From assembly GCA_964611295.1 (NCBI GenBank), contig CAZSWV010000001.1, forward strand, positions 1,869 to 65,868: a stretch of DNA of 64,000 bases, given 5' to 3'. A model generated the notes under the pieces. It was not told where the DNA came from and ran no database searches. It saw only the letters and a list, made by a program, of their open reading frames with translations. Positions 1 to 64,000 of this stretch are shown piece by piece. The number at the start of each line of letters is the position of its first letter. The first letter of the stretch is position 1. This DNA is from an uncultured Thermodesulfobacteriota bacterium (GTDB lineage: Bacteria; Desulfobacterota; B13-G15). Made by a program: the position numbers and the translations under genes.

Positions 1-97
1 GAGGTTCGGGAGGGTGTTCGGTAAAGAGCCCAGTTGGAAGAAGGCCATCGTGACCTTGAAGGCTGGATATAGCATAGAGTTCTTCGAGGGGGCATAA
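1..97 (+). CDS. rplW: 50S ribosomal protein L23, 3' end only (truncated by window edge)
   Basis: The frame ending at TAA 95-97 reads ...[21 protein letters not shown], the conserved KKAiVtL-type L23 C-terminus. It lies directly upstream of rplB as in S10 operons. Confidence 0.8.
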
Positions 98-100
98 GGT

Positions 101-925
101 ATGGGGATAAGGGGTTTTAAACCAACTTCTCCCGGAAGGCGTTTTATGACGGTTTCGACCTTCGAGGAGATCACGAAGGACGAACCGGAGTGGAGCCTGG
201 TAGAACCGCTCAAGAAACATGCGGGTAGGAACTGTTACGGTAGGATCACGGCCCGTCACCGGGGTGGAGGTCACAAGAGGCTTTACCGCATCATCGACTT
301 CGTGAGAAGGGACAAGGCAGGGATACCGGCAAGGGTTGCTAGCATAGAATATGATCCTAACCGTTCGGCCCGTATAGCCCTCTTACATTATGCCGATGGG
401 GAGAAACGCTATATCCTCTGGCCTGTAGGACTCAAGGTAGGCGACATCGTTATGGCAGGGGAAAACGCAGAGATAAAACCTGGAAATGCCCTACCCCTGA
501 GGAACATCCCGGTAGGGACCTTGGTACACAACGTGGAACTGAAGATAGGAGCAGGGGGACAATTGGCCAGGGCAGCGGGTACTTATTGTCAGATAATGGC
601 CAAAGAGGGGGATTATGCCCACCTGAGATTGCCTTCAGGTGAGATCAGGCTAGTTCACCTTGACTGCTATGCAACAGTGGGGCAGGTGGGCAATGTGGAC
701 CACGAGAACATAACCATTGGGAAGGCGGGACGGGCGAGGTGGATGGGGTGGCGTCCTTTCGTTAGAGGCGTTGCCATGAACCCTATAGACCACCCCCTTG
801 GTGGAGGAGAGGGTAGGGCCCATGGTGGGAGGCATCCTTGTAGCCCGTGGGGACAGTTGGCTAAGGGTTATAAGACACGAAGGAGGAAGGACACCGATAA
901 ATACATCATCAAGCGGAGGAAGTGA
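101..925 (+). CDS. rplB: 50S ribosomal protein L2
   Basis: 274-aa ORF with [19 protein letters not shown] and HPLGGGEGR motifs typical of L2. It has a 4-nt overlap with the next gene. Confidence 0.98.
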
Positions 926-1215
926 GGATGCCTAGGTCTAAAAAGAAAGGGCCCTATGTAGATCCTAAGCTATTGGAGAAGGTCCGGAAACTTAAAGAAG
1001 AAGGCCGGACCGATAAGGTGATAAAGACCTGGTCAAGGCGGTCTACGATTATCCCTGAGTTTGTGGGGCTTACCTTTGCGGTGCACAACGGGATGAAGTT
1101 CATCCCCGTTTACGTGACCGAACAAATGGTGGGACATAAATTGGGGGAATTCGCCCCCACTAGGACCTTTAGAGGGCATGCGGGAGATAAGAAAACCAAG
1201 GTGGTGAAGAAGTGA
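922..1215 (+). CDS. rpsS: 30S ribosomal protein S19
   Basis: 97 aa with [11 protein letters not shown] and [16 protein letters not shown], and the conserved operon position. Confidence 0.98.
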
Positions 1216-1550
1216 TGGAGGTCAAGGCTACTGCGAAATACTTGAGGATATCGCCTTCAAAGGCAAGGCTTGTGGCCCGTCTGGTGAAAGGGAAAAAGGT
1301 GGATCAGGCGTTGGCCATCCTTGCCTTTACCAATAAGAAGTTCGCCAGGATGCTTACTAAGGTGATACGTTCGGCCCTGGCGAATGCAGAACACAACACG
1401 GGGCTAGATGTAGACAAACTTTGGGTTAAAAACGTCTTGGTGGACCAAGGGCCCATGTGGAAGCGGTGGATCCCCAGGGCCATGGGTCGGGCCACCATGA
1501 TAAGGAAGAGGACAAGCCACGTAACGGTCATATTAGAGGAGAGGAGATAA
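1212..1550 (+). CDS. rplV: 50S ribosomal protein L22
   Basis: 112 aa with the [26 protein letters not shown]22 signature, in conserved synteny. Confidence 0.97.
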
Positions 1551-1556
1551 GGGGAG

Positions 1557-2222
1557 ATGGGGCAGAAGGTTCATCCTGAGGGTTTTCGACTTGGTATAAC
1601 CAAGACCTGGAAGGCCAAGTGGTATGCAGATAAAGGTTATGGAGACCTCTTAGAGGAGGACCTGAAGATCAGGCGTTATATAAAGCAAAAGCTCTACCAC
1701 GCAGGTATATCGACCATCGAGATAGAAAGGGTCGCAGCCACAAAGGCGGGTCGTGTAAAGGTAGACATATGGACGGCAAGGCCGGGGTTGGTTATAGGGA
1801 AAAAGGGTGCAGAGGTAGAGAGCCTCAGGCGTGAACTCGAAACTATGACCGGTAAGGAAGTGGTGATTAACATAAGGGAAGTAAGGCGACCGGAGCTTGA
1901 CGCACAGCTTGTGGCCGAAAACATAGCTTTCCAAATAGAGCGCAGGGTGAGCCACCGGAGGGCCATGAAGAGGGCCATTTCCATGGCCATGAAGCTTGGG
2001 GCTCAAGGGATGAAAGTGGCCTGCGCAGGGAGGCTTGCTGGGGCTGAGCTTGCAAGGAGGGAATGGTACAGGGAGGGGAGGTTACCGTTACAGACACTCA
2101 GGGCCGACATAGACTATGGATTTGCCGTAGCCAAGACCAAGTACGGGACAATAGGGGTGAAGGTCTGGATATACAAGGGAGAGATATTCCCTGGACAGGA
2201 GCGGGAAGATGCTTCAGCCTAA
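1557..2222 (+). CDS. rpsC: 30S ribosomal protein S3
   Basis: 221 aa with the [14 protein letters not shown]-terminus and a KH-domain region. Confidence 0.98.
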
Positions 2223-2625
2223 GAGGACCAAATATCGTAAACAGCAACGGGGCCGCGTAAGGACAAGGGCCTTTGCGGGAAGTGAACTTCATCTAGGAGA
2301 GTACGGCTTACAAGCCCTTAAGGGATGTTGGCTTACGGCGAGACAGATCGAGGCAGCCAGGGTGGCGATCACCCGTTCTATCCGCAAGACCGGGAAGCTT
2401 TGGTTGAGGGTCTTCCCCGACAAACCGGTGACTAAGAAGCCAGCCGAGACCCGGATGGGTAAGGGTAAAGGGGATGTCAAGGAATGGGTGGCTGTAGTTA
2501 AGGCTGGGAGGATCTTGTTCGAACTTGAGGGTGTGCCAGAAGAGGAAGCACGGGAGGCCTTCAGGTTGGCCTCTCATAAATTGCCTATTCCAGTGAGGTT
2601 CGTGAAGAGACAGGAACTGCCATGA
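2209..2625 (+). CDS. rplP: 50S ribosomal protein L16
   Basis: 138 aa with the [17 protein letters not shown]-terminus. Confidence 0.98.
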
Positions 2626-2843
2626 AGGCGAAGGAGCTAAGGATGTTAAGCGACGAGGAATTGCGGCGTAAGGAGAAGGAGTTACGGGAGGAGTTGTTCA
2701 ACCTGAGGTTCCAACATGCCATAGGCCAGCTCACCAATACTGCCCGTATCTCCCAGGTGAAGAGGGAAATAGCCAGGATAAAGACCATCCTGAGGGAACG
2801 CGAACTACAAAGGAGTGGTGGAGATGGTAGAAAGGGGTCATAG
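2622..2843 (+). CDS. rpmC: 50S ribosomal protein L29
   Basis: 73 aa with the [13 protein letters not shown]...ELFNLRFQ signature. The C-terminal tail overlaps the rpsQ start. Confidence 0.95.
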
Positions 2844-3144
2844 GAAGACAGAGATAGGGGTAGTGGTCAGTGACAAGATGGACAAGACCGTGGTGGTTCG
2901 GGTGGAGAGGCTTGTACAACATCCTAAATATGGTAAGGTCATAAGGCGTTTTACGAAATTCTATGCGCATGATGAAAAGAACGAATGTAAGGTAGGAGAT
3001 AAGGTCTTGATAATAGAAACTAGGCCTTTGAGTAAGCTTAAGAGGTGGAGGGTGGTGAGGATCCTCGAGAGGGGCCTAAAAGGCGCTTCTGAAGTCCTCC
3101 CAGAGGAGGTGAGCGGCGATGATCAGGCCAACGACAAAACTTGA
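2824..3144 (+). CDS. rpsQ: 30S ribosomal protein S17
   Basis: Reads [30 protein letters not shown] chose ATG 2824 (AAGGAG at 2809-2814, 9-nt spacer) over the track's GTG 2815. The ~25-aa acidic C-terminal tail overlaps rplN. Confidence 0.92.
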
Positions 3145-3484
3145 GGTTGCTGACAATACAGGGGTAAAGAAGATAATGTGTATCGGCATCCTCGGGGCAA
3201 AGAGGAAATATGCGACTGTGGGCGATATAATCATCGCTTCGGTAAAAGATGCACTCCCGGGTTCGAAGATCGAGAAGGGCGATGTGGTAAGGGCAGTGGT
3301 CGTGCGGACCAAAAAGGAGATAAGGAGGCCAGATGGGTCCTACATTAAGTTCGACGACAATGCAGCTGTTATAGTGAACCAGCAGAACGAACCTATAGGT
3401 ACACGCGTTTTTGGTCCTGTGGCCAGGGAACTCAGGGCCAAGCATTTCATGAAGATCGTCTCTTTGGCACCGGAGGTCCTTTAA
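3119..3484 (+). CDS. rplN: 50S ribosomal protein L14
   Basis: 121 aa with the [23 protein letters not shown]-terminus. Confidence 0.98.
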
Positions 3485-3811
3485 ATGCGGAAGTTGCATG
3501 TCAAAAAAGGTGACCTTGTGGTGGTTATCGCAGGTAAGGACAGAGGGAAATCGGGAAGGGTCATTAAAGTCATCCCGAAGGAAGAGAAGGTAGTAGTGGA
3601 AAGGATAAACCTAGTGAAGAAACACGTAAGGCCTGGACCTACTACCGGACAAGGGGGGATATTGGAGGTTGAGGCCCCTATACACGTATCCAACGTCATG
3701 CCCCTTTGCCCTAACTGTAACAGGCCTACAAGGGTTGGCAGGAAGTTTTTGGAGGATGGCACTAAAGTAAGGGTTTGTAAACGTTGTGGAGAATCCTTGG
3801 ACAAGAAGTGA
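3485..3811 (+). CDS. rplX: 50S ribosomal protein L24 (with C-terminal CxxC...CxxC ribbon)
   Basis: 108 aa with the KOW motif [20 protein letters not shown], and a C-terminal CPNC...CKRC. Confidence 0.96.
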
Positions 3812-3822
3812 GGTGAAGGGCT

Positions 3823-4392
3823 ATGGGGTGGTCTCCGATGAAGGAATATTACTATAAGGAAGTCGTGCCGAAGATGATGGAGAAGTTCGGTTATCGGAAC
3901 GTCATGGAAGTCCCGAGGCTTGTCAAAATAGTGGTGAATATGGGCCTTGGAGAGGCTATACAGGACATCAAGGTCCTTGAATCCTGCATGGAGGACCTAA
4001 AGGCTATAACAGGCCAACAGCCTGTTGTGACCAAGGCCAAGAAATCCATAGCCCAATTTAAACTCCGCAAGGGCATGCCCATCGGGTGTATGGTTACCTT
4101 GAGACGGGAGAGGATGTACGAGTTCTTCAACAGGCTTGTGAACATAGCCCTTCCTAGGATGAGGGACTTCAGGGGGCTTTCGCCTTATTCCTTTGACGGG
4201 CGAGGGAACTATACGTTGGGCCTGAGGGAACAGATCCTTTTCCCAGAGGTGAACTACGACAAGGTTTATAAGATCAAGGGGATGAACATCACGATAGTGA
4301 CATCGGCAGAAACCGACGAGGAGGCCAGGGAACTCTTAAAACTCATGGGTATGCCCTTCAGGGAGGAAAGGAGGGAAAGGGAAAGTGCCTAG
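3823..4392 (+). CDS. rplE: 50S ribosomal protein L5
   Basis: Reads ...[38 protein letters not shown]. The start is either ATG 3823 (GAGGTG upstream) or ATG 3838. Confidence 0.96.
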
Positions 4393-4570
4393 GAAGGCTC
4401 AGATAGAAAAGGCAAAGAGGCCGCCCAAGTTCAAGGTGAGACATAGGAACCGTTGCAGTATGTGTGGGCGCGCACGTGGATACTTTAGGAAGTTCAAGCT
4501 TTGTAGGATGTGTCTCCGGAAATACGCCCTGGAGGGGTTGATCCCAGGGGTTAGGAAGTCAAGTTGGTAG
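4385..4570 (+). CDS. rpsN: 30S ribosomal protein S14, short zinc-binding type Z
   Basis: 61 aa with a GTG start and CSMC...CRMC zinc-ribbon cysteines. Confidence 0.96.
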
Positions 4571-4579
4571 GGAAGGGCC

Positions 4580-4975
4580 ATGATGACGGATCCTATTGCC
4601 GACATGCTGACGAGGATAAGGAACGCATTACAAGCCCGAAAAGAAGAGGTAGACGTCCCTTCTTCCAAGTTCAAGGTGAGGATTGCCGAAATCCTAAAGG
4701 AAGAGGGCTACATAAAGGGGTTCAAGGTTATACCTGACAACAAGCAGGGGATCCTTAAGGTGTTCTTGAAGTACGGGGAAGACGGAGAGCCGGCTATTTC
4801 GGGCTTAAAGAGGGTCAGTAAGCCTGGGAGAAGGGTTTACGTGAAAAAAGACGAGATCCCCAGGGTGATGGGAGGGCTTGGTATAGCCATCCTTACCACC
4901 TCTCGGGGGGTTATGACCGACCGTGAAGCGCGTAAAGCGGGTGTTGGAGGAGAGGTAATTTGTTACGTATGGTAG
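4580..4975 (+). CDS. rpsH: 30S ribosomal protein S8
   Basis: 131 aa with the [15 protein letters not shown]-terminus. Confidence 0.98.
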
Positions 4976-4984
4976 AGGTGGAAG

Positions 4985-5527
4985 ATGTCGCGGATTGGGA
5001 GAAAGCCTATTCCTATACCACAGGGTGTTGAGGTTAAGGTGGAAGGTGAACAGGTATTAGTAAAGGGTCCTAAGGGTGCCCTTTCACAAAAGATCCCCTT
5101 TGAAATAGAGGTTAAGGTCCTCGATGGGGAAGTGAAGGTGGACAGAAAAGTAGAGACCAGGAGAGCGCGGGCCCTTCATGGGTTGATGAGGAGCCTTATC
5201 GCCAACATGGTGCAGGGGGTCACCCAGGGATTTGAAAAGAGGTTAGAGATAGTCGGGGTTGGTTATAGGGCCCAACTTGAAGGCAGGACCCTTAGGCTAG
5301 CGCTTGGGTATTCCCACCCTGTCCTTTACCCGATACCTGAGGGCATCGAGATTGAGGTGCCCCAGCCGACGAAGATCGTGGTAAAGGGCATTGACAAACA
5401 GAAGGTGGGTCAAGTCGCTGCTGAGATCAGGGCTTTAAGGGAGCCTGATTCCTATAAGGGGAAAGGCATTCGTTATGAGGGCGAAGTAGTAAGGCTAAAA
5501 GTCGGCAAAGGGAGGGGTAAGAAGTAA
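4985..5527 (+). CDS. rplF: 50S ribosomal protein L6
   Basis: 180 aa with the [18 protein letters not shown]-terminus. Confidence 0.98.
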
Positions 5528-5528
5528 G

Positions 5529-5891
5529 ATGTCGAAGAAGAGGCTTAAAGGCAGGTTGAGAAGGAAACTCAGGATTAGGAGGAAGATCTCCGGGACTCCT
5601 GAGAGACCAAGGCTTTGTGTGTACAGGAGCCTCAAGCACATGTACGCTCAGATCATAGACGATACAAAAGGGCACACCTTGGTGTCGGCCTCTACCTTGG
5701 ACAAGGAGTTACGGGGCAAACTCAAGAGCACAGGGAACGTGGAGGCGGCCAGGGAAGTAGGTAGGTTGATAGCTAAAAGGGCTTTGGAAAAGGGGATAAA
5801 GAAGGTAGTTTTTGACCGTAATGGCTTCCTTTACCATGGAAGGGTAAAGGCTGTGGCAGAAGGCGCAAGAGAAATGGGATTGGAGTTTTGA
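5529..5891 (+). CDS. rplR: 50S ribosomal protein L18
   Basis: 120 aa with [18 protein letters not shown] and [14 protein letters not shown] motifs. Confidence 0.97.
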
Positions 5892-6406
5892 AGATGAGGA
5901 AAAGGCCTGTGAGGATCAATCCAGAAGGGTTAGACTTGACCGAAAGGGTAGTTTACATCAACCGTGTGTCAAGGGTTACCTCAGGGGGTAAGAGGTTTAA
6001 GTTCACGGCCCTTGTAGTGGTAGGAGATGGAAGGGGTATTGTGGGCTATGGGCTTGGAAAGGCCCAAGAGGTCCTTGAGGCCATAAGGAAAGGGGTGGAA
6101 AAGGCCAAAAAGAACTTAATACGCGTTCCCCTTTTGGGAACAACGATACCCCATGAGGTAATTGGGGAGTTCGGGGCTTCGAGGGTTTTGCTAAAGCCTG
6201 CCCGTGAAGGAACTGGGGTCATAGCGGGGGCCGTGGTAAGGGCGGTTATGGAGTGTGCGGGTATACAGAACGTGCTGACGAAGTCCCTTGGTTCTAATAA
6301 CCCTCATAACCTCATAAAGGCTACCTTCGAAGGGTTGATGAGCCTTAAGTCACCTGAGGAAATAAGCAGAAAGAGGGGAAAAACCTTAAGGGAGATCCTA
6401 GGGTAG
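5888..6406 (+). CDS. rpsE: 30S ribosomal protein S5
   Basis: 172 aa with [27 protein letters not shown]. Confidence 0.98.
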
Positions 6407-6416
6407 GTGGGAGCAG

Positions 6417-6602
6417 ATGGGCTATCTAAGGGTTAAATTGGTAAGGAGTCCTATAGGTAATCCGCAAAGACAGAGGGAAGTGTTACGTGGAATGGGGTTG
6501 AGGAAGTTGAACGATGAGGTGCTTTTGAAGGACAGCCCTGAAACAAGGGGTATGATAAGGAAAGTGGCGCATTTAGTGGAGGTGAGGGAGGAAGATGCTT
6601 GA
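6417..6602 (+). CDS. rpmD: 50S ribosomal protein L30
   Basis: 61 aa reading LRVKLVRSPIGNPQRQREVLRGMGLRK. Confidence 0.95.
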   Translation: MGYLRVKLVRSPIGNPQRQREVLRGMGLRKLNDEVLLKDSPETRGMIRKVAHLVEVREEDA

Positions 6603-7038
6603 TAGGTTAAGACCGCCAAAAGGGGCAATCCATCCCCCAAAAAGGGTGGGAAGGGGACCTGGATCGGGACATGGTAAAACGGCAACCAGGGGTCACAAGG
6701 GTCAAAAGGCGCGTTCCAGTCCGGACATGCCCACAGGTTTTGAAGGAGGCCAACTACCTTTACACAAGAGGCTTCCAAAACGTGGATTCCATAACCCTAC
6801 GAGGAAGGAATTGGCAGTGGTGAACGTGAAGGACCTTAATAGGTTCCCCGCAGGTTCGGTGGTGGACGAAAGGGTGCTGAGGGAAGCGGGTTTGGTGAAA
6901 GGGAAGTGGGACGGGGTGAAGATATTGGGCAAGGGGGAGATAAACGTCCCCCTTACAGTAAAGGCCCATAAGTTCAGCCGCAGCGCCGAGCAAAAGATAG
7001 TGGCTGCGGGTGGGAAAGTGGAGATCCTTCCTTTATGA
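6595..7038 (+). CDS. rplO: 50S ribosomal protein L15
   Basis: 147 aa with RVGRGPGSGHGKTATRGHKGQKARS. Confidence 0.97.
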   Translation: MLDRLRPPKGAIHPPKRVGRGPGSGHGKTATRGHKGQKARSSPDMPTGFEGGQLPLHKRLPKRGFHNPTRKELAVVNVKDLNRFPAGSVVDERVLREAGLVKGKWDGVKILGKGEINVPLTVKAHKFSRSAEQKIVAAGGKVEILPL

Positions 7039-8336
7039 ATGCCCTTGGAAACATCTTAAAGATACCGGAACTGAGGAAGAGGATCTTCCTGACCCTTTTG
7101 CTCCTTGGGGTTTACAGGATCGGTTGTCACATTCCTACACCAGGTATCGACAGGGAAGCGCTTTCTTCCTTTTTGCAACAAGCCGGGGGCATGTTAGGGC
7201 TTTTCAACATCTTTACAGGAGGGGCTTTTGAAAGGTTCAGCGTCTTTGCGTTAGGTATCATGCCATATATAAGTGCGGCCATAATAATGGAACTCCTGAC
7301 CGTGGTGATACCCCAGCTTCAGCTCTTGAAAAAGGAAGGGGAATACGGGCGACGGAAGATAAACCAGTACGTAAGGTACGGGACAGTACTGCTTTGTCTC
7401 TTTCAGGGGTTTGGGTTAGCCCTTGGATTGGAGGGGTTAAGGGGAACCGGAGGGGAAGCGATAGTAATCAACCCGGGATGGGGGTTTAGGCTGACAACCA
7501 TGTTGACCTTGGCCACCGGCACCACCTTCCTTATGTGGCTTGGCGAGCAGATCACCGAAAGGGGTATAGGTAATGGGATATCTTTGATCATATTCGCGGG
7601 TATAGTGGCACGTATACCTAGGGAGATCGCCGCCATATGGAGACTTGTCAGGGTAGGCGAGATGAACGTGATCTTCGGTTTGCTCTTGGCCCTTTTTGCT
7701 GTAGCGGTTGTGGCCTTCGTCATATTTATGGAAACTTCCTATAGGCGTATACCCATCCAGTACGCCAAAAGGATCGTAGGTCGTAGGGTATATGGAGGGC
7801 AATCGGCTTTCCTACCCTTAAAGCTCAATACATCTGGTGTTATTCCCCCTATTTTTGCCTCTTCGCTCCTTATGTTCCCAACAACTGTGGCTAACTTTAT
7901 ACACCATCCTGTTATGGATTTAATCAAGAAGGTCTTTGATCCCATGGGGGTGGTTTACAACCTGTGTTATGTCGTGCTTATCGTCTTTTTTGCCTACTTT
8001 TATACGGCCATCATATTCAACCCTGTAGATGTGGCTGATAACATGAAGAAATACGGGGGGTTCATCCCAGGCATAAGGCCTGGGAAACCCACAGCCGATT
8101 ACATCGATAAGGTCTTGTCGAGGATAACCTTGATCGGTGGGCTTTATGTAGCTTTGGTTTGCGTCTTACCTGCTATACTTATGGGGAAGTTCAACGTGCC
8201 CTTTTATTTTGGCGGCACGGCCATATTGATAGTAGTAGGGGTTGCCCTTGATACGGTCCAACAGATAGAGGCACACCTTTTGAGTAGGCAATATGAAAGC
8301 ATCGTTAAAGGGGTAAGGATAAAGGGGAGGAGGTAG
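7035..8336 (+). CDS. secY: preprotein translocase subunit SecY
   Basis: 433-aa polytopic membrane protein with FALGIMPYISAAII and GGTAILIVVGVALDT motifs. Conserved position after rplO. Confidence 0.98.
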   Translation: MNALGNILKIPELRKRIFLTLLLLGVYRIGCHIPTPGIDREALSSFLQQAGGMLGLFNIFTGGAFERFSVFALGIMPYISAAIIMELLTVVIPQLQLLKKEGEYGRRKINQYVRYGTVLLCLFQGFGLALGLEGLRGTGGEAIVINPGWGFRLTTMLTLATGTTFLMWLGEQITERGIGNGISLIIFAGIVARIPREIAAIWRLVRVGEMNVIFGLLLALFAVAVVAFVIFMETSYRRIPIQYAKRIVGRRVYGGQSAFLPLKLNTSGVIPPIFASSLLMFPTTVANFIHHPVMDLIKKVFDPMGVVYNLCYVVLIVFFAYFYTAIIFNPVDVADNMKKYGGFIPGIRPGKPTADYIDKVLSRITLIGGLYVALVCVLPAILMGKFNVPFYFGGTAILIVVGVALDTVQQIEAHLLSRQYESIVKGVRIKGRR

Positions 8337-8338
8337 GG

Positions 8339-8989
8339 ATGTATCTGGTGCTTATTGGTCCCCCGGGGTCTGGTAAGGGTACACAAGCCAAAAGGATGGC
8401 GGAGGAGTTGGGTTTTGTCCATCTTTCAACTGGGGATATCTTGAGGGAGGCTGTAAGGGAAGGAACGCCTTTAGGGCTTGAGGCGAAAAAATACATGGAA
8501 GAGGGGAGACTCGTACCTGACGAAGTGGTGATAGGGATTGTGAGGGAGAGGTTAAGGTCGCCTGAATGCGAAAAGGGGGTGGTCTTTGACGGGTTCCCGC
8601 GGACCATCTCACAGGCAGAAGCCCTGGACAGGATTTTGGAAGAGCTTGGAAGGAGGTTGGACCGTGTAGTGGAAGTTGAGGTTTCAGAAGAAGAGGTTTT
8701 GAGGCGTCTGACAGGGCGTAGGACGTGTAGGAATTGTGGCGCTATGTACCATGTATTCTTTGAGCCGCCTAAAGTAGAAGGGGTCTGTGACAAGTGTGGT
8801 GGTCCCCTTTACCAACGGGAGGACGACAAGGAGGATGTGATTAAGGAACGCCTAAGGGTATATAGAAAAGATACTGAGCCTTTGATAAGTTATTATGAAA
8901 AGAAGGGCGTATTGGTAAAGGTAAAAGGTGAAGGTCCCATTGAGGAAGTGAAACAGAGGTTATTGGAGGCAATAGGGGTGAGAAGGTAG
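8339..8989 (+). CDS. adk: adenylate kinase (zinc-lid type)
   Basis: 216 aa with P-loop GPPGSGKGTQ and lid CRNC...CDKC. Confidence 0.97.
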   Translation: MYLVLIGPPGSGKGTQAKRMAEELGFVHLSTGDILREAVREGTPLGLEAKKYMEEGRLVPDEVVIGIVRERLRSPECEKGVVFDGFPRTISQAEALDRILEELGRRLDRVVEVEVSEEEVLRRLTGRRTCRNCGAMYHVFFEPPKVEGVCDKCGGPLYQREDDKEDVIKERLRVYRKDTEPLISYYEKKGVLVKVKGEGPIEEVKQRLLEAIGVRR

Positions 8990-9202
8990 ATGCCCAAAGG
9001 CCTGGAAGTAGAAGGGACAGTGGTGGAGGTTTTGCCAAATGCCATGTTCAGGGTTGAGCTTCCCAATGGGAGAAGGGTTTTGGCGCATGTTTCTGGGAAG
9101 ATGAGGATGTATTACATAAAAATAGTACCAGGCGATAAGGTGAAGGTTGAGCTTTCCCCTTACGATCCCACAAGGGGCAGGATAATATACAGGAAGAAGT
9201 AA
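8990..9202 (+). CDS. infA: translation initiation factor IF-1
   Basis: 70 aa reading [34 protein letters not shown]. Confidence 0.97.
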
Positions 9203-9217
9203 GTTAGGAGGTTAGAG

Positions 9218-9331
9218 GTGAAGGTGAGGGCTTCTGTGAAAAGAAGGTGTGACAAGTGTAAGATAATCAAGCGAAAGGGCATAGTAAGGGTTATATGTGA
9301 AAATCCAAAACATAAACAAAGGCAGGGGTAG
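9218..9331 (+). CDS. rpmJ: 50S ribosomal protein L36
   Basis: My own translation from GTG 9218 to TAG 9329-9331 gives (M)[36 protein letters not shown], 37 aa. GGAGG lies upstream. It is absent from the ORF track because it is short and GTG-started. Confidence 0.93.
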
Positions 9332-9334
9332 GCC

Positions 9335-9703
9335 ATGCCGCGGATAGCAGGTGTTGACATTCCGAGCAACAAGAGGATAGAGATCGCCTTAACGTATATT
9401 TATGGGATAGGAAGGACGACTGCCCAAAAGATCCTTAAGGAAGCGGGTATTGATTTTGGTAAGAAGGCAGGTGAACTTACAGAGGAAGAAGTGGCCAAGA
9501 TCCGTGAGATAATCGATCGGGATTACAAGGTGGAAGGGGAGTTGAGGAAAGAGATCGCCATGAACATAAAGCGGCTCATGGAGATAGGGTGCTATAGGGG
9601 GCTGAGGCATAAGATGGGTCTACCAGTACGAGGGCAGAGGACGCGAAGCAATGCCCGTACCCGTAAGGGCCCAAGGGGTGCCCTTATAAAGAAGAAGAAA
9701 TGA
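9335..9703 (+). CDS. rpsM: 30S ribosomal protein S13
   Basis: 122 aa with the [27 protein letters not shown]-terminus. Confidence 0.98.
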
Positions 9704-9718
9704 GGAGAGGTTGCGGAG

Positions 9719-10114
9719 ATGGCGCGTAAAAAGGGTGGTACTGGTGTCAAAAAGGTGCGTAAATCGGTACCTGAGGGGGTAGCCCATATACAAGCTACTT
9801 TTAACAACACAATAGTCACCATAACCGATCCTGAAGGTAATACTATCGCTTGGGCTTCAGGTGGTACTCAGGGTTTCAAGGGGGCACGTAAGGGAACACC
9901 TTTTGCGGCACAATTGGCTGCGGAGGCAGCGGCCAAGAAGGCCATTGAGATAGCGGGTATGAGGTCTGTGGACGTGTTGGTAAAAGGTCCTGGTGCAGGA
10001 CGCGAAGCAGCAATAAGGGCATTACAGGCAGCTGGCCTCAAGATAAAGTCTGTCCGCGATGTAACGCCCATACCCCATGACGGATGTAGACCCCCTAAGA
10101 GGAGGAGAGTGTAA
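9719..10114 (+). CDS. rpsK: 30S ribosomal protein S11
   Basis: 131 aa with [22 protein letters not shown] and [16 protein letters not shown]. Confidence 0.98.
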
Positions 10115-10746
10115 TGGGTAGGTACACTGGACCTGTTTGCAGGCTTTGTAGGCGTGAAGGGATGAAGCTGTTCTTGAAGGGGGAGCGTTGTTATACGGAT
10201 AAGTGCGCCTTTGAGCGTCGTCCGTATCCTCCTGGTCAACATGGGCCAACAGCAAGGGTGAAGTTTTCAGACTATGGCTTGAGGCTTCGGGAAAAACAGA
10301 AAGTCAAGAGGATCTATGGGGTTAGTGAACGACAGTTCAAACGTTACTTTGAGATGGCAGAGCGGCAAAAAGGTAATACTGGGGTTAACCTGTTGGTATT
10401 GCTCGAAAGGAGGCTTGACAACGTGGTATACCGCTTGGGATTTGCCTCGACCCGTAGGGACGCAAGGCAGCTGGTGAGTCATGGGCATATAATGGTCAAT
10501 GGGAGGATAATCGATATACCATCCTATTTGGTAAAAGTAGGAGACGTGGTGGAGGTTAAACCTTCAAGCCGGGACATGGAGCGGACAAAACTGGCTTTAG
10601 AAGGGGCGGTAAGGAGGGGTACACCTTCGTGGTTGGAACTGAAAAAGGACGAATTCAAAGGGATTGTCAAAGATCTGCCGAAACGTGAGGAATTGACCAC
10701 TCCTCCTATTAGAGAGCAGTTGATAGTAGAACTTTATTCTAAGTAA
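10114..10746 (+). CDS. rpsD: 30S ribosomal protein S4 (Cys-cluster type)
   Basis: 210 aa reading [31 protein letters not shown]. Confidence 0.98.
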
Positions 10747-10773
10747 AGCTTTATTCCAAAAAAGAGGGGTTAT

Positions 10774-11808
10774 GTGATGGACCTCAGCAGGTATGAAAAG
10801 AACTGGAGGGAATTGATTCGGCCCAAAAGGCTTGAGGTAGACAAAGAGGTGACTACTGAGACTTACGGTAGGTTTATCATAGAACCTTTGGAGAGGGGTT
10901 ACGGGATTACCCTTGGTAATTCGCTCCGGAGGGTTTTACTTTCTTCCATACGTGGGGCGGCTATTACGTCTGTAAGGATCGACGGATGCTTACATGAGTT
11001 CTCCGTGATCCCGGGGGTAAGGGAAGACGTGACAGAAATCATCCTCAACCTCAAGGGTGTAAGGTTCAAAATGGAAGACACGGACCCAAAGACCGTAAGG
11101 ATCGAGGAAAGGGGGCCTAAGGAGGTAAAGGCTGGGGATATACAGTGTCCTGCAGGTATTGAGGTGGTCAACCCTGACCACTACATTGCTACCTTGGACA
11201 AAGACGCCATTTTGAAGATGGAGATGACCGTTAAGATGGGCAGAGGCTATGTACCTGCTGAACGCAACAAAGAGGAGGATGCTCCTATAGGGACTATTTC
11301 CATGGATGCCATATTTTCACCTGTGAGAAAGGTGAATTACACCGTAACACCAACCCGTGTAGGGCACATTACCGATTACGATCGTTTGATATTAGAAGTT
11401 TGGACCGATGGTACCATAACACCTCTGGAGGCTGTAGGGGTAGCGGCTAAGATCTTACAGGAACAATTAAGGGTGTTCGTAGAACTGGAGGCTGAAATAG
11501 AAGAAGAAAAACCTTTGGGGCCTGTACCTGCTGAGGAGACCGATTTATCCGAGATCCTTTCAAAGACTGTAGACGAGTTGGAAATATCAGCGCGTTCCGT
11601 AAACGCTTTGAAAGCCATGGGTATTATCTACATAGGTCAATTGGTGCAAAAAGGCGAAAGCGAACTCCTTCAAGCCAAGAACTTTGGCCGCAAGTCCCTG
11701 GAGGAGATAAAGACGGCCCTTTCCAAGGTAGGGCTTAACCTGGGGATGGAAGTAGATTTCACACCTCCTGAAGTCGATACAGAAGAGGAGGAAGAAGATG
11801 AGGCATAG
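10774..11808 (+). CDS. rpoA: DNA-directed RNA polymerase alpha subunit
   Basis: 344 aa with GYGITLGNSLRRVLLSSIRGAA in the N-terminal domain. The C-terminal domain has ELEISARSVNALKAMGIIYIGQL, followed by an acidic tail. Confidence 0.98.
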   Translation: MMDLSRYEKNWRELIRPKRLEVDKEVTTETYGRFIIEPLERGYGITLGNSLRRVLLSSIRGAAITSVRIDGCLHEFSVIPGVREDVTEIILNLKGVRFKMEDTDPKTVRIEERGPKEVKAGDIQCPAGIEVVNPDHYIATLDKDAILKMEMTVKMGRGYVPAERNKEEDAPIGTISMDAIFSPVRKVNYTVTPTRVGHITDYDRLILEVWTDGTITPLEAVGVAAKILQEQLRVFVELEAEIEEEKPLGPVPAEETDLSEILSKTVDELEISARSVNALKAMGIIYIGQLVQKGESELLQAKNFGRKSLEEIKTALSKVGLNLGMEVDFTPPEVDTEEEEEDEA

Positions 11809-12181
11809 GAAGGATTATAGGAAACTTGGACGTACTACTAGTCATAGGCTCATGATGTTGAGGAACATGGTGACGGATCTATTCCGTCACGAGCGAATAG
11901 AGACAACCCTGGCCAAGGCAAAGGAATTGAGGAGGTTTGCCGAAAGGTTAATAACCTTGGGCAAACGAGGAGATCTACAGGCCAAAAGGGAAGTCCTAAA
12001 GTACGTGATGGATAAGTCCATCATGCGAAAACTTTTCAACGAGATAGCCCCTCGTTATAAGGACCGCCATGGGGGATACGTACGCATATACCGAACAGGC
12101 TTCCGCAAAGGAGACGGCGCTCTTCTTTCTATTGTAGAACTTATCCCAAAAGAGGAAAAGGTAGCTCATAAGAGTTCATAA
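11798..12181 (+). CDS. rplQ: 50S ribosomal protein L17
   Basis: 127 aa with the MRHRKDYRKLGRTTSHRLMMLRNM N-terminus. Confidence 0.98.
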   Translation: MRHRKDYRKLGRTTSHRLMMLRNMVTDLFRHERIETTLAKAKELRRFAERLITLGKRGDLQAKREVLKYVMDKSIMRKLFNEIAPRYKDRHGGYVRIYRTGFRKGDGALLSIVELIPKEEKVAHKSS

Positions 12182-12664
12182 CTTATAGCCAATTTTCCGC
12201 AACAAGGTCTTACGTTCTTGTTTGTCCTGTTCGGTCTCCTTTCCGCGAGGTTTAAAGCCATCTATAACACCAAGGATCCCACGGCCTTGTTCTGTTTCGA
12301 CCAAGATCACCTCTACCGGGTTGGCCGTGGCGCAGAAGATGCTACAAACCTCAGCGCAATTTTTTACGGCATTCAATACGTTTATGGGGTAGGCATCTCT
12401 CATAAGGATGACGAAAGTATGACCAGCCCCTATCCTTTCTGCGTTTTCTTCGGCCACTTTTATCAATTCCGGGTCATTACCCTCGCTCCGTATCAAGCAT
12501 TTTCCTGAGGCTTCGCAGAAGGCAATCCCGAACTTCACCTGCGGAACGTTAGTGGCCATCACTTCGTAAAGGTCTTCGACCGTTTTGATGAAATGGCTCT
12601 GCCCTAAGATTAGGTTACAACCCTCAGGGATTTCTAACCTTACGCTCTTCAGCTCCATTTCCAC
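12176..12664 (-). CDS. adenosine-specific-kinase-like protein (PF04008-type small conserved protein)
   Basis: 162 aa. NLILGQSHFIKTVEDLYE and the overall size match my memory of the adenosine-specific kinase family. The function is not verified. It overlaps the upstream DHH gene. Confidence 0.6.
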   Translation of the reverse strand: MEMELKSVRLEIPEGCNLILGQSHFIKTVEDLYEVMATNVPQVKFGIAFCEASGKCLIRSEGNDPELIKVAEENAERIGAGHTFVILMRDAYPINVLNAVKNCAEVCSIFCATANPVEVILVETEQGRGILGVIDGFKPRGKETEQDKQERKTLLRKIGYKL

Positions 12665-13697
12665 CTCCTAAAAAGGGTATGCCTTTTTCCCAGCTTGAGC
12701 CAAGCTCCTTTACAAAACGCAGTTTTAACTTTTGGATCACCTCAAAGACCTTATGATTGGACGATTCTACCTTTCCTCCTGCCATTGACTCATGTCCTCC
12801 TGCACCAGCTCCTGTTAGGCCCCTTATTAAACGTTTAGCGACCTTTTCGGCGTTCATCCTTTTGCCGTTCGTGCACCTTATGCTGAAAAAGACTGTGCCC
12901 TTCCATTCGCCTATGGACAACACCCACTTTACCCCTTCGGCCCTAAGGAGGAGATCGGCTATTGCAGAGACCATGTCCACGTAGCCCAAGGTTCCCAAAT
13001 CGCTTATGAGAAGGCCTGGAGGAAAGTAAAGGGAATTCTGTATGCCTTCCTTCAAGATCCTGAAGTACTCTTTTGGGAGCCTTGGATGTTCTATATCGGA
13101 GAGGGCTTTTACCGAGATCTTGGGGTAAAGGGCTGTTGCCACCTTTAGATCTTCCGAGGTAGCGCTTGGTCCGAGGTCGCGCGTGTCAGACTTTATTCCG
13201 TAAAACAAGGCTGTGGCCACCATAGGCGTTGGTTCCAGCCCTGCTTGAAGGATATAAGAAGCTACAATGGTGGAGGTACTCCCTATATTAGGCCTTATGT
13301 CTACAAAGGGGACCCGCTTTAATGAAGACTTCTTCGCCACGGGGTGATGGTCTATGACAATGGTAGGAGAAAGGTTTGAGGAAAGCGGGACGTTAGTGGA
13401 AAGGGGTTGTGCATCTACAACTGCAATAGTACTGAAGTTGCGAGGTTCAAGGGTCTTGACGGAACATAAAGGGATGCGCAAACGCCGTACCATCGCCCGG
13501 TTTTCCGGCCTTCCTATTACGCCCTCATAGGCGATTACAGAGTTAACCCCCCACTTTTTGAAGAGGAACCTTAACCCGTAGGCACTAGCCAAAGCGTCTG
13601 GATCTGGGTTTAAATGAGTGAGAATCAGTATTTTGCGCTTGCCCGATATAAGCTCCTTTAAGAGGCGTAACTTATCTCCTATCTCTGAGCCTTCCAT
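12624..13697 (-). CDS. DHH/DHHA1 phosphoesterase (NrnA-like oligoribonuclease / pAp phosphatase family)
   Basis: 357 aa with HLNPDPDALAS, VIDHHP (DHH motif) and GAGGHESMAGG (DHHA1 GGGH-type motif). Confidence 0.85.
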   Translation of the reverse strand: MEGSEIGDKLRLLKELISGKRKILILTHLNPDPDALASAYGLRFLFKKWGVNSVIAYEGVIGRPENRAMVRRLRIPLCSVKTLEPRNFSTIAVVDAQPLSTNVPLSSNLSPTIVIDHHPVAKKSSLKRVPFVDIRPNIGSTSTIVASYILQAGLEPTPMVATALFYGIKSDTRDLGPSATSEDLKVATALYPKISVKALSDIEHPRLPKEYFRILKEGIQNSLYFPPGLLISDLGTLGYVDMVSAIADLLLRAEGVKWVLSIGEWKGTVFFSIRCTNGKRMNAEKVAKRLIRGLTGAGAGGHESMAGGKVESSNHKVFEVIQKLKLRFVKELGSSWEKGIPFLGGGNGAEERKVRNP

Positions 13698-14662
13698 AGT
13701 TCATATATCCTTTTAAGCAATTCCTCCTTTTTCTTCAACATCTCTACCTTTGATCGCGCCCTGACAACGCCACCTGCAGCCCCTTTGTGCCCGTCTCCGA
13801 TGTTGAGGGTCCTCATGATCCCCCCAATGTCCTTGAAGGACATGTTTTTGGCTTTTACGGTAAGAGACATAGAGACGCCGAAGTTCGTAGTCTTTACCCC
13901 TGCCTCAAAGACTGGAAACAGTTCCAATACCGCCAAGGCATCCGGATACACCAAGGACACCAACTGCTTTATAACCCAAGGGCGCCGGTTATGACGCGTA
14001 AGGTCAAGGACCACCAGTTCCTTATCTTCATCAAAGGGGAGGAAACAGGCGTCCTCCTGTATCATCTTGAGCATCCTTTCTTCTTCTACTTTATAGCGCT
14101 CGATCCTCTCGCGGACGAAATCGAACCTCACCACCTCTTCTAAAGGGTGATCCCGTATGAGGTTAACCAGTTTGAACAGGTAGAAATTCCTTTCCTTTAA
14201 ATCGGAGGTGGAAGCCTTTATTGAACTGTCCACTAACTTCCCAAGGGTCTCCTTACGCCATTCCTCTAAGCTCGAATAAAGGAAACCGTCTATGACATCC
14301 GTCTCGTTAACGGTTTCCTCAAGATAAGATGGAAACCGAACACCATGCTCACAAAAATACTCAAAGACCACGCGGCTACAACTTGGCTTAAGGGCAAAAC
14401 GCCCCCTTATCCCCTCAGGATCTATCCCCCTCAGTTTGAGTTCCTCAAGGTTTCCCTCATGGTGGTCAAACCACAAGGCACATACCAAGGGATAGGGAAG
14501 GTCACAGACGACATCCCTTTCACCAATGGAAAGGTCACCCCTTGTTATGCTCAAGGGACTCGCAAAGCGGACCTTTTTGACCCCTAAGGCATATGAACAC
14601 AGAGCTGCCGAGACCACACCGTCCATGTCGTTATGGGTTATTATTCTGGCATATCTTTCCAT
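13679..14662 (-). CDS. divergent DHH-superfamily phosphoesterase
   Basis: 327 aa with ITHNDMDGVVSA, WFDHHEGN and GDGHKGAAGG, which are degenerate DHH motifs I-IV. There is a 19-nt overlap with the downstream DHH gene. Confidence 0.65.
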   Translation of the reverse strand: MERYARIITHNDMDGVVSAALCSYALGVKKVRFASPLSITRGDLSIGERDVVCDLPYPLVCALWFDHHEGNLEELKLRGIDPEGIRGRFALKPSCSRVVFEYFCEHGVRFPSYLEETVNETDVIDGFLYSSLEEWRKETLGKLVDSSIKASTSDLKERNFYLFKLVNLIRDHPLEEVVRFDFVRERIERYKVEEERMLKMIQEDACFLPFDEDKELVVLDLTRHNRRPWVIKQLVSLVYPDALAVLELFPVFEAGVKTTNFGVSMSLTVKAKNMSFKDIGGIMRTLNIGDGHKGAAGGVVRARSKVEMLKKKEELLKRIYELWKAQR

Positions 14663-14688
14663 AGTCTTATTAATTATACCGTAAAAAC

Positions 14689-15663
14689 CTATCCTAAAAA
14701 CCTGAATATGGCCTCCTTTGGGGGTAACCCGCAGTAAAGGACCTCGTATAAAGTTTCGACAATGGGCAACTTAAGGCCTAATCGTCCAGCTTCCCTTTTC
14801 GCTACCTGGGTGGCCCTTACGCCCTCCACTACTTGTCCTATTTCTTCTTGAGCCCTTTGGGGGTTAAGCCCCTGGGCAAGCTTCTCCCCAAAACGACGGT
14901 TTCGACTCAAGGGACTAAAGCTTGTCACTATTAGGTCCCCAAGTCCTGAAATCCCATAAAGGGTCTCTTTCTTCGCCCCTAGGGCCTCTGCCAGGGCGAG
15001 GAGTTCTTCAAAGCCTTTGCTCACTATAACGGACTTCGTGTTGAAACCAAGTCCCATACCATCGCACATCCCTGCTGCAATGGCGAAGACGTTTTTGAAG
15101 GCCCCTCCTACTTCAACACCTACTATGTCATCGGTTGGGTAGAGCTTAAAAAAGGGGGTTTCCAAAAGGTTTTTGGCCTCCAAGGCATCCGAAAGGTCAA
15201 GGGCTGAGGCTGCTACAAGTGTGGGGATCCCTTCTAGGATCTCCCTTGCAATGGAAGGGCCACTAACTACTACAAGCCTATGGTTACATCCCCCCAGTTC
15301 CTCTTCTATAACTTGGCTTAACCTCATCCCAGTGTCAGGCTCTAAACCCTTGGCGAAATTGACGATCAGAGGATTTCCTTGGAGGAAGGACCTTGCTTTT
15401 GCGATCACCTCCCTTACAGCCCCAGAGGGTACTGCACATAAGAGGGCATCAGTACCGTCTAAGGCCTCTTGTAGGTCCGTTGTGGGTTTCACCTCGGGGG
15501 GAAACTTTACCTTGGACAGGTATTTGGGGTTTTCTCGGTAAAGGAGTATGCACTGGAAGACTTCCTCCTCAATGGTCCAGAGCATTACCCTGTGACCTTT
15601 TTCAGCCAAAAGTATAGCGAGGACAGAACCTAAGTTGCCTGCACCTAAGACGGTGACCTTCAT
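14689..15663 (-). CDS. gpsA: NAD(P)H-dependent glycerol-3-phosphate dehydrogenase
   Basis: MKVTVLGAGNLGSVLA Rossmann N-terminus. ATG 15663-15661 forms an ATGA overlap with the upstream gene's stop. The track's longer start at 15693 was rejected. Confidence 0.93.
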   Translation of the reverse strand: MKVTVLGAGNLGSVLAILLAEKGHRVMLWTIEEEVFQCILLYRENPKYLSKVKFPPEVKPTTDLQEALDGTDALLCAVPSGAVREVIAKARSFLQGNPLIVNFAKGLEPDTGMRLSQVIEEELGGCNHRLVVVSGPSIAREILEGIPTLVAASALDLSDALEAKNLLETPFFKLYPTDDIVGVEVGGAFKNVFAIAAGMCDGMGLGFNTKSVIVSKGFEELLALAEALGAKKETLYGISGLGDLIVTSFSPLSRNRRFGEKLAQGLNPQRAQEEIGQVVEGVRATQVAKREAGRLGLKLPIVETLYEVLYCGLPPKEAIFRFLG

Positions 15664-18600
15664 CCCCACCACCTCTCTATTCCGATGGGCCAAGGTACCA
15701 TATCGCCTACCTTTCCCGTCGCCAGGGCGATGACGGTATCGGCTGCGCCGTAATATATCAAAACTTCGTCCTCAAAGGAGAGGATCTCAGTCTCCTCTTG
15801 GGGAACAGCACCACATGTGAAGACCACGTTAGGTACCTGACAACCTGTTTCTCCCTTTTCATAGGGTTCCAAAGGTTCAAGTATAGGATTGGGCGATCGG
15901 TAAAGGATCCACTTGGGGTCTTCTATATCAAGAAGCAAGCTTCCAAGCCTATATATCGACCGCCGATCTACCCCGTGATATATCAAAAGCCAACCGTATC
16001 GAGTCTTAAGGGGCGGCGCACCCGCTCCTATCTTCAAACTATCCCACATATCCCCTGACCTTGGCCCCATTAAGATGCTGTGTTCCATAGAAGGCCAAGG
16101 GCAAGAAATGACCTTGGAAAAGGAGATCCACATCGCTGGTTCTACCCGGTGGACAAGGACGAACTTGCCATCTATCCGTTCCGGGAAGAGGAAGGCGTCT
16201 TTATTGGATTCCCCTGGAAACAACAGGCCGTGTCTCTGCCACTTCTCCCATCTGCCCAAGAGGAAGTCTTCCGGATCTATGGAAGCCAAGGCGATCTGGG
16301 CTACAGCTCGCGAATAGGCAGTGTATAGCATCCACAGCCTCCCCTCAAGCAACACCAACCTAGGGTCTTCGCACCCTAATTCTTCCCAATCCTCCACAGG
16401 CCAAAAGATGGGTTCAGTAAGGCGTTCTATTACCCTTTTCCCCGTCTGGTCCAACACGGCAAGGCCTATCCTTGAGACCATGTCTTCACCCATCGCCCGG
16501 TAAAGGAGGTATATCTTTCCTTTCAGCCTTATAGCGGCTGGGTTGAATACGAACCTGGACTCCCACCCATGTTCTTTGACGGGTCTGAGGATGGGATTGC
16601 CTTCGTACCTTTTAAGTCTTTTGGCAACAGGACCTTTTATGAAGACAGGTCCTTTTGGCTTAAGGACTTCAAACCTAGAAGTCTGTGGGAAAAGCTCCTC
16701 GATTAGGCTTTGTGCTTCTCTGCCTTCAAGTTGCATCTCCCTTATGGCCTTTCTTAAGGACTCATAAGGGACCCCAACCCTGGAAAGGACTCGGGAGAGA
16801 AAGTCCTTTGCAAAGAGCTGAGCCTCTACTTCCGAAGCAAGAGGCCCAGGATTCCCCTTGCCACCACTTAAGCTATAAACTACCCAACTCCAAGCCGAAA
16901 AGGTCACAAACCTTCCTTCGGGGAACTGGAAGCAGAGCTTATAGCCCTCAAGGAGCTTACGAAAGGCGGAAAGGCACAACCCCTCGGCGAGCCCTTTTAA
17001 CCTTTGAAGGGTTTTTTCGTGTACCGAGGCTTCAAATACGCTATAAGCACTCAAGGGATCCCTACCCCAGTGGCCTTCAAGGGCTTCAACTACAGCCCTG
17101 CCAAACTCCTTGCGAGACCTCGAGGCCCAGTCCCAAAGCTCCCCGTAACTTTCAAGTTCCACTAATTTTTTGGTGGTCAATAATACGTATGTGAGCCAAG
17201 GGAATTCAGGTTTTAAGTCCAAAGAAAGGGCTCTCAAGAATAACACTCCGCAGAGCTTATCGGCTAACTCCAATTCCCATATGGAACTCCTCAAAGGACC
17301 AGGCCATGCCAGGGGGACTACCTTTAGGTCCTGTAGTTCAAAGAGATCGGGGCGGAGGTCTTGCAGCATGTGATGTTTCAAGCCTTCCCAGTAAGGGGAA
17401 GACTCGATGGCCCTGGCAAAGGCCAGAAGCTCGCGCGGGGATTCCAGCCTGAGGAGGGGTGAAAACCTTAAGGCCCTCTTAGGCGGAAACCTGTCCAAAA
17501 ACCAACTACAAGCTTTTTCCCCTAAGGTAAAAGTCCCACTAGGCCGAAGGAGAGGAATAAGGGCCTCTAAAAGTTCTCTCAACCCCTCTTTATGCCTAGG
17601 GTCACCCCTTAAGGCATTCCGGAGTTCCTCCTCCGCGGTATATAGCAAGGTTCGGAAAAGCGAAAGCACCTTTTGGGCAGGGGTTCCTTCTTTTACCCCT
17701 AGCGATTCCCTTGCAAAGCTCCAAAAAGCCTCCCTCCGTTCTTCAAGGAGTTCCTTGAAGACCTCCTCCAAAGACTCCCCATTTGCCCTGTGGGGGAAAA
17801 GAAGAGGGATACCGGGCACATACTCACGATAGGTAACCCGCGGAAGCCTGGCCCTCTTCTGCCAGCTGTTGAAGGACTCTTTTAGACATGCCAAAAAGGC
17901 AAGTTCGTCTCTTAGCCTTTCCGATTGTAAAAAGGCAAGGCCAGAATCCAAGGGCTTTCTTTCTTCCTTTGTGAAATCCCTTAACTCATGCAAAAAGGTG
18001 AAGGCCCTTCCGTAAAAGAGGACCGTTAAAGCATTATAAAGGTCTCCTAAGGAAAAAGGACGTGGGTCCCTCAAAGCCCCAAACAGCCCGTACACGGCCT
18101 CTGCCCAGAGATCGCCCTTTAGCCTTATAGGCTCCTTTTTTGCGAGAACCGAGATAAGCCGCTCATGTACCCTTGGTATGACAAAGGTAAACAAGGAAGA
18201 GAAGATAGAGAGGCCCTTCAAGTAGCGGCGTAGGAAGGGTCTTTCGTCTTCTTGAAAGATATACAAGTCCTTTCCCTCGATCCTCGCCTTTGGCCTCAAA
18301 AGGGGAGGAGTTTCCAAAGGGAGTTCTAGGCGCTCCTTCCATATGCTTTCCCTTCGGGAAATCTCGGAAAAGGCCGTCTTTATGACCTTACGGACAACAG
18401 CAGGTTGCCATAGGTTCAAGGCAGGCCTGAAGGACAAAGGGACCTGTAGGATCCTTTTGTTGGTGCAGGAGGCCTCCAAAAGCAACTGGAAGGGGGTAGC
18501 AAAGCTTCCGAGGACTTTGTGGTCGAAAAACCCTAACATCAAGTCCTGAGAAGCCGCAAAGGTTGTCGGAAGGACCTGTTCCACCCTTGCGGAGAAAAGG

Positions 18601-19037
18601 GACACGAACAGGGGTCTTAACAGCAATTGGTCAAGGAGGTCTCCTCCACCGCTTCCAGGGATTACACCAAGACATAAGGAAGCTTCTCCTTCCAGTAAGG
18701 GCAGGAGCAATCCCTCTGTTACCTCCGCAAGGACCACCTCTAAGTCGGCCTCCACGAATCCAGGGTCGATTACCAAAAGATCGGCCTTTTCTTCCACTGC
18801 CTTCTTTACGAACCCGGCAAACCCCTCTTCCACTATCGTATAGGGTGTCTCTAACTCCCTTGCCCCTTCCTTGGGGAGGAGGAAAAAGGGAACTAGTGAG
18901 AACTGCCTTCGGAGGATTTCGTCAAGCCGTTGCATGAGGTAGGAGAGTTTTCCTACCTCCACCCTTTCTTCTAACAAGGGGATTCCTACTGCGACACGCC
19001 TTCGCATTTTGGTCGTTTGCCGTTGATTATCCACCAT
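15660..19037 (-). CDS. large fusion protein: ~800-aa N-terminal region of unknown function + C-terminal GH130 (glycoside phosphorylase, former DUF377) domain
   Basis: 1125 aa. The C-terminal ~310 aa (about 15660-16600) read GNPILRP...FNPAAI...YRAMG...GCEDPRL...YTAY...NKDAFLFPE...GAGAPPLKT..GWLLIYHGVD...YYGAADTVIALA, typical of GH130 beta-mannoside phosphorylases. The N-terminal region has only a weak GT-A-like start (RVAVGIPLLEE). The start could be M1 (19037) or M11 (19007). Confidence 0.75.
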   Translation of the reverse strand: MVDNQRQTTKMRRRVAVGIPLLEERVEVGKLSYLMQRLDEILRRQFSLVPFFLLPKEGARELETPYTIVEEGFAGFVKKAVEEKADLLVIDPGFVEADLEVVLAEVTEGLLLPLLEGEASLCLGVIPGSGGGDLLDQLLLRPLFVSLFSARVEQVLPTTFAASQDLMLGFFDHKVLGSFATPFQLLLEASCTNKRILQVPLSFRPALNLWQPAVVRKVIKTAFSEISRRESIWKERLELPLETPPLLRPKARIEGKDLYIFQEDERPFLRRYLKGLSIFSSLFTFVIPRVHERLISVLAKKEPIRLKGDLWAEAVYGLFGALRDPRPFSLGDLYNALTVLFYGRAFTFLHELRDFTKEERKPLDSGLAFLQSERLRDELAFLACLKESFNSWQKRARLPRVTYREYVPGIPLLFPHRANGESLEEVFKELLEERREAFWSFARESLGVKEGTPAQKVLSLFRTLLYTAEEELRNALRGDPRHKEGLRELLEALIPLLRPSGTFTLGEKACSWFLDRFPPKRALRFSPLLRLESPRELLAFARAIESSPYWEGLKHHMLQDLRPDLFELQDLKVVPLAWPGPLRSSIWELELADKLCGVLFLRALSLDLKPEFPWLTYVLLTTKKLVELESYGELWDWASRSRKEFGRAVVEALEGHWGRDPLSAYSVFEASVHEKTLQRLKGLAEGLCLSAFRKLLEGYKLCFQFPEGRFVTFSAWSWVVYSLSGGKGNPGPLASEVEAQLFAKDFLSRVLSRVGVPYESLRKAIREMQLEGREAQSLIEELFPQTSRFEVLKPKGPVFIKGPVAKRLKRYEGNPILRPVKEHGWESRFVFNPAAIRLKGKIYLLYRAMGEDMVSRIGLAVLDQTGKRVIERLTEPIFWPVEDWEELGCEDPRLVLLEGRLWMLYTAYSRAVAQIALASIDPEDFLLGRWEKWQRHGLLFPGESNKDAFLFPERIDGKFVLVHRVEPAMWISFSKVISCPWPSMEHSILMGPRSGDMWDSLKIGAGAPPLKTRYGWLLIYHGVDRRSIYRLGSLLLDIEDPKWILYRSPNPILEPLEPYEKGETGCQVPNVVFTCGAVPQEETEILSFEDEVLIYYGAADTVIALATGKVGDMVPWPIGIERWWG

Positions 19038-19100
19038 TGGTCAGATGGGTCAAGGGGGTTCATTTGACCCTCTTTTGGCCTTTTCCTTATAATCGGTCTT

Positions 19101-20096
19101 GTGGGAAGGATTGAAGGGACTGAGGATAAGGGGTTTGAACGGATTAGGCCTAACGGCTTCCACGAATATATAGGACAGGAACATGTCAAGAGGAACCTTG
19201 AGGTATACGTGGAGGCGGCTCGCAAAAGGGGAGAACCATTGGACCACGTGCTTATTTACGGCCCGGCAGGGCTGGGGAAGACCACCCTGGCCTATGTGGT
19301 GGCCAAGGAGTTGGGAGTAGGTATAAAGGTCACTTCGGGGCCAGCCATAGAAAAGGTTGGAGACCTTGCAGCCATTTTGACCAACCTCAAGGACGGAGAC
19401 ATCCTTTTCATAGATGAGATCCATCGATTGGGCAAAACGATAGAAGAAGCCCTTTATCCTGCGATGGAGGAATATAAGTTCGACATCGTTATCGGACAAG
19501 GACCGGGAGCCAGGGCCATACGGCTGGATCTGCCCAGGTTTACCCTTATAGGTGCCACTACAAGGGTAGGGCTCCTTTCAGGTCCCTTGAGGGCCCGTTT
19601 CGGGGTCTTGTTGAAACTTGACTACTATAGCCCCGAGGAGCTCCAAGCCTTATTGCTTCGGGCTTCGCGGCTTTTGGGCATACCCTTGGACGAGAAAGGG
19701 GCCATGGAGATCGCCAAAAGGTCGAGGGGAACTCCCAGAGTGGCCTTAAGGTTGTTGAAACGAGTCAGGGATTACGCCCAAGTTAAAGGTGACGGGGTGA
19801 TCAACGGACAAGTAGCTCAAGAGGCCCTTGATTTCATGGGTATAGACCCTTATGGGCTTGACAGGATGGACCGTGTGATCCTGAAGACCATAGTGGAGAA
19901 GTTCGGGGGTGGACCTGTTGGCATAGAGACCTTATGCGCTGCCTTAGAAGAGGAACCCGATACCATTGAGGAAGTACATGAGCCTTTCCTGATCCAAATG
20001 GGTTATATCCGTAGGACGCCCAAGGGGAGGGTCGCCACAGAAAAGGCCTATGAATACGTGAGGGGAAGGCTGAAATTACAAAAGGAGTTGTTCTGA
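19101..20096 (+). CDS. ruvB: Holliday junction branch-migration helicase RuvB
   Basis: 331 aa with a GTG start, Walker [12 protein letters not shown], and the FIDEIHRL and [15 protein letters not shown] motifs. Confidence 0.97.
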
Positions 20097-21481
20097 TGGA
20101 CTGCGGCATATTTGGGGTATACGGCCATCCCGAGGCAGCTAATCTCACTTACCTTGGACTTTACGCCTTGCAACACAGGGGCCAGGAAGGGGCAGGTATA
20201 GCCACTTCGGACGGCAAGGTCCTTTATTACCACAAAGGGATGGGGCTTGTGGCCGACATCTTCACCCAAGAGGTCTTGAAGAAGCTCCCAGGTCACCTGG
20301 CCATAGGACATGTACGTTATTCCACAGCAGGTGAAAGCCACCCTAAGAATTTGCAACCCCTTATCTTCGACTATTCTAGGGGGGGTGTGGCCATAGTCCA
20401 CAACGGTAACCTCACCAACGCTGGTCCCATAAGGAAGGCCTTGGAGGCAGATGGTGCCATCTTCCAGTCCACAACCGATACTGAGGTGATAGTGCACCTC
20501 TTCGCTAGGGAAAGGCGCTCCCAGAAGGCCGTTGAAAGGCTTATCTCAGCCCTGGGAAAAGTGGAGGGTGCCTACTCCCTATTGATGTTGACCGAAAAGG
20601 AGCTCATAGCCGCAAGGGACCCTTATGGTTTTAGACCCCTTGTAATGGGTAAGTTAAAAAAAGGCTGGGTAGTTGGTTCCGAGACCTGTGCCTTTGACCT
20701 GATAGGAGCAGAATTGGTCAGGGAAATCCAACCGGGTGAGGTGGTCTTGTTTGACGGCGATGGTCCTCATTCCTTTTTCCCCTTTCCAAAGGTGGAACCC
20801 AAGCAATGTATCTTCGAGTTCATCTATTTCGCCAGGCCAGATAGTTTCCTCTTTGGCGAAAGCGTTTACAAAGTACGCCGTCAAATGGGGATGGAATTAG
20901 CTGAGGAAGCCCCTGCACCTGCAGAAGTGGTCATACCTACTCCCGATTCAGGGCTGCCTGCAGCCATAGGTTTTTCCCATCGTTCAGGTATACCTTTGGA
21001 GCTTGGGATCATACGGAACCATTACGTGGGGAGGACCTTTATTGAGCCAAGCGACTCGATAAGGCATTTCGGTGTGAAGGTGAAGCTTAACGCCGTAAAG
21101 GAGGTGTTGAAAGGGAAGAGCATTGTGGTAGTGGATGACTCCATTGTGCGAGGTACAACCGTCAAGAAGAACATGCACATGTTGAGACAAGCCGGGGCAA
21201 GGGAGATACATGTGAGGATCAGCTCCCCTCCCATCGTAAGCCCTTGTTTTTATGGAATAGACACCCCTACAAAGGAAGAACTTATCGCGGCCAACCTGAG
21301 TATCGAAGAAATACGCGAGTTCCTTGGCGTAGAGAGTTTGAGTTACCTAAGCCTCGAAGGGCTTAAGAGGTGCGTAAAGGGCAGGGAGACACAATTCTGC
21401 TATGCGTGTTTTACGGGTTGTTATCCAGTAAGTCCTCCTAAAGAGAGGTTACAGCTTGGATTCTTTGCCAAAGAGGTGTGA
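20096..21481 (+). CDS. purF: amidophosphoribosyltransferase
   Basis: 461 aa with an (M)DCGIFGVYG Ntn-Cys N-terminus, GHVRYSTAG, the PRPP loop VVVDDSIVRGTT, and Fe-S Cys residues (CFYGIDTP). Confidence 0.96.
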   Translation: MDCGIFGVYGHPEAANLTYLGLYALQHRGQEGAGIATSDGKVLYYHKGMGLVADIFTQEVLKKLPGHLAIGHVRYSTAGESHPKNLQPLIFDYSRGGVAIVHNGNLTNAGPIRKALEADGAIFQSTTDTEVIVHLFARERRSQKAVERLISALGKVEGAYSLLMLTEKELIAARDPYGFRPLVMGKLKKGWVVGSETCAFDLIGAELVREIQPGEVVLFDGDGPHSFFPFPKVEPKQCIFEFIYFARPDSFLFGESVYKVRRQMGMELAEEAPAPAEVVIPTPDSGLPAAIGFSHRSGIPLELGIIRNHYVGRTFIEPSDSIRHFGVKVKLNAVKEVLKGKSIVVVDDSIVRGTTVKKNMHMLRQAGAREIHVRISSPPIVSPCFYGIDTPTKEELIAANLSIEEIREFLGVESLSYLSLEGLKRCVKGRETQFCYACFTGCYPVSPPKERLQLGFFAKEV

Positions 21482-21482
21482 C

Positions 21483-22073
21483 ATGGAAGGTTTAAAGGAA
21501 CGTTTGAAGGAAATTCTGCTTGAGCGTTCCTACGAGGAAGGGGATTTTGTGCTTTCTTCGGGAAGGAGGAGCAGTTATTACATCGACGCAAAACAGACTA
21601 CCCTTACTCCTGAGGGGGCTTACCTCTGTGGTGAGATCCTCTTCGAGATGATAAGGTCTTCCGATCCTGAGATCACTGCTGTTGGTGGTCCGACCCTAGG
21701 GGCCGATCCCCTTGTGACAGCTATATCCCTTATAAGCTACCTCAAAGGGCATCCCCTTTATGCCTTCATAATCCGCAAAGAGCCTAAAGGCCATGGCAAA
21801 GGGCTTTGGGTCGAAGGTTCAAAGGCCCTGAAGCCGGGGATGAAGGTGGCCCTAGTGGAGGATGTGGTGACCACCGGGGCGTCCTTGTTGAGGTGTATCG
21901 AGATATGCGAAGGGCTTGGGCTGAAGGTCGCCGGGGCCTTTGCTGTAATCGATAGGGAAGAAGGGGGGAGTGAGGCCCTTTTGGAAAGAGGTTATAAACT
22001 CGAAGCCATTTTCAGGAGGGGCGAACTTGTGGGAAAGGGAGGGGTTCATACAAAGCCAGGGATTGAGACTTAG
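21483..22073 (+). CDS. pyrE: orotate phosphoribosyltransferase
   Basis: Reads MEGLKERLKEILL... with PRPP motif VALVEDVVTTGAS. I chose ATG 21483, just after the purF stop, over the track start 21456. Confidence 0.9.
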   Translation: MEGLKERLKEILLERSYEEGDFVLSSGRRSSYYIDAKQTTLTPEGAYLCGEILFEMIRSSDPEITAVGGPTLGADPLVTAISLISYLKGHPLYAFIIRKEPKGHGKGLWVEGSKALKPGMKVALVEDVVTTGASLLRCIEICEGLGLKVAGAFAVIDREEGGSEALLERGYKLEAIFRRGELVGKGGVHTKPGIET

Positions 22074-22848
22074 GTACCTGGAAAAGGGGCAGGGAAAAGC
22101 GGTGGTTTTGTTGCATGGTTTTGGAGATTGCGCAAGGGTCTGGGAGTTCGTCCTGCCATACCTGGGAGATCGTGGGCGTTTTATAGCCCTTGACCAAAGG
22201 GGGCACGGTTTAAGCGACAGGGCTGACCTCCAAAGTTACAGTACCTTTGACTTCGTTCAGGACCTTCACGCCCTTCTTGAAACCTTGGGCCTTGATGAGG
22301 TGTGCCTGGTGGGGCACTCCATGGGCGGCAGGAACGCGATAGTATATGCGGCCCTTCATCCTCAAAGGGTAAAGAAGCTGGTGGTAATTGATTACGGACC
22401 AGAGCTTTCGGCCAAAGGTCGAAGGAGGATCGTCAGGGCTTTAAGGGAGAGAGGAGATGTCTTTCGTTTGGAAGACATGGCCAAGGCCTTAATAGAAGAA
22501 AACCCAAGGCTCACCCTGCAGAAGGCCTTCCTTTACCTAGAAAAGGTTACGCGTCCTTTAGGCGATGGGCTCCACAGTTGGCTCTGTGACAATAGGTTAT
22601 TTGAGCAAATGAGGAAGGGGAAGAGGGTCTTAAGGGATATAGACCTCAAGGAATTCTTGTCCAGGGTGAAGGTGCCTATCTTACTCATAAGGGGGAAAGA
22701 AAGTGACTTATTGGATGAAGAAGGGGTTGATGCCTTTTTGAAGTCAGCCCCTAATACGGAGTTGAGGGAGATCCACGGGGCAGGGCATGCGGTCCCTGTG
22801 GACAACCCCGAGGAGTTGGCCCGTGTCCTTCTGGAATTTATCGGTTAA
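21970..22848 (+). CDS. alpha/beta-fold hydrolase
   Basis: Has VVLLHGFGD, the nucleophile elbow GHSMGG, and C-terminal GAGHAVPVDNPEE. The track start overlaps pyrE by 104 nt, so the true start may be internal (e.g. TTG 22027). Confidence 0.85.
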   Translation: MRPFWKEVINSKPFSGGANLWEREGFIQSQGLRLRYLEKGQGKAVVLLHGFGDCARVWEFVLPYLGDRGRFIALDQRGHGLSDRADLQSYSTFDFVQDLHALLETLGLDEVCLVGHSMGGRNAIVYAALHPQRVKKLVVIDYGPELSAKGRRRIVRALRERGDVFRLEDMAKALIEENPRLTLQKAFLYLEKVTRPLGDGLHSWLCDNRLFEQMRKGKRVLRDIDLKEFLSRVKVPILLIRGKESDLLDEEGVDAFLKSAPNTELREIHGAGHAVPVDNPEELARVLLEFIG

Positions 22849-23500
22849 GGCCTTGGTGTTAGTAACGTCCTTTTTGTCCTTAGGTCTTATAGGGTGGACT
22901 TCTCCGCAGGTCTTTGAACTTCCTCAACCCAGGCTCAAAGGAAGGATGAGCCTTGAGGAGGCCTTAGCCCAAAGGAGGTCCATTAGGTCCTTCAAAGAGG
23001 GGCCTCTGAAGCTTTCCGAACTTTCCCAACTGCTGTGGGCGATGCAAGGGATTACCGATCCTCGTGGGCTAAGGACGGCTCCTTCTGCTGGGGCCACTTA
23101 TCCTTTGGAAATCTACGTTGTGGTAAGCAATATCCAAGGGCTTAGTCCAGGCGTTTACCACTACATGCCTCAAGGACACGGACTGGAAAGGATAGCCGAA
23201 GGTGATAAAAGGCAAGTCCTCTACGAAGCAGCTCTAAGACAAGCACCCGTCAAGACCGCTCCCCTTGTGGTTGTAATTGCCGCTGAATATGAGCGCACGG
23301 TCAGACGGTATGGGGAAAGGGGAATACGTTATGTCCACATGGAAGCTGGTCATGTAGCCCAGAATCTATGCCTTCAAGCCGTGGCGTTGGGACTAGGGAC
23401 GGTGCCTATAGGGGCTTTTGAGGACGAAGAGGTCAAAAACGTTTTAGGTTTACCAGAAGTCCACAAGCCCCTTTACCTTATTCCGGTGGGAAGGAGGTGA
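22787..23500 (+). CDS. SagB-type nitroreductase-superfamily dehydrogenase with N-terminal hydrophobic anchor/signal
   Basis: Has RRSIRSF and PSAGATYPLEIYV motifs, preceded by the hydrophobic KALVLVTSFLSLGLIGW. The true start is probably TTG/GTG near 22853-22858, just after the hydrolase stop. Confidence 0.8.
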   Translation: MRSLWTTPRSWPVSFWNLSVKALVLVTSFLSLGLIGWTSPQVFELPQPRLKGRMSLEEALAQRRSIRSFKEGPLKLSELSQLLWAMQGITDPRGLRTAPSAGATYPLEIYVVVSNIQGLSPGVYHYMPQGHGLERIAEGDKRQVLYEAALRQAPVKTAPLVVVIAAEYERTVRRYGERGIRYVHMEAGHVAQNLCLQAVALGLGTVPIGAFEDEEVKNVLGLPEVHKPLYLIPVGRR

Positions 23501-23505
23501 GGGGT

Positions 23506-23727
23506 ATGTGCTGGAGAGAAGTCTTCGAATTTGGTCCCTTCGGTTTTGGCCTATGGTGGGGTACGCCTTTTAAGGTCCATTATTCTTCGGAAGGTGGCAG
23601 GAACGTCCTCCGCATAAAGCTAAAGGGCAAGGTCAAAAAGGAAGACGTAAAAGTTAGGCTTTCTCCCGAAGGAGTCCTTGAGATCAGCTGGCCTTCCGGG
23701 AATTGGGAGGAAGTAGAGGTAGAATAA
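23506..23727 (+). CDS. small hypothetical protein (73 aa), faint Hsp20/alpha-crystallin-like beta-strand pattern
   Basis: ATG 23506 lies 8 nt after GGAGG. The Trp/Phe/Gly-rich N-terminus (FEFGPFGFGLWWG) is followed by LRIKLKGKVKKEDVKVRLSPEGVLEISW. I recognise no confident family. Confidence 0.45.
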   Translation: MCWREVFEFGPFGFGLWWGTPFKVHYSSEGGRNVLRIKLKGKVKKEDVKVRLSPEGVLEISWPSGNWEEVEVE

Positions 23728-23731
23728 ACCC

Positions 23732-23809
23732 TGGCGTCCCCAGGGGGATTTGAACCCCCGTCGCCGGCGTGAAAGGCCGGTATCCTGGGCCTGGCTAGAC
23801 GATGGGGAC
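23732..23809 (-). tRNA. tRNA-Glu (anticodon UUC), CCA encoded
   Basis: The reverse complement reads GTCCCCATCGTCTAGCCAGGCCCAGGATACCGGCCTTTCACGCCGGCGACGGGGGTTCAAATCCCCCTGGGGACGCCA. It has a 7-bp acceptor stem, an anticodon stem CCGGC/GCCGG with loop CTTTCAC, and a T-arm GGGGG-TTCAAAT-CCCCC. Confidence 0.93.
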
Positions 23810-23844
23810 GCTACAGTGGAAAATAGTTTAGGGTCTCTTTAGCC

Positions 23845-26800
23845 TTGAGTCAAGGGATAAAGGCGATAAAACTTTATGGTGTCAGGCAGAACAACCTCAA
23901 GGGATTCGACCTCGAGATCCCTTTATATGCCCTTACTGTAATTACTGGCGTTTCAGGAGCAGGTAAGTCCTCCCTTGCCTTTGGTACCCTTTATGCAGAA
24001 GGACAAAGGCGTTATGTGGAGACTTTTTCCCCCTATGCCAGGCAGTTCATGGAGAAGGTGGACAAACCCAACGTAGAGCGGATCGAGGGCATCCCGCCTG
24101 CGATAGCCATTGAGCAAGGTGACCCTGTCAAAAGCTCAAGGTCTACCGTGGGTACCATGACCGAGATCACGGATTATGTGAAGTTGCTCTTCCCGAGGAT
24201 CGCTACCCTTTACTGTAAAAGTTGCGGCAGGCCGGTGAGACGTTACACACCTGAGGAGGCCTTTGAAGAACTTCGGCCCCTATTGAGGGGAGGAGAGGAA
24301 GTAGTGGTCACCTTTAAGTGGAAAAGGGGTAAAGGAGCCCTTTTGGCCCAAGGGTTTTACAGGGTATGGCAGAGGGGAGAGGTTGTCCCTTTGGAAAGGG
24401 CTGAGGAATCCCCCGTACTTGAGGTAATTGCTGACAGGCTGATTTACAAGGACGAGGAAAAGTCAAGGCTTATTGAGTCCTTTGAGATGGCCCAGAAATG
24501 GGGGGAAGGGAGGTACTCAGTACACCTCCCTGAAGGTAGTTTCCTTTTTTCTCAGGAGCTCGAGTGTCCTTATTGTGAGGTGACTTACAGGGATCCGGTG
24601 CCGAACCTCTTTAGTTTTAACTCTCCTATTGGGGCTTGTGAACGCTGTAAAGGCTTTGGGAGGATAATCGACATAGATTTGGACCTAGTCGTTCCAGATC
24701 CGAATAAGTCCATCCTCCAAGGGGCGATAAAGCCATGGACAGGGGTGGCTAGAGAGGAATTTGAAGACCTTCTTGAGTTCTGTAGGCGAAAGCGCATTCC
24801 AGTTAACGTACCCTGGAAGGACCTTTCAGACGAGCACAAGATGGCCATAATAGAAGGGGACGGGACCTTTTACGGTATAAAGGGCTTTTTCGAATGGCTC
24901 GAAACCAAAAAATACAAACTCCATGTGAGGGTCTTCCTTTCCCGTTACAGGGGTTATCTTCCCTGTCCGCAATGTGGTGGGACCCGGTTCAAAGCTGAAA
25001 CCCTACTTTGGCGGATCAGGGGCAAGAACATCGCAGAGATCTATGCCATGAAGGTAGAGGAAGCCTATGAGTTTTTTGAAAACTTGGCCAGTATGGAACT
25101 GGATGAGGCTTCCAAGCTGTTAATAGAAGAGGTCAAGAGAAGGCTAAAGTACCTCCTGGAGGTGGGTCTCGGTTATCTCACCCTTGACCGACAATCTAGG
25201 ACCCTGTCGGGTGGGGAGGTACAGAGGATAAGCCTCACCAAGGCCTTGGCCTCGTCGCTTGTTAACACCCTTTACGTATTGGATGAGCCTACCGTGGGAC
25301 TTCATGCTTACGACAGTCGCAGGCTTTTGGGACTTCTCAAGAAACTCAGGGATCAAGGAAATACGGTCGTGGTAGTGGAACATGACCCAGAGATCATCAG
25401 AGGGGCCGACTACGTAGTGGACCTGGGGCCTGGGGCAGGGGAAAAGGGAGGAGAGCTTATCTACAGTGGTCCCCCTTCGGGGCTTCTGAAGGAGGAGAGG
25501 TCCCTTACCGGAAAGTACCTTAGCGGCCAACTCAAGATCCCTTTGCCAGATAAAAGGCGTACCCCTTATGGTTGGCTCCTCGTTAAGAATGCAAGGGAAC
25601 ACAACCTCAAAGGTATCCATGTGAGGATCCCCTTGGGTGTAATGGTGGCTGTGACAGGAGTTTCGGGCTCGGGGAAATCCACCCTTGTTGTGGATGTACT
25701 CTATAGGGGCCTTAAGCGCATTAAGGGAGAACCTGAGGAACGCCCAGGGGAGTTTGATGCCATTGAGGGGGAAAGCCTTTTGGAGGACGTGGTCCTTGTA
25801 GATCAGAGGCCTCCTGCGCGGACGCCTAGGGCCACGCCTGTTACTTACATCAAGGCATATGAGCCTATAAGGAAGGCCTTTGCTTCTTTGCCCTTGGCAA
25901 AGGAAAGGGGGTTTACCACCCAACACTTTTCCTTCAATTCCACGTTGGGACGTTGTCCAGAGTGTCTCGGGGCAGGTTTCCAAGAAGTAGAGATGCAGTT
26001 TTTGTCAAACGTCCTGTTACGCTGCCCCAGATGTGGAGGGAAGCGTTTTAAACAAGAAGTCCTCGAAGTCACCTACAAAGGGAAAAACATAGCCGATGTG
26101 CTCGATATGACAGTGGATGAAGCCATGGGTTTCTTTGACGACCCCAAGGTGGCCTTGGCCTTAAGGCCCCTTGTCGAAGTAGGGCTTGGGTACCTCAAGC
26201 TCGGTCAACCTTTGAGCACCCTTTCAGGTGGGGAGGCCCAGAGGTTGAAATTGGCAAGGTTCATGAAAGAAGGGGTCAAGGGGAGGACACTTTTCATCTT
26301 CGATGAACCTACCATAGGGCTACACCCCTCTGACATCTTAAAGCTCCTTGAAGCCTTCAACCGCCTCCTTCGTAAAGGGCATACGGTGCTTGTGGTTGAG
26401 CATAACCCTGAGGTCATAAAGGTAGCCGATTGGGTCATAGACTTAGGGCCTGAGGGAGGTGACAGGGGTGGTTGGGTGGTGGCAGAAGGTACACCCGAGG
26501 AAGTGGCTCGTAAGGATACCTATACGGGACAGGTGCTTAGGGAGTACTTGGAGGCGAGGGTATATACCTTTAAGGAAGAGAGGCCTAAGGAGAAGGGGGT
26601 GGTTGAGGACGTAATAAAGATCAGGGGAGCAAGGGAGCACAACCTCAAAGGGATAGACCTCGATATCCCTCGGGGGAAGATGATAGCCATCACAGGGGTT
26701 TCGGGTTCAGGGAAATCCACCCTTGCCTTTGACATCCTCTTTTCAGAAGGGCAGAGGCGTTATCTGGAATGTCTACCCAATTACATAAGGCAATACCTCA

Positions 26801-29340
26801 AAATCATGGATAGGCCGGACGTGGACCTGGTTGAGGGAATACCGCCTACTGTGGCCATAGAGCAAAGGACGAGTCAGAGCAACAGGCGTTCGACGGTAGC
26901 GACCCTCACCGAGATTTACCATTACCTTAGGCTCCTTTGGAGCAAACTGGGGGTGCAGTATTGTCCAGGTTGTGGCTTCCCTATAGAAGGACATACTGAG
27001 GAAGGGGTGGTAGAAGAGGTCCTTAGGCGCTTTGAGGGAAGGGAGGTGACCCTCTTGGTGCCGGTTGTCCTACAAAGGAAAGGGTATCACAGGGAGCTGT
27101 TCGAAAGGCTCAAGAGGCTCGGCATAAGGGAAGTAGTGGTAGATGGCAAGGTTATGAGGCTTGAAGCCGTTCCAGAATTGGAGAGGTACAAAGAACACAG
27201 CGTCGAGGCTGTACTTGGCAAAGTCCTTATCAAGAGGGATACGGAAAGGCTTTTACGTTTTGGGCTTGAGTTGGGAAAAGGATGGCTTAAGGTGAAGGAG
27301 GCCACAGGAGAAGAGCACCTCTTCAGCACTAAACTTTACTGTCACCGTTGCCATAGGGGATTTGAACCTCTTGACCCGAGGTTGTTTTCCTTCAATAGCC
27401 CAAAGGGTGCTTGCCCTGACTGTCATGGTTTAGGGGGGGTAGAGGACTTCCTCCTTGAGCTTTTGGTTCCAGATCCTTCAAGGCCCCTTTGTAAGGCCTT
27501 TGCGCCTTTCCAACATAAGGACCTGACACGGGAAGGATTAAGGGTTTTGCGGGAACTCGAAGCTAAATTAGGTATAGGGCCTGATGTGCCTTTTTCGAGT
27601 TTAACAGAAAAGTTAAAAAGGGAAGTCCTTTACGGCGGTAGGGGATTCAAAGGGGTTATCCCTATACTTAGGGGGATCGAGGAGTACCTTAGCGATGAGG
27701 TAGGTGAGCTCCTTAAGGAATACAAGGGCTTCAAGGCCTGTAGCCGCTGTGGTGGTAAAAGGTTAAGGGAAGAGGCCCTTTGGGTAAAGCTTAAGGGATG
27801 GGGCATAGGCGATTTTGTGGCCTTAAGCGTAAGCGAGGCAAAAGGGGTAATGGAAGGATGGAAGTTTGAGCCGTGGGAATGGGAAGTGGCCGAAGGGGTA
27901 GTAAGGGAGGTCCTTTCGAGATTGGGATTTCTTGAAGAGGTGGGCCTTGGGTACATAAACCTTGACAGGAGTGGAGACACCCTTTCAGGCGGTGAGGCCC
28001 AAAGGGTGAGGCTTGCGGCCCAACTGGGGTCAAACCTTTGGGGGGTATGTTACGTGCTGGATGAACCGACCATAGGGCTTCATCCTCGTGATAACGCCCT
28101 TCTGCTTTCGGCCCTTGAAAAGCTCAAAGAGAAAGGGAATACGGTCATCGTGGTAGAGCACGACCCAGAGACCATTAAAAGAGCCGATCACATAATCGAC
28201 CTCGGTCCAGGAGCAGGTCCAAAAGGAGGGGAAATAGTCGCCCAGGGAAGTCTAACTGAGGTCTTGAATTCTCCGCTTTCTATCACCGGCAAGTACCTAC
28301 GGGAGGCAAAAAGGGAAATCACCTCGAGGTTGAGGAGCCCTGCGGGATGGGTTGAGGTGATTGGGGCAAAGAAGTTCAACCTCAAAGGGATCAACGTAAG
28401 GATTCCTTTGGGGACCTTTACTTGTGTGACTGGTGTTTCTGGTTCAGGTAAGTCCACCTTGGTAAGGGAAATACTCTACAAGGGTTTGAAGGGACTACTC
28501 CGAGGCGATGGGTTTGTGAAGGATGGTTTTGAGGAGATCAGGGGATGGGAACAATTAAAGAGGGTAGCGGAGGTAGACCACTCTCCTATAGGCAGGACAC
28601 CGAGGTCCACGCCAGCTACCTATGTGGGGGTTTTTGACGAAATAAGGCGTCTTTTCAGCCAAGTGCCCGAATCGCGGCGCCGAGGCTGGACACCCGGGAG
28701 GTTCTCCTTTAACGTAAAAGGAGGACGTTGTGAGACCTGTGGGGGGCAGGGCAAGATAAAAGTTGAAATGGAATTTTTACCCGACGTCTATGTGCTTTGT
28801 GAGGAATGTCAGGGGCGCCGATATAACGAAGAGACCCTTTCGGTCTGCTACAAGGGCAAAAACATCTACGAGGTACTCCAGATGGACTTCGAAGAGGGAC
28901 TTGGGTTTTTCTCCTCGGTGCCTAGCATAAGGAGGGTACTGGAACTTTTAGTGGACATAGGCCTTGGTTACCTCACCTTTGGTCAACCAAGCCCAGAGCT
29001 TTCCGGTGGCGAGGCCCAGAGGATAAAACTAGTAAAGGAACTCTCAAGCCCTTCACGCGGTACCCTTTATATATTGGATGAACCAACCACGGGCCTCCAC
29101 ATGGCCGATATTCAAAGGCTACTTGACATCTTCCACAGGTTAGTGGATAGAGGCGATACAGTCCTTGTCATAGAACACAACCTTGACGTCATAAAGGAAG
29201 CCGATTGGATCATAGACCTCGGTCCTGAAGGCGGTAAAGAAGGAGGATACCTCCTTTTCGAAGGTACCCCCCTTGAACTCCTGAATTGCCAGAGGTCTTA
29301 TACCGCAGAGGCCCTTAGGCGTTATCTTCGAGGAGATTAG
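23845..29340 (+). CDS. tandem (head-to-tail fused) UvrA-like excinuclease ABC subunit A, 1831 aa
   Basis: Two complete UvrA units lie in one frame, at roughly aa 1-905 and 922-1831. There are four Walker A sites (GVSGAGKSS plus 3x GVSGSGKST) and four LSGGE signature motifs. Each unit has zinc-module cysteines (CKSC/CPYC/CERC/CPQC and CPGC/CHRC/CPDC/CSRC). The putative start is TTG. Confidence 0.9.
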   Translation: MSQGIKAIKLYGVRQNNLKGFDLEIPLYALTVITGVSGAGKSSLAFGTLYAEGQRRYVETFSPYARQFMEKVDKPNVERIEGIPPAIAIEQGDPVKSSRSTVGTMTEITDYVKLLFPRIATLYCKSCGRPVRRYTPEEAFEELRPLLRGGEEVVVTFKWKRGKGALLAQGFYRVWQRGEVVPLERAEESPVLEVIADRLIYKDEEKSRLIESFEMAQKWGEGRYSVHLPEGSFLFSQELECPYCEVTYRDPVPNLFSFNSPIGACERCKGFGRIIDIDLDLVVPDPNKSILQGAIKPWTGVAREEFEDLLEFCRRKRIPVNVPWKDLSDEHKMAIIEGDGTFYGIKGFFEWLETKKYKLHVRVFLSRYRGYLPCPQCGGTRFKAETLLWRIRGKNIAEIYAMKVEEAYEFFENLASMELDEASKLLIEEVKRRLKYLLEVGLGYLTLDRQSRTLSGGEVQRISLTKALASSLVNTLYVLDEPTVGLHAYDSRRLLGLLKKLRDQGNTVVVVEHDPEIIRGADYVVDLGPGAGEKGGELIYSGPPSGLLKEERSLTGKYLSGQLKIPLPDKRRTPYGWLLVKNAREHNLKGIHVRIPLGVMVAVTGVSGSGKSTLVVDVLYRGLKRIKGEPEERPGEFDAIEGESLLEDVVLVDQRPPARTPRATPVTYIKAYEPIRKAFASLPLAKERGFTTQHFSFNSTLGRCPECLGAGFQEVEMQFLSNVLLRCPRCGGKRFKQEVLEVTYKGKNIADVLDMTVDEAMGFFDDPKVALALRPLVEVGLGYLKLGQPLSTLSGGEAQRLKLARFMKEGVKGRTLFIFDEPTIGLHPSDILKLLEAFNRLLRKGHTVLVVEHNPEVIKVADWVIDLGPEGGDRGGWVVAEGTPEEVARKDTYTGQVLREYLEARVYTFKEERPKEKGVVEDVIKIRGAREHNLKGIDLDIPRGKMIAITGVSGSGKSTLAFDILFSEGQRRYLECLPNYIRQYLKIMDRPDVDLVEGIPPTVAIEQRTSQSNRRSTVATLTEIYHYLRLLWSKLGVQYCPGCGFPIEGHTEEGVVEEVLRRFEGREVTLLVPVVLQRKGYHRELFERLKRLGIREVVVDGKVMRLEAVPELERYKEHSVEAVLGKVLIKRDTERLLRFGLELGKGWLKVKEATGEEHLFSTKLYCHRCHRGFEPLDPRLFSFNSPKGACPDCHGLGGVEDFLLELLVPDPSRPLCKAFAPFQHKDLTREGLRVLRELEAKLGIGPDVPFSSLTEKLKREVLYGGRGFKGVIPILRGIEEYLSDEVGELLKEYKGFKACSRCGGKRLREEALWVKLKGWGIGDFVALSVSEAKGVMEGWKFEPWEWEVAEGVVREVLSRLGFLEEVGLGYINLDRSGDTLSGGEAQRVRLAAQLGSNLWGVCYVLDEPTIGLHPRDNALLLSALEKLKEKGNTVIVVEHDPETIKRADHIIDLGPGAGPKGGEIVAQGSLTEVLNSPLSITGKYLREAKREITSRLRSPAGWVEVIGAKKFNLKGINVRIPLGTFTCVTGVSGSGKSTLVREILYKGLKGLLRGDGFVKDGFEEIRGWEQLKRVAEVDHSPIGRTPRSTPATYVGVFDEIRRLFSQVPESRRRGWTPGRFSFNVKGGRCETCGGQGKIKVEMEFLPDVYVLCEECQGRRYNEETLSVCYKGKNIYEVLQMDFEEGLGFFSSVPSIRRVLELLVDIGLGYLTFGQPSPELSGGEAQRIKLVKELSSPSRGTLYILDEPTTGLHMADIQRLLDIFHRLVDRGDTVLVIEHNLDVIKEADWIIDLGPEGGKEGGYLLFEGTPLELLNCQRSYTAEALRRYLRGD

Positions 29341-29767
29341 CCCCTATTTCGAGGAGCTGTACCTCAAAGATAAGATCCTCACCTGCTAAAGGATGGTTAG
29401 CATCAAGGGTCACCGTGTCATCGGAGAGGTCTACTACCGTTACCCTGAAGGCCTGTCCTTGAGGATCCCTCAAGAGCAACTGCTGCCCTACTTCCAGGTG
29501 CATTTCCTGGGGAAGCCTCTCCCTTTCGATCACAAGCACTAGCTCTTCCCTATAAGGTCCAAAGGCTTCTTCAGCCGGCACTTCGAAGGTTTTGGACTCA
29601 CCAGGACTCATCCCGATTATCGCCTCTTCGAAGGCAGGTATCAACTGACCAAGCCCCAAGGTGAACTCCAAGGGCTCACCCCCTACAGACGTGTCAAACA
29701 CCGTGCCATCACGTAACCTCCCCGTGTAATGGACCTTCACCACATCACCTACTTTAGCCTTCACCAT
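29315..29767 (-). CDS. slyD: FKBP-type peptidyl-prolyl cis-trans isomerase (SlyD-like, with IF insert, no His tail)
   Basis: Reads MVKAKVGDVVKVHYTGRLRDGTVFDTS...LDANHPLAGEDLIFEVQLLEI. I chose ATG 29767 (GGAGC upstream) over the track start 29824. The 3' end overlaps the uvrA-like 3' end by 26 nt, convergently. Confidence 0.88.
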   Translation of the reverse strand: MVKAKVGDVVKVHYTGRLRDGTVFDTSVGGEPLEFTLGLGQLIPAFEEAIIGMSPGESKTFEVPAEEAFGPYREELVLVIERERLPQEMHLEVGQQLLLRDPQGQAFRVTVVDLSDDTVTLDANHPLAGEDLIFEVQLLEIGANLLEDNA

Positions 29768-29872
29768 CACCTTTGCTCCTTCCGCCTCAAGAGAGGCAAA
29801 AATTTTTATTAGTATATACCCCATACCACAACGATGTCAAAAAAGAAAAAGACCTAAAACAAAGCCAAAAAC

Positions 29873-29902
29873 TTGACAACCAATGGGATATATTGGTAAA
29901 AA
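29873..29902 (+). promoter_or_regulatory. candidate sigma70-type promoter of the TetR/Hdr/Etf operon
   Basis: TTGACA (29873-29878), an 18-nt spacer, then TAAAAA (29897-29902). It lies in the only sizeable intergenic gap upstream of the operon. Confidence 0.35.
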
Positions 29903-29905
29903 ACC

Positions 29906-29919
29906 ACCGAGCGATCGGT
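29906..29919. promoter_or_regulatory. inverted repeat ACCGA-N4-TCGGT, candidate TetR operator
   Basis: ACCGAGCGATCGGT lies immediately downstream of the candidate -10 and 20 nt upstream of the TetR start codon. Confidence 0.3.
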
Positions 29920-29938
29920 ATATAAGGGGGGTGAAGGG

Positions 29939-30514
29939 GTGTCGAAGAGGGAGAGGGTACTTGAGGTAGCTGTAAAGCTTTTTGCTGCGCGGGGTTTTGA
30001 TGGGACTTCGGTGAGGAAGATAGCGGATGAAGCGGGGTTAAGTGTGGCGGGTATGTTTCACTATTTTCCTTCCAAAGAGGATATCCTTTTTGAGATCATG
30101 AGCAGTTTTTTAGACGAGGGGTTGAAGAGGCTTAAGGAGATCTGTTCGGGGACTAAGGGGACGGTGGAGAAGCTTGAGGAGGTGTGTAGGTTCTTCACCG
30201 AGTATTTTGCTGGGCACATGGATGAGTTGACCATCCTTTCTTCTGAGGGCAAGAGCCTTTCCTTGGAGCACAGGGAAGTGTTCAAGCAGAAGCAAAGGGA
30301 GTACCTTGAGGCGATCAGAGGGCTTTTAGAGGAGTTGAAGGCACAGGGTATGTTGAAAGAGATGGACACCACTGTGCTTTCCTTTTTGTTTTTCGGCATG
30401 GCCCTGTGGACTTCTCGTTGGTATAACCCCAAGGGCAGGGTCAACCCTAAGGAGCTAGGCGATATCATGAGCGAGGTCTTCTTACGAGGGATCCTCAAGG
30501 AAGGGGGAAGATGA
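29939..30514 (+). CDS. TetR/AcrR-family transcriptional regulator (FadR-like context)
   Basis: 191 aa with a GTG start and HTH FAARGFDGTSVRKIADEAGLSVAGMFHYFPSKEDIL. It has a 4-nt overlap with the next gene. Confidence 0.9.
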   Translation: MSKRERVLEVAVKLFAARGFDGTSVRKIADEAGLSVAGMFHYFPSKEDILFEIMSSFLDEGLKRLKEICSGTKGTVEKLEEVCRFFTEYFAGHMDELTILSSEGKSLSLEHREVFKQKQREYLEAIRGLLEELKAQGMLKEMDTTVLSFLFFGMALWTSRWYNPKGRVNPKELGDIMSEVFLRGILKEGGR

Positions 30515-33348
30515 AGGCCGACCTTCTGGTCTTAGGGGCGGGTGTAGCGGGTATGAAGGTATCGCTTGAAGCGGCCTCAAGGGGTTTGGAGGTCGTCGTA
30601 GTGGAGGGCTCTCCTTTTGTGGGTGGAGAGATCACCTATCTTGAGCGTCAGTTCCCCACTGATAGGTGCCTTTTATGTCAGATGTTACCTACAACAGTGC
30701 GAAGGGGGGAGGGTGAGTATTGTCTACGCAGGTCCTTCAGGTATCCAGGGGTGGTCCTCTTTACGCGTTCAGAGCTTGTGAAGCTTGAAGGACAAGAAGG
30801 CGATTTCAAGGCCTTGGTGAAGAGGGTTCCAAGGGGGGTTAAAGAGGAAAGGTGTATAAGTTGCCTCAAGTGCATAGAGGTTTGCCCAAGAGAGGCACGT
30901 GACGATTTTAACCCCTTCGCTTCCAGGAAGGCCATGTTCTTAAAAGGTCCAGAGCCTATCCCCCCTGTGCCTGCTGTGGATTGGTCCCTTTGTGACCGGT
31001 GTGGAAATTGCGCAGAGGTCTGTCCTACGAAGGCGGTGGACTTGTGGGGGGAAGGAGAGGAATTGGAGTTATCGGTGGGTTCAGTGGTGCTAGCCACGGG
31101 TTTTGTACCTTATGATCCCACGGCCTTAACCCAATATGGCTATCAGAGGTTTAAGAACGTTTTAACGGCCTTTGACTTTGAGAGGATGTTGAGCCCCCTT
31201 GGTCCCTTTTTGCCTTTTAGACCTTCAGATGGAGAGGTCCCGAGGAAGTTGGGGTTTCTCTTGTGTGTGGGTTCAAGGGACAAGGACTGGGAGCCTTGTT
31301 CGGGTTCTTGCTGTATGATCGCCTTGAAACAAGCACGGCTCACCAAAGAAAGGCTTCCAGAAGCTGAGGTAGTGCTTTTCTATATGGACATAAGGACCTA
31401 TGGAAAGGGGTACCATGTTTACCTGGAGGAGGCCAAGAAGAGGGGAATAAAGTTCATAAGGGGCAGGGTTCCAAAGCTATGGGAGGATCCTGTATCCAAG
31501 AGGGTGCTTTTGCGTTATATGGAAGCCGAAGAGGTGAAAGAAGAGGCCTTTGACCTCGTAGTGTTAGTTACAGGACAAAGACCCCCTGAGGGTTTTGAAG
31601 GCCTTTCTCGGGTTCTTGGGCTCGAATGCGATCCATGGGGGTTCATCAAGGCCGAAGGCGTTAAGACCTCAAGGGGGGGCATTTACGTATGCGGATCTGC
31701 TTCGGGTCCTAAGGACATTGTCGATACCGTAACTGAAGCGCTTGCAGTAGCCTCTGAGGTTTCAAAGGGGAAAAGGGGAAAAGGGGAAAGAAGGGCGCCT
31801 TTACCTGAGCCTTCCGAGGGCCTTGACCTCATACTGTGCAGTTGCGGAGGTGAGTTGCCCGTAGACGTGTTCCTTGAAGAGTTTAAGGGCAAGTTCGACC
31901 GAGTAACGGTCAAAGAATACCTATGTCTTGAAGGGGGAGAAGGCCTTGGCGACCGTAGGACCGTAATAGGTGCGTGCAGTCCTTATTGGTATAAGGAGAA
32001 GGTACGCTCATCCCTTGGTCTGCCTCCAAGCCGCTTGGAGTGGGTTAACCTCAAAGCCGCCTTCACTGCCCAGGGGAGAGAAGCCGTATTGGGCCTTCTT
32101 TTAGGGGCAAGGGAAAGGCTCATAAGGAGTAAGGAGGTCGTACGCTTCGAAGATGGACCTGTCCCATCGGCGGTAGTTTTAGGTGGAGGCCTTTGCGGCC
32201 TTAATGTAGCACTTGGGCTCGCCCGTGAGGGCCTTATGGTTCACCTCATAGAGAAAGAAGGCGAACTCGGTGGGGTCATGCGGGAATACGTTTTCTTGAG
32301 GGAGGAGTTATTGGGGCTTCTTAAGGAGCTGGAAGGGGTTCAAGGGGTTGAGGTATACCTGAAGAGTCGTTTGAAAAAAGTGGTCGGTGTGGGTGGGAGG
32401 TTCAAGGTTGAGATCGAGAAGGCCAACGGTGAGGTCAAGGACCTTGAGGTTGGGGTTATAGTCGTCGCTATAGGTTCGAAGAGGGTTTTGCCAGAGGGGT
32501 TTTCTTCCCTTAAAGGTCAAAGGGTGGTTTCCCAAAGGGAGCTTTGGAACGACTTAATGGTGGGACGCCAACCGGAAGGGACCGTCCTGATGCTACTGTG
32601 TGGTGGAACCCGCACGGGGGAACGTCCGTGGTGTAACCGTTACTGTTGTGAAGAGGCTTTGAGTAACGCCTTGGCGTTGAGGCAAAAAGGGGTTGAAGTT
32701 TTCATATTGTTTAAGGACATGATGAGCTATGGGCTCAAGGAGTCCCTTTACTTTGAAGCGAGGAGAAAGGGTGTAGTTTTCTTGAGGTACGAGGAAGAGC
32801 CCGAGGTAGAGGTTTCAGATAAGGTGAGGGTACGCCTCAAGGGGGTTGAACTGGAAGGGGACCTTTTGGTGATACCAGAGGTGGAGGTCCCGCGGGAGGA
32901 CAATTGGGAATTGGCAGGAGTCCTGGGGGTGGACCTCGATCTGCAGGGCTTTTTCAAGGAAGCTGAACCCAAGTTTAGGCCAGTGGATGCCTTGAAAGAG
33001 GGCATTTACATATGTGGGGGGTGCCATAGCCCGCGGTCCTTCGAGGAGGCAAAGGTACAGGCGAAGGCAGTGGTCCAGAGGGTAATGGCCTTTATGTCCC
33101 AAAGGGCCCAAGGGTTCCCCCTTTCCTATGTGGAAGAAAGGCGCTGTTCTGGTTGTGGCCTCTGTGTAAAAGCATGCCCATATGGGGCCAGATACTTGGA
33201 GGAAGGGGAAAAGGTGGCAAAGGTCATAGCTTCCATATGTCAGGGGTGTGGTACTTGTTGTTCCCTTTGCCCGAACGGGGCCTCAAAACTTGAGGGGGCA
33301 AGGGAAGAACAGGTCCTTTCAGCCATTGAAGCCATGGTGGGGAGGTAG
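30511..33348 (+). CDS. HdrA-like FAD/Fe-S oxidoreductase, internally duplicated (two HdrA-type modules, 945 aa)
   Basis: Module 1 has LVLGAGVAGM...FPTDRCLLCQMLP, an inserted 2x[4Fe-4S] (CISCLKCIEVCP, CDRCGNCAEVCP), and LLCVGSRD...CSGSCCM. Module 2 has VVLGGGLCGL... and LLCGGTR...CNRYCCEE. There is a C-terminal 2x[4Fe-4S] (CSGCGLCVKACP, CQGCGTCCSLCP). Confidence 0.85.
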   Translation: MKADLLVLGAGVAGMKVSLEAASRGLEVVVVEGSPFVGGEITYLERQFPTDRCLLCQMLPTTVRRGEGEYCLRRSFRYPGVVLFTRSELVKLEGQEGDFKALVKRVPRGVKEERCISCLKCIEVCPREARDDFNPFASRKAMFLKGPEPIPPVPAVDWSLCDRCGNCAEVCPTKAVDLWGEGEELELSVGSVVLATGFVPYDPTALTQYGYQRFKNVLTAFDFERMLSPLGPFLPFRPSDGEVPRKLGFLLCVGSRDKDWEPCSGSCCMIALKQARLTKERLPEAEVVLFYMDIRTYGKGYHVYLEEAKKRGIKFIRGRVPKLWEDPVSKRVLLRYMEAEEVKEEAFDLVVLVTGQRPPEGFEGLSRVLGLECDPWGFIKAEGVKTSRGGIYVCGSASGPKDIVDTVTEALAVASEVSKGKRGKGERRAPLPEPSEGLDLILCSCGGELPVDVFLEEFKGKFDRVTVKEYLCLEGGEGLGDRRTVIGACSPYWYKEKVRSSLGLPPSRLEWVNLKAAFTAQGREAVLGLLLGARERLIRSKEVVRFEDGPVPSAVVLGGGLCGLNVALGLAREGLMVHLIEKEGELGGVMREYVFLREELLGLLKELEGVQGVEVYLKSRLKKVVGVGGRFKVEIEKANGEVKDLEVGVIVVAIGSKRVLPEGFSSLKGQRVVSQRELWNDLMVGRQPEGTVLMLLCGGTRTGERPWCNRYCCEEALSNALALRQKGVEVFILFKDMMSYGLKESLYFEARRKGVVFLRYEEEPEVEVSDKVRVRLKGVELEGDLLVIPEVEVPREDNWELAGVLGVDLDLQGFFKEAEPKFRPVDALKEGIYICGGCHSPRSFEEAKVQAKAVVQRVMAFMSQRAQGFPLSYVEERRCSGCGLCVKACPYGARYLEEGEKVAKVIASICQGCGTCCSLCPNGASKLEGAREEQVLSAIEAMVGR

Positions 33349-33350
33349 AG

Positions 33351-33767
33351 ATGTCCCAAAGGAAGGTAATAGGGTTCTTCTGCCATTGGTGTACATCTAC
33401 AGCCGCTGACCTTGCTGGTACCTTGAGGCGGACCTATCCTCCTTCGGTGAAGCCCATACGGGTGATGTGTACAGGTTCGGTGGATCCGGTCTATGTCTTA
33501 GATGCCCTTCTAAAGGGTGCTGATGCCGTATGGGTAGGGGGGTGTAATCCAGGCGAATGCCACTATGTTAGTGGCAACCTCAAGGCTAGGAGGCGTATAG
33601 CCCTGATCAAGGCAATACTGGAGGCCTTGGGCCTTGACCCCCAGAGGTTGTACCTCACGTGGATAAGCGCAAGCGAAGGACCACAGTTTGCCGAATGGGC
33701 CAAAAGGATCGACGAGCAATCCGAGCAGAGGGGGCCAAGTCCTTTCTTGGGACTTAAGACTACATAA
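33351..33767 (+). CDS. mvhD: MvhD/FlpD-like [2Fe-2S] protein (methyl-viologen-reducing hydrogenase delta-subunit family)
   Basis: 138 aa reading IGFFCHWCTSTAADLAG...IRVMCTGSVDP...GADAVWVGGCNPGECHY. Confidence 0.88.
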   Translation: MSQRKVIGFFCHWCTSTAADLAGTLRRTYPPSVKPIRVMCTGSVDPVYVLDALLKGADAVWVGGCNPGECHYVSGNLKARRRIALIKAILEALGLDPQRLYLTWISASEGPQFAEWAKRIDEQSEQRGPSPFLGLKTT

Positions 33768-33777
33768 GGGGTGAAGG

Positions 33778-34878
33778 ATGGCATACGGCGCTTGGTTTGA
33801 GGCCGATGGGAAAGAGATCCAAAGGGTTTTAAGGGAACTCTGGAGGCACATGCTCGAGCGTTTCTTCTCCGGGCTGGTAGTGACCATTGAGGTGGAAGGA
33901 GGTGGTCTTGCACCGGGCCTTTTGCCAAAAGGGGGTGATGTGGAAGGCACAAGGGCTTTGGCGCCCTATATGGCCTTGAACGCTGCTAGGGTATTACAGG
34001 CTCTAACGAAGGTTACCCCCCCTTCAGAACCCATAGGGGCTGTTTTGAGGCCATGTGAAGCAAGGGCTACTGTTGAACTTATGAAGTTGAATCAAGTCTC
34101 AAGGGAGGGCCTTTTTGTGATCTCCATAGACTGCTTGGGTACCTATCCTTTGCAAGTGTATAAAGAAAGGCTCAAAGAAGGGGTAGCTGAAGAGAAGTTG
34201 CCCGAGGAAGGGTTGCTCAGGGAGGCATGTAAGGTATGCCTTTGGCCCCTTTCACCATGGGCAGATATAAGGGTGGGCTATATAGGGCTCAGGGATGGGG
34301 TGTTCCTCGAAGCCTTGACCGAAAGGGGGGAAGAAGTACTCAAGGCCTTAGGGCTCAAACCAGATCGCGTGGAGCTTCCGGAGCGCCTCAAGGAGCTTGA
34401 CGAACTCCTCCAAAGGAGGCGGGAAGCGGAGGAGGAGTTCTTTAGGCGCCAAAGGGAAGAACTTTGGGGCCATCAAGCCTTGCTCAAGTCCTTAACGTGG
34501 TGTGTGAAATGCCACAATTGTATGACGGTATGTCCCATATGCTACTGTAGGGAGTGTTTCTTCAACTCCCCGAGCCTTGAGTTCGAGGCCGATAGGTTCC
34601 TCGAACTTAGCAAAAGAAGGCCGGCACTTAGGCTTCCAACCGAGGTCCTTCTGTTCCACCTGACCAGGATGGCCCATATGTCCACTTCGTGTGTAGCTTG
34701 TGGGATGTGCCAAGAGGCTTGTCCACAGGGTGTGAAGGTCTTTGAGCTTTTCAAGGTCGTTTCCAAGCGCACGCAGGCCCTTTTCGAGTACGAACCGGGG
34801 CGGGATCCGGAGGAGCCATTACCCCTTACGGTCTTCAAGGAAGAGGAACTGAAAGAGGTAGAGGAGCCGAAAATATGA
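33778..34878 (+). CDS. Fe-S protein with FrhB/FdhB-like N-terminal region and Cys-dense C-terminal cluster motifs
   Basis: 366 aa. IGAVLRPCEARATVELMKLNQ...FVISIDCLGTY resembles the FrhB/FdhB PCq..a...L...iG..C pattern. The C-terminus has CVKCHNCMTVCPICYCRECFF and CVACGMCQEACPQG. Confidence 0.55.
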   Translation: MAYGAWFEADGKEIQRVLRELWRHMLERFFSGLVVTIEVEGGGLAPGLLPKGGDVEGTRALAPYMALNAARVLQALTKVTPPSEPIGAVLRPCEARATVELMKLNQVSREGLFVISIDCLGTYPLQVYKERLKEGVAEEKLPEEGLLREACKVCLWPLSPWADIRVGYIGLRDGVFLEALTERGEEVLKALGLKPDRVELPERLKELDELLQRRREAEEEFFRRQREELWGHQALLKSLTWCVKCHNCMTVCPICYCRECFFNSPSLEFEADRFLELSKRRPALRLPTEVLLFHLTRMAHMSTSCVACGMCQEACPQGVKVFELFKVVSKRTQALFEYEPGRDPEEPLPLTVFKEEELKEVEEPKI

Positions 34879-35378
34879 AGCTCAAGGAGAAGTTCCCGAG
34901 CGTTTACGAATGCTACCAGTGCATGACCTGTACTTTGGGTTGCCCCTTAGCACATAAGATGGAGTCCAAACCCCATGAGCTTGTGAAGTCGGTCCTTTTG
35001 GGCAGGGACGAAGAGGTGCTTCGTTCAGATACCCCATGGATTTGCGCCTCATGCGAGGCCTGTGCAGCGAGATGTCCAAATGGCATAGAGCTAGTGGAAC
35101 TGATGGACCTGGTCAGAAAAGAGGCCATGGACCTTGGGGCGGTAAGGCCTAAGGAAAGGGACTTATACAAGGCCTTCATGGAGCAGATCAGGAAGAGGGG
35201 CAGGGTCCAGGAGTTCTGGCTTGTCTTCCGGTTGAAGAGGGCACAAGGCTTCAAGGTTTCCCTTGAGGAGGTCCTATTGGGGTTGAGGATGTTTCTTAAG
35301 GGCAAGCTTAACCCCTTTACGGGTTTCAGGAAGGGGCCTAAGGGGCTTGAAGAGGCCTTCAAGGAGGTTCTGGGGTGA
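34875..35378 (+). CDS. hdrC: heterodisulfide reductase subunit C-like protein
   Basis: 167 aa with CYQCMTCTLGCP and CASCEACAARCP. Confidence 0.85.
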   Translation: MKLKEKFPSVYECYQCMTCTLGCPLAHKMESKPHELVKSVLLGRDEEVLRSDTPWICASCEACAARCPNGIELVELMDLVRKEAMDLGAVRPKERDLYKAFMEQIRKRGRVQEFWLVFRLKRAQGFKVSLEEVLLGLRMFLKGKLNPFTGFRKGPKGLEEAFKEVLG

Positions 35379-36208
35379 GGTTTGCTTACTATCCGGGTTG
35401 TTCCTTAGAAGGATCGGCCAAGGAATACGACGAATCCTTACGCGCGGTGATGGGCTTAGTTGGGATAGAGCTTGTGGAGATAAAGGACTGGAATTGTTGT
35501 GGAGCCTCTGCGGTACACGGAGTCACTCCTTTTCTTAGGGTCCTTTTGCCTGCTAGGGACCTCCTTGAGGCGGAGTCCATGGGGCTTGACATCATAGCGC
35601 CCTGTGCAGCCTGTTTTTTGAGGTTAAAGGAGGCAAAGAGGACCCTAAAGGAGAGGTCCTCCTTCAAGGACAAGGTCGAAAAGGTCCTTGATAAGGCCTT
35701 CAGAGGTGAGGTCGAGGTTTACCATCCCCTTGAGGTGTTAAGCCGAAAGGAGGTGAGGAGTAGGTTAGAAGATAAAGCCATCAGGCCTCTAGAAGGGGTT
35801 AAGGCAGTGTGTTATTACGGATGCTATTTGGTAAGGCCGAAAGGCCTGACGGGGATAGACGACCTTGAAAATCCAACCGTCATGGAGACGATCCTTGAGG
35901 TCGTAGGGGTAGAGGTGCTCGATTGGTCCTTTAAGGTGGACTGTTGTGGCGGGAGTCATTCGCTCCTTCGGCCGGAATTAGTTAGGGAGCTTTCTGGAAA
36001 GCTCGGGGAGAGGGCAAGACAAGCGGGGGCAGACTTAATAGTGACTGCTTGCCCCCTTTGTCAGTCTAACTTGGAGATATACCAAGGTCCCAAAGGTGTG
36101 CCCGTGCTTTACTTTACAGAAATACTGGGAGTGGCCATGGGGGCCGAGGGTGCTTCCAAATGGCTAAAGAGGCATCTGATAAAGCCTCCCGAAGGGCTTT
36201 GGGGATAA
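35375..36208 (+). CDS. hdrB: heterodisulfide reductase subunit B-like protein (two CCG domains)
   Basis: 277 aa with YYPGCSL, WNCCGAS, CYYGCYL, VDCCGGS and ACPLCQ. Confidence 0.87.
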   Translation: MRFAYYPGCSLEGSAKEYDESLRAVMGLVGIELVEIKDWNCCGASAVHGVTPFLRVLLPARDLLEAESMGLDIIAPCAACFLRLKEAKRTLKERSSFKDKVEKVLDKAFRGEVEVYHPLEVLSRKEVRSRLEDKAIRPLEGVKAVCYYGCYLVRPKGLTGIDDLENPTVMETILEVVGVEVLDWSFKVDCCGGSHSLLRPELVRELSGKLGERARQAGADLIVTACPLCQSNLEIYQGPKGVPVLYFTEILGVAMGAEGASKWLKRHLIKPPEGLWG

Positions 36209-36231
36209 AAGATGGGAAAGGAGGGAAGGGG

Positions 36232-37377
36232 ATGTTTGAGCTTACTGCTGAACAACAGGACATCAAGAAGGCAGCTCGTGAATTTGCCGAAGGCGAAATA
36301 AGGCCCATAGCCAGGGAATTGGACGAGAGGGAGGAGTTCGATCCCAGGCTATGGAAAAAGGCAGCGGAATTGGGTTTCCTGGCGGTATTTGTCCCTGAGG
36401 AGTACGGAGGGGCAGGTTATGGTTACCTAGAGCAGTGCCTCATCATAGAGGAGTTTGCGCGGGTCGATACGGCAGTGGCTCAATCCATTGAGTCCACCTT
36501 TTTTGGTTCACAGATCATCTTGCTTTTCGGCTCTGAAGAACAGAAGAGGAAGTACCTCCCTGCCCTTTGTAGTGGTCAGATGCGCATGGGGGTTGCAGTG
36601 ACAGAGCCCGATGCGGGAAGTGACGTGGCCTCTATATCTACCCGTGCCGAAAGGGATGGGGACGAGTATGTGATAACGGGGAACAAGATCTTCATAACCA
36701 ACGCCAATGTAGCCGACTTCCTCATAGTGGCCTGCGTTACAAATCCAGAGGCCCCTCGTAAGCACGAGAGGTTAAGCCTTATAATCGTAGAAACCTCCAG
36801 ACCTGGCTACGAATCTATAAAGTTGAAGAGGAAACTGAGTCTAAGGTGTTCGGACACAGGGGAGGTGGCCTTAAAAGGCGTGAGGGTACCCCGTTCTAAC
36901 CTCATAGGTGAAGAGGGGAAGGGTTTTTACTACCTCATGGAGTTCTTCAACCGCACCCGACTTACCGTGGCTGCTCAGGCCGTAGGCACTGCCCAGGGGG
37001 CCTTGGAGAAGGCTATAGCCCATGTCAGACAAAGGAGGCAATTTGGCCAACCACTTGCCTCCTTTGAGGCAATACAACATAAAGTGGCTGAAATGGCCAC
37101 CCTTGTGGAGGCCTCTCGCAGTCTCCTTTACCGTGCTGCAGCCAAGGTAGACCGAGGCGAGGTAGATCCAGCCCTCATCGCAATGGCCAAGTGGTTTTCC
37201 TCGGAGGTAGCGGTAAAGGTGGCTGATGAAGCCATACAGTTACACGGCGGCTACGGGATCTTGGAAGAGTATGATGTGGCCCATTATTGGAGGGATGCAA
37301 AAGTCCTGGAAATATATGAAGGCACCAAGGAGATAGAGAAGCTCCTCATTGCAAGAAGGATCCTTGGGAGGTTTTGA
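36232..37377 (+). CDS. acyl-CoA dehydrogenase
   Basis: Reads MFELTAEQQDIKKAAREFAE..., with a C-terminal catalytic-base region YEGTKEIEKLLIARRILG. I chose ATG 36232 (GGAGGGAAGGGG upstream) over the track start 36160, which overlaps hdrB. Confidence 0.93.
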   Translation: MFELTAEQQDIKKAAREFAEGEIRPIARELDEREEFDPRLWKKAAELGFLAVFVPEEYGGAGYGYLEQCLIIEEFARVDTAVAQSIESTFFGSQIILLFGSEEQKRKYLPALCSGQMRMGVAVTEPDAGSDVASISTRAERDGDEYVITGNKIFITNANVADFLIVACVTNPEAPRKHERLSLIIVETSRPGYESIKLKRKLSLRCSDTGEVALKGVRVPRSNLIGEEGKGFYYLMEFFNRTRLTVAAQAVGTAQGALEKAIAHVRQRRQFGQPLASFEAIQHKVAEMATLVEASRSLLYRAAAKVDRGEVDPALIAMAKWFSSEVAVKVADEAIQLHGGYGILEEYDVAHYWRDAKVLEIYEGTKEIEKLLIARRILGRF

Positions 37378-38507
37378 TGGAGTTCGCACAGAAGTTTGAG
37401 CTTTATGCCTGCCTACAATGTGGCAAGTGCACCGGTGGATGTCCTGTGGCCATGCGGACCCCTTTGAACGTGAGGATGCTTATGAGGGAAGCCCTCATCT
37501 ATGGGGTCGATGTCCTTTTGGGACGTCCGGAGATTTGGGACTGTACTACCTGTAAGACCTGTACCCTAAGGTGTCCACGGAAGCTTGAGCCCTCCGAAGT
37601 GCTGATAGCCATTAGGGCAAAGTTGGTGGAATCTGGCCGCATACCGAAAAACGTGATCGATGCCTTGGAGGCCACATACGTTCACGGAAACCCGTGGGGA
37701 AGGGCGCGCCAGAAAAGGACCGAGTGGGCCAAAGGGTTAGGGGTTAAGGAGGTTGCAGCTGGAGAGAGGGTAGAGCTATTGGGCTTTGTCTGTTGTGCTG
37801 TAGCTTACGACCCAAGGCTTCAACCCATTGCCCAAACCTTTGCCAAGGTCATGGCCATCTCAGGGGTGGACTTCGGCATCATAGGGATAGAGGAGAGTTG
37901 CTGCGGAAATGAAATCCGGAGGATGGGGGAAGAGGGGTTGTTCGAAGAACTTAAGGACTCCAACAAGGCCTTGATCGAGGGATCTGGGGCAAAGGAGGTG
38001 GTAGCGCTTTCGCCTCACTGTTTCAACGCTTTGAAGAACGAATACAGGCTGGAGGGCGTAAGGGCGATCCATTACACGGAAATATTGGAGGGATTGATCA
38101 GTCAAGGGCGTTTGCCCCTTAAGGGACCTTTGGCCAAAAGGGTCGTTTATCATGATCCTTGTTTTTTAGGCAAACAAAATGGGGTATACGAGGCTCCGAG
38201 GAGGGTATTGGAGGCCATAATCGGTACTGCCCCTTTGGAGTTTTCGAGGTCTAGGGAGACAAGCCTCTGTTGTGAAGGGGGAGGGGGTAGGATGTGGGTA
38301 GAGGGGACGGGCACAGGGGTTCGAAACAGCGAAATAAGGGTCAAGGAGGCCCTGGAGATGGGCGCAGAGGTGGTAGCCACAGCATGTCCCTTCTGTTTAT
38401 TGACCTTAGAGGATGCCTTGAAGACTACGGGCCTTGAAGGGAAGCTTGAGGTTAAGGACATCTTGGAGCTTCTCGGAGAGGCCCTTGGGGTGGAGGTGGA
38501 TCGATGA
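37374..38507 (+). CDS. soluble (Fe-S)-binding oxidoreductase with 2x[4Fe-4S] motifs and two CCG domains (HdrD/GlpC/LutA-like)
   Basis: 377 aa with CLQCGKCTGGCP, CTTCKTCTLRCP, VCCAVAYD, ESCCGNE, HDPCFLG, SLCCEGGGG and ACPFC. No hydrophobic segment long enough for a transmembrane helix is visible. Confidence 0.82.
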   Translation: MMEFAQKFELYACLQCGKCTGGCPVAMRTPLNVRMLMREALIYGVDVLLGRPEIWDCTTCKTCTLRCPRKLEPSEVLIAIRAKLVESGRIPKNVIDALEATYVHGNPWGRARQKRTEWAKGLGVKEVAAGERVELLGFVCCAVAYDPRLQPIAQTFAKVMAISGVDFGIIGIEESCCGNEIRRMGEEGLFEELKDSNKALIEGSGAKEVVALSPHCFNALKNEYRLEGVRAIHYTEILEGLISQGRLPLKGPLAKRVVYHDPCFLGKQNGVYEAPRRVLEAIIGTAPLEFSRSRETSLCCEGGGGRMWVEGTGTGVRNSEIRVKEALEMGAEVVATACPFCLLTLEDALKTTGLEGKLEVKDILELLGEALGVEVDR

Positions 38508-39283
38508 AAGTGGTGGTCTGTCTGAAGAGGGTACCAGATGTAGCCGAGGTGGACTTACAACTGGACCCATCTGGCAGAAGGATAAGGACTGAGGGGTTGC
38601 CTTACGTCATAAACGATTGGGATAACTACGCCCTTGAGGAGGCCATTCGTATTAAAGAGCGTACAGGTGGTCAAGTGATAGCCTTGACGGTTGGAAAGGA
38701 ACCAGATGAGGAGGTGTTAAGGCGTGCCTTGGCCCTTGGGGCTGATGATGCCATTAGGATATGGGATCCCTTGCTAGAGGAGGCAGACCCCTTCCTTATC
38801 GCAGTGGTGTTATCCCAAGCCATAAAGGGCCTTGCCTTTGACCTTGTGCTTACAGGGGTTCAGGCCTCCGATGACGGCTACGCCCAGGTTGGTCCTATGA
38901 TGGCCGAGATGTTGGGGATACCACATGTGACGCTTGTGACCCATCTTGGTTTTGAAGGCAAAAAAGCACTGGTAAGGAGAGAACTAGAGGGAGGGCTTGA
39001 AGAGGAGGTGGAAGTAGAACTTCCGGCACTGTTGACCATCCAAAGTGGCATAAACGAACCACGCTACGTTTCTGTCTTAGGGATAAAAAGGGTAGCCAAG
39101 AAAGAGATAAAAGTCCTGGACTTAGAGGCATTAGGGATATCCCCCTCTGAAATTAGGCCAAAAATTAAGGTTGAGAAGCTCTTTGTGCCTCCCAGCGGTG
39201 AAGGAGCGGAGATCCTTAAGGGCTCTCCTGAAGAGGTCTCCGATAAGGTCCTTGAGATCCTTGAGAAAGGAGGTGTGATCTGA
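38504..39283 (+). CDS. etfB: electron transfer flavoprotein beta subunit
   Basis: 259 aa with MKVVVCLKRVPD, NDWDNYALEEA and QASDDGYAQVGP. Confidence 0.93.
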   Translation: MKVVVCLKRVPDVAEVDLQLDPSGRRIRTEGLPYVINDWDNYALEEAIRIKERTGGQVIALTVGKEPDEEVLRRALALGADDAIRIWDPLLEEADPFLIAVVLSQAIKGLAFDLVLTGVQASDDGYAQVGPMMAEMLGIPHVTLVTHLGFEGKKALVRRELEGGLEEEVEVELPALLTIQSGINEPRYVSVLGIKRVAKKEIKVLDLEALGISPSEIRPKIKVEKLFVPPSGEGAEILKGSPEEVSDKVLEILEKGGVI

Positions 39284-39284
39284 G

Positions 39285-40256
39285 ATGAGGCCAATAATAG
39301 TATTGGCTGAACACCGTCAAGGACAGTTACGCGACATCACCTTTGAGATGTTGAAAAAAGCACAAGGGCTTTCTGAGGCTTTAGGGCAGGAAGTCCACAC
39401 CGTTTTGATAGGAGAAGGCCTTTCGGAAATGGTCGAAGGGGTAAGACCTTATTGTCATAAGGTCCACCTGGTACCTGTGGAAGGCGTAAAAGAATTCGAA
39501 GGCGAAGTATACCAAGCTGCTTTGACAAGGCTCATCAAGGACCTTACCCCCTCGCTAGTCCTCATAGGCCATACGGCCCAAGGGATGGACCTTGCCCCTG
39601 CGCTAGCCTGTGCCATTAACAGTCCTTTGGTCAGCGACTGTTATGACTTCGGCTTTAGGGAAGGTCGCTTTTGGGCCTTCAGACAGGTCTACGGTGGGAA
39701 ACTATCGGCCCAAGTGGAGGTCGAAGGGAGTCCGGTGATAGTGACGGTTCGATCAGGTTCCTTTGAGGCCGAGGGATTGAGGACTTTAGGGGGACAGGTG
39801 GTAAGTTGGGAAGGGCCAGTAGGGGTTTTCCCCTACAAAAGGTTCCTGAGGTTCGTAGAAGCCCCTCGCGCAGAAGTGGACATCACGCAGGCCGAGGTCA
39901 TCGTTTCGGTGGGAAGGGGAATAGGAGGACCAGAAAACATCCCCTTAGCAGAGGAACTCGCAAAGGCCTTAGGAGGGGTGCTGGCATGTTCGAGACCAGT
40001 TGTGGACAAGGGTTGGTTGCCAAAGGAAAGGCAGGTGGGTACTTCTGGTAAGACTGTCAAACCTAAGGTCTACATCGCCTTAGGGATAAGCGGGGCTTTT
40101 CAACACGTGGCGGGTATGAAGCAATCTGGGCTCATCATAGCCGTTAACAAGGATCCAAAGGCTCCTATTTTCGGTGTGGCCCACTACGGGATTGTGGGGG
40201 ACCTGTTACAAGTAGTCCCCGTGCTTTTGGCCAAACTTAAAGAGAGGAAGAAGTAA
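39285..40256 (+). CDS. etfA: electron transfer flavoprotein alpha subunit
   Basis: 323 aa with SRPVVDKGWLPKERQVGTSGKTVKPKVYIALGISGAFQHVAGM...AVNKDPKAPIF. It has no N-terminal ferredoxin domain. Confidence 0.93.
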   Translation: MRPIIVLAEHRQGQLRDITFEMLKKAQGLSEALGQEVHTVLIGEGLSEMVEGVRPYCHKVHLVPVEGVKEFEGEVYQAALTRLIKDLTPSLVLIGHTAQGMDLAPALACAINSPLVSDCYDFGFREGRFWAFRQVYGGKLSAQVEVEGSPVIVTVRSGSFEAEGLRTLGGQVVSWEGPVGVFPYKRFLRFVEAPRAEVDITQAEVIVSVGRGIGGPENIPLAEELAKALGGVLACSRPVVDKGWLPKERQVGTSGKTVKPKVYIALGISGAFQHVAGMKQSGLIIAVNKDPKAPIFGVAHYGIVGDLLQVVPVLLAKLKERKK

Positions 40257-42941
40257 ATGGCAGAAAAGGCGGTTTTGGTAATAGGGGGAGGGATAGCCGG
40301 AATGCAAGCGGCCTTGGACGTGGCCGATGCAGGTTATAAGGTTTACCTTGTGGAAAAGGAGGGATGGATTGGAGGGCATATGGCCCAACTTGATAAGACC
40401 TTCCCCACCAACGACTGCGCTATGTGTACCATCTCGCCAAAGCTTACCGAGGTAGGGCAACATCCAAATATTGAGTTATTGACGAATAGCACGGTGATAT
40501 CCCTTGAAGGCCAAGAGGGTGAGTTCAGGGCCAAGGTCCTCAAAAGGCCTAGGTTCGTTGACCCTTCTAAATGCAATGCCTGTGGGGAGTGTATAAAGGT
40601 CTGCCCGGTAGAACTTCCTAACGAGTTCGACCAGGGGTTAAGTAAGAGGAAGGCCATTTACAAGGCTTATCCTCAGGCCATACCCAATGCCATGGCCATC
40701 ACCAAACTCCAAAGGCCTCCATGTGTCCTCAGCTGTCCTGCAGGGGTTAACGTTCAAGGCTATATAGCCCTCCTTTTGGCAGGGAAGTTGGAAGAGGCAT
40801 ATGAGCTCATTTGGGAGAGAAACCCCTTTGTAGGGACCTGTGGGAGGGTTTGTTACCATCCTTGTGAAAAGGCGTGCAACAGGAATCAGCTGGATGAGCC
40901 TGTGGCCATCAACAGCCTCAAGAGGTTTATCAGCGACTGGGCCAGGGACAGGGGTATAAGGCCTAAGGTACGGGTTTCGATTGACCCTGCGAGGCCAAAG
41001 GTAGCAATTGTGGGGTCGGGGCCAGCTGGCCTCACAGCTGCCAGGGACCTCCTCCTTATGGGATATCCTGTAACGGTCTTTGAGGCTGCTTCAAACCTAG
41101 GAGGCATGCTATCCCAGGCCATCCCCCCTTATAGACTTCCCAGGGAGGTCTTACAGTTCGACATAGAGAGGATCTTGGAGCTCGGTTTAGAGGTAAAAAC
41201 AGGCGTACGGGTTGGTAGAGACATTACCCTTGAACAGTTGAGGGAAGATGGTTATAGGGCCATATTCTTAGCTATAGGTCTTCCAAAGGGGCAAGGGTTG
41301 AAGATAGAAGGGGCTGAGCTCAAAGGGGTCCTTTTCGCCCTTGACTTCTTGAGAGAGGTAAATAAAGGAGGAAGGCCCTCTTTAAGGGAGCCTGTGGTGA
41401 TAATAGGGGGTGGTAACACCGCTATAGATACAGCCCGTACTGTCCTGAGGTTAGGGGTAAGGGATGTGACCATCCTTTACCGACGAACCGAAGGGGAAAT
41501 GCCAGCTTCCCCTGAAGAGGTCCAACAGGCAAAAGAGGAAGGGGTAGGCTTTGAATTCTTGGTGACGCCGGTAAGGTTTTTGGGGGAAAGGGAGGTGGAG
41601 GCTGTTGTCCTTCAAAGGATGGAGCTCGGCGAGCCAGACGAAAGTGGCAGGAGGCGACCTGTGCCCCTTCCAGGTTCGGAATTCGTGAAGCAGGTCGGGA
41701 CCGTTATCCTTGCCATAGGGCAGACAGGGGACCTCGATTGGGTGAGGGACTGTGGCATAAGGCTCACTCGGGCAGGGACCATAGAGGTGGATCCTTTGAC
41801 ACTCCAAACCTCGGTTCCCGATGTCTTTGCCGGTGGAGACGTGGTTACGGGTCCTGGGTTCGTGGTAGACGCCATAGGTCAAGGCCATCAGGCAGCTATT
41901 TCCATAGACCGCTACCTTAGGGGCATGGATTTAAGGGAAGGGAGGGATAAAGGGGCCATCGAGCCTGCGAGTTTGCCACGTATCGTACGATCTATTTCCT
42001 CCAGGGTACAAACCAAGAAGCTTGAAGCCTCCAAGAGGGTGAAGTCCTTTGAAGAGGTGGAATTGACCTTAAAAGAGGAAGAGGCCAAAGGCGAAGCGGA
42101 AAGGTGTCTTCAGTGTGGGGTTTGTTGTGAGTGCTTCCAATGCGTAAAGGCGTGTGAACAAAAGGCCATAGACCATTCGCAAAGGGAAGAGGAGGTCGAA
42201 CTATCGATAGGGGCTGTGATTGTGGCTACGGGATACGATCTTTTCGATCCACGTCAGAAGCCAGAATATGGTTATGGGCGCATAAAAGGGGTGATAACAG
42301 GCCTTGAACTCGAACGCCTCATGTCCTCTTCTGGGCCTACGGGAGGGGATCTGACAATAGAAGGTAAAAGGCCCAAAGACGTGGTCTTTATCCAATGTGT
42401 GGGATCAAGGGATCGGACGGTTAACAGGCCTTATTGTTCCCGCGTCTGTTGTATGTATGTAGCCAAACAGGCCCAAGAGGTAAAAGAACGCTTGAAAGAG
42501 GTAAGGATCACCATCTGTTATATGGACGTCAGGGCGTACGGAAAGGGCTACGAGGGCCTCTACGAAAGGGTCCAACGGCGTGGGGTCCTTTACCGCCGTG
42601 GCATTCCATCAGAAGTCTACCAGAGGGACGGGAAGTTGATCCTCAAGGGTGAAGACACCTTATTGGGGAAGCCTTATGAACTTGAGGCAGACCTCGTAGT
42701 CCTAGCATGTGGCATAGGACCTTCGGAAGGGGCCAAAGAATTGGCCTCGGTCCTCGGGCTTGAGGTCGATGAGCACGGGTTCTTTAAAGAGGCAAATCCC
42801 CTGGATCCTGTGGTTTCTACAAGACCAGGGGTTTTCCTTGCTGGCTGTTGCCAGGGGCCAAAGGACATAAGCGATTCGGTAGCCCAAGCCTCAGGTGCCG
42901 CCGCTAGGGCCTTGGCTTTGATATCGAGGGTTAGGTCATGA
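40257..42941 (+). CDS. HdrA-type flavoprotein interrupted by a GltD/NfnB-type NAD(P)H:Fe-S module (HdrL-like, 894 aa)
   Basis: The HdrA N-terminus reads VLVIGGGIAGMQAALDVA...FPTNDCAMCTISPKL, with CNACGECIKVCP. The insertion at ~40730-41930 has CPAGVNVQGYI...GRVCYHPCEKAC, VAIVGSGPAGLTAA and VVIIGGGNTAIDTA. The HdrA C-terminus has FIQCVGSRD...YCSRVCCMY. Confidence 0.85.
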   Translation: MAEKAVLVIGGGIAGMQAALDVADAGYKVYLVEKEGWIGGHMAQLDKTFPTNDCAMCTISPKLTEVGQHPNIELLTNSTVISLEGQEGEFRAKVLKRPRFVDPSKCNACGECIKVCPVELPNEFDQGLSKRKAIYKAYPQAIPNAMAITKLQRPPCVLSCPAGVNVQGYIALLLAGKLEEAYELIWERNPFVGTCGRVCYHPCEKACNRNQLDEPVAINSLKRFISDWARDRGIRPKVRVSIDPARPKVAIVGSGPAGLTAARDLLLMGYPVTVFEAASNLGGMLSQAIPPYRLPREVLQFDIERILELGLEVKTGVRVGRDITLEQLREDGYRAIFLAIGLPKGQGLKIEGAELKGVLFALDFLREVNKGGRPSLREPVVIIGGGNTAIDTARTVLRLGVRDVTILYRRTEGEMPASPEEVQQAKEEGVGFEFLVTPVRFLGEREVEAVVLQRMELGEPDESGRRRPVPLPGSEFVKQVGTVILAIGQTGDLDWVRDCGIRLTRAGTIEVDPLTLQTSVPDVFAGGDVVTGPGFVVDAIGQGHQAAISIDRYLRGMDLREGRDKGAIEPASLPRIVRSISSRVQTKKLEASKRVKSFEEVELTLKEEEAKGEAERCLQCGVCCECFQCVKACEQKAIDHSQREEEVELSIGAVIVATGYDLFDPRQKPEYGYGRIKGVITGLELERLMSSSGPTGGDLTIEGKRPKDVVFIQCVGSRDRTVNRPYCSRVCCMYVAKQAQEVKERLKEVRITICYMDVRAYGKGYEGLYERVQRRGVLYRRGIPSEVYQRDGKLILKGEDTLLGKPYELEADLVVLACGIGPSEGAKELASVLGLEVDEHGFFKEANPLDPVVSTRPGVFLAGCCQGPKDISDSVAQASGAAARALALISRVRS

Positions 42942-44623
42942 AGTGGGGGAGGCGTGTAGGCGTATATATTTGCCATTGTGGGAGGAACATTGCAGGCTAT
43001 GTGGACATAGAAGCACTTGTGGAAAAGGTGCGGGGGCTAAAAGGGGTTGTTACAGTCAAACACGAAAGGTACATGTGTTCTGAACAAGGCCAACAGTTGA
43101 TAAAGGAAGACATAAGGGAAGGCCTGGTGGATAGGGTAGTAGTGGCGTCTTGTACCCCGACCATGCACGAAAGGACCTTCCGAAGGTGCGTTTCAGAGGC
43201 CGGTTTGAACCCTTTCCTTTACCAGCAGGTAAATATAAGGGAGAACTGCTCTTGGGTGACAGAGGACGTCCATGAGGCCACTCAGAAGGCCTTCGAGCTG
43301 ATAAAGGCAGGGGTTTGGCGGGTAAAGTGTCTTGAGCCCCTTGAACCTTTGCAATACCCTCTCATCCCTTCCACTTTGGTGATCGGGGGAGGTATAGCGG
43401 GGATAATAGCCGCTTTGGATATATCGGAGGCAGGGTTTGAGGTCATAGTGGTGGAGAGGGAGGGAGAGCTTGGGGGGTGGGGGAGGAAGATAGGAGTAAG
43501 TTTTCCGCAACTTGTGCCTGTGAAGGATTTCCTTGAAGGACTTATAGGAAAGCTTCTTTGCAGGTCAAACGTGAAGGTCTACCTCAAGAGCGAAGTAGAG
43601 CAGGTAGAAGGGTTTTCAGGCAATTTCACCGTTAAGATAAGGACTGAGAAAGGGGTATTCGAAGAGAAAGTGGGCAGTATAATAGTAGCTACTGGTTTTA
43701 CGCCCTTTGATGCGAAGAGGAAGGCCGAGTATGGCTACGGGAGGTTCCCCCAGGTGTTGACAACTGTAGATGTAGAGGAGAGGTTTGTTAACGGATGGCC
43801 TGAAAGAGGGGGAATAAAATCGGTGGCCTTTATCCAATGTGTGGGGTCAAGGGATCAAACTATAGGAAGACCCTATTGTTCACGCGCCTGCTGTACAGTG
43901 GTGGCCAAGCAAGCCCTGCTCCTCAAAAGGCTTTTCCCTGAGGCCAGGGTTTACGTCTTTTATATGGACGTAAGGACCTTCGGCAAGGGGTATGAGGAGC
44001 TTTTTGAAGAAGCCCAAAGGGAAGGGGTTGTATACATTAGGGCCAATCCCGGTGAGGTCTATCCCCTGAGGGACAAGCTTGTAGTGAGGTATGAGGATAC
44101 CCTTTTAGGAAGGCCTTCGGAGCTTGAAGTTGACCTTTTAGTTTTGGCCGTTGGTATGGAACCGCCACAGGGGGTGAAGGAACTGATGAAGAAACTCTAT
44201 CTGAATGCAGATGCCGATGGTTTTTTCCTAGAGTCCCATCCCAAACTTGGTCCTGTGGATACCTTTTCCGAAGGGGTGTTTCTGGCTGGTTGTTGTCAGG
44301 GGCCGAAGGACATCCTGGATACCATCTCACAGGCCCATGCCGCGGCTGCGAGGGCTACGAGGCTGTTCCATGTAGGGAAGGCGATAAAAGAGCCGGTTGT
44401 AGCAGAGGTAGATCATGAAGTATGCGCGCGGTGTAGGATATGTGAGGCTACATGTAGCTTTAACGCCGTTACCTATGACCCCAAGGCCAAACGTATGAAA
44501 GTGATAGAAGCAGCTTGCAAGGGCTGTGGGGCTTGTGCTGCGTCATGTCCTTCGGGGGCTATGAGCCTTAAACACTTCCGTTACAGACAGACCTTACTCC
44601 CCATCGAAGCCGTCCTTCATTAA
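42938..44623 (+). CDS. hdrA: heterodisulfide reductase subunit A-like flavoprotein (methanogen-style N-terminal domain)
   Basis: 561 aa. It has VGVYICHCGRNIAGYVDIEAL...YMCSEQGQ...VVVASCTPTMHERTFR...NIRENCSWV, then VIGGGIAGIIAA and FIQCVGSRD...YCSRACCT. The C-terminal 2x[4Fe-4S] is CARCRICEATC and CKGCGACAASCP. Confidence 0.88.
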   Translation: MKWGRRVGVYICHCGRNIAGYVDIEALVEKVRGLKGVVTVKHERYMCSEQGQQLIKEDIREGLVDRVVVASCTPTMHERTFRRCVSEAGLNPFLYQQVNIRENCSWVTEDVHEATQKAFELIKAGVWRVKCLEPLEPLQYPLIPSTLVIGGGIAGIIAALDISEAGFEVIVVEREGELGGWGRKIGVSFPQLVPVKDFLEGLIGKLLCRSNVKVYLKSEVEQVEGFSGNFTVKIRTEKGVFEEKVGSIIVATGFTPFDAKRKAEYGYGRFPQVLTTVDVEERFVNGWPERGGIKSVAFIQCVGSRDQTIGRPYCSRACCTVVAKQALLLKRLFPEARVYVFYMDVRTFGKGYEELFEEAQREGVVYIRANPGEVYPLRDKLVVRYEDTLLGRPSELEVDLLVLAVGMEPPQGVKELMKKLYLNADADGFFLESHPKLGPVDTFSEGVFLAGCCQGPKDILDTISQAHAAAARATRLFHVGKAIKEPVVAEVDHEVCARCRICEATCSFNAVTYDPKAKRMKVIEAACKGCGACAASCPSGAMSLKHFRYRQTLLPIEAVLH

Positions 44624-45627
44624 GGAGATCTGTAGAAAACCCAGACGTTGCCTTTAAAGTCCTTTCTCACTTTGCCCCTTTTGACCAAGTAGTGTAGATG
44701 GGATATAGTTTCAGAAAGGGCAAACCATTTCTGGTGGACTGTAAATTCAGACCAGTTTCCCCCTATGTCCCAGTGTATAAGAGAAGCCACTTCATATGCT
44801 GTCTTCGGCTCCTTCAAGGCCTCGAGGATTTCTTCGCACCTCCTTTGATGATGTGAGAGGAGTTCATTTACCCTCTTTTTAAGGTTTGAAAAAGGCCGTC
44901 CATGTCCCGGTAGCGTTAGGTCGACTTCAAGGTTCCGCACCTTTAGAAGGCTTTTAAGATAAGCCCCTAGCGGGTCTTCTATTTCCGGCCAAAATCCTAC
45001 GTTAGGGGTTATGGTCTCAAGGACGTGGTCGCCTGCTATGAAGAACTTAAGGTTAGGTTCGTATAGACAACTATGGCCCGGGGAGTGCCCAGGTGCACTA
45101 ACAACTGAAAAGCTCAAGTTACCCCTTTTCAGTACTTGGCCGTCTTCTACAGGCACAAAGGCCAAGGGGATCTTAGGTATAAAGCGTATGGGATGGAGGT
45201 CCTCCATCTCCTCGATCTCACTTTTCGTAAACCCGTGGGATAACATGACCTTTTTCAAAAAATCCCAACGTTGTTCCAAGTCGTCCAAAAGGAGTTTGGC
45301 CTCAGTTGGGTTAAAAAGGACCTGTGCCGAGCGTTTATAAAGGGCATAGGCTTGACCGATGTGGTCTATGTGAAAATGGGTGACGAAGACGTCCAACTTC
45401 TCGACATCGGCCCCTACCTGTTTGAGCGCTGACAATAAAAGGTCGGCCGTTTCCTCTTCATACGGTCCTGGGTCTATTAAAAGGGGATTTTCTCCTGAAA
45501 GCACAAGATAGGCATTGACGCTCCCTAAAGGCATGTTGCCTAGGTCCAGTTCTATGCGGAGAATCCCTTCTTTTAATTCTTCCACCGAGAGGATCACCAT
45601 GGCACTTCGCTTCTCCCCTGTGGTCAA
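44620..45627 (-). CDS. MBL-fold metallo-hydrolase with C-terminal winged-helix-like tail
   Basis: 335 aa with THFHIDHIG (HxHxDH), APGHSPGH, GDHV and LPGHG. Confidence 0.85.
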   Translation of the reverse strand: MTTGEKRSAMVILSVEELKEGILRIELDLGNMPLGSVNAYLVLSGENPLLIDPGPYEEETADLLLSALKQVGADVEKLDVFVTHFHIDHIGQAYALYKRSAQVLFNPTEAKLLLDDLEQRWDFLKKVMLSHGFTKSEIEEMEDLHPIRFIPKIPLAFVPVEDGQVLKRGNLSFSVVSAPGHSPGHSCLYEPNLKFFIAGDHVLETITPNVGFWPEIEDPLGAYLKSLLKVRNLEVDLTLPGHGRPFSNLKKRVNELLSHHQRRCEEILEALKEPKTAYEVASLIHWDIGGNWSEFTVHQKWFALSETISHLHYLVKRGKVRKDFKGNVWVFYRSP

Positions 45628-45679
45628 AAGATCCCTTCTCTTGATCCCGAGCTTGATAAGGGCATCTATTTATATCTTC

Positions 45680-46501
45680 TCAAAGGAGGCTTTCAAGCAA
45701 GAGCATCAATGTAATCCCCGTTATTGCGCCCCCGGTGGCGAGGTCAACGTTTCCAGACCTATGGGCTTCGGGTATCGCCTCCTCAATCACGACAAAGACC
45801 ATCGCCCCTGCAGCAAAGCCCATGAAAAGGGAGATGAGCCCATGATAGGAAGAGGATACAAAAGCTCCAAGCAAAGAAAACACGGGTTCTGGGAACCCTG
45901 ATAAGATGCCCAAAAGGGAACTCCTCATGAGGCCGACCCCTTCTCTTCTTAAAGAAAAGGAGACCACCAGGCCTTCAGGTATGTTCTGTATGGCTATGCC
46001 AACTGTGAGGGCAAAAGCGGAGCTATTTATGCCGTGTTGGGAGACGTCACTGAAAGACGTTCCCAAGGCAAGCCCTTCAGGGACGTTGTGTAAGGTAACT
46101 GCCGAAAAGAACAGGATGGCCTTATGCCAATGGGTTTCTATTCCTTCTTTATCTTGTAGAGGATGACCTATATGAAGGTGAGGCAAAATTACGTCCAAAA
46201 ACCTGATGAAAATCGCTCCCATTATAAACCCGAAGATAGGCATAAAAGGTGTTTCAGCGACTTCAAGCCCTCGGGACAATAGGGAAAAGAAACTCGTTGT
46301 GATCATCACACCTGAAGAAAACCCCAACATAAAATCCAAGAACTTGTTAGAGGGGTTTTTGTTGACAAAAAGGGAAAAAGTCCCCATTGAACCCACAGCC
46401 CAAGTGAAAAGAGAGGCGAATAAAGCAGCGTTTATGGAATTTAGCGAAAAAAAGTACACCTCCATTTCTTTTTGAGCCTTTATGTAGGCAACTCTAAACA
46501 T
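45680..46501 (-). CDS. zupT: ZIP-family divalent metal (zinc) transporter
   Basis: 273-aa polytopic protein with HNVPEGLALG and IAIQNIPEGL motifs. Confidence 0.85.
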   Translation of the reverse strand: MFRVAYIKAQKEMEVYFFSLNSINAALFASLFTWAVGSMGTFSLFVNKNPSNKFLDFMLGFSSGVMITTSFFSLLSRGLEVAETPFMPIFGFIMGAIFIRFLDVILPHLHIGHPLQDKEGIETHWHKAILFFSAVTLHNVPEGLALGTSFSDVSQHGINSSAFALTVGIAIQNIPEGLVVSFSLRREGVGLMRSSLLGILSGFPEPVFSLLGAFVSSSYHGLISLFMGFAAGAMVFVVIEEAIPEAHRSGNVDLATGGAITGITLMLLLESLL

Positions 46502-46581
46502 TCAAAGACAAAACCTTCCTTACCTCAGGGGATTATGTAGAAAATTTCCAAAAATCGCAACCGCCCTAAAACGAACCGAAC

Positions 46582-46610
46582 TTGACGTTTTGATAATTAT
46601 GTGTTAAAAG
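46582..46610 (+). promoter_or_regulatory. candidate sigma70-type promoter for the adh-aor unit
   Basis: TTGACG (46582-46587), a 17-nt spacer, then TAAAAG (46605-46610). It sits in a 136-nt AT-rich divergent intergenic region. Confidence 0.35.
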
Positions 46611-46637
46611 ACAATTTGGAAATTTCAAAAAAAACTT

Positions 46638-47903
46638 ATGAGGGTACAAATGGAAAAGGAAGGGATAGTGTGGCCTATGGATGTACCGTTATTGCGTACT
46701 GTCACCACCACCTTTAACGCTCCTGAGTCCAAGTTGCTGATAAATTCCTTTTTCATGCCTAAGGTCTTCTACGGATTGGCTGGCTTACAGTTATTTGTGG
46801 GGTCAATGGCCCAACTGGGGAGGAAGAAGGCCTTTATCGTGACAGACAAAGGGGTCAAGGGATTGGCTTCTATTGTGGAGAAGGCCTTGAGGGGTGTGGG
46901 GATTGAAGTGAAGGTGAACGAGGGGGTAGAACCAGAGGTTCCCCTTCATGTCCCTCGGCAGATGGCCGAAGAGATGTCACAGTGGGGTCCGGATCTTATA
47001 GTAGCAGTGGGTGGTGGCAGTGTTATGGATACGGCCAAGGTGAGTTGGATCCTTTATGAGGTGCCTGAAGCCGATCTTGTAGCGATAGATCCTATGAAGC
47101 CCCTTGGATTGAGGAAGAAGGCCCTTTTGGCCTGTATCCCTACGACTTCCGGTACGGGTTCTGAGGCCACAAATGTCGCCGTTGTACATGACGAGAGCGT
47201 AAGCCCTGCTCGTAAAGAGGGGGTACTTCACCCAGAACTTTATCCGGATTTTGCGGTCCTTGATCCGAGGTTTGTAGTCCGTATGCCTAAGGACCTTACC
47301 CTTTGGACGGCCATGGACGCCTTGTCGCATGCGGTAGATTGTTATCTCTGTAGGTCGAGTAACCCTATTTCGGATGCTTTGGCTGTTAAGGCCATAAAGA
47401 TGATCTTTACATATCTACCGCTTGTGCTTGAAAGGCTCGATAACTTACAGTTGCGTTTGAGGATGCAGGTGGCAGCAATGATAGCGGGGGCTGCTTTTTC
47501 CAATGGTGGGATTGGCACAACGCATGCCCTGGCCCACAACATCGGTGCCATCTTTGGGGTCCACCATGGTATGGCCTGTGGGGTTACGATCCCTTACGTG
47601 ATTAAGTTCTATGCCGAAGTGGACGATAAGTTCCTTTCCTTAGCAGAGGAATTGGGGATAAAGGGAGAAGGACGTGAAGAGGTGTTGAGGGCGTTATTGG
47701 ACTATTTCCTTGCCTTTTACAAAAAGGTAGGGGCGCCTTTGACCATGAGGGATTTGGGTATTAAGGAGGAGGACTTTAAAGCCAAAGAGGACCTTTTCGT
47801 TAAGTACGCCTTGATGGACCCGACAGGTCCCATGGCACCTCGACAGCCCTCATATGAGGAGATGCGTCAGTTGATAGAAGACGTGTATTACGGGAGGGTG
47901 TGA
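46638..47903 (+). CDS. iron-containing (type III) alcohol dehydrogenase
   Basis: Has GGGSVMDTAK and the metal-binding His cluster HALAHNIGAIFGVHHG. The start is uncertain (ATG 46638, 46650 or 46680). Confidence 0.9.
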   Translation: MRVQMEKEGIVWPMDVPLLRTVTTTFNAPESKLLINSFFMPKVFYGLAGLQLFVGSMAQLGRKKAFIVTDKGVKGLASIVEKALRGVGIEVKVNEGVEPEVPLHVPRQMAEEMSQWGPDLIVAVGGGSVMDTAKVSWILYEVPEADLVAIDPMKPLGLRKKALLACIPTTSGTGSEATNVAVVHDESVSPARKEGVLHPELYPDFAVLDPRFVVRMPKDLTLWTAMDALSHAVDCYLCRSSNPISDALAVKAIKMIFTYLPLVLERLDNLQLRLRMQVAAMIAGAAFSNGGIGTTHALAHNIGAIFGVHHGMACGVTIPYVIKFYAEVDDKFLSLAEELGIKGEGREEVLRALLDYFLAFYKKVGAPLTMRDLGIKEEDFKAKEDLFVKYALMDPTGPMAPRQPSYEEMRQLIEDVYYGRV

Positions 47904-47904
47904 G

Positions 47905-49683
47905 ATGAAGGGCTATCATGGTAAGGCCTTGCAGGTGGATTTAAACACAGGTGAAATAAGGGAAGTAGGGATAGCGGAGGAACTTTTGAGGAGTTTTGTA
48001 GGCGGTTGTGGGTTGGCCGCTGTATTGCTCTATAAACATCTCCATAAGGACCTCGATCCCCTTTCGCCTGAGGCCCCCCTTGCCTTCGCTACAGGTGTCT
48101 TTACTGGTTTTTCACCTTTTTCCGGACGTCTGGCGATCGGGGGCAGATCGCCTTTGACGAACCTTTGGGGTGAAACTACCGTTGGGGGGTTTTTTGCAGT
48201 TGAGCTTAAGCGTTTTGGGATAGATGTGCTCCTGGTTAAGGGGAAGGCGCAAAAGCCGGTATACCTTTGTCTCAAGGAAGGAAAGGCAGAGCTGAAGGAT
48301 GCCTCGGACCTTTGGGGAAAGAAGGTTTCTGAAGTCTCTTCCCTTTTAAAGCAGAAAGAAGGGGAAAGGGTAAGGCTCCTCTGCATAGGTCCAGCAGGTG
48401 AAAGGCTTGTCAGGTTTTCGAGCATCATGGATGAGAACCACAGGGCAGCGGGCAGGACCGGCCTTGGTGCGGTCATGGGGTCGAAGAACCTAAAGGCCAT
48501 TGTAGTTCAGGGGAAGGAAGGACTTCCCGAGGTGGCCGACCAAGGAAGGTTAAAAGAGGTGTATTCACAGACCTTGGATAAGATCTCGGCAAATCCCGGA
48601 AGGGAACTCTGGCACACTTACGGTACCCTTATGTACACTACACAGGGTTACGAATTGGGAGATACTCCTGCCAAGTACTTCCAAGAGGGGGTATTTCCGG
48701 CCTTTAGGATCTCCGGTGAAGCCATGTTGGACAACTACGAGGTTAAAAACGAGGGTTGTGCCTTGTGTCCTGTCATATGTGGTCATCGGGTAAGGGGCGT
48801 CAAGATGGAATATGAGTCTGTGGCAGCCTTGGGTTCTAACTGTGGGGTATTCGACCTAGAGGGGCTCCTTGACGCCGTTGAGGTTTGTAACGAGATGGGG
48901 ATGGACACGATATCCGCCGGGGTAACGGTGGGGTTTGCCATGTACCTGACCGAAAAGGGGGTCCTTAAGGATGGGATCCGCTGGGGCGACAGCAAGGCCG
49001 TGGTGAGGTTGTTGGAGCAGATAGCCTTGAGGGAAGGTATAGGTGACCTATGGGCGGAAGGGACCATGAGGGTAGCCGAGAGGTTAGGGGTTGATCCAGA
49101 GGAAGCGGCGCATGTAAAAGGGCTTGAGGTCCCTATGCATGATCCAAGGGCCTTCAGCATGCAAGGGCTGTGTTATGCCACAGGTGTCAGGGGAGCCTGT
49201 CACATGAGGTCTGACTACTTTACGGTGGACATAGCTGCGGCCCCCATACCCGAATTAGGGGTTGTGCCAGGTGACAGGTTTGAAGAGAGCGAGCAAAAGG
49301 TCAAGATGATGGTAGTGCACCAGAACGTCAAGGAAGTTTGGAACTCAGGGGTTATATGTATGCTCGGTATGTTTGACATAAATGACCTGTGTACCTTTTA
49401 CGGAGCTATAACGGGGATAGAGCTTAAGCCGCAAGATGTCTCCAATCTCGGTGAGAAGAGCTATATGTTGAAAAGGCTTCTGAACCTGAAGTTGGGGATG
49501 ACAAAAGGTCATGAGAGGCTCCCCAAAGTTGTAACTATGCCCTTGAAGAAAGGGGGAACTAGGGGTTTTTCGCCCAACCTAAGTAAGACCCTTGAACTTT
49601 ACTACAGGATTCGACAGCTAAAGGAGGACGGTTATCCTTCTGAGCAGAAATTGGAGGAACTTGGGCTGAAGGAGTTCGTGTAA
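47905..49683 (+). CDS. aor: aldehyde:ferredoxin oxidoreductase family tungstopterin enzyme
   Basis: 592 aa with N-terminus MKGYHGKALQVDLNTGEI...FVGGCGLAA, the [4Fe-4S] motif CALCPVIC, and GVRGACHMRSD. Confidence 0.9.
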   Translation: MKGYHGKALQVDLNTGEIREVGIAEELLRSFVGGCGLAAVLLYKHLHKDLDPLSPEAPLAFATGVFTGFSPFSGRLAIGGRSPLTNLWGETTVGGFFAVELKRFGIDVLLVKGKAQKPVYLCLKEGKAELKDASDLWGKKVSEVSSLLKQKEGERVRLLCIGPAGERLVRFSSIMDENHRAAGRTGLGAVMGSKNLKAIVVQGKEGLPEVADQGRLKEVYSQTLDKISANPGRELWHTYGTLMYTTQGYELGDTPAKYFQEGVFPAFRISGEAMLDNYEVKNEGCALCPVICGHRVRGVKMEYESVAALGSNCGVFDLEGLLDAVEVCNEMGMDTISAGVTVGFAMYLTEKGVLKDGIRWGDSKAVVRLLEQIALREGIGDLWAEGTMRVAERLGVDPEEAAHVKGLEVPMHDPRAFSMQGLCYATGVRGACHMRSDYFTVDIAAAPIPELGVVPGDRFEESEQKVKMMVVHQNVKEVWNSGVICMLGMFDINDLCTFYGAITGIELKPQDVSNLGEKSYMLKRLLNLKLGMTKGHERLPKVVTMPLKKGGTRGFSPNLSKTLELYYRIRQLKEDGYPSEQKLEELGLKEFV

Positions 49684-49691
49684 AAGGGCCG

Positions 49692-49970
49692 ATGCGCATA
49701 AGGGCTGTCCTTTCGGCTTTACAGTTCAAGGACCTTTGGTCCAAGTTAGGGGGTAAGGTATTGGAATTGAATCTACCCGAAGGCAGTAGGCTTGAGGATG
49801 CCCTTCGCGTCTTATCGGAGAACCTAGGCCTTGACCTCATGGGGATGTTGGAAGGGAAAAAGGTGGTCCTTTTTTACCGTAATTCCGCAGTGTCGATCGA
49901 TAAGGATAGGGAAAAGGACCTCAAGGAAGGGGAAGAACTTTTATTCATAACCCCTCTTATCGGGGGGTAA
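49692..49970 (+). CDS. MoaD/ThiS-family ubiquitin-like small protein ending in Gly-Gly
   Basis: 92 aa with a C-terminal LKEGEELLFITPLIGG followed directly by the stop, matching the MoaD pattern L.dGDE....PP.sGG. The RBS is weak. Confidence 0.6.
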   Translation: MRIRAVLSALQFKDLWSKLGGKVLELNLPEGSRLEDALRVLSENLGLDLMGMLEGKKVVLFYRNSAVSIDKDREKDLKEGEELLFITPLIGG

Positions 49971-49991
49971 AACGCAAAAGGAGGTGGAGTT

Positions 49992-51212
49992 ATGGGAAGG
50001 GGTTTGAGGAAATGGTGTACGTTGGCCTTAGGACTTATGGTCCTATTGGCCCTGGGTGTAGTCCAAGCTAAGGACAAGATAGTTATAGGCCAAGCATGGC
50101 CCCTTTCAGGACCTGGAGCAGGTGCTGCGAGGGTTTCAGGGGGAATGATATACGAGATGTGGGTAAAGGAAGTAAACAAGGCTGGTGGTATCTATGTAAA
50201 ACAATATGGTAAGAAGTTGCCTGTTGAGCTCAAGATCTACGATAACGAGACCGATATAGGTAAGACCACCAAGTTGATAGAGAAGTTGATCCTCGAGGAC
50301 AAGGTGGATTTCGTGCTTCCTCCCTGGGGTACTGCTTTCCTTTATGCTGCTGCAAATATATGTAATAAATACGGTTATATACTTATCGGTGGACCAGGTG
50401 GAGCAGCCAAGCTAAAGGAGCTGGACTTACCGTATTTCTTCCAAGTATTGAACTTCTCTGAAACGCAGATGCCTGCCTTGGCCGAGATCTTCAAAGAGGT
50501 AGGGGTAAAAAGCATAGCTATGATATATCGCGGCGACTTACACGGTGTGGAGTACGCTGGCATTGCCGGTCCGGTTTTCAAACAGGCGGGCTTTCAAGTC
50601 AAGATGATGAAGTCCTTCCCTCCCGATGTCACAAAGGACTTTACGCCATTTCTAAAAGAGGCCAAATCCATGGGGGTGGATGCCTTTTTGGCTGCTTGTT
50701 ACCCACCTGAGGTCATAGCCATCACAGAGCAAGCGATAGCCACAGGGATCAACTTCAACGCCATGTGGTTCAGTGTGGGTCCTTATGACCCGGTGCTTTA
50801 CAGGGACAATTTCGGCGTAAACGTAGTAGAAGGTGTAATGGGTGGTGGTGCTTGGAACCACAAATCATCACCAGGAGCCGCTGAACTGGTAAAGTTGCAC
50901 AAACAGTATTATAAAGTGGAACCCGATTATTGGGGCGCCTTGTATTATTGGTCCTCGCTTCAGCACTTCCAGAAGGCCATAGAAAAGGCTGGGACCTTGG
51001 ACCAGAAGGCCGTACGAGATGTTTTGGCGACTTCGAAGTTCGACACTGCCCTTGGCCCCTATTGGTATGACGAAAAGAGGATGTTGGCCAAAGAATGCCA
51101 CCCAGGCGAAGTCGGACAGTGGCAAAAGGGGGTGTTTGAGGTCATAGACAAGAGCCCTAAGAGGACGGCCAAACCCCTTTATCCTAAGCCTGCGTGGCCT
51201 ACTAAGAAGTAA
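49992..51212 (+). CDS. ABC transporter substrate-binding protein, Liv/type-I PBP family (copy 1)
   Basis: 406 aa with signal peptide LALGLMVLLALGVVQA, then KDKIVIGQAWPLSGPGAGAA. It is followed by livHMGF-type genes. Confidence 0.88.
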   Translation: MGRGLRKWCTLALGLMVLLALGVVQAKDKIVIGQAWPLSGPGAGAARVSGGMIYEMWVKEVNKAGGIYVKQYGKKLPVELKIYDNETDIGKTTKLIEKLILEDKVDFVLPPWGTAFLYAAANICNKYGYILIGGPGGAAKLKELDLPYFFQVLNFSETQMPALAEIFKEVGVKSIAMIYRGDLHGVEYAGIAGPVFKQAGFQVKMMKSFPPDVTKDFTPFLKEAKSMGVDAFLAACYPPEVIAITEQAIATGINFNAMWFSVGPYDPVLYRDNFGVNVVEGVMGGGAWNHKSSPGAAELVKLHKQYYKVEPDYWGALYYWSSLQHFQKAIEKAGTLDQKAVRDVLATSKFDTALGPYWYDEKRMLAKECHPGEVGQWQKGVFEVIDKSPKRTAKPLYPKPAWPTKK

Positions 51213-51230
51213 GGTATCAATTAGAGTAGA

Positions 51231-51261
51231 GGGCAGGGGGTGAGGAGACCACCCCCTGCCC
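51231..51261 (+). other. intercistronic GC-rich stem-loop (12-bp perfect stem, 7-nt loop)
   Basis: GGGCAGGGGGTG-aggagac-CACCCCCTGCCC begins 19 nt after the binding-protein stop. No U-tract follows. Confidence 0.6.
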
Positions 51262-51300
51262 AATAGGGTGGGTTCGAAAAAAGGCCAAAGGGGTAGGAGG

Positions 51301-52173
51301 ATGGTCTTATTACTGAACGTGGTAATCGGCGGGCTTTTAATGGGTGGTATTTATGCCCTTGCCTCTGTGGGGTTGAGCATGCAATATGGCGTGGGACGGG
51401 TACTGAACATAGCCCACGGGGAATTCCTGATGATAGGGGCCTTTTTGGCCTGGACCTTTTATACGAACTGGGCCATAAGTCCATTGCTTACCCTTCCTTG
51501 TGCCGCAGCTTTTTTGTTCCTTATAGGTTTTTCACTTGATAGGAGCCTTTTTTCGCGGTTGCGGTACGTATCGCCTTCTATTGAGGCCTTTGAGGCAAGT
51601 TCCCTTATGGCGTGTTTTGGGCTTCAGTTTATCATCCAGAACATCGCCATCCTCATCTGGGGGGCTGAATTACGGGGATATAACTACCTGGCCGTACCGG
51701 TCAACATAGGTGGTGCGGTCTTTGGGGCAAATAGGCTCATAACTTTGGCCTTTGCCCTGGGGATAAGTTTCGTATTTTACCTTTTCTTGTCCAAGACTCG
51801 GCAGGGTAAGGCTATAAGGGCTTCTTCACAGGACATATATGCTGCAGGGCTCATGGGGATAGATATAAAACACGTCTTAAGCCTTTGTTTTGCGTTTGGC
51901 GCCATGCTTGCTGGGGTAGCGGGGATACTGATAAGCATGATGTACAGCATTCAGACCACCATGGGCATGGAATATACCGTTATAGCTTTAATTGTGATCG
52001 TCCTTGGGGGATTAGGCAGTATAACGGGTAGCCTTATAGGTGGTTTTATCCTTGGTACCATTGGGAGCATTATGAGCTATGTTGAACCAGGGCTGACCCT
52101 AGTGGCTTACTACGTGTTGTTTATGATCCTACTGTTGATAAAGCCTACAGGGCTTATGGGGAGTGGGCGATGA
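51301..52173 (+). CDS. livH: branched-chain-amino-acid-type ABC permease (LivH family)
   Basis: Reads MVLLLNVVIGGLLMGGIYALASVGLSM.... ATG 51301 is preceded by AGGAGG, and the track start 51268 was rejected. Confidence 0.88.
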   Translation: MVLLLNVVIGGLLMGGIYALASVGLSMQYGVGRVLNIAHGEFLMIGAFLAWTFYTNWAISPLLTLPCAAAFLFLIGFSLDRSLFSRLRYVSPSIEAFEASSLMACFGLQFIIQNIAILIWGAELRGYNYLAVPVNIGGAVFGANRLITLAFALGISFVFYLFLSKTRQGKAIRASSQDIYAAGLMGIDIKHVLSLCFAFGAMLAGVAGILISMMYSIQTTMGMEYTVIALIVIVLGGLGSITGSLIGGFILGTIGSIMSYVEPGLTLVAYYVLFMILLLIKPTGLMGSGR

Positions 52174-53099
52174 AGATACCTAAGGCGGTGGGATTAGGAG
52201 GTTTGCTAGTCTTCTTAAGTATCCTCCCTACTATAGGTTCCCCATATTCCATAGTTCTTTTAAGCAATATCTTCATGTACATCGTCCTTACCGTAAGTTG
52301 GGTGCTGTTTTCGGCTCCTACAGGGTATATATCTTTGGCATCGGCTGCCTTTTTCGGAGCAGGGATATACTCAGCAGCTGTGCTAAGTTTCAAAGTCCCC
52401 TTTGTGATTATTGTGGCAATAGGTGCATCAGTGGGATTCCTTCTGGCGTTGTTTATAGGAGTCCTTACCCTGAGACTTAAAGGCATATACTTTGCTATGT
52501 TCACCTTCGGCTTTGTAGAGTTACTCCTCCATTTCGTACTCTGGTATGAAGCGAATATTACAGGTACCACGGGAAGAGTGGTGATGACGCTTTCTAATAA
52601 AGAGGTATATTATTTGATGCTTGTTTTATGCGTGTTGCTTATAACAGTAACATACCTTGTTCACCGTTCACGTTATGGAATAGCTTTACGTAGCATAGGC
52701 CAAAACGAAATAGCTTCAGAGCATGTGGGAGTAAACGTTGTTAAACTTAAAGTTATCACCTATGCCCTCAGTGCGGCATTTGTGAGTGCTGCAGGTGTAA
52801 TTATGGCGACAAGGTGGACATACATTGATCCGAAGATAGCCTTTAATCCCCTTTATTCCTTTATACCTATCTTTATGGCTATATTCGGAGGGGTCAGGTA
52901 TTTATATGGCCCTATAATTGGGGCTATTGTGTTTACTTATCTGCAGGAAGTCCTTACCACGCGTTTCCCCTATTATTACATGTTGACCTTTGGCCTTCTT
53001 ATGGTGCTTATAATCGCGTATATGCCTGAAGGTATAACTGGGATCATTAGGACCTTATTGAAGCGAAAGGAGGTGGAGGCAGGACATGGCCTTGCTTGA
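52170..53099 (+). CDS. livM: branched-chain-amino-acid-type ABC permease (LivM family)
   Basis: 309-aa polytopic protein reading GYISLASAAFFGAGIY.... Confidence 0.87.
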   Translation: MKIPKAVGLGGLLVFLSILPTIGSPYSIVLLSNIFMYIVLTVSWVLFSAPTGYISLASAAFFGAGIYSAAVLSFKVPFVIIVAIGASVGFLLALFIGVLTLRLKGIYFAMFTFGFVELLLHFVLWYEANITGTTGRVVMTLSNKEVYYLMLVLCVLLITVTYLVHRSRYGIALRSIGQNEIASEHVGVNVVKLKVITYALSAAFVSAAGVIMATRWTYIDPKIAFNPLYSFIPIFMAIFGGVRYLYGPIIGAIVFTYLQEVLTTRFPYYYMLTFGLLMVLIIAYMPEGITGIIRTLLKRKEVEAGHGLA

Positions 53100-53820
53100 G
53101 GGAAAAGGGGTTACCAAGGCCTTTGGCGGTCTCATAGCGGTGAACAAGGTGGATTTCAGGATCGAAAAAGGGGAAATCGTGGGTTTGATCGGTCCAAATG
53201 GGGCTGGTAAGACCACCCTTTTTAACCTGATTTCTGGGGCCATTAAGCTTGACAGGGGTGAGATCGCGCTTGAAGGCAAAAAGATAAGCGGCCGTGGGCC
53301 TCATGAGATATGTAGGATGGGTATTGCGAGGACCTTCCAAGACGTTAAGGTCTTTGGGAACATGAGCGTACTGGAGAACGTGCTCCTTGGGGCGGTATTC
53401 GGAGGAAAGGACGGGAGGTCTATGAGGGAAGCCCAAAAGGTGGCGATGGAGGAAATTGAGTTCTGTGGGCTTAAAGGGTTTGAGAAAGCCTTAGCTAAGG
53501 ATATTCCCCTGGCCTATCAGAAAAGGCTCGAGGTGGCTAGGGCTTTAGCTACAAGGCCTAAACTCCTCATGTTGGATGAGTTGATGGCAGGTTTAAATCC
53601 CACTGAGACCCAAGAAGCCATGGATTTGGTCAAGGCGATAAGGGAAAGGGGGATCACAGTTTTCATGATAGAACATGTCCTTCGTGCCATCATGAACATA
53701 TGCGAGAGGGTGATGGTGTTGCATTATGGGGAAAAGATAGCCGAAGGCACGCCCCAGGAGGTCTGCTCGAACCCTAAGGTCGTGGAAGTCTATTTGGGGG
53801 AGAAGGTATGCTTCGAGTAG
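53086..53820 (+). CDS. livG: ABC transporter ATP-binding protein (LivG family)
   Basis: 244 aa with Walker A GPNGAGKTT and the C-terminal VVEVYLGE. Confidence 0.9.
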   Translation: MALLEGKGVTKAFGGLIAVNKVDFRIEKGEIVGLIGPNGAGKTTLFNLISGAIKLDRGEIALEGKKISGRGPHEICRMGIARTFQDVKVFGNMSVLENVLLGAVFGGKDGRSMREAQKVAMEEIEFCGLKGFEKALAKDIPLAYQKRLEVARALATRPKLLMLDELMAGLNPTETQEAMDLVKAIRERGITVFMIEHVLRAIMNICERVMVLHYGEKIAEGTPQEVCSNPKVVEVYLGEKVCFE

Positions 53821-54512
53821 AAAAGTTGAGCGTAGCCTTTGGGAAAATCCGGGTTTTATGGGATGTCTCCTTAAGTGTCAACGAAGGCGAGATAGTGGCT
53901 ATCATCGGGGCCAATGGCGCTGGTAAGACCACTTTGCTGAATGCCATTTCTGGTTTAGTCAAGCCTTTGTCCGGTACCATTGAGTTTATGGGACAACGGA
54001 TCGATCACCTCCCGCCCCACAAGATCGTGGAGATGGGCATTGTACACATACCTGAAGGGGGAAAGCTGTTCATGGAGATGAACGTGAAGGAGAACTTGGA
54101 AATGGGGGCCTTTCCCCCAAGGGCTTGGAAGGATAGGGAAAAGGAGGCACAGAAGCTTTACGAACTCTTTCCCCGTTTGAAAGAGAGACAAAGGCAATTG
54201 GCGAGGACCTTGAGCGGAGGCGAAAGGCAGATGTTGGCCATAGCCCGCGGTTTGATGTCGAGGCCACGGCTTTGTATGTTCGACGAACCTTCCTATGGGC
54301 TTGCTCCGTTGGTGGTGAGGGAGATCATGGAGGTGATAAAGACGTTACCTGCAAAAGGGATTTCTGTGCTTTTAGTGGAGCAAAACGTCAACCTCGCCCT
54401 CGAAGTGGCACACAGGGGTTATGTGCTTGAGAATGGACGGATAGTATTAGAGGGGCCAAGCCATGAACTTTTGCAGACGGAGATGATAAAAAAGGCCTAT
54501 TTAGGCATGTGA
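53808..54512 (+). CDS. livF: ABC transporter ATP-binding protein (LivF family)
   Basis: 234 aa with Walker A GANGAGKTT, signature LSGGERQ, and the C-terminal KKAYLG. Confidence 0.9.
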   Translation: MLRVEKLSVAFGKIRVLWDVSLSVNEGEIVAIIGANGAGKTTLLNAISGLVKPLSGTIEFMGQRIDHLPPHKIVEMGIVHIPEGGKLFMEMNVKENLEMGAFPPRAWKDREKEAQKLYELFPRLKERQRQLARTLSGGERQMLAIARGLMSRPRLCMFDEPSYGLAPLVVREIMEVIKTLPAKGISVLLVEQNVNLALEVAHRGYVLENGRIVLEGPSHELLQTEMIKKAYLGM

Positions 54513-54534
54513 AAATAAAAAGAGGAGGTGTGAG

Positions 54535-55485
54535 ATGGGCGTAAAGGGTAAGGGTTTGAGGGTTATTTTGGGGGTTTTATTGATGATGTGCCTTTTTGTG
54601 GTCTCAGCTTATGCGAAAAGGGAAATAGATCCTTTGGTGTCACCGGATTGGGTTGGGGCCAATATCGTAAACCCAAAGTTAGTGATCCTTGATGTGAGGA
54701 GCGCTCAGGAATATGCCAAAGGGCACATACCTGGCGCCATAAATGTCCCAGTGGCTTTTCCGGCTTCGGCATGGACTGCGCCAAAGGGCAACGTGGTATT
54801 CGAAGTGCCTCCTGACGAAGAGCTCGTAAAGACCATACGCAATGCCGGTATCAAAGAGGACTCATGGGTGGTGATAGTGGGTAGGACCACAGGACCCATG
54901 CCCTATTACGCCATGGCTGATGCTACACGGGTTGCCATAACCTTGCTTTATGCGGGTATTGAGAACGTGGCCATAATGGAAGGTGGATTCGACAAGTGGG
55001 TGTGGGAAGGGAAGCCCGTTTCAAAAGTAGCCGAAAAACCTAAGCCTAGCGACTTCAAGGGCAACTTCAAAAAGGAGATGTTCGCCACCAAGGAAGAGGT
55101 ACTAGAGAAGATTGGGAAGGCTGTGATCATAGATTCCCGCGATGCCGATGTTTATTTCGGAGTGAAAACGGAGCCTTGGAGCCCAAGGCCTGGTCACATC
55201 CCAACGGCTAAAAGTCTCCCTACGCCTTGGTTGTGGGACATGAGGAAGGACTACGGTGTGTACCGTGAAAGGGAGGTGTTGGCCGAAATGGTGAAGACCT
55301 TAATAGGGGAACCAACTGCTGACAAAGAGGTCATCGTATATTGTGGCGTGGGTGGTTATGCCAGCACCATGTACTTTGTCTTAAAGGAGGTCCTCGGTTA
55401 TCCCAATGTGAAGATGTACGATGGTTCAGCTCAAGAGTGGAACCTAGATCCAAATGCGCCTTTGGTGAAGTTCAAATGGGAATAA
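54535..55485 (+). CDS. secreted two-domain rhodanese (thiosulfate/3-mercaptopyruvate sulfurtransferase family)
   Basis: 316 aa with signal peptide VILGVLLMMCLFVVSAYA, a first domain containing DVRSAQEYAKGHIPGAINVP, and active-site loop VYCGVGGYAS in the second domain. Confidence 0.82.
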   Translation: MGVKGKGLRVILGVLLMMCLFVVSAYAKREIDPLVSPDWVGANIVNPKLVILDVRSAQEYAKGHIPGAINVPVAFPASAWTAPKGNVVFEVPPDEELVKTIRNAGIKEDSWVVIVGRTTGPMPYYAMADATRVAITLLYAGIENVAIMEGGFDKWVWEGKPVSKVAEKPKPSDFKGNFKKEMFATKEEVLEKIGKAVIIDSRDADVYFGVKTEPWSPRPGHIPTAKSLPTPWLWDMRKDYGVYREREVLAEMVKTLIGEPTADKEVIVYCGVGGYASTMYFVLKEVLGYPNVKMYDGSAQEWNLDPNAPLVKFKWE

Positions 55486-55541
55486 GAAAGGGCTGATTGA
55501 GATATAAAAAGACCAAATCGAAAAAAACGGAGGTGTAGAGG

Positions 55542-56177
55542 ATGGCGGGGGATTTAGTGCAGGCAATAGCTGACTTACAGGAAGATGAAGCCTTAAAGAT
55601 CGTAAAGGAGCGCTTGGAGGCCGGGGAGGATCCCCTCAAGATCCTAGAAGATGCGCGGACTGGACTTGAAATTGTAGGAAAGCGTTTTGCAAGTGGTGAG
55701 TATTTCATTCCAGATCTTATATATTCAGGCGAGATAATGAGCCAAATTACCGAAATAGTTAAGCCTAAGATCGGAGAAGTCCAGCGCGAGGCCAAAAAAT
55801 TGGGCAAGGTGGTAATTGGTACTGTAGCGGGTGATATCCATGACATAGGCAAGAACATAGTGGTGTTCATGCTTGAGGTAAACGGTTTTGAAGTGCACGA
55901 CCTTGGTGTGGATGTGCCGCCTGAGAAGTTCGTCCAGAAGGTGAAGGAGACCGGTGCCACAATTTTGGGGTTAAGCGGTTTCCTTACCTTGGCCTTTGAT
56001 TCCATGAAGAGGACCATAGAGGCCTTAAAAGAGGCTGGCCTTAGGGAAAGGGTAAAGGTGATGATAGGGGGTGGACAGGTCACTGAAGAGGTAAGGAAGT
56101 ATACAGGTGCCGATGCCTATGGCAAAGACGCTATGGCGGCTGTGACCATTGCCAAAAGTTGGGTAGGGGCGGCTTAG
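55542..56177 (+). CDS. cobalamin-binding corrinoid protein (MtaC/MtbC/O-demethylase CP type)
   Basis: 211 aa with an N-terminal helical cap (LVQAIADLQEDEA) and the B12 motif DxHxxG (GDIHDIGKN). It also has SGFLT and MIGGG. Confidence 0.9.
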   Translation: MAGDLVQAIADLQEDEALKIVKERLEAGEDPLKILEDARTGLEIVGKRFASGEYFIPDLIYSGEIMSQITEIVKPKIGEVQREAKKLGKVVIGTVAGDIHDIGKNIVVFMLEVNGFEVHDLGVDVPPEKFVQKVKETGATILGLSGFLTLAFDSMKRTIEALKEAGLRERVKVMIGGGQVTEEVRKYTGADAYGKDAMAAVTIAKSWVGAA

Positions 56178-56222
56178 AATTGGCCTTACCCCTGTGAAAA
56201 CCAAGTTAAGGAGGTTACGAGG

Positions 56223-57584
56223 ATGGAAAAGAAATGGGAGGAGATGTCCCCTGATGAAAGGAGGGAGTCATTAATACAGAGGTGGCTTTCCCCTAAGGCC
56301 CCAGATGGAAGCGATATAAAGTTCAAGAGTCCAGAGGCAGAGGAGGCCTATAAAGCACGGGTGAGGAGGTTAGTGGCAGCCATTAAACTGGAAGAAACAC
56401 CGGATCGAGTCCCCGTATTGCCGCTTCCCAATATGTTTCCGGTTTACTATTACGGCATAACGGTCCAAGAGGCCATGTACGATTATGAGAAGTGTGGCGC
56501 TGCCTTTAGGAAGTTCGTGCTTGATTTTGAACCGGACGCTACTATGGGATGTATGGGGCCTGGTCCAGGGAAGTTTTACGACTTGGTGGATTACAAACTC
56601 TACAAATGGCCAGGGCATGGTCTGCCTCCTGATCGTTGTTATCAAGCGGTGGAAGGCGAGTATATGAAGGCAGATGAATACGATATGTTAATCCAAGATC
56701 CTACTTATTATTTCCTTACGGTTTATTTTCCTCGTGCCTTTGGGGCGTTACAGGGGTTAAGCCTGTTGGCACCGCCCACAAACGTCTTGGAGTTTTATCC
56801 CACCTTTTCAGCTGTCAATTTCATCCCCTTTGCCCTCCCGCCGGTTCAAGAGGCCCTAAAGGTTATGGCGGAGGCAGGAGCTGAGGTATTGCGATGGTTG
56901 GAGGCTGTGGTTGCGTGGAACGTAGACATAATATCCAGTGGTTACCCCTTGCTTGCTGGTGGTGGATGCAAAGCCCCCTTTGACATGATAGGGGATACTT
57001 TGAGGGGGACCAAAGGGATAATGCTTGACATGTACCGACAACCCGATAAACTCCTCCAGGCTTTGGAAGCCATGGTGCCCTTTATGGTGAGGATGGGGGC
57101 TTCAGCGGCAAAGATGAACGGCAATCCCATGGTCTTCATCCCCCTTCACAAGGGTGCTGATGGGTTCCTTTCTGACCAACAGTTTAAGACCTTTTATTGG
57201 CCGACCTTGAAAAAGGTCATCCTTGGGCTCATCGAGGAAGGTTGTATACCTTTGCTCGTGGCAGAAGGCGGTTACAACTCGAGGCTTGAGACAATAGCCG
57301 ACCTGCCTAAAGGGAAGGTAGTGTGGATGTTCGATCAAACGGATATGGCGAAGGCCAAAAAGGTCCTGGGAGATGTAGCCTGTATCATGGGGAATGTACC
57401 CACGGATTTGCTCATAGTTGGAACCACCCAGCAGGTCAGAGATTACGTGAAAAAGCTCATCGACGACTGCGCACCAGGGGGAGGATTTATACTTGCAAAC
57501 GGGGCCTTCTTTGACGAGGCGAAGGCAGAGAACATCAAAGCAATGGTCGATTTTGCCAAAGAGTACGGTGTATACCGAAGGTAG
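56223..57584 (+). CDS. uroporphyrinogen-decarboxylase (URO-D) family methyltransferase, candidate substrate:corrinoid methyltransferase (MT-I)
   Basis: 453 aa. The overall pattern resembles URO-D/MtaA-like methyltransferases of corrinoid systems, and the gene is sandwiched between the corrinoid protein and activation genes. The family call is from memory, not a computed alignment. Confidence 0.65.
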   Translation: MEKKWEEMSPDERRESLIQRWLSPKAPDGSDIKFKSPEAEEAYKARVRRLVAAIKLEETPDRVPVLPLPNMFPVYYYGITVQEAMYDYEKCGAAFRKFVLDFEPDATMGCMGPGPGKFYDLVDYKLYKWPGHGLPPDRCYQAVEGEYMKADEYDMLIQDPTYYFLTVYFPRAFGALQGLSLLAPPTNVLEFYPTFSAVNFIPFALPPVQEALKVMAEAGAEVLRWLEAVVAWNVDIISSGYPLLAGGGCKAPFDMIGDTLRGTKGIMLDMYRQPDKLLQALEAMVPFMVRMGASAAKMNGNPMVFIPLHKGADGFLSDQQFKTFYWPTLKKVILGLIEEGCIPLLVAEGGYNSRLETIADLPKGKVVWMFDQTDMAKAKKVLGDVACIMGNVPTDLLIVGTTQQVRDYVKKLIDDCAPGGGFILANGAFFDEAKAENIKAMVDFAKEYGVYRR

Positions 57585-57593
57585 TGGTAGCAA

Positions 57594-58277
57594 ATGCCCA
57601 TCTGTAAAGGGATCTCGCTGCCCCTAAACCCTGAGGAGGTGATAAAGCGCTTTAAGGGCGGAAGGGGGGAAAGGGCAAAGGCTTTGGCCTTCGAAGTCCT
57701 TGAGGAGAGCAGGGCGCTCATCGACCCTGGAGTCGCCTGGGAAGAATATCCGGTAATGGGCTTAAAGGACGGAGAAGCCTTCCTTGAGGGCGGTTGGACC
57801 CTTCGCCTTTTGGTCCAACCGCCCTCAAGGGGAAAGGTGGAAAGGGTTGTTGCTTTGGCTGGTACCATAGGGGATAAGATCGAGCAATGGGTATCTAGAC
57901 TTTTCAAAGGCGGTGAGGCTTTAAAGGCTACAATAGCGGACCTTGTAGGCAGCCTTTACGTGGAAGTCCTAATGGATAGGGCCTGTGAATGTATGAGCAG
58001 GTATGCGCTGGGTTATGGTCTTAGGTCTAGTCACCTTTTTAGCCCAGGTATGCCGGGCATGCCCCTTGAAGAACAGCCTAAGTTGGTGGAGATGGCCAAG
58101 GGGGCACGTGTAGGCATCCACACTACCGAAAAGGGCATGATGGTCCCGGAGAAGTCCTTCTGTGGAGTTATAATCTTAGGGGAAGACGTCCCCAGTTGGG
58201 ATAGACATGTTTTCTGTAAACGTTGTGCCTTACGGGACAGTTGCCCTTTCAGAAGTGAAATAATTCATGGCCTTTAA
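57594..58277 (+). CDS. standalone methionine-synthase (MetH) activation-domain-like protein
   Basis: 227 aa. FSPGMPGMPLEEQPKLVEMA...GIHTTEKGMMVPEKSFCGVIILG resembles the MetH reactivation-domain core. It has a C-terminal CKRCALRDSC. Confidence 0.6.
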   Translation: MPICKGISLPLNPEEVIKRFKGGRGERAKALAFEVLEESRALIDPGVAWEEYPVMGLKDGEAFLEGGWTLRLLVQPPSRGKVERVVALAGTIGDKIEQWVSRLFKGGEALKATIADLVGSLYVEVLMDRACECMSRYALGYGLRSSHLFSPGMPGMPLEEQPKLVEMAKGARVGIHTTEKGMMVPEKSFCGVIILGEDVPSWDRHVFCKRCALRDSCPFRSEIIHGL

Positions 58278-60102
58278 GGTCTTTTTCGAACCTATGGGTA
58301 AAAGCGGTGAATGTATGGAAGGCGAAACCGTACTCGAATGCGCTCATCGTCTCGGTATTTCACTGCTCAGTTCCTGTGGTGGAAGAGGAGTATGTGGAAA
58401 CTGTCGAGTGAGGGTTTTAGAGGGTGAGGTCAATGGACCTACGGCTTCTGAAAGGGAGTTCTTCGAACAAAAGGAACTTCAATCAAACTGGAGGCTTGCT
58501 TGTCAAGTCTCACCCCTGTCGCATTTGCGGGTTTTTGTGCCTTTGGAGTCCTTAGGATTTGCCGAAAGGTTCCAAGTGGAGGGAATGGAAAGGGGGGTAG
58601 AGTTTAAGCCTGTGGTGAGGGCTAAAGAGGTCTCCCTTATCCCTCCTTCTTTGAACGACGTACGGGCTGATGTGGACAGGGTTGTGGACGCCTTAGCTGA
58701 GGGGGGCGTGGAACTTGAGTCTGTTGACCTTTTGGCTTTGAAAGAAGCAGGAAGGTCGTTGAGGAACTGGGGGTGGAGGGCAAAGGCGGTGGTTTGGAAG
58801 AAGGAGTTAATAGGCCTCCTTCCAGGGACCTCCTCTCCTCTTGGTGTGGCTGTTGACTTGGGGACTACTAAGATCGCCCTCTATCTCCTCGATCTCGAAG
58901 GGGGTAAGACGCTTTCTTCGATGGGCGTACTTAACCCACAGGTCACTTTTGGGGAGGATGTCATTACCCGGATACAGAAGGCAAGGTCTTCTCCAGAGAA
59001 GGCCGAAGAGCTGAAGCGGGTGGTCCTTGAAGCCGTAAACGGAGCCGTGGACGAACTTCGGAAGGGGGTAGGCGCTGAGCCGAGTCAGATAGTAGAGATG
59101 GTCTTTGTGGGCAATACGGCCATGCACCACCTCTTTTTGGGTTTGCCTGTGGACTGGCTTGCCCAATCCCCTTTTGTTCCGACTTTGAACAGGGCCTTTT
59201 CCTTAAAGGCCCGTGAGCTCGGCCTGAAAGTGGCAACAGGGGCTTATATGCATTTTTTGCCAAACATAGCGGGTTTTGTGGGTAGCGATCATGTAGCGGC
59301 CTTACTTGCCAGTGGCGTCTTAGAGGAAAAGGGGCCGTTGTTGCTTTTGGACATTGGTACGAACACTGAGATATCGCTGATCAAAGAGGGCAACATCCAT
59401 ACCGTTTCTACCCCTTCGGGACCGGCCTTTGAGGGGGCTCATCTGAAGTACGGTATGAGGGCCCTTGCGGGAGCCATCGAACGGGTTAGGATTGCCCACG
59501 GGAAGGTTTGGTATAAGACCATTGGGGATCTCCCTCCCCGGGGTATTTGTGGTTCAGGGATAATCGATGCGGTTGCTGAGCTCTACAGGGCAGGCCTTCT
59601 AGATGAGAGGGGAAGGTTTGTAGACGGCCACCCCAACTTCAGAGAAGTGGACGGCGTGAAGGAGTTTTTATTGGTTGAAGGGCCCGAAGCCGAAGGTAGG
59701 ACCTTGTCCATAAGCCAAAAGGACGTACGGGAACTCCAATTGGCGAAGGCATCCATAAGGGCAGCAATAGAGGTGTTATTGAAGGAGGCACGTTGTGACT
59801 ACGAAGAACTTGAAAAAGTAGTGATAGCAGGTGCTTTTGGTACCTATATAAGCATAAGGAGTGCCCTTACCTTAGGGATGTTTCCTCCCCTGCCCCTTGA
59901 GAAGTTCCTGCAGGTGGGCAATGCCGCTGGGATAGGGGCGAAGATGGCCCTTTTGTCCGAAAGAAAGCGCAAAGAGGCCGAAAGCATAGCGAGTAAGGCT
60001 CGCTATATAGAGCTTGCTGCTACTGATCTTTTCCGAGGGTATTTGCTTGAAGCCTTGGCCTTAGGCGAATATCGGTTTGACCATAAAGGCAGGAGGTGTT
60101 GA
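58267..60102 (+). CDS. RACo-type reductive activator of corrinoid proteins (2Fe-2S ferredoxin + ASKHA ATPase, DUF4445)
   Basis: 611 aa with N-terminal plant-type 2Fe-2S SCGGRGVCGNCRV. ASKHA phosphate motifs are VAVDLGTTKIA and LLLDIGTNTEI. Confidence 0.85.
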   Translation: MAFKVFFEPMGKSGECMEGETVLECAHRLGISLLSSCGGRGVCGNCRVRVLEGEVNGPTASEREFFEQKELQSNWRLACQVSPLSHLRVFVPLESLGFAERFQVEGMERGVEFKPVVRAKEVSLIPPSLNDVRADVDRVVDALAEGGVELESVDLLALKEAGRSLRNWGWRAKAVVWKKELIGLLPGTSSPLGVAVDLGTTKIALYLLDLEGGKTLSSMGVLNPQVTFGEDVITRIQKARSSPEKAEELKRVVLEAVNGAVDELRKGVGAEPSQIVEMVFVGNTAMHHLFLGLPVDWLAQSPFVPTLNRAFSLKARELGLKVATGAYMHFLPNIAGFVGSDHVAALLASGVLEEKGPLLLLDIGTNTEISLIKEGNIHTVSTPSGPAFEGAHLKYGMRALAGAIERVRIAHGKVWYKTIGDLPPRGICGSGIIDAVAELYRAGLLDERGRFVDGHPNFREVDGVKEFLLVEGPEAEGRTLSISQKDVRELQLAKASIRAAIEVLLKEARCDYEELEKVVIAGAFGTYISIRSALTLGMFPPLPLEKFLQVGNAAGIGAKMALLSERKRKEAESIASKARYIELAATDLFRGYLLEALALGEYRFDHKGRRC

Positions 60103-60951
60103 ATGGAAACTAGGATTTCCAGCGCTACAAAGGAAGTAGTCATTTCCCCCTCAAGGCCCACTGTGCTTATCGGTGAGAGGATAAACCCTGCGGGTAAAAA
60201 ACGCCTCCAAGAAGCCCTGAAGTCAGGCGACCTGAGCTTAGTGCGTGAAGAGGCCATCATGCAAGTACAAGCGGGGGCGGACGTCCTCGACGTATGCGTG
60301 GGGACCTTTGGCGTAGACGAGGTCAAGCTTTTGCCTGAAGCCGTGAAGGTGATCATGGAAGCTGTAGATGTCCCTTTGTGCATAGACAGCGCAAATCCTA
60401 AGGCCCTTGAGGCGGCCCTTAAGGTTTACAAGGGAAAGGCCCTTGTTAACTCGGTCACTGGGGAAGAGCGATCTTTAAGGGAGGTCTTACCAATAGTAAA
60501 GGACTACGGAGCAGCGGTCATAGGCCTTGTGCAAGACGACGAAGGTATTCCCAAAGATGCCGACAGGAGGGTGGCCATAGCCCATAAAATTGTGGAAAGG
60601 GCTGAAGCCTTAGGGATTGACCGAAGTGATGTGGTGATAGACTGCCTCGCCTCTTCTGTAGGTGCGGACCTTTCTGCTGGGAAGGCCGTCCTTGAGGCCA
60701 TAAGGAGGGTAAGGGAGGAGCTTGGGGTCAACATCACCCTGGGGGCTAGCAACATCTCCTTTGGTCTTCCTGACAGGGAGCTTCTGAACAGGACTTTCAT
60801 ATCCATGGCCATAGCTTTTGGTGCTACATGTTTGATAGTGGACGTGGCACAGGTTAGGGCCGCAGCAGTAGCTGCAGATCTCATCCTAGGGCGCGACCCC
60901 AGGGCGCGCAGATATATTTCCCTTTATAGGGAACGCCCATATGGAAAGTGA
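60103..60951 (+). CDS. pterin-binding methyltransferase (MeTr/AcsE/MtrH-like; methyl-corrinoid:tetrahydrofolate MT-II candidate)
   Basis: 282 aa reading LIGERINPAGKKRLQEALKSGDLSLVREEAIMQVQAGADVLDV, with NSVTGEE and LGASNISFGLP of the DHPS-like TIM barrel. Confidence 0.82.
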   Translation: METRISSATKEVVISPSRPTVLIGERINPAGKKRLQEALKSGDLSLVREEAIMQVQAGADVLDVCVGTFGVDEVKLLPEAVKVIMEAVDVPLCIDSANPKALEAALKVYKGKALVNSVTGEERSLREVLPIVKDYGAAVIGLVQDDEGIPKDADRRVAIAHKIVERAEALGIDRSDVVIDCLASSVGADLSAGKAVLEAIRRVREELGVNITLGASNISFGLPDRELLNRTFISMAIAFGATCLIVDVAQVRAAAVAADLILGRDPRARRYISLYRERPYGK

Positions 60952-60963
60952 AGGAGGTGCGAG

Positions 60964-62169
60964 ATGAAGAGATTGGCGTTGTTTTTGGTCTTCATTTGGT
61001 CACTTTTTGCCTTTTTGGCCCAGGCTAAGGAGAAGTTAGTAATAGGTCAAGCCTGGCCTCTGACAGGTCCCCTTGCTGGTGCTGCGAGGCTTTCGGCTGG
61101 GACCACTTACGAGATGTGGGTAAAGGAGGTGAACAAAAAAGGGGGAATTTACGTGAAACAATATGGTAAGAGGCTTCCTGTAGAGCTTAAGGTTTACGAC
61201 AATGAAAGCGATATAGGGAAAACGGTGAGGTTATTGGAAAAGTTGATTCTGGAAGATAAGGTGGACTTTGTACTACCTCCTTGGGGGACTGCATGGCTTT
61301 ACGCTGCAGCCAACGTCTGTAACAAATACGGTTATGTGCTAATTGGAGGTGCTGGTGGAGCTACAAAACTTAAGGAGCTTACCCTGCCTTACTTTTTCCA
61401 GGTTTTAAACTTCGCCGAGACCCAAGGGCCGGCTTTGGCCCAGATATTTAAGGAGGTAGGGGTAAAGAGTGCGGCTATCTACTACAGAAGCGACCTACAC
61501 GGTCTGGAATATGCTGGGATATTAGCCCCTTATTTCAAACAACTGGGGATCCAAATAAAGGTCATAAAAGGCTTTCCTCCTGATGTAGTAAAGGACTTTA
61601 CGCCCTTCTTAAAAGAAGCAAGTGCAGCAGGGGTTGATGCATTTGTTGTTGCCTGTTATCCACATGAAAGCGTGGCAATTACCGAACAGGCCATAGGTTC
61701 GAACATAAACTTTAACGCTATTTGGTTTAGCGTTGGGCCTTATGATCCTGTAGTGTACAGGGATACCTTTGGTTCCAACGTAGTGGAAGGGGTAATGGGT
61801 GGAGGTGCGTGGAACGCCAAATCGTCCCCTGGGGCAGCGGAACTTGTCAAAAAACACAAGGAATACTTTGGAGTAGAACCCGCATATTGGGGTACCCTTT
61901 ATTTTTACTCTTCTCTGGAACATTTCCAACAGGCCATAGAGAAGGCAGGTACCCTTGACCAGAAGGCCGTAAGGGACGTCTTGGCAAAAAGCAAGTTCAA
62001 CACATCCCTGGGCCCCTATTGGTATGACGAAAGGCAAATCCTAGCAAAAGAATGTCACCCTGGACAGATCGGACAATGGCAAAAAGGCATCTTCGAGGTA
62101 ATAGACACAGGCCCAAAACGCACAGCACCACCTGTTTACCCAAAGCCCAATTGGCCTAAAAAGAAATAA
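60964..62169 (+). CDS. ABC transporter substrate-binding protein, Liv/type-I PBP family (copy 2, close paralogue of 49992..51212)
   Basis: 401 aa with signal peptide LALFLVFIWSLFAFLAQA. The mature sequence is about 80-85% identical by eye to copy 1 over the first ~150 residues. It begins 13 nt after the MeTr gene. Confidence 0.88.
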   Translation: MKRLALFLVFIWSLFAFLAQAKEKLVIGQAWPLTGPLAGAARLSAGTTYEMWVKEVNKKGGIYVKQYGKRLPVELKVYDNESDIGKTVRLLEKLILEDKVDFVLPPWGTAWLYAAANVCNKYGYVLIGGAGGATKLKELTLPYFFQVLNFAETQGPALAQIFKEVGVKSAAIYYRSDLHGLEYAGILAPYFKQLGIQIKVIKGFPPDVVKDFTPFLKEASAAGVDAFVVACYPHESVAITEQAIGSNINFNAIWFSVGPYDPVVYRDTFGSNVVEGVMGGGAWNAKSSPGAAELVKKHKEYFGVEPAYWGTLYFYSSLEHFQQAIEKAGTLDQKAVRDVLAKSKFNTSLGPYWYDERQILAKECHPGQIGQWQKGIFEVIDTGPKRTAPPVYPKPNWPKKK

Positions 62170-62214
62170 ATGGAAGTTGGGGAAGGTTTGAATACCACCA
62201 ATTACAGGGGAAAA

Positions 62215-62240
62215 TGCCTATGTCTGTTTTTCGATAGGCA
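62215..62240 (+). terminator. weak hairpin after binding-protein gene 2 (possible terminator/processing site)
   Basis: TGCCTAT-12 nt loop-ATAGGCA, with further imperfect pairing of the flanks (AAATGC / GCATTT). The downstream sequence is AT-rich but has no clean U-tract. Confidence 0.3.
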
Positions 62241-62287
62241 GCATTTAAAATTACTGTTCGATATTGTCATCGTTTTAAAAAATACCA

Positions 62288-62316
62288 TTGACAATTGTGG
62301 GGCTGATATGATAAAA
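62288..62316 (+). promoter_or_regulatory. candidate sigma70-type promoter for the second ABC ATPase pair
   Basis: TTGACA (62288-62293), a 17-nt spacer ending in TG, then ATAAAA (62311-62316). It lies inside a 190-nt gap. Confidence 0.4.
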
Positions 62317-62359
62317 GGTAAAGCCGCACAACTTAGGTGATTTCGGTAAGGAAAAGCAG

Positions 62360-63169
62360 ATGCAAGAGGTGGAAATTATTGTAGTAGATGATGTGTGGCT
62401 TTCTTTTGGAGGCGTTACTGCTTTGGCAGGGGTAAGTATCGGTTTAAAAAGGGGTGAGATTTTAGGGTTAATTGGGCCAAATGGAGCGGGGAAGACTGCG
62501 CTTTTGAACTGCATAACTGGGTTTTATGTACCGCAAAGAGGGCGGATTTATTTTGATGGTCGTGATGTTTCGCGTTTGAAGCCTTATGAACGTGTGAAGT
62601 TGGGGATAGGTAGGACTTTTCAGAACATAGGGCTTTTTGCTGGTTTAACGGTTTTGGAGAACATAATGGCTGCCAGACACATATTCATGCGTCAGAATTT
62701 GTTGACGGCGGCGTTGTATTGCGGTTGGGCGAAGCGTGAAGAGGCGATGCATAGGGAAGCCGTGGAGGAGATCATAGACTTTTTGGATTTACAGCCTTGG
62801 CGTAAGAAAGTGGTGGCATCTTTGCCTTATGGGCTGCGTAAGAGGGTGGAGTTGGGTAGGGTGATGGCCATGGAGCCAAAGGTCCTTTTGTTGGATGAAC
62901 CCATGGCGGGGATGAACCGTGAGGAAAAGGTAGAGTTACTGGGTTATATACTTGCCCTTTTCAAAGGGGGAAGGAAGGGCTATGAGGCCTGTAAGGTTTT
63001 GCGGGAAGGAGTTCAAAGTGTGATCTTTGTAGAGCACGATATGGGGATAGTTATGAACCTTGCGCATAGGATAGTGGTCCTTGACTTCGGGGAGAAGATC
63101 GCAGAGGGTTCCCCTGACCAAGTGAGGAACGATCCAAAGGTGATAAAGGCCTATCTCGGGGAAGGATGA
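62360..63169 (+). CDS. ABC transporter ATP-binding protein (LivG-like, second system)
   Basis: 269 aa with Walker A GPNGAGKTA and the C-terminal VIKAYLGE. Confidence 0.88.
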   Translation: MQEVEIIVVDDVWLSFGGVTALAGVSIGLKRGEILGLIGPNGAGKTALLNCITGFYVPQRGRIYFDGRDVSRLKPYERVKLGIGRTFQNIGLFAGLTVLENIMAARHIFMRQNLLTAALYCGWAKREEAMHREAVEEIIDFLDLQPWRKKVVASLPYGLRKRVELGRVMAMEPKVLLLDEPMAGMNREEKVELLGYILALFKGGRKGYEACKVLREGVQSVIFVEHDMGIVMNLAHRIVVLDFGEKIAEGSPDQVRNDPKVIKAYLGEG

Positions 63170-63951
63170 GCCTACTTCAGGTAAAAAACATCGACGTTGT
63201 TTACAAAAAGGTCATAAAGGTGCTGGAAAACGTGAGCTTAAGGGTTGAAGAAGGGCAGATAGTGGCCCTTCTTGGCCCTAATGGTGCTGGTAAAACTACC
63301 ACCTTGAGGGCAGTGTCGGGTACGCTGAGGGCCGAGGGGGGTGAAGTTGTAAAGGGGTCGATTGAGTTCAAGGGCGTTGCTATAAACGGCATGTCGCCTG
63401 AAAAGGTGGCGGCCATGGGGATCTCCCAGGTCATGGAAGGGCGCAGGGTACTCGAACACCTCACCGTGGAAGAAAACCTTTTGGTAGGCGCCTTTATGCG
63501 GAAGGACAAAAGGGAGGTCAAGGAGGACCTCGAACGCGTTTATCAATGGTTCCCACGGCTCAAAGAACGGAGGAAGCAGGTAAGCGGATATCTTTCTGGA
63601 GGCGAGCAGCAGATGCTCGTAATAGGACGTGCGTTGATGGCAAGGCCTAAGCTTATGTTGTTGGACGAGCCTTCCTTAGGGCTGGCCCCTTTGATCGTAA
63701 AGGAGATATACAAGATCATCAGTAGGATAAACCAGGAGACTAAGACCGCCATGCTCTTAGTAGAGCAAAACGCCAAGATAGCCCTTGAGATAGCTGATTA
63801 CGGCTATGTGATGGAAAACGGCACCATAGTGTTAGAGGGTAAGGCCTCCGACCTTAAGGAATCAGAGATGATAAAGGATTTCTATTTGGGCATGCGAGCC
63901 GGAGTACTAGAAGGGAAAAGGCCTAGATGGAAGGAGGTTTACTACCTGTAG
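63166..63951 (+). CDS. ABC transporter ATP-binding protein (LivF-like, second system, with C-terminal extension)
   Basis: 261 aa with Walker A GPNGAGKTT, LSGGEQQ, and DFYLG followed by a ~25-aa tail. Confidence 0.88.
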   Translation: MSLLQVKNIDVVYKKVIKVLENVSLRVEEGQIVALLGPNGAGKTTTLRAVSGTLRAEGGEVVKGSIEFKGVAINGMSPEKVAAMGISQVMEGRRVLEHLTVEENLLVGAFMRKDKREVKEDLERVYQWFPRLKERRKQVSGYLSGGEQQMLVIGRALMARPKLMLLDEPSLGLAPLIVKEIYKIISRINQETKTAMLLVEQNAKIALEIADYGYVMENGTIVLEGKASDLKESEMIKDFYLGMRAGVLEGKRPRWKEVYYL

Positions 63952-64000
63952 GAGGTGAGGCCATCGGAGGACTTTTCTCTGCACTTCTGGACAACGCAAG

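Follow-up and report, generated by a model that had tools for sequence, protein, structure and literature searches.

A double-length class I UvrA with unequally conserved halves: a putative single-chain asymmetric pseudo-dimer

The action of the symmetric UvrA dimer ends asymmetrically, with one UvrB on the damaged strand; how this comes about, and whether with A2B2 or A2B1 stoichiometry, is debated (PMC11985968). A mutation in a homodimer hits both protomers, whereas a natural single-chain UvrA with non-identical halves would permit mutation of one protomer at a time. The window analysed here, a 64-kb stretch of DNA, contains a reading frame that appears to encode such a protein. Does it join two UvrA units in one chain, where does the fusion come from, and do the two halves do the same work?

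One reading frame, two complete class I UvrA units

The listing of open reading frames for the window gives a single frame of 1831 aa with a TTG start at 23845..29340 (stop codon included) on the + strand, on which all features described below also lie. Unit 1 (aa 1-905, 23845..26559) is a complete class I UvrA of an 'Aminicenantes-like' subtype and terminates with ...DTYTGQVLREYLEAR at aa 905 (nt 26559). Unit 2 (aa 923-1831, 26611..29337), which begins with VIKIRGAREHNLKG at aa 923 (nt 26611), is likewise complete and of class I, and its core is the more canonical of the two. Both assignments come from profile and structure matches and from AF2 models. Between the units lies the linker VYTFKEERPKEKGVVED (aa 906-922, 26560..26610), where the DNA has neither a stop nor a frameshift. 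BLASTP of the two halves gave 44% identity over 920 columns (E=0), and the initial ~83 residues are 55% identical. The DNA repeats shared by the halves are limited to short motif-coding stretches, 68-88% identical, so the frame cannot stem from a mis-assembled repeat. The distance between the units is similar to that of either from E. coli UvrA (42-47% identity; 41.9% for unit 1 and 46.8% for unit 2), and a divergence of the two units long ago is supported.

Scored as a whole, the protein passes both UvrA equivalog profiles, with 2100.5 bits on TIGR00630 (cut-off 729.8) and 2132.9 bits on NF001503 (cut-off 1147), and it matches each in two full-length stretches. The units taken singly match TIGR00630 end to end, with 990.7 bits for unit 1 and 1116.4 bits for unit 2; on NF001503, unit 1 alone scores 990.6 bits, below the cut-off, and unit 2 alone 1146.9 bits, 0.1 bit below it. 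Each half aligns over ~900 residues with solved class I UvrAs at E values of 1e-252 or lower. The AF2 models, for which each unit was folded separately and not as the 1831-aa chain, have pLDDT 88.1 and TM 0.91 to 3uwx_A for unit 1, and pLDDT 86.8 and TM 0.89 to 3zqj_D for unit 2, and they superpose on the class I structures at TM 0.88-0.91. Each unit has the full layout of a protomer of the canonical class I homodimer (E. coli; 2r6f, 3uwx, 3pih, 3zqj, 9ga2-9ga5, 9gxk and related structures): a pair of ABC ATPase modules and three zinc modules, with the UvrB-binding and insertion domains placed within NBD-I and the C-terminal zinc finger within NBD-II. Unlike those of the homodimer, the protomers of the window protein are fused in one chain and non-identical (44%). 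Class II UvrAs (D. radiodurans UvrA2, 2vf7; Ecm16, 7sh1; DrrC) are UvrA-family ABC ATPases like the window protein, but a class II identity is ruled out for either unit, as both have a UvrB-binding domain and all three zinc modules, including every Zn1 cysteine.

The catalytic and zinc-binding residues are complete in both halves. Walker A reads GVSGAGKS in ATPase module 1 (aa 35-42, 23947..23970), with G, S, G, G, K and S invariant in 120/120 relatives. It reads GVSGSGKS in the other three, being invariant in 120/120 in module 2 (aa 605-612, 25657..25680), with G, S, G, S, G, K and S invariant in 120/120 in module 3 (aa 951-958, 26695..26718), and G, V, S, G, G, K and S in 120/120 in module 4 (aa 1530-1537, 28432..28455). 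Signature, Walker B and H-loop motifs are also intact in all four modules, and the whole set is essentially invariant in the 120 relatives. The three zinc modules per unit, of four Cys each, retain all 24 Cys, which are invariant in 120/120 of those relatives; they include those of the C-terminal zinc fingers, C704, C707, C727 and C730 in unit 1 (25954..26034) and C1629, C1632, C1652 and C1655 in unit 2 (28729..28809). These comparisons show that each of the four ATPase sites and each of the six zinc modules is intact and under purifying selection.

The linker, by contrast with its conserved flanks, is variable in sequence across the family, 18-30 aa long by the measure used, and rich in P/A/R/G/E/S. 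The family comparison shows a short, flexible linker of non-conserved sequence between two complete class I UvrA units, and it supports the gene as a genuine fusion of both units in a single chain. The initial annotation, which had described one 1831-aa frame with two UvrA units at exactly these coordinates, an uninterrupted linker of ~17 aa, about half identity over the first ~85 residues and an old duplication in place of an assembly repeat, agrees with these results. It had also considered that one half might have lost its motifs, but every Walker, signature and H-loop motif and every zinc ligand is present in both.

Relatives and the history of the fusion

Close relatives of the window protein form at least 120 clusters (54-100% identity, 1728-1897 aa) from independent assemblies, among them contigs of 1.6 Mb and 4.8 Mb, and ~150 diverse 50%-identity representatives also carry two UvrA units per chain. 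Two units are present in all 270 collected proteins, the 50%-identity representatives having been ranked by summed score, which yields double proteins only. The double-UvrA architecture is not new. Its novelty had been overstated at first: NCBIfam holds a curated family for the chlamydial type (NF001885), and the ~150 diverse 50%-identity clusters are public. No description of a double-length UvrA turned up in the literature searches, and the public double UvrAs are all annotated simply as UvrA, a plain label that, on proteins of ~1750-1900 aa, hides at least four distinct double-UvrA groups differing in domain content.

The chlamydial double UvrA (NF001885 / PRK00635, 1809 positions) is the same head-to-tail class I fusion in a chain of ~1800 aa; an example is the Ca. 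Similichlamydia laticola protein WP_220253877.1 (P0268), annotated as excinuclease ABC subunit A. The window protein scores 1349.4 bits on NF001885, below the cut-off of 3054, and even the chlamydial relative P0268 reaches only 1040 bits, though aligned over the full length of the model. In a neighbour-joining tree without support values, the units of the window group (clades 2 and 3) lie apart from the clades with the chlamydial protein (14 and 15). Since the units fall in different clades, the window group is separate from the chlamydial group and possibly arose by a fusion event of its own. Class II head-to-tail doubles exist as well, such as the 1629-aa protein of Acanthopleuribacter pedis (WP_207861754.1, P0235); the -I/-I layout is found in 27 of the 150 representatives.

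Among the 61 proteins of the window group, the unit 1s form one clade and the unit 2s another, in a neighbour-joining tree computed from identity-based distances, which has no support values and includes few single UvrAs (E. coli and Aminicenantes only). This topology implies that two UvrA lineages, deeply diverged by then, were fused once and long ago, in the ancestor of a large group that spans multiple phyla. Single UvrAs from Aminicenantes / Ca. Saccharicenans MAGs (L001-L014, ~905 aa) are 51.6% identical to unit 1 and sister to the unit 1 clade. They share with it a shortened UvrB-binding domain, an insertion domain without the hairpin, the R216/E222 equivalents, and the insertion-domain motif FYGxxGFFxWLExKxYKxxVRVxLSRYR. 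Each is encoded by a lone gene, no further uvrA lying within 10 kb of it, and they presumably form ordinary homodimers. A scan of genome contigs, whose query peptides were poorly conserved, returned only the single Aminicenantes UvrAs and two weak matches. Two variants of 2340 aa (P0123 and P0128) have a tail of ~350 aa, for which there is no Pfam match.

Unequal conservation of the two halves

The UvrB-binding domain of unit 1 (aa 128-240, 24226..24564) lies between the Zn1 pairs C124/C127 and C241/C244, and that of unit 2 spans aa 1044-1165 (26974..27339). The domains comprise 113 and 122 residues, respectively, compared with 129 in E. coli, and the earlier observation that both units keep the segment between the Zn1 Cys pairs is accordingly confirmed. 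That of unit 1, ~13 aa shorter than its E. coli counterpart, is predicted to be folded (pLDDT 89-96), with secondary-structure elements modelled in the same order as in unit 2, whose domain is also predicted to be folded, and the stand-alone Aminicenantes UvrAs carry the same shortened form. Domain-level scores single out unit 2, which reaches 63.5 bits on Pfam UvrA_inter, as against 26.0 bits for unit 1, and matches the isolated interaction-domain constructs 4dfc_B (6e-12) and 3fpn_A (3e-8).

Conservation of individual residues gives the opposite picture. In E. coli UvrA, R216A/E222A is the mutant that disrupts the UvrB interaction surface (PMC3025350). The corresponding helix of unit 1 (aa 197-220, 24433..24504) contains D197, R198, R208 (E. 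coli R216), S212 and E214 (E. coli E222), and conservation among relatives is 120/120 for R208, 118/120 for E214 and 120/120 for D197. Unit 2 has a canonical fold and a canonical N-terminal half, but its R216/E222-equivalent surface is not conserved (TERL---LRFGLE), so that it lacks the conserved surface of the homodimer, and the equivalent positions vary across the family; in the window protein, R1135 occupies the R216 position, but there is a 3-aa deletion and no Glu. We had entertained unit 2 as the UvrB-binding half on the Pfam and PDB domain scores and dropped the idea, as residue-level conservation places the contact residues in unit 1. Similarly, the initial annotation was right to see part of a UvrB-binding region in unit 2 at LLVPVVLQRKGYH..., which is the N-terminal part of such a domain; the R216/E222 equivalents, however, are conserved in unit 1 and not there. 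In the chlamydial-type group, unlike the window group, both units retain the R216 equivalent (14/15 and 15/15). Because the UvrB-binding domain of unit 2 is kept in 58/61 group members, with a well-conserved N-terminal half (P..RKGxH...DG), it still has some role, possibly the binding of UvrB or Mfd through other contacts.

The insertion domains, which lie between the Zn2 Cys pairs, differ in the same direction. Both have 105 residues, compared with 125 in E. coli; both are without the ~20-aa beta-hairpin of the E. coli protein, and both are predicted to form four-helix domains. That of unit 1 (aa 269-373, 24649..24963), with the conserved motif FYGIKGFFEWLETKKYKLHVRVFLSRYR, has a mean pairwise identity of 0.64 in the family; 61/61 group members have it at full length, and the tree shows 0 changes in it. 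That of unit 2 (aa 1194-1298, 27424..27738) is present and predicted to be folded in the window protein (pLDDT 81-92), but it is poorly conserved (family identity 0.39), absent in 68/120 close relatives, and reduced or lost in 42/61 group members, for which the tree shows at least 12 changes. The comparison shows that unequal specialisation of the halves followed the fusion. Unequal conservation of the insertion domains and UvrB contacts also bears out the earlier idea that the halves can diverge in function.

A putative asymmetric pseudo-dimer and its alternatives

We propose that the ORF encodes a putative UvrA pseudo-dimer for nucleotide excision repair, covalent and with a hard-wired asymmetry, in which one polypeptide supplies both protomers, and assign this reading a probability of about 60%. 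Four NBDs form the core of UvrA dimers (PMC5128194), and units 1 and 2 would pair within the chain to give a saddle-shaped four-NBD core of that kind. Unit 1 would be the fully equipped protomer, its insertion domain gripping and probing damaged DNA and its R216/E222-type surface recruiting UvrB, and probably Mfd. Unit 2 would serve as core partner, providing ATPase activity, one half of the groove for DNA, and the DNA contacts made by signature II and the zinc finger, and its insertion domain and UvrB-contact residues may have become dispensable. Such a built-in asymmetric sensor would load a single UvrB per complex, with a stoichiometry like A2B1, and could bind DNA in either orientation, serving either strand. 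Whereas asymmetry is imposed on the homodimer by the lesion, in the window protein it would be fixed in the sequence. The MutS homodimer and the eukaryotic MSH2-MSH6 heterodimer are likewise repair ATPase dimers that are functionally asymmetric on DNA. By analogy, some lineages there evolved two non-identical partners, of which one only kept the lesion-contacting elements; the MSH partners belong to a different protein family and, unlike the double UvrA, are separate, unfused polypeptides.

Alternatively, the double UvrA might not be the main damage sensor but act next to an ordinary single uvrA located elsewhere in the genome, perhaps in transcription-coupled repair via Mfd or in class II-like tolerance of particular lesions or DNA-binding compounds. 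We consider this unlikely. Searches of the 64-kb window with E. coli protein queries (tblastn) found no uvrB, uvrC, mfd or third uvrA, in keeping with the earlier statement that neither uvrB nor uvrC is adjacent. Their absence would suit an accessory protein but is little informative, because bacterial uvr genes are normally scattered over the genome. In Aminicenantes, the unit 1 subtype stands alone, lacking another uvrA within 10 kb, and, to our knowledge, the chlamydial double UvrA is the sole UvrA of those genomes, which also counts against an accessory role. It is well documented that some UvrA paralogues have roles of their own (class II UvrA, Ecm16, DrrC), but both window units are class I and not class II by fold and domain content. 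Similarly, unit 1 alone remains under the NF001503 equivalog cut-off (990.6 vs 1147), yet it is the unit in which the UvrB-contact residues are near-invariant. An accessory role would also accommodate the tendency of unit 2 to lose its insertion domain, as E. coli UvrA without it is biased to transcription-coupled repair (PMC3025350).

It is still less probable that the fusion merely tethers units whose working assembly forms between chains, whether unit 1-unit 1, unit 2-unit 2 or chain-swapped, with open polymers or the equivalent of a pair of UvrA dimers as the product. In its favour, both units retain all that a UvrA protomer requires. Pairing of unit 2 with unit 2, however, would give a dimer without UvrB-contact residues and, in most relatives, without an insertion domain, in which the invariance of unit 2's four motifs and zinc finger would be hard to explain. 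The 17-aa linker of the window protein is short, which would favour inter-chain pairing; across the family, however, the linker is non-conserved and of variable length, which fits a passive tether of partners that already match. Moreover, that accessory domains are lost repeatedly and on one side only is to be expected if unit 2 is always active next to unit 1. Finally, a sequencing or assembly error that fused two adjacent uvrA genes by losing a stop or shifting a frame is effectively refuted by the recurrence of the uninterrupted architecture across many independent projects, in ~150 diverse representatives and at least 120 close clusters (RefSeq and GenBank entries included, with several near-identical copies of P0009 on different contigs), by the conserved linker flanks and by the lack of long repeats.

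In the M. tuberculosis UvrA dimer, the insertion domains show a 'division of labor' between a recognition-ID and a support-ID, and a UvrA2UvrB1 intermediate exists; in the model proposed there, the first UvrB sits on the support-ID protomer and the lesion goes to UvrB on the opposite protomer (PMC11985968). The canonical UvrB surface and the conserved insertion domain of the window protein are both on unit 1, an arrangement with no simple fit to that scheme. That the insertion domain and the UvrB-contact residues are lost again and again from one half suggests that these elements are needed only once per complex. More tentatively, and at somewhat less than even odds, one insertion domain and one canonical UvrB surface, both on unit 1, may suffice for recognition and hand-off, the complex being A-A'·B1 and not A2B2 and the second protomer being needed only for the ATPase core and the DNA groove. 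Were this true, evolution would already have run, at least 12 times, a protomer-specific deletion experiment that is impossible on a homodimer, and the family would offer a single-chain scaffold for independent mutation of the four ATPase sites and of each accessory domain. The asymmetry is less advanced in the window protein than in most of its relatives, the unit 2 insertion domain being predicted to be folded and an Arg occupying the R216 position.

The double uvrA gene and its two units

The double uvrA occupies 23845-29340 on the plus strand and, from a TTG start in the ORF listing, encodes 1831 amino acids: unit 1 (aa 1-905, nt 23845-26559), the linker VYTFKEERPKEKGVVED (aa 906-922, nt 26560-26610) and unit 2 (aa 923-1831, nt 26611-29337). 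Inspection of the DNA across the linker showed an unbroken reading frame without a stop, and a search of the junction for promoter-like and terminator-like sites found none at the linker region. The initial annotation, which had described a double UvrA in a single ORF with no stop or frame change at the junction, was thus accurate in every detail. A missed stop at the junction is effectively excluded, as the two-unit architecture is widespread across assemblies and already curated. The units share 44% identity over 920 aligned columns and 55% over their first ~83 residues, close to the estimate by eye that the first ~85 are about half identical. The sole DNA repeats shared between the halves are short and 68-88% identical; each ATPase module has them once, at the codons for its Walker and signature motifs. 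This excludes, as had been claimed, a mis-join caused by a repeat during assembly.

Each half matches full-length UvrA equivalog profiles from one end to the other and aligns with solved class I UvrAs over ~900 residues. Walker A (GxSGxGKS) starts at aa 35, 605, 951 and 1530, the signature motif (LSGGE) at aa 454, 793, 1380 and 1719, and Walker B (DEPTxGLH) at aa 480, 820, 1406 and 1745; four H-loop segments (EH) are listed at aa 510, 850, 1436 and 1775. No CxxC pair is missing: the 12 make up three zinc modules in each unit. Both the ATPase motif and CxxC positions are invariant, or nearly so, across 120 listed relatives. All four ATPase modules are intact, Walker and signature motifs included, and neither half shows enzymatic decay.

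AlphaFold2, run on each unit separately with family alignments, gave confident models with a pLDDT of 88.1 for unit 1 and 86.8 for unit 2 (pTM 0.78 for both). Both superimpose on full-length class I UvrA structures, the unit 1 model on 3uwx_A with a TM-score of 0.91 (3.4 Å) and the unit 2 model on 3zqj_D with 0.89 (3.8 Å). The order of helices and strands in the UvrB-binding domain is the same in both models, and each has a four-helix insertion domain. Profile, motifs, zinc modules, domain content and predicted fold all mark both units as class I UvrA; neither is class II. The linker varies among relatives in sequence and length (18-30 aa by the measure used) and has many P, A, R, G, E and S residues; its flanks, a UvrA C-terminus before and a UvrA N-terminus after, are conserved. 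Such variability between conserved flanks is what a tether that is passive and flexible shows.

Distribution and origin of double UvrAs

Close relatives were sampled from a 90%-clustered protein collection, in which at least 120 clusters were found among the matches listed. These proteins (1728-1897 aa, 54-100% identity) come from NCBI, JGI, ENA and Logan assemblies, with contigs of 1.6 Mb and 4.8 Mb among them, and those with names are all labelled plain excinuclease ABC subunit A/UvrA. For a more diverse sample, unit 2 was searched exhaustively against 1.84 billion 50%-identity representatives, yielding at least 150 among the matches listed; nearly all of the 150 are 1300-2340 aa long. When matched against E. 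coli UvrA, all 270 collected proteins contained two UvrA units. Chlamydial UvrA entries are ~1800 aa, and reviews of UvrA paralogues mention duplicated forms; a search of the accessible literature for papers describing double UvrAs found none. NCBIfam already holds a 1809-position double-length UvrA model (NF001885/PRK00635), to which a RefSeq sequence from Ca. Similichlamydia laticola aligns across the whole model length. The fused architecture is widespread, abundant in metagenomes and already in RefSeq and NCBIfam, hence not new. The window protein scores 1349 bits against this chlamydial profile, below the cut-off of 3054, and in a neighbour-joining tree its units fall in clades separate from the chlamydial units; by these sequence comparisons it does not belong to the curated chlamydial family.

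The tree was built from 628 core columns, with both accessory domains left out, using the double proteins split into units, E. coli UvrA and eight single UvrAs; it is approximate, with few singles and without support values. The window's group comprises 61 sampled proteins, whose source names include Deltaproteobacteria/Thermodesulfobacteriota, Syntrophales, Planctomycetota, candidate division CSSED10-310 and the hot-spring 'bacterium HR30'. All of its unit 1s form one clade and all of its unit 2s another, which implies that the fusion happened once, in their ancestor. These clades are not each other's sisters, and that of unit 1 groups with stand-alone ~905-aa UvrAs from Aminicenantes/Saccharicenans MAGs, which argues for a fusion of two already distant UvrA lineages. 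These singles share 51.6% identity with unit 1 and 45% with unit 2; no second uvrA lies within 10 kb of them. They and unit 1 have in common a UvrB-binding domain shorter by ~13 residues and an insertion domain in which a ~20-residue beta-hairpin is missing and a conserved, distinctive motif occurs. Identity to E. coli UvrA is higher for unit 2 (46.8%) than for unit 1 (41.9%). The divergence of the halves and their non-sister clades uphold the earlier proposal of an old duplication; a recent tandem copy is ruled out by those clades and by the nearness of unit 1 to the Aminicenantes UvrAs. The Aminicenantes subtype is either the ancestor of unit 1 or the product of fission of a double protein. 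The singles at loci L001-L014 (e.g. L001:10001-12721), the closest single-gene relatives of unit 1, have a FYGxxGFFxWLExKxYKxxVRVxLSRYR-like motif.

Three other clade pairs of some size are doubles of class II-like units without the UvrB-binding domain (32), a group with the chlamydial protein (15) and a group nearer E. coli UvrA (14). With domain content written as unit 1/unit 2 (B, UvrB-binding domain; I, insertion domain), the 150 listed representatives include at least four clade pairs that differ in content: BI/BI, BI/B-, -I/-I and BI/-I. Among them are ~1600-aa doubles of class II-like units, such as Acanthopleuribacter pedis WP_207861754.1. Source names do not discriminate the types, being mostly plain UvrA; the A. 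pedis protein is an 'ATP-binding cassette domain-containing protein'. Two double UvrAs, P0123 (2334 aa) and P0128 (2343 aa), form their own clade pair and have a ~350-aa C-terminal extension of two internal ~170-aa repeats (MPW..DGRRWH..DR / MPWKVNGERWHLGDKGFPP), with no Pfam match at E<=1.

One-sided specialisation and proposed pairing of the units

The window protein is BI/BI, as are 47 of the 120 listed close relatives; 68 are BI/B- and five BI/Bi. Among the 150 representatives the counts are BI/BI 37, BI/B- 31, BI/Bi 7, -I/-I 27 and B-/BI 3. In BI/B- proteins the unit 2 insertion domain is deleted, matching window aa 1203-1293. Within the window's group, the unit 1 insertion domain is always 96-120 residues long, with zero changes on the tree, whereas that of unit 2 forms a continuum of lengths between 133 and 10 residues and has been shortened or lost in 42 of the 61 proteins, with at least 12 changes. 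Pairwise identity of the domain averages 0.64 in unit 1 versus 0.39 in unit 2; for the ATPase and signature domains, conservation is about the same in the two units.

Conservation of the UvrB-contact surface is similarly one-sided. In E. coli UvrA, the R216A/E222A mutant disrupts the UvrB interaction surface and probably the Mfd surface too (PMC3025350). The unit 1 helix carrying the equivalents of these residues is strongly conserved, with D197, R198, R208, S212, E214 and G220 each found in 117-120 of the 120 listed relatives, whereas its unit 2 counterpart is variable and in the window protein has a 3-residue deletion and no Glu. Other double-UvrA groups keep the R216 equivalent in both units; its loss from unit 2 is therefore particular to the window's group. 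The unit 2 UvrB-binding domain is itself kept in 58 of 61 proteins, its N-terminal half is conserved, and it matches crystal constructs of the isolated interaction domain (4dfc, 6e-12; 3fpn, 3e-8), which match unit 1 more weakly (0.084 and 0.004). Thus, the domain is still selected for something. This consistent one-sided specialisation in the window's group may be new.

UvrA acts as a head-to-head dimer with a core of four nucleotide-binding domains (PMC5128194). A UvrA2UvrB1 intermediate has been reported for M. tuberculosis UvrA, where UvrB binding and insertion-domain-DNA contact on one protomer are sterically exclusive; A2B2 versus A2B1 stoichiometry is still debated (PMC11985968). A cis-paired asymmetric double UvrA is the best, partly inferred, explanation of our data. 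Units 1 and 2 would pair within one chain to form the four-domain core; unit 1 would be the fully equipped protomer, with insertion domain and UvrB-recruiting surface, and unit 2 a core partner that can dispense with its accessory functions, so that the complex would load one UvrB. The strongest argument is evolutionary, because one would expect losses to recur on one side only if unit 2 always works next to unit 1. Were unit 2 instead to dimerise with another unit 2, the dimer would lack both the insertion-domain and the UvrB-recruiting functions, and yet the catalytic and DNA-binding motifs of unit 2 are invariant. Two caveats apply to cis pairing with dispensable accessory functions in unit 2: the UvrB-binding domain of unit 2 is still conserved, and the window protein's own unit 2 insertion domain is still predicted to fold. 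Moreover, a conserved insertion domain and UvrB surface together on unit 1 do not simply fit the M. tuberculosis hand-off scheme. The one-sided specialisation bears on a mechanistic question that is still debated and gives an experimental scaffold. The double UvrA is real, widespread and ordinary in kind, with an informative built-in asymmetry; the original interpretation, a covalent pseudo-dimer whose halves can diverge functionally, stands in part, the divergence being observed and the pairing proposed.

Genomic context

A tRNA-Glu(TTC) gene (23732-23809, minus strand) lies upstream and stops just 36 nt short of the TTG start, which leaves very little promoter room; the minus strand has a weak promoter-like match there, overlapping the uvrA start. 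At the 3' end, a convergent FKBP-type peptidyl-prolyl isomerase gene (29315-29824, minus strand) overlaps the double uvrA by 26 nt. This neighbour is also kept, in the same arrangement, in a 67%-identical relative (loci L017 and L018), where reverse gyrase is encoded ~2 kb downstream of the double uvrA, which suggests that the lineage is thermophilic. Reverse gyrase is two ORFs (270 and 851 aa) on the 1.6 Mb contig (L017:16339-19759) and one 1139-aa ORF on a Logan contig (L018:7473-10892), either a frameshift or an assembly difference.

Upstream of the double uvrA lie ruvB, purine-metabolism and hydrolase genes and a nitroreductase gene, and downstream a TetR regulator and Hdr-like redox genes. 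The initial annotation had noted no adjacent uvrB or uvrC, and indeed no uvrB, uvrC, mfd or further uvrA occurs within the 64-kb window; because uvr genes are usually scattered in genomes, this is uninformative. A 1125-aa ORF (15660-19037, minus strand) resembles a known family, GH130 mannooligosaccharide phosphorylase, only over its C-terminal ~300 aa; at E<=1e-5, no Pfam family matches its N-terminal ~800 aa. GC skew is positive over almost the whole window (1-64000), and cumulative skew climbs steadily, except at about 12-18 kb, where the genes are on the minus strand.

Follow-up and report, generated by a model that had tools for sequence, protein, structure and literature searches.

The energetic bottleneck in the anaerobic degradation of fatty acids, alkanes and aromatic compounds is the oxidation of saturated acyl-CoA (E0' ~-10 mV), and this step limits syntrophic methane formation. 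To our knowledge, the characterised solutions are all membrane-bound, consisting either of EMO/EtfD and (methyl)menaquinone with a reverse redox loop driven by the proton-motive force, or of ETF-QO. The closest characterised precedent for the locus described here is the BamE–BamD–ETF branch of class II benzoyl-CoA reductase, in which the HdrA-type BamE was shown experimentally to pass its high-potential electron via the HdrD-like BamD to ETF, and for which ETF-dependent crotonyl-CoA reduction through butyryl-CoA dehydrogenase is described (bioRxiv 10.64898/2026.04.10.717634). In the structure of SaEMO, the Syntrophus aciditrophicus enzyme, ETF docks on an HdrD-like domain (PMC13083937, bioRxiv 10.64898/2026.08.18.745454), and for "expanded" archaeal Hdr clusters a serial arrangement of two bifurcations has been proposed (PMC12054007). 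Here we describe an operon in a 64,000-nucleotide stretch of DNA (the window) from an uncultured Thermodesulfobacteriota bacterium, in which an acyl-CoA dehydrogenase (ACAD), etfBA and a soluble homologue of that HdrD-like domain are encoded among HdrA flavoproteins.

Organisation of the operon

Twelve co-directional ORFs occupy positions 29939–44623 of the + strand, at the coordinates given in the first-pass annotation, and the Pfam content bore out its list gene for gene. Exact 4-nt overlaps are found at 30511, 34875, 35375, 38504 and 42938, and the remaining junctions display gaps of 2, 10, 23, 1 and 0 nt, the last one separating etfA from the HdrA pair (40256/40257). The near-zero spacing reported earlier, with gaps of 0–23 nt, was thus reproduced, and among the 4-nt overlaps only that at 37374 was not retained: for gene 8, ATG 37377 is a more likely start codon than TTG 37374, as the ATG lies in a TGATG 1-nt overlap with GGGAGG upstream. 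The block ends, as had also been stated, against a convergent gene, a metallo-β-lactamase-fold gene on the - strand (44620–45627) that overlaps the stop codon of gene 12 by 4 nt. Chance was dismissed because every ORF has a strong family match and the same gene set is present in other genomes; on sequence grounds the set is confirmed as a real operon of translationally coupled genes, for which co-transcription is predicted. None of the 12 products displayed a transmembrane helix in a 19-residue Kyte-Doolittle scan, the top means (≤2.04) corresponding to GxGxxG Rossmann strands. The host is bacterial, its SecY being 66–68% identical to those of Syntrophobacteria isolates.

A candidate sigma-70-type promoter was read by eye at 29873–29902 (+ strand), with TTGACA at 29873–29878, an 18-nt spacer and the extended -10 element TGgTAAAAA. 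The proposal of a single candidate promoter ahead of the operon keeps this visual match to consensus, but the consensus promoter scanner made no call at the site. Two short dyads located 3' of the candidate, CCAAT..ATTGG and ACCGA..TCGGT, could form a TetR operator; a repeat finder returned no inverted repeat of at least 8 bases around the promoter candidate. Gene 1 (29939–30514) encodes a TetR-family regulator (Pfam TetR_N and TetR_C_24) of the branch to which the CoA-thioester-sensing regulators belong; among the solved structures nearest to it are those of KstR2, B. subtilis FadR and a TetR from T. thermophilus. With 56 bits against a cut-off of 200 for the NCBIfam FadR model, it is no FadR equivalog. 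Regulators of the same type head the cluster in L002, L003, L005, L011, L013 and L040, and the presence of acyl-CoA would probably lead this TetR to derepress the operon.

A soluble EtfD-like protein

Gene 8 (37377–38507) encodes a soluble EtfD/EMO/BamD-like protein, here termed EtfDs, which was recognised through phmmer, Foldseek and motifs. The motifs indicate 2 cubane [4Fe-4S] clusters and two non-cubane-cluster (CCG) domains. EtfDs residues 53–368 match residues 408–742 of M. smegmatis EtfD (9OJN_A; 184 bits, E 3e-53, phmmer), and in Foldseek the EtfDs model aligned with 9OJN at a TMq of 0.79 (E 7.5e-21) as against ~0.5 for HdrB. The protein has 377 aa (372–392 aa in homologues), begins at the cubane-cluster domain and lacks the N-terminal NarI/HdrE-like haem-b transmembrane domain with its quinone site; its maximum 19-residue hydropathy mean is 1.49. 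The earlier description of the Etf-partner Fe-S protein as soluble therefore agrees both with the missing membrane domain and with the absence of a transmembrane segment by hydropathy. Without the membrane/haem domain EtfDs is no EMO in the strict sense; as judged from sequence and model, it is a membrane-less homologue of the cytoplasmic part of mycobacterial EtfD and Syntrophus EMO.

Across 25 homologues the residues C141, C176, C177, H215, C263, C299, C300, C338 and C341 are invariant, and S213 and C216 are near-invariant, with CPHG in two members. The first non-cubane site has one Cys fewer than that of HdrB, comprising four conserved Cys with Ser/Gly at one ligand. His215 aligns with EtfD His583, the equivalent residues being H534 in SaEMO and, by the description in the preprint, His230 in BamD. 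In these proteins the His fills the CoM/substrate site of the proximal non-cubane cluster, a mark of electron-transferring as opposed to disulfide-reducing members (PMC13083937, bioRxiv 10.64898/2026.08.18.745454, bioRxiv 10.64898/2026.04.10.717634). In addition, the HdrD-like domain on which ETF docks in SaEMO is homologous to EtfDs, and etfB lies directly downstream of the EtfDs gene in 43 loci. A role of EtfDs as a cytoplasmic ETF-oxidising module is supported by homology, modelling and analogy, ETF reactivity being predicted.

Acyl-CoA dehydrogenase and EtfBA

The ACAD encoded by gene 7 (36232–37377) is of a generic short/medium-chain type (Pfam, phmmer). Its longest ORF extends over 36160–37377, but ATG 36232 is most likely the start, since a GGAGGG Shine-Dalgarno is positioned 8 nt upstream and the resulting 381 aa are as in homologues. 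The protein scores 304 bits against 5LNX and 294 bits against C. difficile Bcd (5OL2_C), and its best NCBIfam match is AcrC, with 383 bits and a cut-off of 640. EtfB (gene 9, 38504–39283; structure-sequence match) has as its nearest structure the AMP-binding W3A1 ETF (1O94_C, 181 bits), CarD scoring 149 bits. The signatures of bifurcating EtfB are GDTAQVG and GADTLAT; the EtfB of the window displays DDGYAQVG and EEADPFLIA, and the consensus of 43 relatives reads GVQAxDDG[YF]xQVG and EGSDxYA. EtfB is probably of the AMP-binding, non-bifurcating type, and with the bifurcating signatures missing a different bifurcating flavin would be needed. EtfA (gene 10, 39285–40256; Pfam and structure match) comprises the FAD domain without an N-terminal ferredoxin domain.

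HdrA flavoproteins and associated subunits

Gene 11 (40257–42941; Pfam, phmmer) encodes a "type III" HdrA in which an NAD(P)H-FAD-2x[4Fe-4S] module of the NfnB/GltD type sits inside the HdrA ferredoxin domain; Lys737 is present, and both the N-domain and the C-terminal ferredoxin domain are missing. The protein matches HdrA 8RVV_A over two stretches (462 bits), and its insert matches 9BOV_A, NfnA 9N5U_A and NfnI-L 5JCA_L. The nucleotide motif of the insert, GGGNTA, is of the GxGxxA type, which goes with NADP in an HdrA survey, as GxGxxG goes with NAD. Relatives of gene 11 that lack the insert exist, with 430–470 aa. The HdrA encoded by gene 12 (42938–44623; Pfam, motifs) carries the N-domain cluster, a TrxR domain (Lys324) and the C-terminal 2x[4Fe-4S] domain but no inserted ferredoxin domain, and its predicted domain set is complementary to that of the gene 11 HdrA. 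The homologues of the two form a single ~1500-aa polypeptide in L088 and L081.

Gene 2 (30511–33348; Pfam, phmmer, NCBIfam, motifs) encodes a fused double HdrA, of the BamE-like "type II", that matches 5ODC_A in two stretches (349 bits). Its N half comprises a TrxR domain with a DCxxC motif, an inserted 2x[4Fe-4S] domain and Lys273, and its C half the N-domain cluster, a TrxR2 domain in which Ser718 replaces the Lys, and the C-terminal 2x[4Fe-4S] domain. Lys273 and Ser718 map by alignment to the position of HdrA Lys409, so that three TrxR domains of the operon display a Lys409-equivalent (Lys273, Lys737 and Lys324) and the C half of the double HdrA a Ser. The pattern parallels that of BamE, which has Lys280 at the bifurcating FAD and Gln768 at the non-bifurcating FAD (bioRxiv 10.64898/2026.04.10.717634). 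The adjacent gene 3 (33351–33767) encodes an MvhD/FlpD-type [2Fe-2S] adaptor (Pfam FlpD, 157 bits), whose codon 65 is TGT (Cys) in the window and TGA (selenocysteine) in the closest relatives. Gene 4 (33778–34878) encodes a flavo-iron-sulfur subunit of the FdhB/FrhB fold with one N-domain cluster (Cys93, 119, 151 and 154) and a C-terminal 2x[4Fe-4S] domain, the Cys being invariant. It matches by phmmer the FdhB of Fdh-Hdr complexes (9T1S_M, 7BKB_E and 8RVU_E), and its AlphaFold2 model (pLDDT 84.7) gave 7BKB_E as the best Foldseek match (E 3.7e-16, TM 0.69), followed by FrhB, Fsr and the SHI beta subunit; no FdhA partner for it is encoded in the operon. The HdrC-like subunit of gene 5 (34875–35378; Pfam, with NCBIfam CoB_CoM_SS_C at 65 bits, under cut-off) has 8 Cys in two CxxCxxCxxxC motifs for 2x[4Fe-4S]. 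In the HdrB-like subunit of gene 6 (35375–36208; Pfam, NCBIfam, Cys motifs) both CCG motifs retain all five Cys (C9, C41, C42, C77, C80 and C150, C190, C191, C226, C229), and neither motif has a blocking His, which is compatible with a catalytic disulfide-reducing site. The subunit and motif hallmarks of HdrABC-MvhD-FdhB are present, namely FAD-HdrA with the Lys409-equivalent, HdrC with 2x[4Fe-4S], HdrB with two CX31-39CCX34-36CXXC motifs, MvhD and the FdhB/FrhB fold, and genes 2–6 have the appearance of a complete bifurcating disulfide reductase of the FdhB-MvhD-HdrA-HdrBC type.

Distribution and neighbourhood of EtfDs

At least 558 EtfDs-related loci were found in species-level genomes, and neighbourhoods were counted in 32 species-level genomes/loci with at least 6 kb of flank on both sides. 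Within 10 kb of EtfDs, etf genes occur in 26 of the 32 well-flanked loci; hdrA is beside EtfDs in 26/32, and both are found together in 20/32, which answers the first-pass suggestion to search for co-occurrence of the CCG protein, etfBA and hdrA. The FdhB-like/MvhD/HdrBC module is near EtfDs in only four of these loci, and the GltD insert likewise in only 4/32. Bacterial hosts include Thermodesulfobacteriota, Syntrophaceae, Syntrophorhabdus, Chloroflexota (Dehalococcoidia and Anaerolineae), Bacillota and Actinomycetota, and the archaeal hosts are the alkane-oxidising Syntropharchaeia, Alkanophaga and Methanolliviera. Gene order is permuted between lineages while the gene set is kept: the same 12 genes are reordered in L002 and L003 and placed on divergent strands in L010. 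In Syntropharchaeia GltD is fused to an HdrD-like protein beside ACAD-EtfDs-etfBA, and in L006 and L016 EtfDs stays with Hdr genes although etf and ACAD genes are absent. Many loci show ACAD-EtfDs-EtfBA alone within the sequence at hand. A minimal version, EtfDs-EtfB-EtfA-HdrA-MvhD-FlxB/C/A-like, is found in a Bacillota MAG (L069); by its gene content it is a predicted Flx-HdrA NADH module with EtfDs/Etf in the usual place of HdrBC. The assignment of the Etf-partner Fe-S protein to the Hdr components is thus upheld by linkage to etfBA and hdrA across phyla, by permuted order and by fusions.

Proposed mechanism and alternatives

The operon probably encodes a wholly cytoplasmic HdrA-based flavin bifurcating/confurcating system with the acyl-CoA/enoyl-CoA couple as its high-potential partner. 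A route of this kind had been put forward as an inference from the window, and it gains support from the EtfD homology, His215, the conserved linkage and the BamE–BamD–ETF precedent. We infer the subunit contacts, electron path, direction and HdrBC substrate as follows. Electrons would pass between ACAD and a one-FAD, non-bifurcating EtfAB, and then between EtfAB and the non-cubane clusters of EtfDs, whose two cubane clusters would lead to the [4Fe-4S] cluster adjoining a bifurcating FAD. This FAD would sit in an asymmetric pseudo-dimer composed of the GltD-inserted HdrA (gene 11) and the HdrA of gene 12, and would have further connections to NAD(P)H via the NfnB/GltD insert and either to ferredoxin or to the second Hdr unit. 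The second unit (double HdrA, MvhD, FdhB-like, HdrBC) probably communicates with the first by exchanging ferredoxin or by passing electrons through MvhD, a thiol/disulfide being the likely partner through the canonical HdrBC. The net chemistry would resemble that of Bcd/EtfAB, NAD(P)H + ferredoxin(ox) + enoyl-CoA <-> acyl-CoA + reduced ferredoxin + NAD(P)+, with bifurcation at the HdrA flavin in place of the Etf β-FAD and involving no quinone and no membrane. As the GltD insert is found in only 4/32 loci, NAD(P)H is no universal partner, and since the GltD module occupies the canonical low-potential (ferredoxin) branch of HdrA, the actual electron route may not follow a plain analogy with Bcd/Etf.

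The scarcity of the FdhB-like/MvhD/HdrBC module near EtfDs means that this module may be a separate enzyme. It also favours an arrangement that we consider unlikely, in which one regulator controls two independent neighbours, an FdhB-MvhD-HdrA-HdrBC disulfide (DsrC-type) reductase and an ordinary β-oxidation ACAD/ETF, with ETF reoxidised elsewhere (e.g. by a membrane EMO outside the window). The loci showing ACAD-EtfDs-EtfBA alone and the existence of Etf-less archaeal clusters of type II HdrA, MvhD, FdhB and HdrBC point the same way. However, EtfDs without a membrane domain would by itself have no acceptor, hdrA is its neighbour in most well-flanked loci, and it is kept with Hdr genes in L006 and L016. 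The 0-nt gap between etfA and the HdrA pair, the persistence of the set through changes of gene order, and the fusions joining GltD, the HdrD-like protein and HdrA units also argue against independence.

Rather unlikely is the same machine working in the reductive direction, as an NADPH-driven, ferredoxin-reducing enoyl-CoA reductase for fermentation/enoyl-CoA respiration that replaces Bcd/EtfAB. Calculated from textbook potentials under standard assumptions, the oxidative direction with NADPH is uphill and the reductive direction is favoured thermodynamically. The GxGxxA-type motif of the GltD insert is consistent with NADP, and the best NCBIfam matches of ACAD and Etf, all under cut-off, are acryloyl-CoA reductase components. 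In contrast, the hosts of the family mostly oxidise fatty acids, alkanes and aromatics (Syntrophaceae, Syntrophorhabdus, Syntropharchaeia, Alkanophaga, Methanolliviera and Dehalococcoidia), the FadR-like TetR suggests a catabolic operon induced by its substrate, and other fermentation genes were not found adjacent to the operon.

It is very improbable that EtfDs works as a genuine thiol/disulfide reductase of the HdrD type, acting on a second disulfide substrate and having etfBA as incidental neighbours. The two CCG domains, the first of which keeps CCG where mycobacterial EtfD has CTG, and a best NCBIfam match to the thiol:fumarate reductase subunit TfrB (141 bits, under cut-off) would agree with such an enzyme, but His215 occupies the substrate-blocking position of EtfD, SaEMO and BamD, the ligand set of the first CCG domain is like that of non-catalytic relatives, sequence and fold are far nearer EtfD than HdrB, and etfB adjoins the gene in 43 loci. 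It is extremely improbable, and contradicted by the sequence comparisons, that the locus is a cluster for class II benzoyl-CoA reductase (Bam) or another aryl-CoA reductase. In favour of such a cluster, 20 kb hold a BamE-like double HdrA, a BamF-like MvhD (Sec in relatives), etfBA genes resembling BamOP, a BamD-like protein and, 3.3 kb downstream of the operon, an AOR-family gene that would supply the catalytic subunit in the manner of BamB. However, this gene is a true AOR (420 bits against P. furiosus AOR, 1AOR; 175 bits against BamB, 4Z3W, over the N-terminal third only), its partner is an Fe-alcohol dehydrogenase, and two opposite-strand genes lie between it and the operon. Homologues of BamC, BamG, BamH and BamI are absent from operon and flanks, and the flanks hold no NuoE/F/G-like genes.

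Within the preferred cytoplasmic HdrA-based system, a distinctly unlikely extension is that both Hdr units are joined with the ACAD/ETF arm in a single soluble supercomplex with coupled confurcation and bifurcation. One turn of β-oxidation yields one reduced ETF (~0 mV) and one NAD(P)H (~-320 mV), in a 1:1 ratio. The HdrA flavins of the supercomplex would merge these into mid-potential electrons, which would reduce a protein or low-molecular-weight disulfide (DsrC-like) via HdrBC, with ferredoxin as the balance. If true, the supercomplex would replace the membrane-bound reverse redox loop driven by proton-motive force (EMO/methylmenaquinone/formate dehydrogenase) and solve acyl-CoA oxidation for strict anaerobes without membrane energy input, the same mechanism operating in the quinone-poor Dehalococcoidia and in alkane-oxidising archaea.

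If HdrA flavoproteins are indeed wired to a soluble EtfD-like protein, this would represent a second solution to acyl-CoA oxidation, one independent of quinones. The gene set recurs across bacterial and alkane-oxidising archaeal lineages and is not the curiosity of one genome. Published metabolic models for several host lineages invoke either Bcd/Etf running in reverse or an "Fe-S oxidoreductase" that is not further specified; the subunits and three or four substrates named here make the question directly testable.

Comparison with known systems

Literature searches returned neither a characterised complex with this ACAD/ETF/Hdr set nor a paper that describes it, in line with the earlier view that no complex of this composition has been characterised. 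The FlxABCD-HdrABC system of sulfate reducers, for which later papers cite Ramos et al. (2015), is echoed by the Flx-like subunits of the Bacillota relative L069; FlxA (NAD-binding, FAD, 2Fe-2S), FlxB and FlxC are absent from the window. Genes 2–6 reproduce the type II HdrA, MvhD, FdhB, HdrC and HdrB set of ANME/methanogen clusters, and the extra HdrA and HdrD-like proteins echo those of the "expanded" archaeal clusters (PMC12054007). In contrast to the archaeal clusters, the operon has a bacterial host, no molybdopterin-family subunit and no CoM/CoB context, and it includes the GltD-inserted HdrA, ACAD and etfBA.

Similarly to Bcd/EtfAB of Clostridium and Acidaminococcus and to CarCDE, ACAD is encoded with EtfAB, NAD(P)H and ferredoxin are likely partners and the same net reaction is proposed. 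The operon differs in its EtfB, which lacks the bifurcating signatures and is nearest to W3A1 ETF, in the proposed bifurcation at the HdrA flavin and in six extra Fe-S/flavin subunits. EtfDs is homologous to EMO/EtfD of Syntrophus aciditrophicus and Mycobacterium (PMC13083937, bioRxiv 10.64898/2026.08.18.745454) across the whole cytoplasmic part, including the blocking His, and its gene adjoins ACAD and etfBA as emo/etfD-type genes do in syntrophs. It differs in lacking the NarI-like haem-b membrane domain and quinone site, in having HdrA flavoproteins as neighbours, and in distal cluster ligands that keep CCG, the CxxC being SPHC.

Compared with BamDEF-ETF of Geobacter metallireducens, the operon lacks the tungsten BamBC catalytic module and the BamGHI (HydBC-type) input module, adds the NfnB/GltD insert, the FdhB-like subunit, canonical HdrBC and a second, split HdrA pair, and has the ACAD and etfBA genes inside it; its low-potential acceptor is presumably ferredoxin, that of Bam being the aromatic ring. 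In both systems two HdrA units are fused, the Lys being present in only one of their TrxR domains, and an MvhD-type adaptor occurs, with Sec in BamF and in the closest MvhD relatives of the window. Each system also includes an HdrD-like subunit that is soluble and ~380 aa long, with His ligation at the proximal cluster and one Cys missing from the distal site (Cys to Ser), as the preprint describes for BamD, and an ETF that takes the high-potential electron and can pass it on to an ACAD, as predicted for the operon.

Organization of the operon and its control region

ORF calling places twelve co-directional open reading frames on the + strand between positions 29939 and 44623, in agreement with the gene boundaries of the first-pass annotation. 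The genes overlap by 4 nt at 30511, 34875, 35375, 38504 and 42938 and the remaining gaps measure 2, 10, 23, 1 and 0 nt. A further overlap proposed at 37374 probably does not hold, as gene 8 most likely starts at the ATG at 37377, located in a TGATG overlap, and not at the TTG at 37374. The acyl-CoA dehydrogenase (ACAD) most likely starts at the ATG at 36232 rather than at the beginning of the longest ORF, with a GGAGGG Shine-Dalgarno sequence ahead and a length of 381 residues that matches its homologues. The operon ends, as described earlier, against a convergent gene, which encodes a protein of metallo-beta-lactamase fold and overlaps the final stop codon.

Pfam matches assign gene 1 to the TetR family (TetR_N and TetR_C_24), gene 2 to a 945-residue protein with two FAD/pyridine-nucleotide-disulfide-oxidoreductase regions and four ferredoxin-type motifs, gene 3 (33351–33767) to FlpD/MvhD and gene 4 to an Fe-S protein with a weak FrhB_FdhB_C match. 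They are followed by an HdrC-like protein with 2x[4Fe-4S] (gene 5), an HdrB-like double-CCG protein (gene 6), the three-domain ACAD (gene 7), a protein with Fer4 and a double CCG domain (gene 8, EtfDs), ETF beta and ETF alpha (genes 9 and 10), an 894-residue HdrA with a Fer4_20/Pyr_redox_2 (GltD) insert (gene 11; 40257–42941) and a 561-residue HdrA (gene 12; 42938–44623), all on the + strand.

The motifs of the single candidate promoter proposed earlier are legible by eye (TTGACA at 29873, an 18-nt spacer and an extended -10), but the consensus scan called no + strand promoter 5' of tetR and its predicted sites were not commoner than in shuffles. An inverted-repeat search for repeats of at least 8 bases upstream of tetR was also empty, and because of these two results both promoter and operator are visual guesses. 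The consensus terminator scan found no site after 44623. The regulator itself falls in the TetR_C_24 branch, where KstR2 and FadR, two sensors of CoA thioesters, are among its closest relatives of solved structure, and it scores under the NCBIfam FadR equivalog cut-off.

Host and genomic surroundings

SecY is 74–81% identical to proteins of 'Deltaproteobacteria' metagenome-assembled genomes (MAGs) and 66–68% identical to those of Desulfacinum, Thermodesulforhabdus, Desulforhabdus and Syntrophobacteraceae, which places the host, by protein similarity, in an uncultured Thermodesulfobacteriota lineage near Syntrophobacteria. The Glu/Lys/Arg/Val-rich proteins give the impression of, and suggest, a thermophile. 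The operon lies in ordinary chromosome: a ribosomal-protein/secY/rpoA block, ruvB, a gene for an 1831-residue double UvrA-like protein and an FKBP gene in divergent orientation are located on its 5' side, while a ZIP transporter, an Fe-alcohol dehydrogenase paired with a genuine aldehyde:ferredoxin oxidoreductase (AOR), ABC transporters of Liv type, a rhodanese and a group of corrinoid methyltransferase genes are located on its 3' side. No further beta-oxidation genes adjoin the operon in the flanks within the window.

The UvrA-like ORF (23845–29340, +; TTG start) seemingly contains two complete UvrA units in tandem, as judged from Pfam UvrA_DNA-bind, UvrA_inter and ABC_tran matches in the identical gene of the metagenome contig L091. 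Directly ahead of the ORF in the window lies a tRNA-Glu gene of opposite orientation (23732–23809). The Fe-alcohol dehydrogenase and the tungsten-type AOR that follows it (46638–49683, +; 1AOR, 420 bits) are also found 3' of the operon in an 89%-identical contig (L001), and the pair could be a source of reduced ferredoxin. The corrinoid-dependent methyltransferase set (55542–60951, +) comprises B12-binding, UroD/MtaA-like, RACo reductive activase and pterin-binding methyltransferase ORFs together with a 227-residue ORF of no assigned family; genes for Liv-type ABC transporters and for a double rhodanese flank it. An 1125-residue ORF (15660–19037, -) displays a GH130 mannoside phosphorylase domain in its C-terminal 310 residues only, with no Pfam match in its first ~800 residues.

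Gene 8 and its predicted Etf and ACAD partners

Among solved structures, gene 8 matches best the cytoplasmic portion of EtfD from Mycobacterium smegmatis (9OJN; E 3e-53), and an AlphaFold2 model built with 25 homologues aligns with 9OJN with a TM of 0.79, against ~0.5 for HdrB. EtfD, named EMO in Syntrophus, is membrane-bound and moves electrons from reduced ETF to the (methyl)menaquinone pool (PMC13083937; bioRxiv 10.64898/2026.08.18.745454). Gene 8 contains both cubane-cluster motifs and both non-cubane-cluster domains and is devoid of the haem-b membrane domain. With transmembrane-like segments in 0 of the 12 operon products, the earlier observation that the Fe-S partner of Etf is free of membrane-spanning segments holds.

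His215 aligns with EtfD His583 and is invariant across the EtfDs family. The equivalent His of EtfD, of Syntrophus aciditrophicus EMO (SaEMO; H534) and of BamD from the Geobacter metallireducens class II benzoyl-CoA reductase (His230) fills the place where CoM binds at the proximal non-cubane cluster and is taken as the sign of an electron-transfer site, not of a disulfide-reducing site (PMC13083937; bioRxiv 10.64898/2026.08.18.745454; bioRxiv 10.64898/2026.04.10.717634). The first CCG domain displays four conserved Cys only, with Ser213 (SPHC) in place of the first CxxC Cys of HdrB. Two family members have CPHG instead of SPHC, the arrangement implied for SaEMO by its H534/G535 numbering (bioRxiv 10.64898/2026.08.18.745454), and a Cys-to-Ser change is described for the distal cluster of BamD (bioRxiv 10.64898/2026.04.10.717634). 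The EtfD homology, the invariant His215 and the four-Cys first CCG domain led us to drop an HdrD-type reductase identity, and gene 8 is classified from its sequence as a soluble member of the EtfD/EMO/BamD group, the likeness to BamD following the published description. An exact-sequence look-up of gene 8 returned no recorded match.

Among structures, EtfB scores highest against the AMP-binding Methylophilus W3A1 ETF (181 bits) and lower against bifurcating CarD (149) and Clostridium difficile EtfB (133). The motifs DDG[YF]xQVG and EGSDxYA are common to 43 EtfB proteins whose genes immediately follow that of an EtfDs homologue; at these positions bifurcating EtfB proteins display GDTAQVG and GADTLAT. 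EtfA has no N-terminal ferredoxin domain, and the Syntrophus Etf that partners EMO contains AMP (PMC13083937; bioRxiv 10.64898/2026.08.18.745454). Together, the affinity and motifs of EtfB, the domain content of EtfA and the AMP of the Syntrophus protein point to a one-FAD, non-bifurcating Etf. A self-bifurcating Etf is rejected on sequence signatures and closest structures. The ACAD is of a generic short/medium-chain type that reaches no NCBIfam equivalog cut-off, with the AcrC, cyclohexanecarbonyl-CoA dehydrogenase and glutaryl-CoA dehydrogenase models far under their thresholds.

HdrA pairs and the Hdr module

The three HdrA genes are predicted to form two asymmetric pseudo-dimers. Gene 11 displays a TrxR domain with DCxxC and an inserted ferredoxin domain, itself interrupted by an NfnB/GltD-like FAD/NAD(P)H/2x[4Fe-4S] module, and is devoid of the cluster domain at the N terminus and of the ferredoxin domain at the C terminus. 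Gene 12 has precisely the pieces that gene 11 misses and no inserted domain. The gene 11 counterpart also occurs in relatives without the GltD insert, at 430–470 residues, and the 945-residue double HdrA corresponds to a fused pair of the gene 11/12 type without that insert. In two Chloroflexota-type loci (L088, 4010–8518; L081, 1076–5800) the GltD-inserted HdrA and the N-domain/C-ferredoxin HdrA constitute single ORFs of ~1500 residues, and therefore the genes at 40257–42941 and 42938–44623 represent one functional unit. The lysine at N5 of the bifurcating FAD (Lys409 in Methanothermococcus thermolithotrophicus HdrA numbering) maps by alignment to Lys273, Lys737 and Lys324, and Ser718 takes its place in the C-terminal half of the double HdrA. 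The TrxR halves of the double HdrA display the same Lys/non-Lys pattern as BamE, where Lys280 is located at the bifurcating FAD and Gln768 at the structural FAD (bioRxiv 10.64898/2026.04.10.717634).

Gene 4 encodes a full-length protein of FdhB/FrhB fold that matches FdhB of Fdh-Hdr complexes in phmmer; its model (pLDDT 84.7) has 7BKB_E as Foldseek top match (TM 0.69), with FrhB, Fsr and the beta subunit of sulfhydrogenase ranking next. No FdhA-like partner for it is encoded. In the HdrB-like protein a real thiol/disulfide site is plausible, because all ten Cys of the two CX31–39CCX34–36CXXC motifs are kept and no blocking His is present.

Codon 65 of MvhD (33543–33545) is TGT (Cys) in the window and an in-frame TGA in L091 (9574–10000) and L092 (4260–4686), near-identical metagenome contigs found via the FdhB-like protein (2 differences in 427 nt), and in the 68%-identical relative L011 (3562–3963). 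Because of this in-frame TGA, MvhD of these relatives is probably a selenoprotein, like VhuD and BamF; gene callers cut it to 64 residues, and homologues further removed encode Cys. In the TGA-bearing relatives an 8-bp hairpin begins 13 nt past the codon, with a fold energy that is unexceptional in relation to shuffles (z = -0.6).

Conservation of the EtfDs neighbourhood

EtfDs homologues are abundant and unusually conserved, bacterial and archaeal proteins being ~55% identical. A scan of one genome per species recovered at least 558 related loci, and the closest gene 8 relative in the genome-contig scan is 68% identical. The best 80 of these loci all belong to MAGs, the bacterial hosts being Thermodesulfobacteriota, Syntrophaceae, Syntrophorhabdus, Dehalococcoidia, Anaerolineae, Bacillota, Actinomycetota, Gemmatimonadota and Planctomycetota and the archaeal hosts Ca. 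Methanolliviera, Ca. Alkanophaga, Halobacteriota and Bathyarchaeota. Loci were annotated using the twelve window proteins as queries, and counts refer to the 32 loci in which EtfDs is flanked by 6 kb or more on each side. Within 10 kb of EtfDs, etf genes are present in 26 of the 32, hdrA genes also in 26, ACAD in 23, and the GltD-inserted HdrA and the full HdrA, MvhD, FdhB-like and HdrBC module in 4 each. Both etf and hdrA occur in 20 of the 32. The embedding of EtfDs among Hdr genes, first noticed in the window, is borne out by the neighbourhood search.

The most frequent arrangement is ACAD-EtfDs-EtfB-EtfA-ACAD-HdrA(~440 residues)-HdrA(~650 residues). The twelve-gene set is found in the window's order in L001, to the extent of that contig, and in L011. 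Two loci of another lineage (L002 and L003) display the order TetR-ACAD-EtfDs-EtfBA-HdrA-HdrA-doubleHdrA-MvhD-FdhB-like-HdrC-HdrB, and a Chloroflexota locus (L010) has the complete set with the Hdr module on the opposite strand. L006 and L016 keep EtfDs with HdrA-GltD, HdrA and the Hdr module, etf and ACAD being absent within the 10-kb flanks. In a Bacillota MAG (L069, 5535–18430) EtfDs-EtfB-EtfA-HdrA(675 residues)-MvhD precedes FlxB-, FlxC- and FlxA-like genes, which reads as a compact Flx-HdrA NADH module with EtfDs/Etf in the usual place of HdrBC; selA and selB lie directly upstream of this cluster. Two Syntropharchaeia loci (L008, 14072–16666; L009, 9653–12247) encode an 864-residue fusion of an NfnB/GltD-like module with a second HdrD-like double-CCG module, adjoining ACAD-EtfDs-EtfB-EtfA-ACAD, an HdrA pair and MvhD. 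The permuted order, conserved content and independent fusions are classical signs that proteins work together.

In four Thermodesulfobacteriota/Deferrisomatales MAGs (L040, L044, L063 and L076) the EtfA beside EtfDs has 508–550 residues, with an N-terminal extension of 190–230 residues. A separate etfB was undetected in L040, L044 and L076 and is present in L063. These features suggest EtfB-EtfA fusions.

Proposed electron transfer and its direction

On EMO, the docking site of ETF is the non-cubane-cluster domain, contacted through EtfB, and the FAD domain of ETF swings towards the clusters housed there (PMC13083937; bioRxiv 10.64898/2026.08.18.745454). In class II benzoyl-CoA reductase the high-potential electron passes from the bifurcating FAD of BamE, a double HdrA, through BamD to ETF, and the Bam-linked ETF is able to reduce crotonyl-CoA through butyryl-CoA dehydrogenase (bioRxiv 10.64898/2026.04.10.717634). 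We infer that the window system uses a branch of this BamE-BamD-ETF type. Electrons would move, in either direction, along a chain of ACAD, EtfAB, the non-cubane and cubane clusters of EtfDs and the [4Fe-4S] cluster beside the HdrA flavin. A second branch of this flavin would reach NAD(P)H by way of the NfnB/GltD insert. The third would end at ferredoxin or, with MvhD as connector, at the other Hdr unit. This second unit (FdhB-like, MvhD, double HdrA and HdrBC) is composed like the FdhB-MvhD-HdrA-HdrBC complexes known from methane-metabolising archaea, and for archaeal expanded clusters with extra HdrA and HdrD two bifurcations in series have been proposed (PMC12054007). The net result would most likely be the Bcd/EtfAB reaction performed reversibly at the HdrA flavin: 2 NAD(P)H + oxidised ferredoxin + enoyl-CoA <-> acyl-CoA + reduced ferredoxin + 2 NAD(P)+.

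The oxidative direction is favoured by a host range of fatty-acid, alkane and aromatic-compound oxidisers and by the FadR-like repressor; a simple thermodynamic estimate with NADPH, calculated here from textbook potentials, favours the reductive one. The GltD module occupies the part of the protein that serves as the low-potential arm in canonical HdrA, and the wiring may therefore depart from simple analogy. Alternatively, ETF (~0 mV) and NAD(P)H (~-320 mV), which each turn of beta-oxidation supplies 1:1, may be confurcated onto a mid-potential disulfide through HdrBC, which is not our main reading. We consider it rather probable that the operon encodes a cytoplasmic HdrA-based bifurcating/confurcating system with the acyl-CoA/enoyl-CoA couple as high-potential partner. 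Its mechanism is plausible, with BamD-ETF as direct experimental precedent for the central step, and comparative genomics and homology support the cytoplasmic Hdr-based acyl-CoA/enoyl-CoA route put forward in the first-pass annotation.

Relation to known systems

A full-text literature search, with subscription journals outside its coverage, found no description of an ACAD/soluble EtfD-like/EtfAB/HdrA cluster, consistent with the earlier statement that no complex of this composition has been characterised, and a full-text phrase search found no paper naming Etf-Hdr. Several metabolic reconstructions merely list an 'Fe-S oxidoreductase' beside Etf or assume the reverse Bcd/Etf reaction, and the latest EMO and EtfD papers discuss the membrane-bound forms plus BamD alone (PMC13083937; bioRxiv 10.64898/2026.08.18.745454). 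A Bam cluster or class II benzoyl-CoA reductase is rejected, BamBC and BamGHI being absent from the operon and its flanks and the nearby AOR a true AOR. Gene 8 falls short of a strict EMO/EtfD, as it has no membrane domain, and the system is neither a Bcd/EtfAB complex, because its Etf has no bifurcating signatures, nor a Flx-Hdr complex, because FlxABC is absent. The parts and the operating principle have precedents; their present combination and its link to acyl-CoA are uncharacterised, and point to a widespread, membrane-independent and directly testable answer to a long-standing bioenergetic problem. The system resembles the BamDEF-ETF branch of class II benzoyl-CoA reductase in its manner of working and Bcd/EtfAB in its net chemistry, while its Hdr half is the bacterial counterpart of the type II HdrA-MvhD-FdhB-HdrBC clusters.

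Follow-up and report, generated by a model that had tools for sequence, protein, structure and literature searches.

A two-gene HdrL with a predicted NADP(H) port beside ETF and acyl-CoA dehydrogenase genes in a Thermodesulfobacteriota bacterium

HdrL, an HdrA with a GltD/NfnB-like module, was described in Desulfobacterium autotrophicum in 2009 (PMC2702500, PMC5947623). It is widespread, yet no reaction has been assigned to any member. In HdrA9-11 of ANME-1 (Chadwick et al. 2022, PMC9012536), an NfnB-like insertion of ~500 aa interrupts the inserted-ferredoxin domain. The same paper describes tandem or fused HdrA heterodimers in which the N-terminal domain and Cys197 are complementary between the paired units.

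A gene in a window of 64,000 nucleotides (the whole stretch of DNA that was analyzed, from an uncultured bacterium) raises the question of what reaction an HdrL might catalyze. The bearer belongs by kinship to Thermodesulfobacteriota (tree). An earlier note, made from the sequence of the window, read positions 40257-42941 as an HdrA-type flavoprotein split by a complete GltD/NfnB-type module, and gave HdrL as the name, in sulfate reducers, for large HdrA-like proteins with such insertions and without biochemical characterization. The name is indeed in use for such proteins, with ANME-1 HdrA9-11 as a further case, and no biochemical study of any HdrL-type protein was found in the literature searched. 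The architecture is already published, and the present protein is an ordinary member in a less ordinary setting, i.e., two overlapping genes with fatty-acid oxidation neighbors. The locus leaves the definition of HdrL unchanged. It is a favorable case for finding HdrL function, because each half is a polypeptide of its own, the operon begins with a TetR regulator of the fatty-acid type, and a likely high-potential partner (ETF plus acyl-CoA dehydrogenase) lies alongside.

Architecture of the two HdrL halves

Positions 40257-42941 (+) form an open ORF of 894 aa with an ATG start. Its translation holds all motifs quoted earlier, i.e., CPAGVNVQGYI, GRVCYHPCEKAC, VAIVGSGPAGL, VVIIGGGNTAIDTA and FIQCVGSRD...YCSRVCCMY. 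Pfam mapping of domain boundaries, a check proposed in the earlier note, placed a FAD Rossmann motif at aa 6-43, Fer4 at aa 101-119, Fer4_20 at aa 140-233 (E 4e-22) and Pyr_redox_2 at aa 248-543 (E 9e-51); the middle region has the NAD(P)H-binding fold, and its Cys ligands are kept on alignment. NCBIfam HdrA2 matched in two stretches (552 bits), and the NCBIfam NAD(P)-binding protein PRK12771 matched aa 145-653 (551 bits, above the cut-off of 516). In phmmer comparisons with solved HdrA chains (8rvv, 5odc), aa 5-149 aligned to HdrA 142-290 and aa 621-886 to HdrA 288-558. Because these two alignment blocks meet at one HdrA position, the sequence is read as HdrA with a clean insertion at a single point. 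The claimed split of HdrA thus stands, and the length of the insert is ~470 aa instead of the ~400 aa first estimated. The insert (aa ~150-620) sits between the C106..C116 and C623..C633 motifs of the HdrA inserted-ferredoxin domain. The features of the two genes are as follows.

40257..42941 (+): hdrL N-half gene, 894 aa; HdrA thioredoxin-reductase-like (TrxR-like) core with an NfnL/GltD-like insert (domain searches, alignment, model)
40257..40556 (+): HdrA FAD (TrxR-like) domain, first part, aa 1-100; GGGIAG, C54, C57
40557..40712 (+): inserted-ferredoxin domain, first half, aa 101-152; C106, C109, C112 and C116, all invariant
40713..41924 (+): NfnL/GltD-like module, aa 153-556 (Pfam, NCBIfam, alignment, Foldseek)
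41925..42122 (+): linker (lower confidence) and relocated segment, aa 557-622 (alignment to the NfnL/NfnB N-terminus)
42123..42176 (+): inserted-ferredoxin domain, second half, aa 623-640; C623, C626, C629, C633; aligns to HdrA 288-305
42177..42938 (+): HdrA TrxR-like domain, remainder, aa 641-894; cluster Cys C714, C727, C731 and C732; K737
42938..44623 (+): hdrL C-half gene, 561 aa; HdrA N-terminal domain, TrxR-like core and C-terminal 2x[4Fe-4S] ferredoxin domain

The 894-aa protein has the TrxR-like FAD core of HdrA with its CxGSRD...YCSxxCC cluster and flavin-N5 Lys. Residues 5-107 align ungapped to 5odc_A 145-247, and C57 is the equivalent (offset +140) of Cys197 in HdrA 5ODC, whose role is discussed in PMC9012536. 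C714, C727, C731, C732 and K737 were invariant among the homologues aligned; K737 corresponds to Lys409, which hydrogen-bonds flavin N5 in 5ODC (PMC6405883). The AlphaFold2 model (mean pLDDT 87.4, pTM 0.79) was compared with solved structures by Foldseek: its HdrA core matches 8rwn_A (TM 0.92 on target), and the insert resembles Csac NfnA 9bov_A, with E 1.7e-52 and an rmsd of 2.3 A across 483 columns. For the domain and fold matches, the E-values rule out chance.

Methanogen-type HdrA (HdrABC-MvhAGD) consists of an N-terminal cluster domain, a TrxR-like domain, an inserted ferredoxin and a C-terminal ferredoxin. This four-domain layout is absent in the 894-aa protein, which begins at the FAD motif and ends at about HdrA residue 565, without the N-terminal domain or the ferredoxin domain of the C-terminus; it also misses the NCBIfam equivalog cut-offs (552 vs 1100 for HdrA2, 420 vs 1400 for HdrA). 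The 561-aa protein, whose start overlaps the stop of the N-half (ATGA), has these two domains; what it lacks is the inserted-ferredoxin domain and a counterpart of Cys197. The two products complement each other in their domain and Cys197 losses and therefore should form an asymmetric HdrA-like pair. A Lys409 equivalent is seen in both HdrA-type units (K737 and K324), and sequence alone does not point to the bifurcating flavin.

HdrL is a single chain of ~1480 aa in most relatives, although a second HdrA unit in the same polypeptide is typical of HdrL and not strictly defining. The fused relatives align full-length, with 50% identity to the N-half and 40% to the C-half. In one of them, P0040 (1486 aa), aa 14-909 align to the 894-aa ORF and aa 929-1478 to the 561-aa ORF. 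Because this protein covers both ORFs in order, the 561-aa gene reads as the C-terminal half of HdrL and not as an independent methanogen-style HdrA. The earlier note had taken it for a second methanogen-style HdrA, with two flavins in series or in alternative complexes; P0040 and the complementary domain losses contradict this. We are close to certain that the 894-aa ORF encodes the N-terminal half of an HdrL split over two genes, with the architecture given above.

The separate genes leave room for products that act apart, e.g., the 894-aa protein as a homodimeric NAD(P)H:acceptor oxidoreductase and the 561-aa HdrA in a separate HdrABC-MvhD complex, and the presence of two HdrBC-like units and a further double HdrA in the operon makes alternative assemblies conceivable. 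The single chain of most relatives, the complementary losses and the ATGA overlap make this very improbable, as does the adjacency of the two halves in every split-clade context examined.

Could the split be an assembly error or a recent pseudogenizing mutation of a fused hdrL? Some MAG relatives do show extra breaks, which are perhaps errors: the N-half lies in two frames in G013, and the C-half of L004 is broken. Against such an origin, the 13 split HdrL sequences share an identical break point at 60-88% identity and form one clade that has 100% support and branches within the fused forms; both reading frames are unbroken, the start codon overlapping the stop; and independent hot-spring assemblies from several studies carry the HdrL stretch without indels. 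In the hot-spring run X5, a 9164-nt contig spans 39000-44362 and differs by 4 substitutions, without any gap. Within the reach of sequence data, these observations refute an error or a pseudogene, and the probability we leave to it is negligible.

Two apparent joints in the assembly comparison have 23-nt sides, look like paralogue cross-matches and were discounted. In one metatranscriptome, contigs span the etfA/hdrL and hdrL-N/hdrL-C junctions; DNA carry-over is possible in such libraries, so these contigs are no proof of expression.

The inserted NAD(P)H module

The insert is an NfnL/GltD-type module with predicted sites for FAD, NAD(P)H and two [4Fe-4S] clusters, and the earlier claim of a GltD/NfnB-type NAD(P)H-FAD-FeS insert is borne out by Pfam, NCBIfam, alignment and Foldseek. 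Its Rossmann motifs lie at aa 248-260 (FAD) and aa 380-392 (NAD(P)H), the latter followed by Y408-R409-R410. The cluster ligands are, by alignment and with the residues checked, C156, C160, C199, C203, C207 and K222. The equivalent of the NfnL/NfnB N-terminus was found at aa 578-622 (second HMMER stretch: Pf NfnL 3-47, Tm NfnB 9-43). This relocated segment ends in RCLQC (C617, C620), and the two Cys, both nearly invariant, are presumed to complete the ligand set of the module's distal cluster. With its first CxxC segment placed after it, the module is a circular permutation relative to GltD/NfnB. Solved relatives have this permuted order too, their RCLxC segment following the flavin domains: aa 153-630 are collinear with 9bov_A and 8oh5_C 101-575. 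The insert scored 421 bits with Csac NfnA 9bov_A, 413 with Tsib NfnA and 368 with StnC, with which it is collinear; it scored 329 with NfnL and 309 with Tm NfnB, relative to which it is permuted, and 235 with GltD.

The A7 cluster of Csac NfnA is held by Cys108, Cys147, Cys151 and Lys170 (PMC11829005). With an offset of 52, these ligands become C160, C199, C203 and K222, which are invariant or nearly so in 30 homologues. K222 aligns with a Glu of NfnL and NfnB, which we take to be the fourth ligand of their FAD-proximal cluster; in the insert, the predicted fourth ligand is Lys instead. The large subunits of NfnSL/NfnAB (Pf NfnL 5jca_L, Tm NfnB 4ylf_B) and GltD share with the insert the fold, the FAD and NADPH sites and two [4Fe-4S] clusters. 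The signature named in the earlier note is therefore right as to the type of module but differs in segment order and in the Lys. The GltD family cut-offs were missed (TIGR01317, 236 vs 447.7; TIGR01318, 316 vs 483), and family searches of the operon genes found no gltB-like partner nearby. An NfnS-type small subunit (PyrK-like [2Fe-2S] plus FAD) was likewise not found by family match among the 12 operon genes.

Two traits of the bifurcating NfnL/NfnB, i.e., a collinear N-terminal RCLxC and Glu at the fourth-ligand position, are lacking in the insert, and two of the Bfu-type NfnA/StnC port, i.e., permuted order and a 3Cys+Lys A7-type cluster, are present. The NADPH-entry domain of NfnABC/StnABC, a non-bifurcating NADPH port, has the highest sequence and fold similarity (46% identity for Csac NfnA) and also shares the YRR motif. 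In StnC, the FAD does not bifurcate but supplies a separate bifurcation site (PMC10482914). The host differs: an HdrA core takes the place of the NuoG/Fdh-like subunit, whose domain is absent here, and no NuoF/NuoE-like partners (BfuB/BfuC) were found in the operon. By analogy with these enzymes, the insert is probably a non-bifurcating NADP(H) port, which agrees with the earlier proposal of an NAD(P)H port onto a bifurcating flavin. Y408-R409-R410 is conserved, as in NADPH-using relatives (homologue alignment), and from this one motif we infer NADPH rather than NADH as the substrate.

A different reading has the insert FAD as a second bifurcation site, as in NfnSL, which would give HdrL two bifurcating flavins of different families; such a site was suggested for ANME-1 HdrA9-11 (PMC9012536), and the reading is akin to the two flavins in series of the earlier note. 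The NfnL fold and the invariant R293, the equivalent of NfnL R201, are consistent with it, but the same Arg is conserved in StnC with its non-bifurcating flavin. The 3Cys+Lys cluster and the permuted topology, both of the NfnA/StnC type, predict for the built-in flavin the role of a simple NADPH port. Since the operon has no NfnS/PyrK-like [2Fe-2S]-FAD gene, the insert flavin also has only one visible electron path. We regard a second bifurcation site as improbable.

Operon context and relatives

The genes upstream of the HdrL pair are as follows.

29939..30514 (+): TetR-family regulator, operon head
30511..36208 (+): second Hdr module; fused double HdrA (945 aa), MvhD, FrhB/FdhB-like Fe-S protein, HdrC and HdrB
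36160..37377 (+): acyl-CoA dehydrogenase, 405 aa (Pfam, NCBIfam)
37374..38507 (+): soluble HdrD/BamD-like Fe-S/CCG protein, 377 aa (Pfam CCG x2 plus Fer4)
38504-39283 (+): etfB (Pfam, NCBIfam, solved-ETF ranking)
39285-40256 (+): etfA (Pfam, NCBIfam)

The TetR regulator is of the fatty-acid type. The 945-aa double HdrA has the HdrL layout without the insert, and its inserted-ferredoxin domain is uninterrupted. MvhD is encoded at 33351, HdrC at 34875 and HdrB at 35375. The best solved relative of the 377-aa CCG protein is 9ojn_A, an 'iron-sulfur-binding reductase' (184 bits), and no hydrophobic segment beyond a Rossmann-type score was seen in it. From its sequence, this protein is a membrane-less, ETF-dehydrogenase-like one, and by analogy it is a candidate link between ETF and the HdrA-type unit. 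EtfB matched best the non-bifurcating ETF of M. methylotrophus and then the bifurcating CarD, a ranking that is mixed as to type.

HdrL of D. autotrophicum is alike in its HdrA core with a GltD/NfnB-like NAD(P)H module and in an operon with mvhD, hdrB, hdrC and an FdhB/FrhB-like Fe-S gene; this likeness is by published description, the fused ~1480-aa relatives being the sequences aligned. The present locus differs in its two overlapping genes, in the place of the pair beside the ACAD, CCG and EtfBA genes instead of directly after hdrCB, and in the absence of selenocysteine. A further difference is that a search of the genome (94% complete) for dsrA (TIGR02064) found none, while a DsrC/TusE-like gene is present. 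The DsrC-linked role proposed for sulfate reducers is therefore unsupported, though conceivable, in this genome. ANME-1 HdrA9-11 share the insertion site, the ~500-aa NfnB-like insert and the complementary N-terminal domain and Cys197; the present protein differs in being bacterial and tied to ETF and acyl-CoA dehydrogenase, not to methane metabolism.

ACAD, CCG and EtfBA genes adjoin the HdrL pair in G001, G003, G010, G013 and G022/Syntrophorhabdus, and in a Thermoplasmatota MAG ACAD and EtfBA lie beside a fused HdrL. The fused relatives have the canonical order HdrC-HdrB-HdrL-MvhD with no ETF; because of this context, the HdrL-ETF link is lineage-specific. In nearly every context, HdrL comes with MvhD and an FrhB/FdhB-like Fe-S protein and with no catalytic subunit of a hydrogenase or formate dehydrogenase. 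No description of an ACAD-Etf-HdrL unit was found in the literature searched.

Possible electron paths

Every electron path given here for HdrL is by analogy, because no enzyme of the HdrL type has been purified. The ACAD, EtfAB and CCG neighbors suggest that ETF serves the high-potential branch of an NADP(H)-linked bifurcation or confurcation. As the best explanation overall we lean, by analogy with solved systems, toward a two-gene HdrL with an NADP(H) port and ETF on that branch. The insert, judging from solved homologues, would turn the hydride of NADP(H) into single electrons at its non-bifurcating FAD. These would pass through the C160/C199/C203/K222 cluster to the C156/C207/C617/C620 cluster and then through the two clusters of the split ferredoxin domain toward an HdrA-type flavin. 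The 561-aa product would bring the missing N-terminal cluster domain, which C57 of the 894-aa protein would complete, as well as the C-terminal ferredoxin domain that would take MvhD. Together, the two proteins would be an asymmetric counterpart of the HdrA homodimer that has a single full set of branches, and the 561-aa partner probably holds the fully wired flavin.

BamD, an HdrD-like protein, gives ETF the high-potential electron that comes from an HdrA-type flavin in the class II benzoyl-CoA reductase of Geobacter metallireducens (bioRxiv 10.64898/2026.04.10.717634). BamE-BamD-ETF resembles the present locus in its pseudo-dimeric HdrA-type unit, soluble HdrD-like CCG subunit and ETF, the carrier of the high-potential electron there. 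It differs in that tungsten BamBC and NuoEF-like BamGHI are absent here, NADP(H) is predicted to enter through the built-in NfnL-like insert, and Lys occupies both HdrA-type flavin sites, with Gln at one BamE site. In the lineage studied here, the high-potential branch would most likely run through the soluble CCG protein to EtfAB and acyl-CoA dehydrogenase, as from BamD to ETF.

One of the points against this model is the following. In HdrABC-MvhAGD (PMC9012536) and in BamE, the inserted-ferredoxin domain is the low-potential exit and not an entry, so an NADPH donor port at this place needs re-use of that branch. The same observation favors NADP(H) in place of ferredoxin on the low-potential branch, i.e., confurcation of NADPH (low) and ETF/acyl-CoA or thiols (high), or the reverse, with an acceptor of intermediate potential reached via the C-terminal ferredoxin domain, MvhD and the FrhB-like protein. 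The near-constant presence of the latter two without a catalytic subunit fits this arrangement, and the uninterrupted inserted-ferredoxin domain of the second double HdrA could be the true ferredoxin site. On the other side, NADPH is the mid-potential donor in every solved enzyme with this module subtype (NfnABC, Stn), there is no candidate acceptor near -170 to -240 mV, and the genome offers a DsrC/TusE-like gene with no dsrA found. We consider this arrangement unlikely.

For the two-gene HdrL with ETF on the high-potential branch, a net reaction can be put forward tentatively, by analogy and at somewhat less than even confidence: NADPH + oxidized ferredoxin + enoyl-CoA <-> NADP+ + reduced ferredoxin + acyl-CoA. 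A fatty-acid oxidizer would run it backwards. It is possible, though doubtful, that the HdrL pair, the CCG protein, EtfAB and acyl-CoA dehydrogenase make up one soluble complex, in which an HdrA-type bifurcating flavin couples acyl-CoA/enoyl-CoA redox to NADP(H) and ferredoxin. If true, such a complex would take anaerobic fatty-acid oxidation through its energetically hardest step independently of a membrane, and it would be the first assigned reaction for any HdrL.

About a third of 41 sampled relatives have full-length HdrL copies, and HdrL also occurs in Chloroflexota, Bacillota, Actinomycetota, Thermoplasmatota and others. A pattern scan of genome contigs returned only relatives of <=50% identity.

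HdrA core and inserted NAD(P)H-type module

The reading frame at 40257-42941 (+), HdrL-N, is open from its ATG start, and its translation of 894 residues carries every motif quoted for it in the earlier note. Pfam models placed the following features in the protein:

aa 6-43, start of the FAD Rossmann fold
aa 101-119, 4Fe-4S motif
aa 140-233, Fer4_20 (E = 4e-22)
aa 248-543, Pyr_redox_2 (E = 9e-51)

HdrA models of NCBIfam matched HdrL-N in two stretches set apart, and the GltD-related model PRK12771 (NCBIfam) matched aa 145-653 with 551 bits (cut-off 516). In alignments with solved HdrA, residues 142-290 of the latter pair with aa 5-149 and residues 288-558 with aa 621-886; therefore, a single interruption of about 470 residues divides the HdrA sequence. 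The earlier note gave the separation as about 400 residues, somewhat less than this. The interruption falls within the inserted-ferredoxin domain, with one of its two CxxCxxCxxxC motifs on either side (C106-C116, C623-C633). The AlphaFold2 model based on 30 homologues was confident (mean pLDDT 87.4, pTM 0.79). In Foldseek comparisons, the insert matched the NfnA subunit of NfnABC from Caldicellulosiruptor (9bov_A, E = 1.7e-52, rmsd 2.3 Å, 483 columns) and the core matched HdrA (8rwn_A, TM 0.92, normalised on the target). An HdrA core split by an NAD(P)H-type module is thereby confirmed, and the gene, intact and conserved, belongs to the HdrL type, a kind already known. HdrL was described in Desulfobacterium autotrophicum (Strittmatter et al., PMC2702500), and in HdrA9-11 of ANME-1 an NfnB-like insertion of about 500 aa likewise interrupts the inserted-ferredoxin domain (Chadwick et al., PMC9012536). 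Our searches of the literature and of solved structures found no purified or structurally solved HdrL-type protein. In Syntrophobacter fumaroxidans, an HdrABC/HdrL/MvhD/Fe-S-protein set was found by proteomics during sulfate reduction, and its reaction was only a matter of speculation (PMC5947623).

The best solved matches of the insert alone were Caldicellulosiruptor (Csac) NfnA (9bov_A, 421 bits), Thermococcus sibiricus NfnA (9n5u_A, 413) and Sporomusa StnC (8oh5_C, 368); Pyrococcus NfnL (329), Thermotoga NfnB (309) and GltD (235) scored lower. HMMER aligned the insert with NfnL/NfnB in two pieces, in which aa 153-554 correspond to NfnL 49-470, and aa 578-622, with an RCLQC motif at the end, to the NfnL N-terminus (3-47). 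This N-terminal segment is placed after the rest of the module, and thus the insert shows a circular permutation with respect to NfnB/GltD; its order is that of NfnA and StnC, with which it aligns collinearly (residues 101-575 of both). The flavin-adjacent cluster of Csac NfnABC, A7, is held by Cys108, Cys147, Cys151 and Lys170 (PMC11829005). Around these ligands Csac NfnA and HdrL-N align without gaps at an offset of 52, and their equivalents in HdrL-N are therefore C160, C199, C203 and K222, all invariant or near-invariant in a 30-sequence alignment. NfnL and NfnB have Glu at the position of K222. The second cluster would be held by the candidate ligands C156, C207, C617 and C620, all conserved; C195 shows no conservation. 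The middle region thus has both the NAD(P)H-binding fold and the complete ligand set on which its earlier interpretation depended, two of the ligands coming from the relocated segment. After the second Rossmann motif stand Y408-R409-R410, a feature shared with NADPH-using relatives, which suggests NADPH rather than NADH as the substrate.

By sequence, the insert probably belongs to the non-bifurcating NfnA/StnC subtype. In StnABC and NfnABC, a module of this subtype oxidises NADPH at a non-bifurcating flavin, and a series of clusters carries single electrons on to the bifurcation site, which lies elsewhere (PMC10482914, PMC11829005). Bifurcation at the flavin of the insert itself is quite improbable, because of the Lys ligand of the A7-type cluster, the permuted topology and the lack of an NfnS partner.

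A split HdrL and its relatives

The next reading frame, 42938-44623 (+), encodes HdrL-C (561 aa), and its start codon overlaps the stop codon of HdrL-N (ATGA). Database homologues of HdrL-N are mostly 1476-1565 aa long, with only a minority of about 895 aa. In one of the long homologues, P0040 (1486 aa), residues 14-909 correspond to HdrL-N at 50% identity and residues 929-1478 to HdrL-C at 40% identity; therefore, the pair is a split HdrL. HdrL-C aligns with HdrA 13-250 and 325-653. It has an N-terminal HdrA domain, a TrxR-like core and, at the C-terminus, a 2x[4Fe-4S] ferredoxin domain, and lacks the entire inserted-ferredoxin domain and both Cys of the TNDCxxC motif. HdrL-N is its mirror image: it has the inserted-ferredoxin domain and lacks the N-terminal HdrA domain as well as the C-terminal ferredoxin domain. 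In addition, C57 of HdrL-N is Cys197 in 5ODC numbering (offset 140). Cys197 of one HdrA closes the N-terminal cluster of its partner, and tandem or fused HdrA pairs with such complementarity are probably heterodimers (Chadwick et al., PMC9012536). The earlier note took HdrL-C for a second, methanogen-style HdrA, with flavins in series or in alternative complexes. Since the complementarity of domains and of Cys197 matches these heterodimer pairs, and P0040 spans both proteins, HdrL-C is instead the other half of one pseudo-dimer. The equivalent of Lys409, the flavin N5 contact in 5ODC, is kept in both units (K737 of HdrL-N, K324 of HdrL-C), and sequence alone therefore cannot tell which flavin bifurcates; BamE, a fused HdrA dimer, has one bifurcating flavin only (bioRxiv 10.64898/2026.04.10.717634).

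Two-gene HdrLs also occur in two genomes of the same genus (G001, G003), two of the same order (G010, G013) and one of the same phylum (G022, a near relative of a Syntrophorhabdus MAG). In a FastTree phylogeny of the N-half region (midpoint root for drawing only), 13 split sequences, including that of the window, formed one clade with 100% local support, nested among fused forms and with a fused protein as sister. Other split forms were placed elsewhere, giving at least five changes between split and fused states. A third layout of about 1135-1160 aa, with one HdrA unit plus the insert, was found in Dehalococcoidales and Eubacteriales MAGs (loci L001, L008 and L012); it keeps the N-terminal domain, has a short C-terminal extension and is preceded by HdrC-HdrB. 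Independent hot-spring metagenome assemblies of the stretch differed by substitutions only, with no indels. In the same-order relative G013 (contig C57, 2462-5310; locus L108), the N-half is itself spread over two frames, which match aa 2-490 and aa 474-893 of the query; the change of frame falls within the NfnL-like module and reflects either a second fission or a MAG frameshift. Of four genomes from the same genus, G004 (95% complete) and G002 (68%) had no full-length match to HdrL, so that the operon may be an accessory one in this genus.

Operon and proposed electron path

The genes of the window operon are, in order:

TetR
fused double HdrA, 945 aa
MvhD
FrhB/FdhB-like Fe-S protein
HdrC
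HdrB
36160-37377, acyl-CoA dehydrogenase (ACAD)
37374-38507, soluble Fe-S/CCG protein, 377 aa
EtfB
EtfA
40257-42941 (+), HdrL-N
42938-44623 (+), HdrL-C

The double HdrA has the HdrL layout without the insert: in HdrL-N, its first unit matches aa 6-148 and, with nothing in between, aa 620-883. G001 and G003 share all 12 genes and their order. In G010 (locus L100) and G013 (L108), ACAD-CCG-EtfBA-HdrL-N-HdrL-C comes first and double HdrA-MvhD-FrhB-like-HdrCB second; that the halves are swapped yet adjacent argues that the HdrL/ETF and double-HdrA modules work together. G022/Syntrophorhabdus has CCG-EtfBA-HdrL-N-HdrL-C-MvhD-FrhB-like-HdrB, and a Thermoplasmatota MAG has ACAD-EtfBA-HdrCB followed by a fused HdrL-MvhD-FrhB-like set. 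In other relatives the usual context is HdrC-HdrB-HdrL-MvhD, and the ETF link is therefore recurrent, not universal.

No protein of the operon has a membrane-like segment. Among solved structures, the CCG protein scored highest against 9ojn_A, an 'iron-sulfur-binding reductase' of 1042 aa (184 bits), matched in its central part (residues 408-742); HdrC and HdrB ranked behind it. From its name we take 9ojn_A to be a membrane ETF dehydrogenase, and the CCG protein looks like the soluble core of one. ACAD is 90-91% identical to its counterparts at L098/L099 in other species of the genus (50-79% for other operon proteins); it is either under unusually strong constraint or recently exchanged. In one sediment metatranscriptome, contigs 95-99% alike span the etfA/hdrL-N (39806-40287) and hdrL-N/hdrL-C (42667-43044) junctions, compatible with co-transcription in a related strain, though DNA carry-over may also account for them.

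With the parts and their order in the chain in hand, the remaining mechanism may be drawn by homology. In methanogen Hdr and BamE, the route to HdrBC or BamD starts at the TrxR-like domain's cluster, the low-potential electron passes via the N-terminal cluster and the inserted-ferredoxin domain, and MvhD docks at the C-terminal ferredoxin domain (PMC9012536, bioRxiv 10.64898/2026.04.10.717634). In class II benzoyl-CoA reductase, an ETF receives the high-potential electron from the HdrD-like BamD and is able to reduce crotonyl-CoA through a butyryl-CoA dehydrogenase (bioRxiv 10.64898/2026.04.10.717634). In HdrL, electrons would pass reversibly between NADP(H), the insert FAD, the K222 cluster, the C617/C620 cluster, the two ferredoxin-domain clusters, the HdrL-C N-terminal cluster (closed by C57 of HdrL-N) and an HdrA-type flavin. 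As only three residues separate the positions of C620 and C623, predicted ligands of neighbouring clusters, the inter-cluster distance is probably short. On the high-potential side, ETF and ACAD would be reached via the CCG protein. Our preferred but tentative net reaction is an NADPH version of Bcd/Etf: NADPH + ferredoxin(ox) + enoyl-CoA <-> NADP+ + ferredoxin(red) + acyl-CoA. In the main rival scheme, which we consider rather unlikely, the low-potential branch uses NADP(H) instead of ferredoxin, and NADPH and ETF electrons are confurcated to an acceptor via MvhD and the FrhB-like protein. The recurrent pairing of HdrL with ETF and ACAD provides a concrete testable reaction; together with the split into two complementary subunits and the NfnA/StnC subtype suggested for the insert, it is what makes this operon of value.

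Source genome

The source genome (1.6 Mb, 24 contigs, 94% complete) is placed in Thermodesulfobacteriota through its kinship with a genome near Syntrophorhabdus. It has a DsrC/TusE-family gene (C5:100629-100928, 120 bits, above the cut-off) and no match to dsrA; a 'sulfate-reducer-type' label may thus fit the lineage only, and nothing in the genome supports the DsrC-centred role that has been suggested for HdrL of sulfate reducers. The stretch was found in hot-spring metagenomes from several studies. At least four further HdrA-type genes are present (C3:165621-168383, C3:184290-187040, C12:13550-16288 and C5:38782-40065), three of which encode double HdrAs of about 1036-1047 aa. In several of them, the part aligned to aa 3-150 of HdrL-N contains one in-frame TGA, and these are therefore probably selenocysteine forms.
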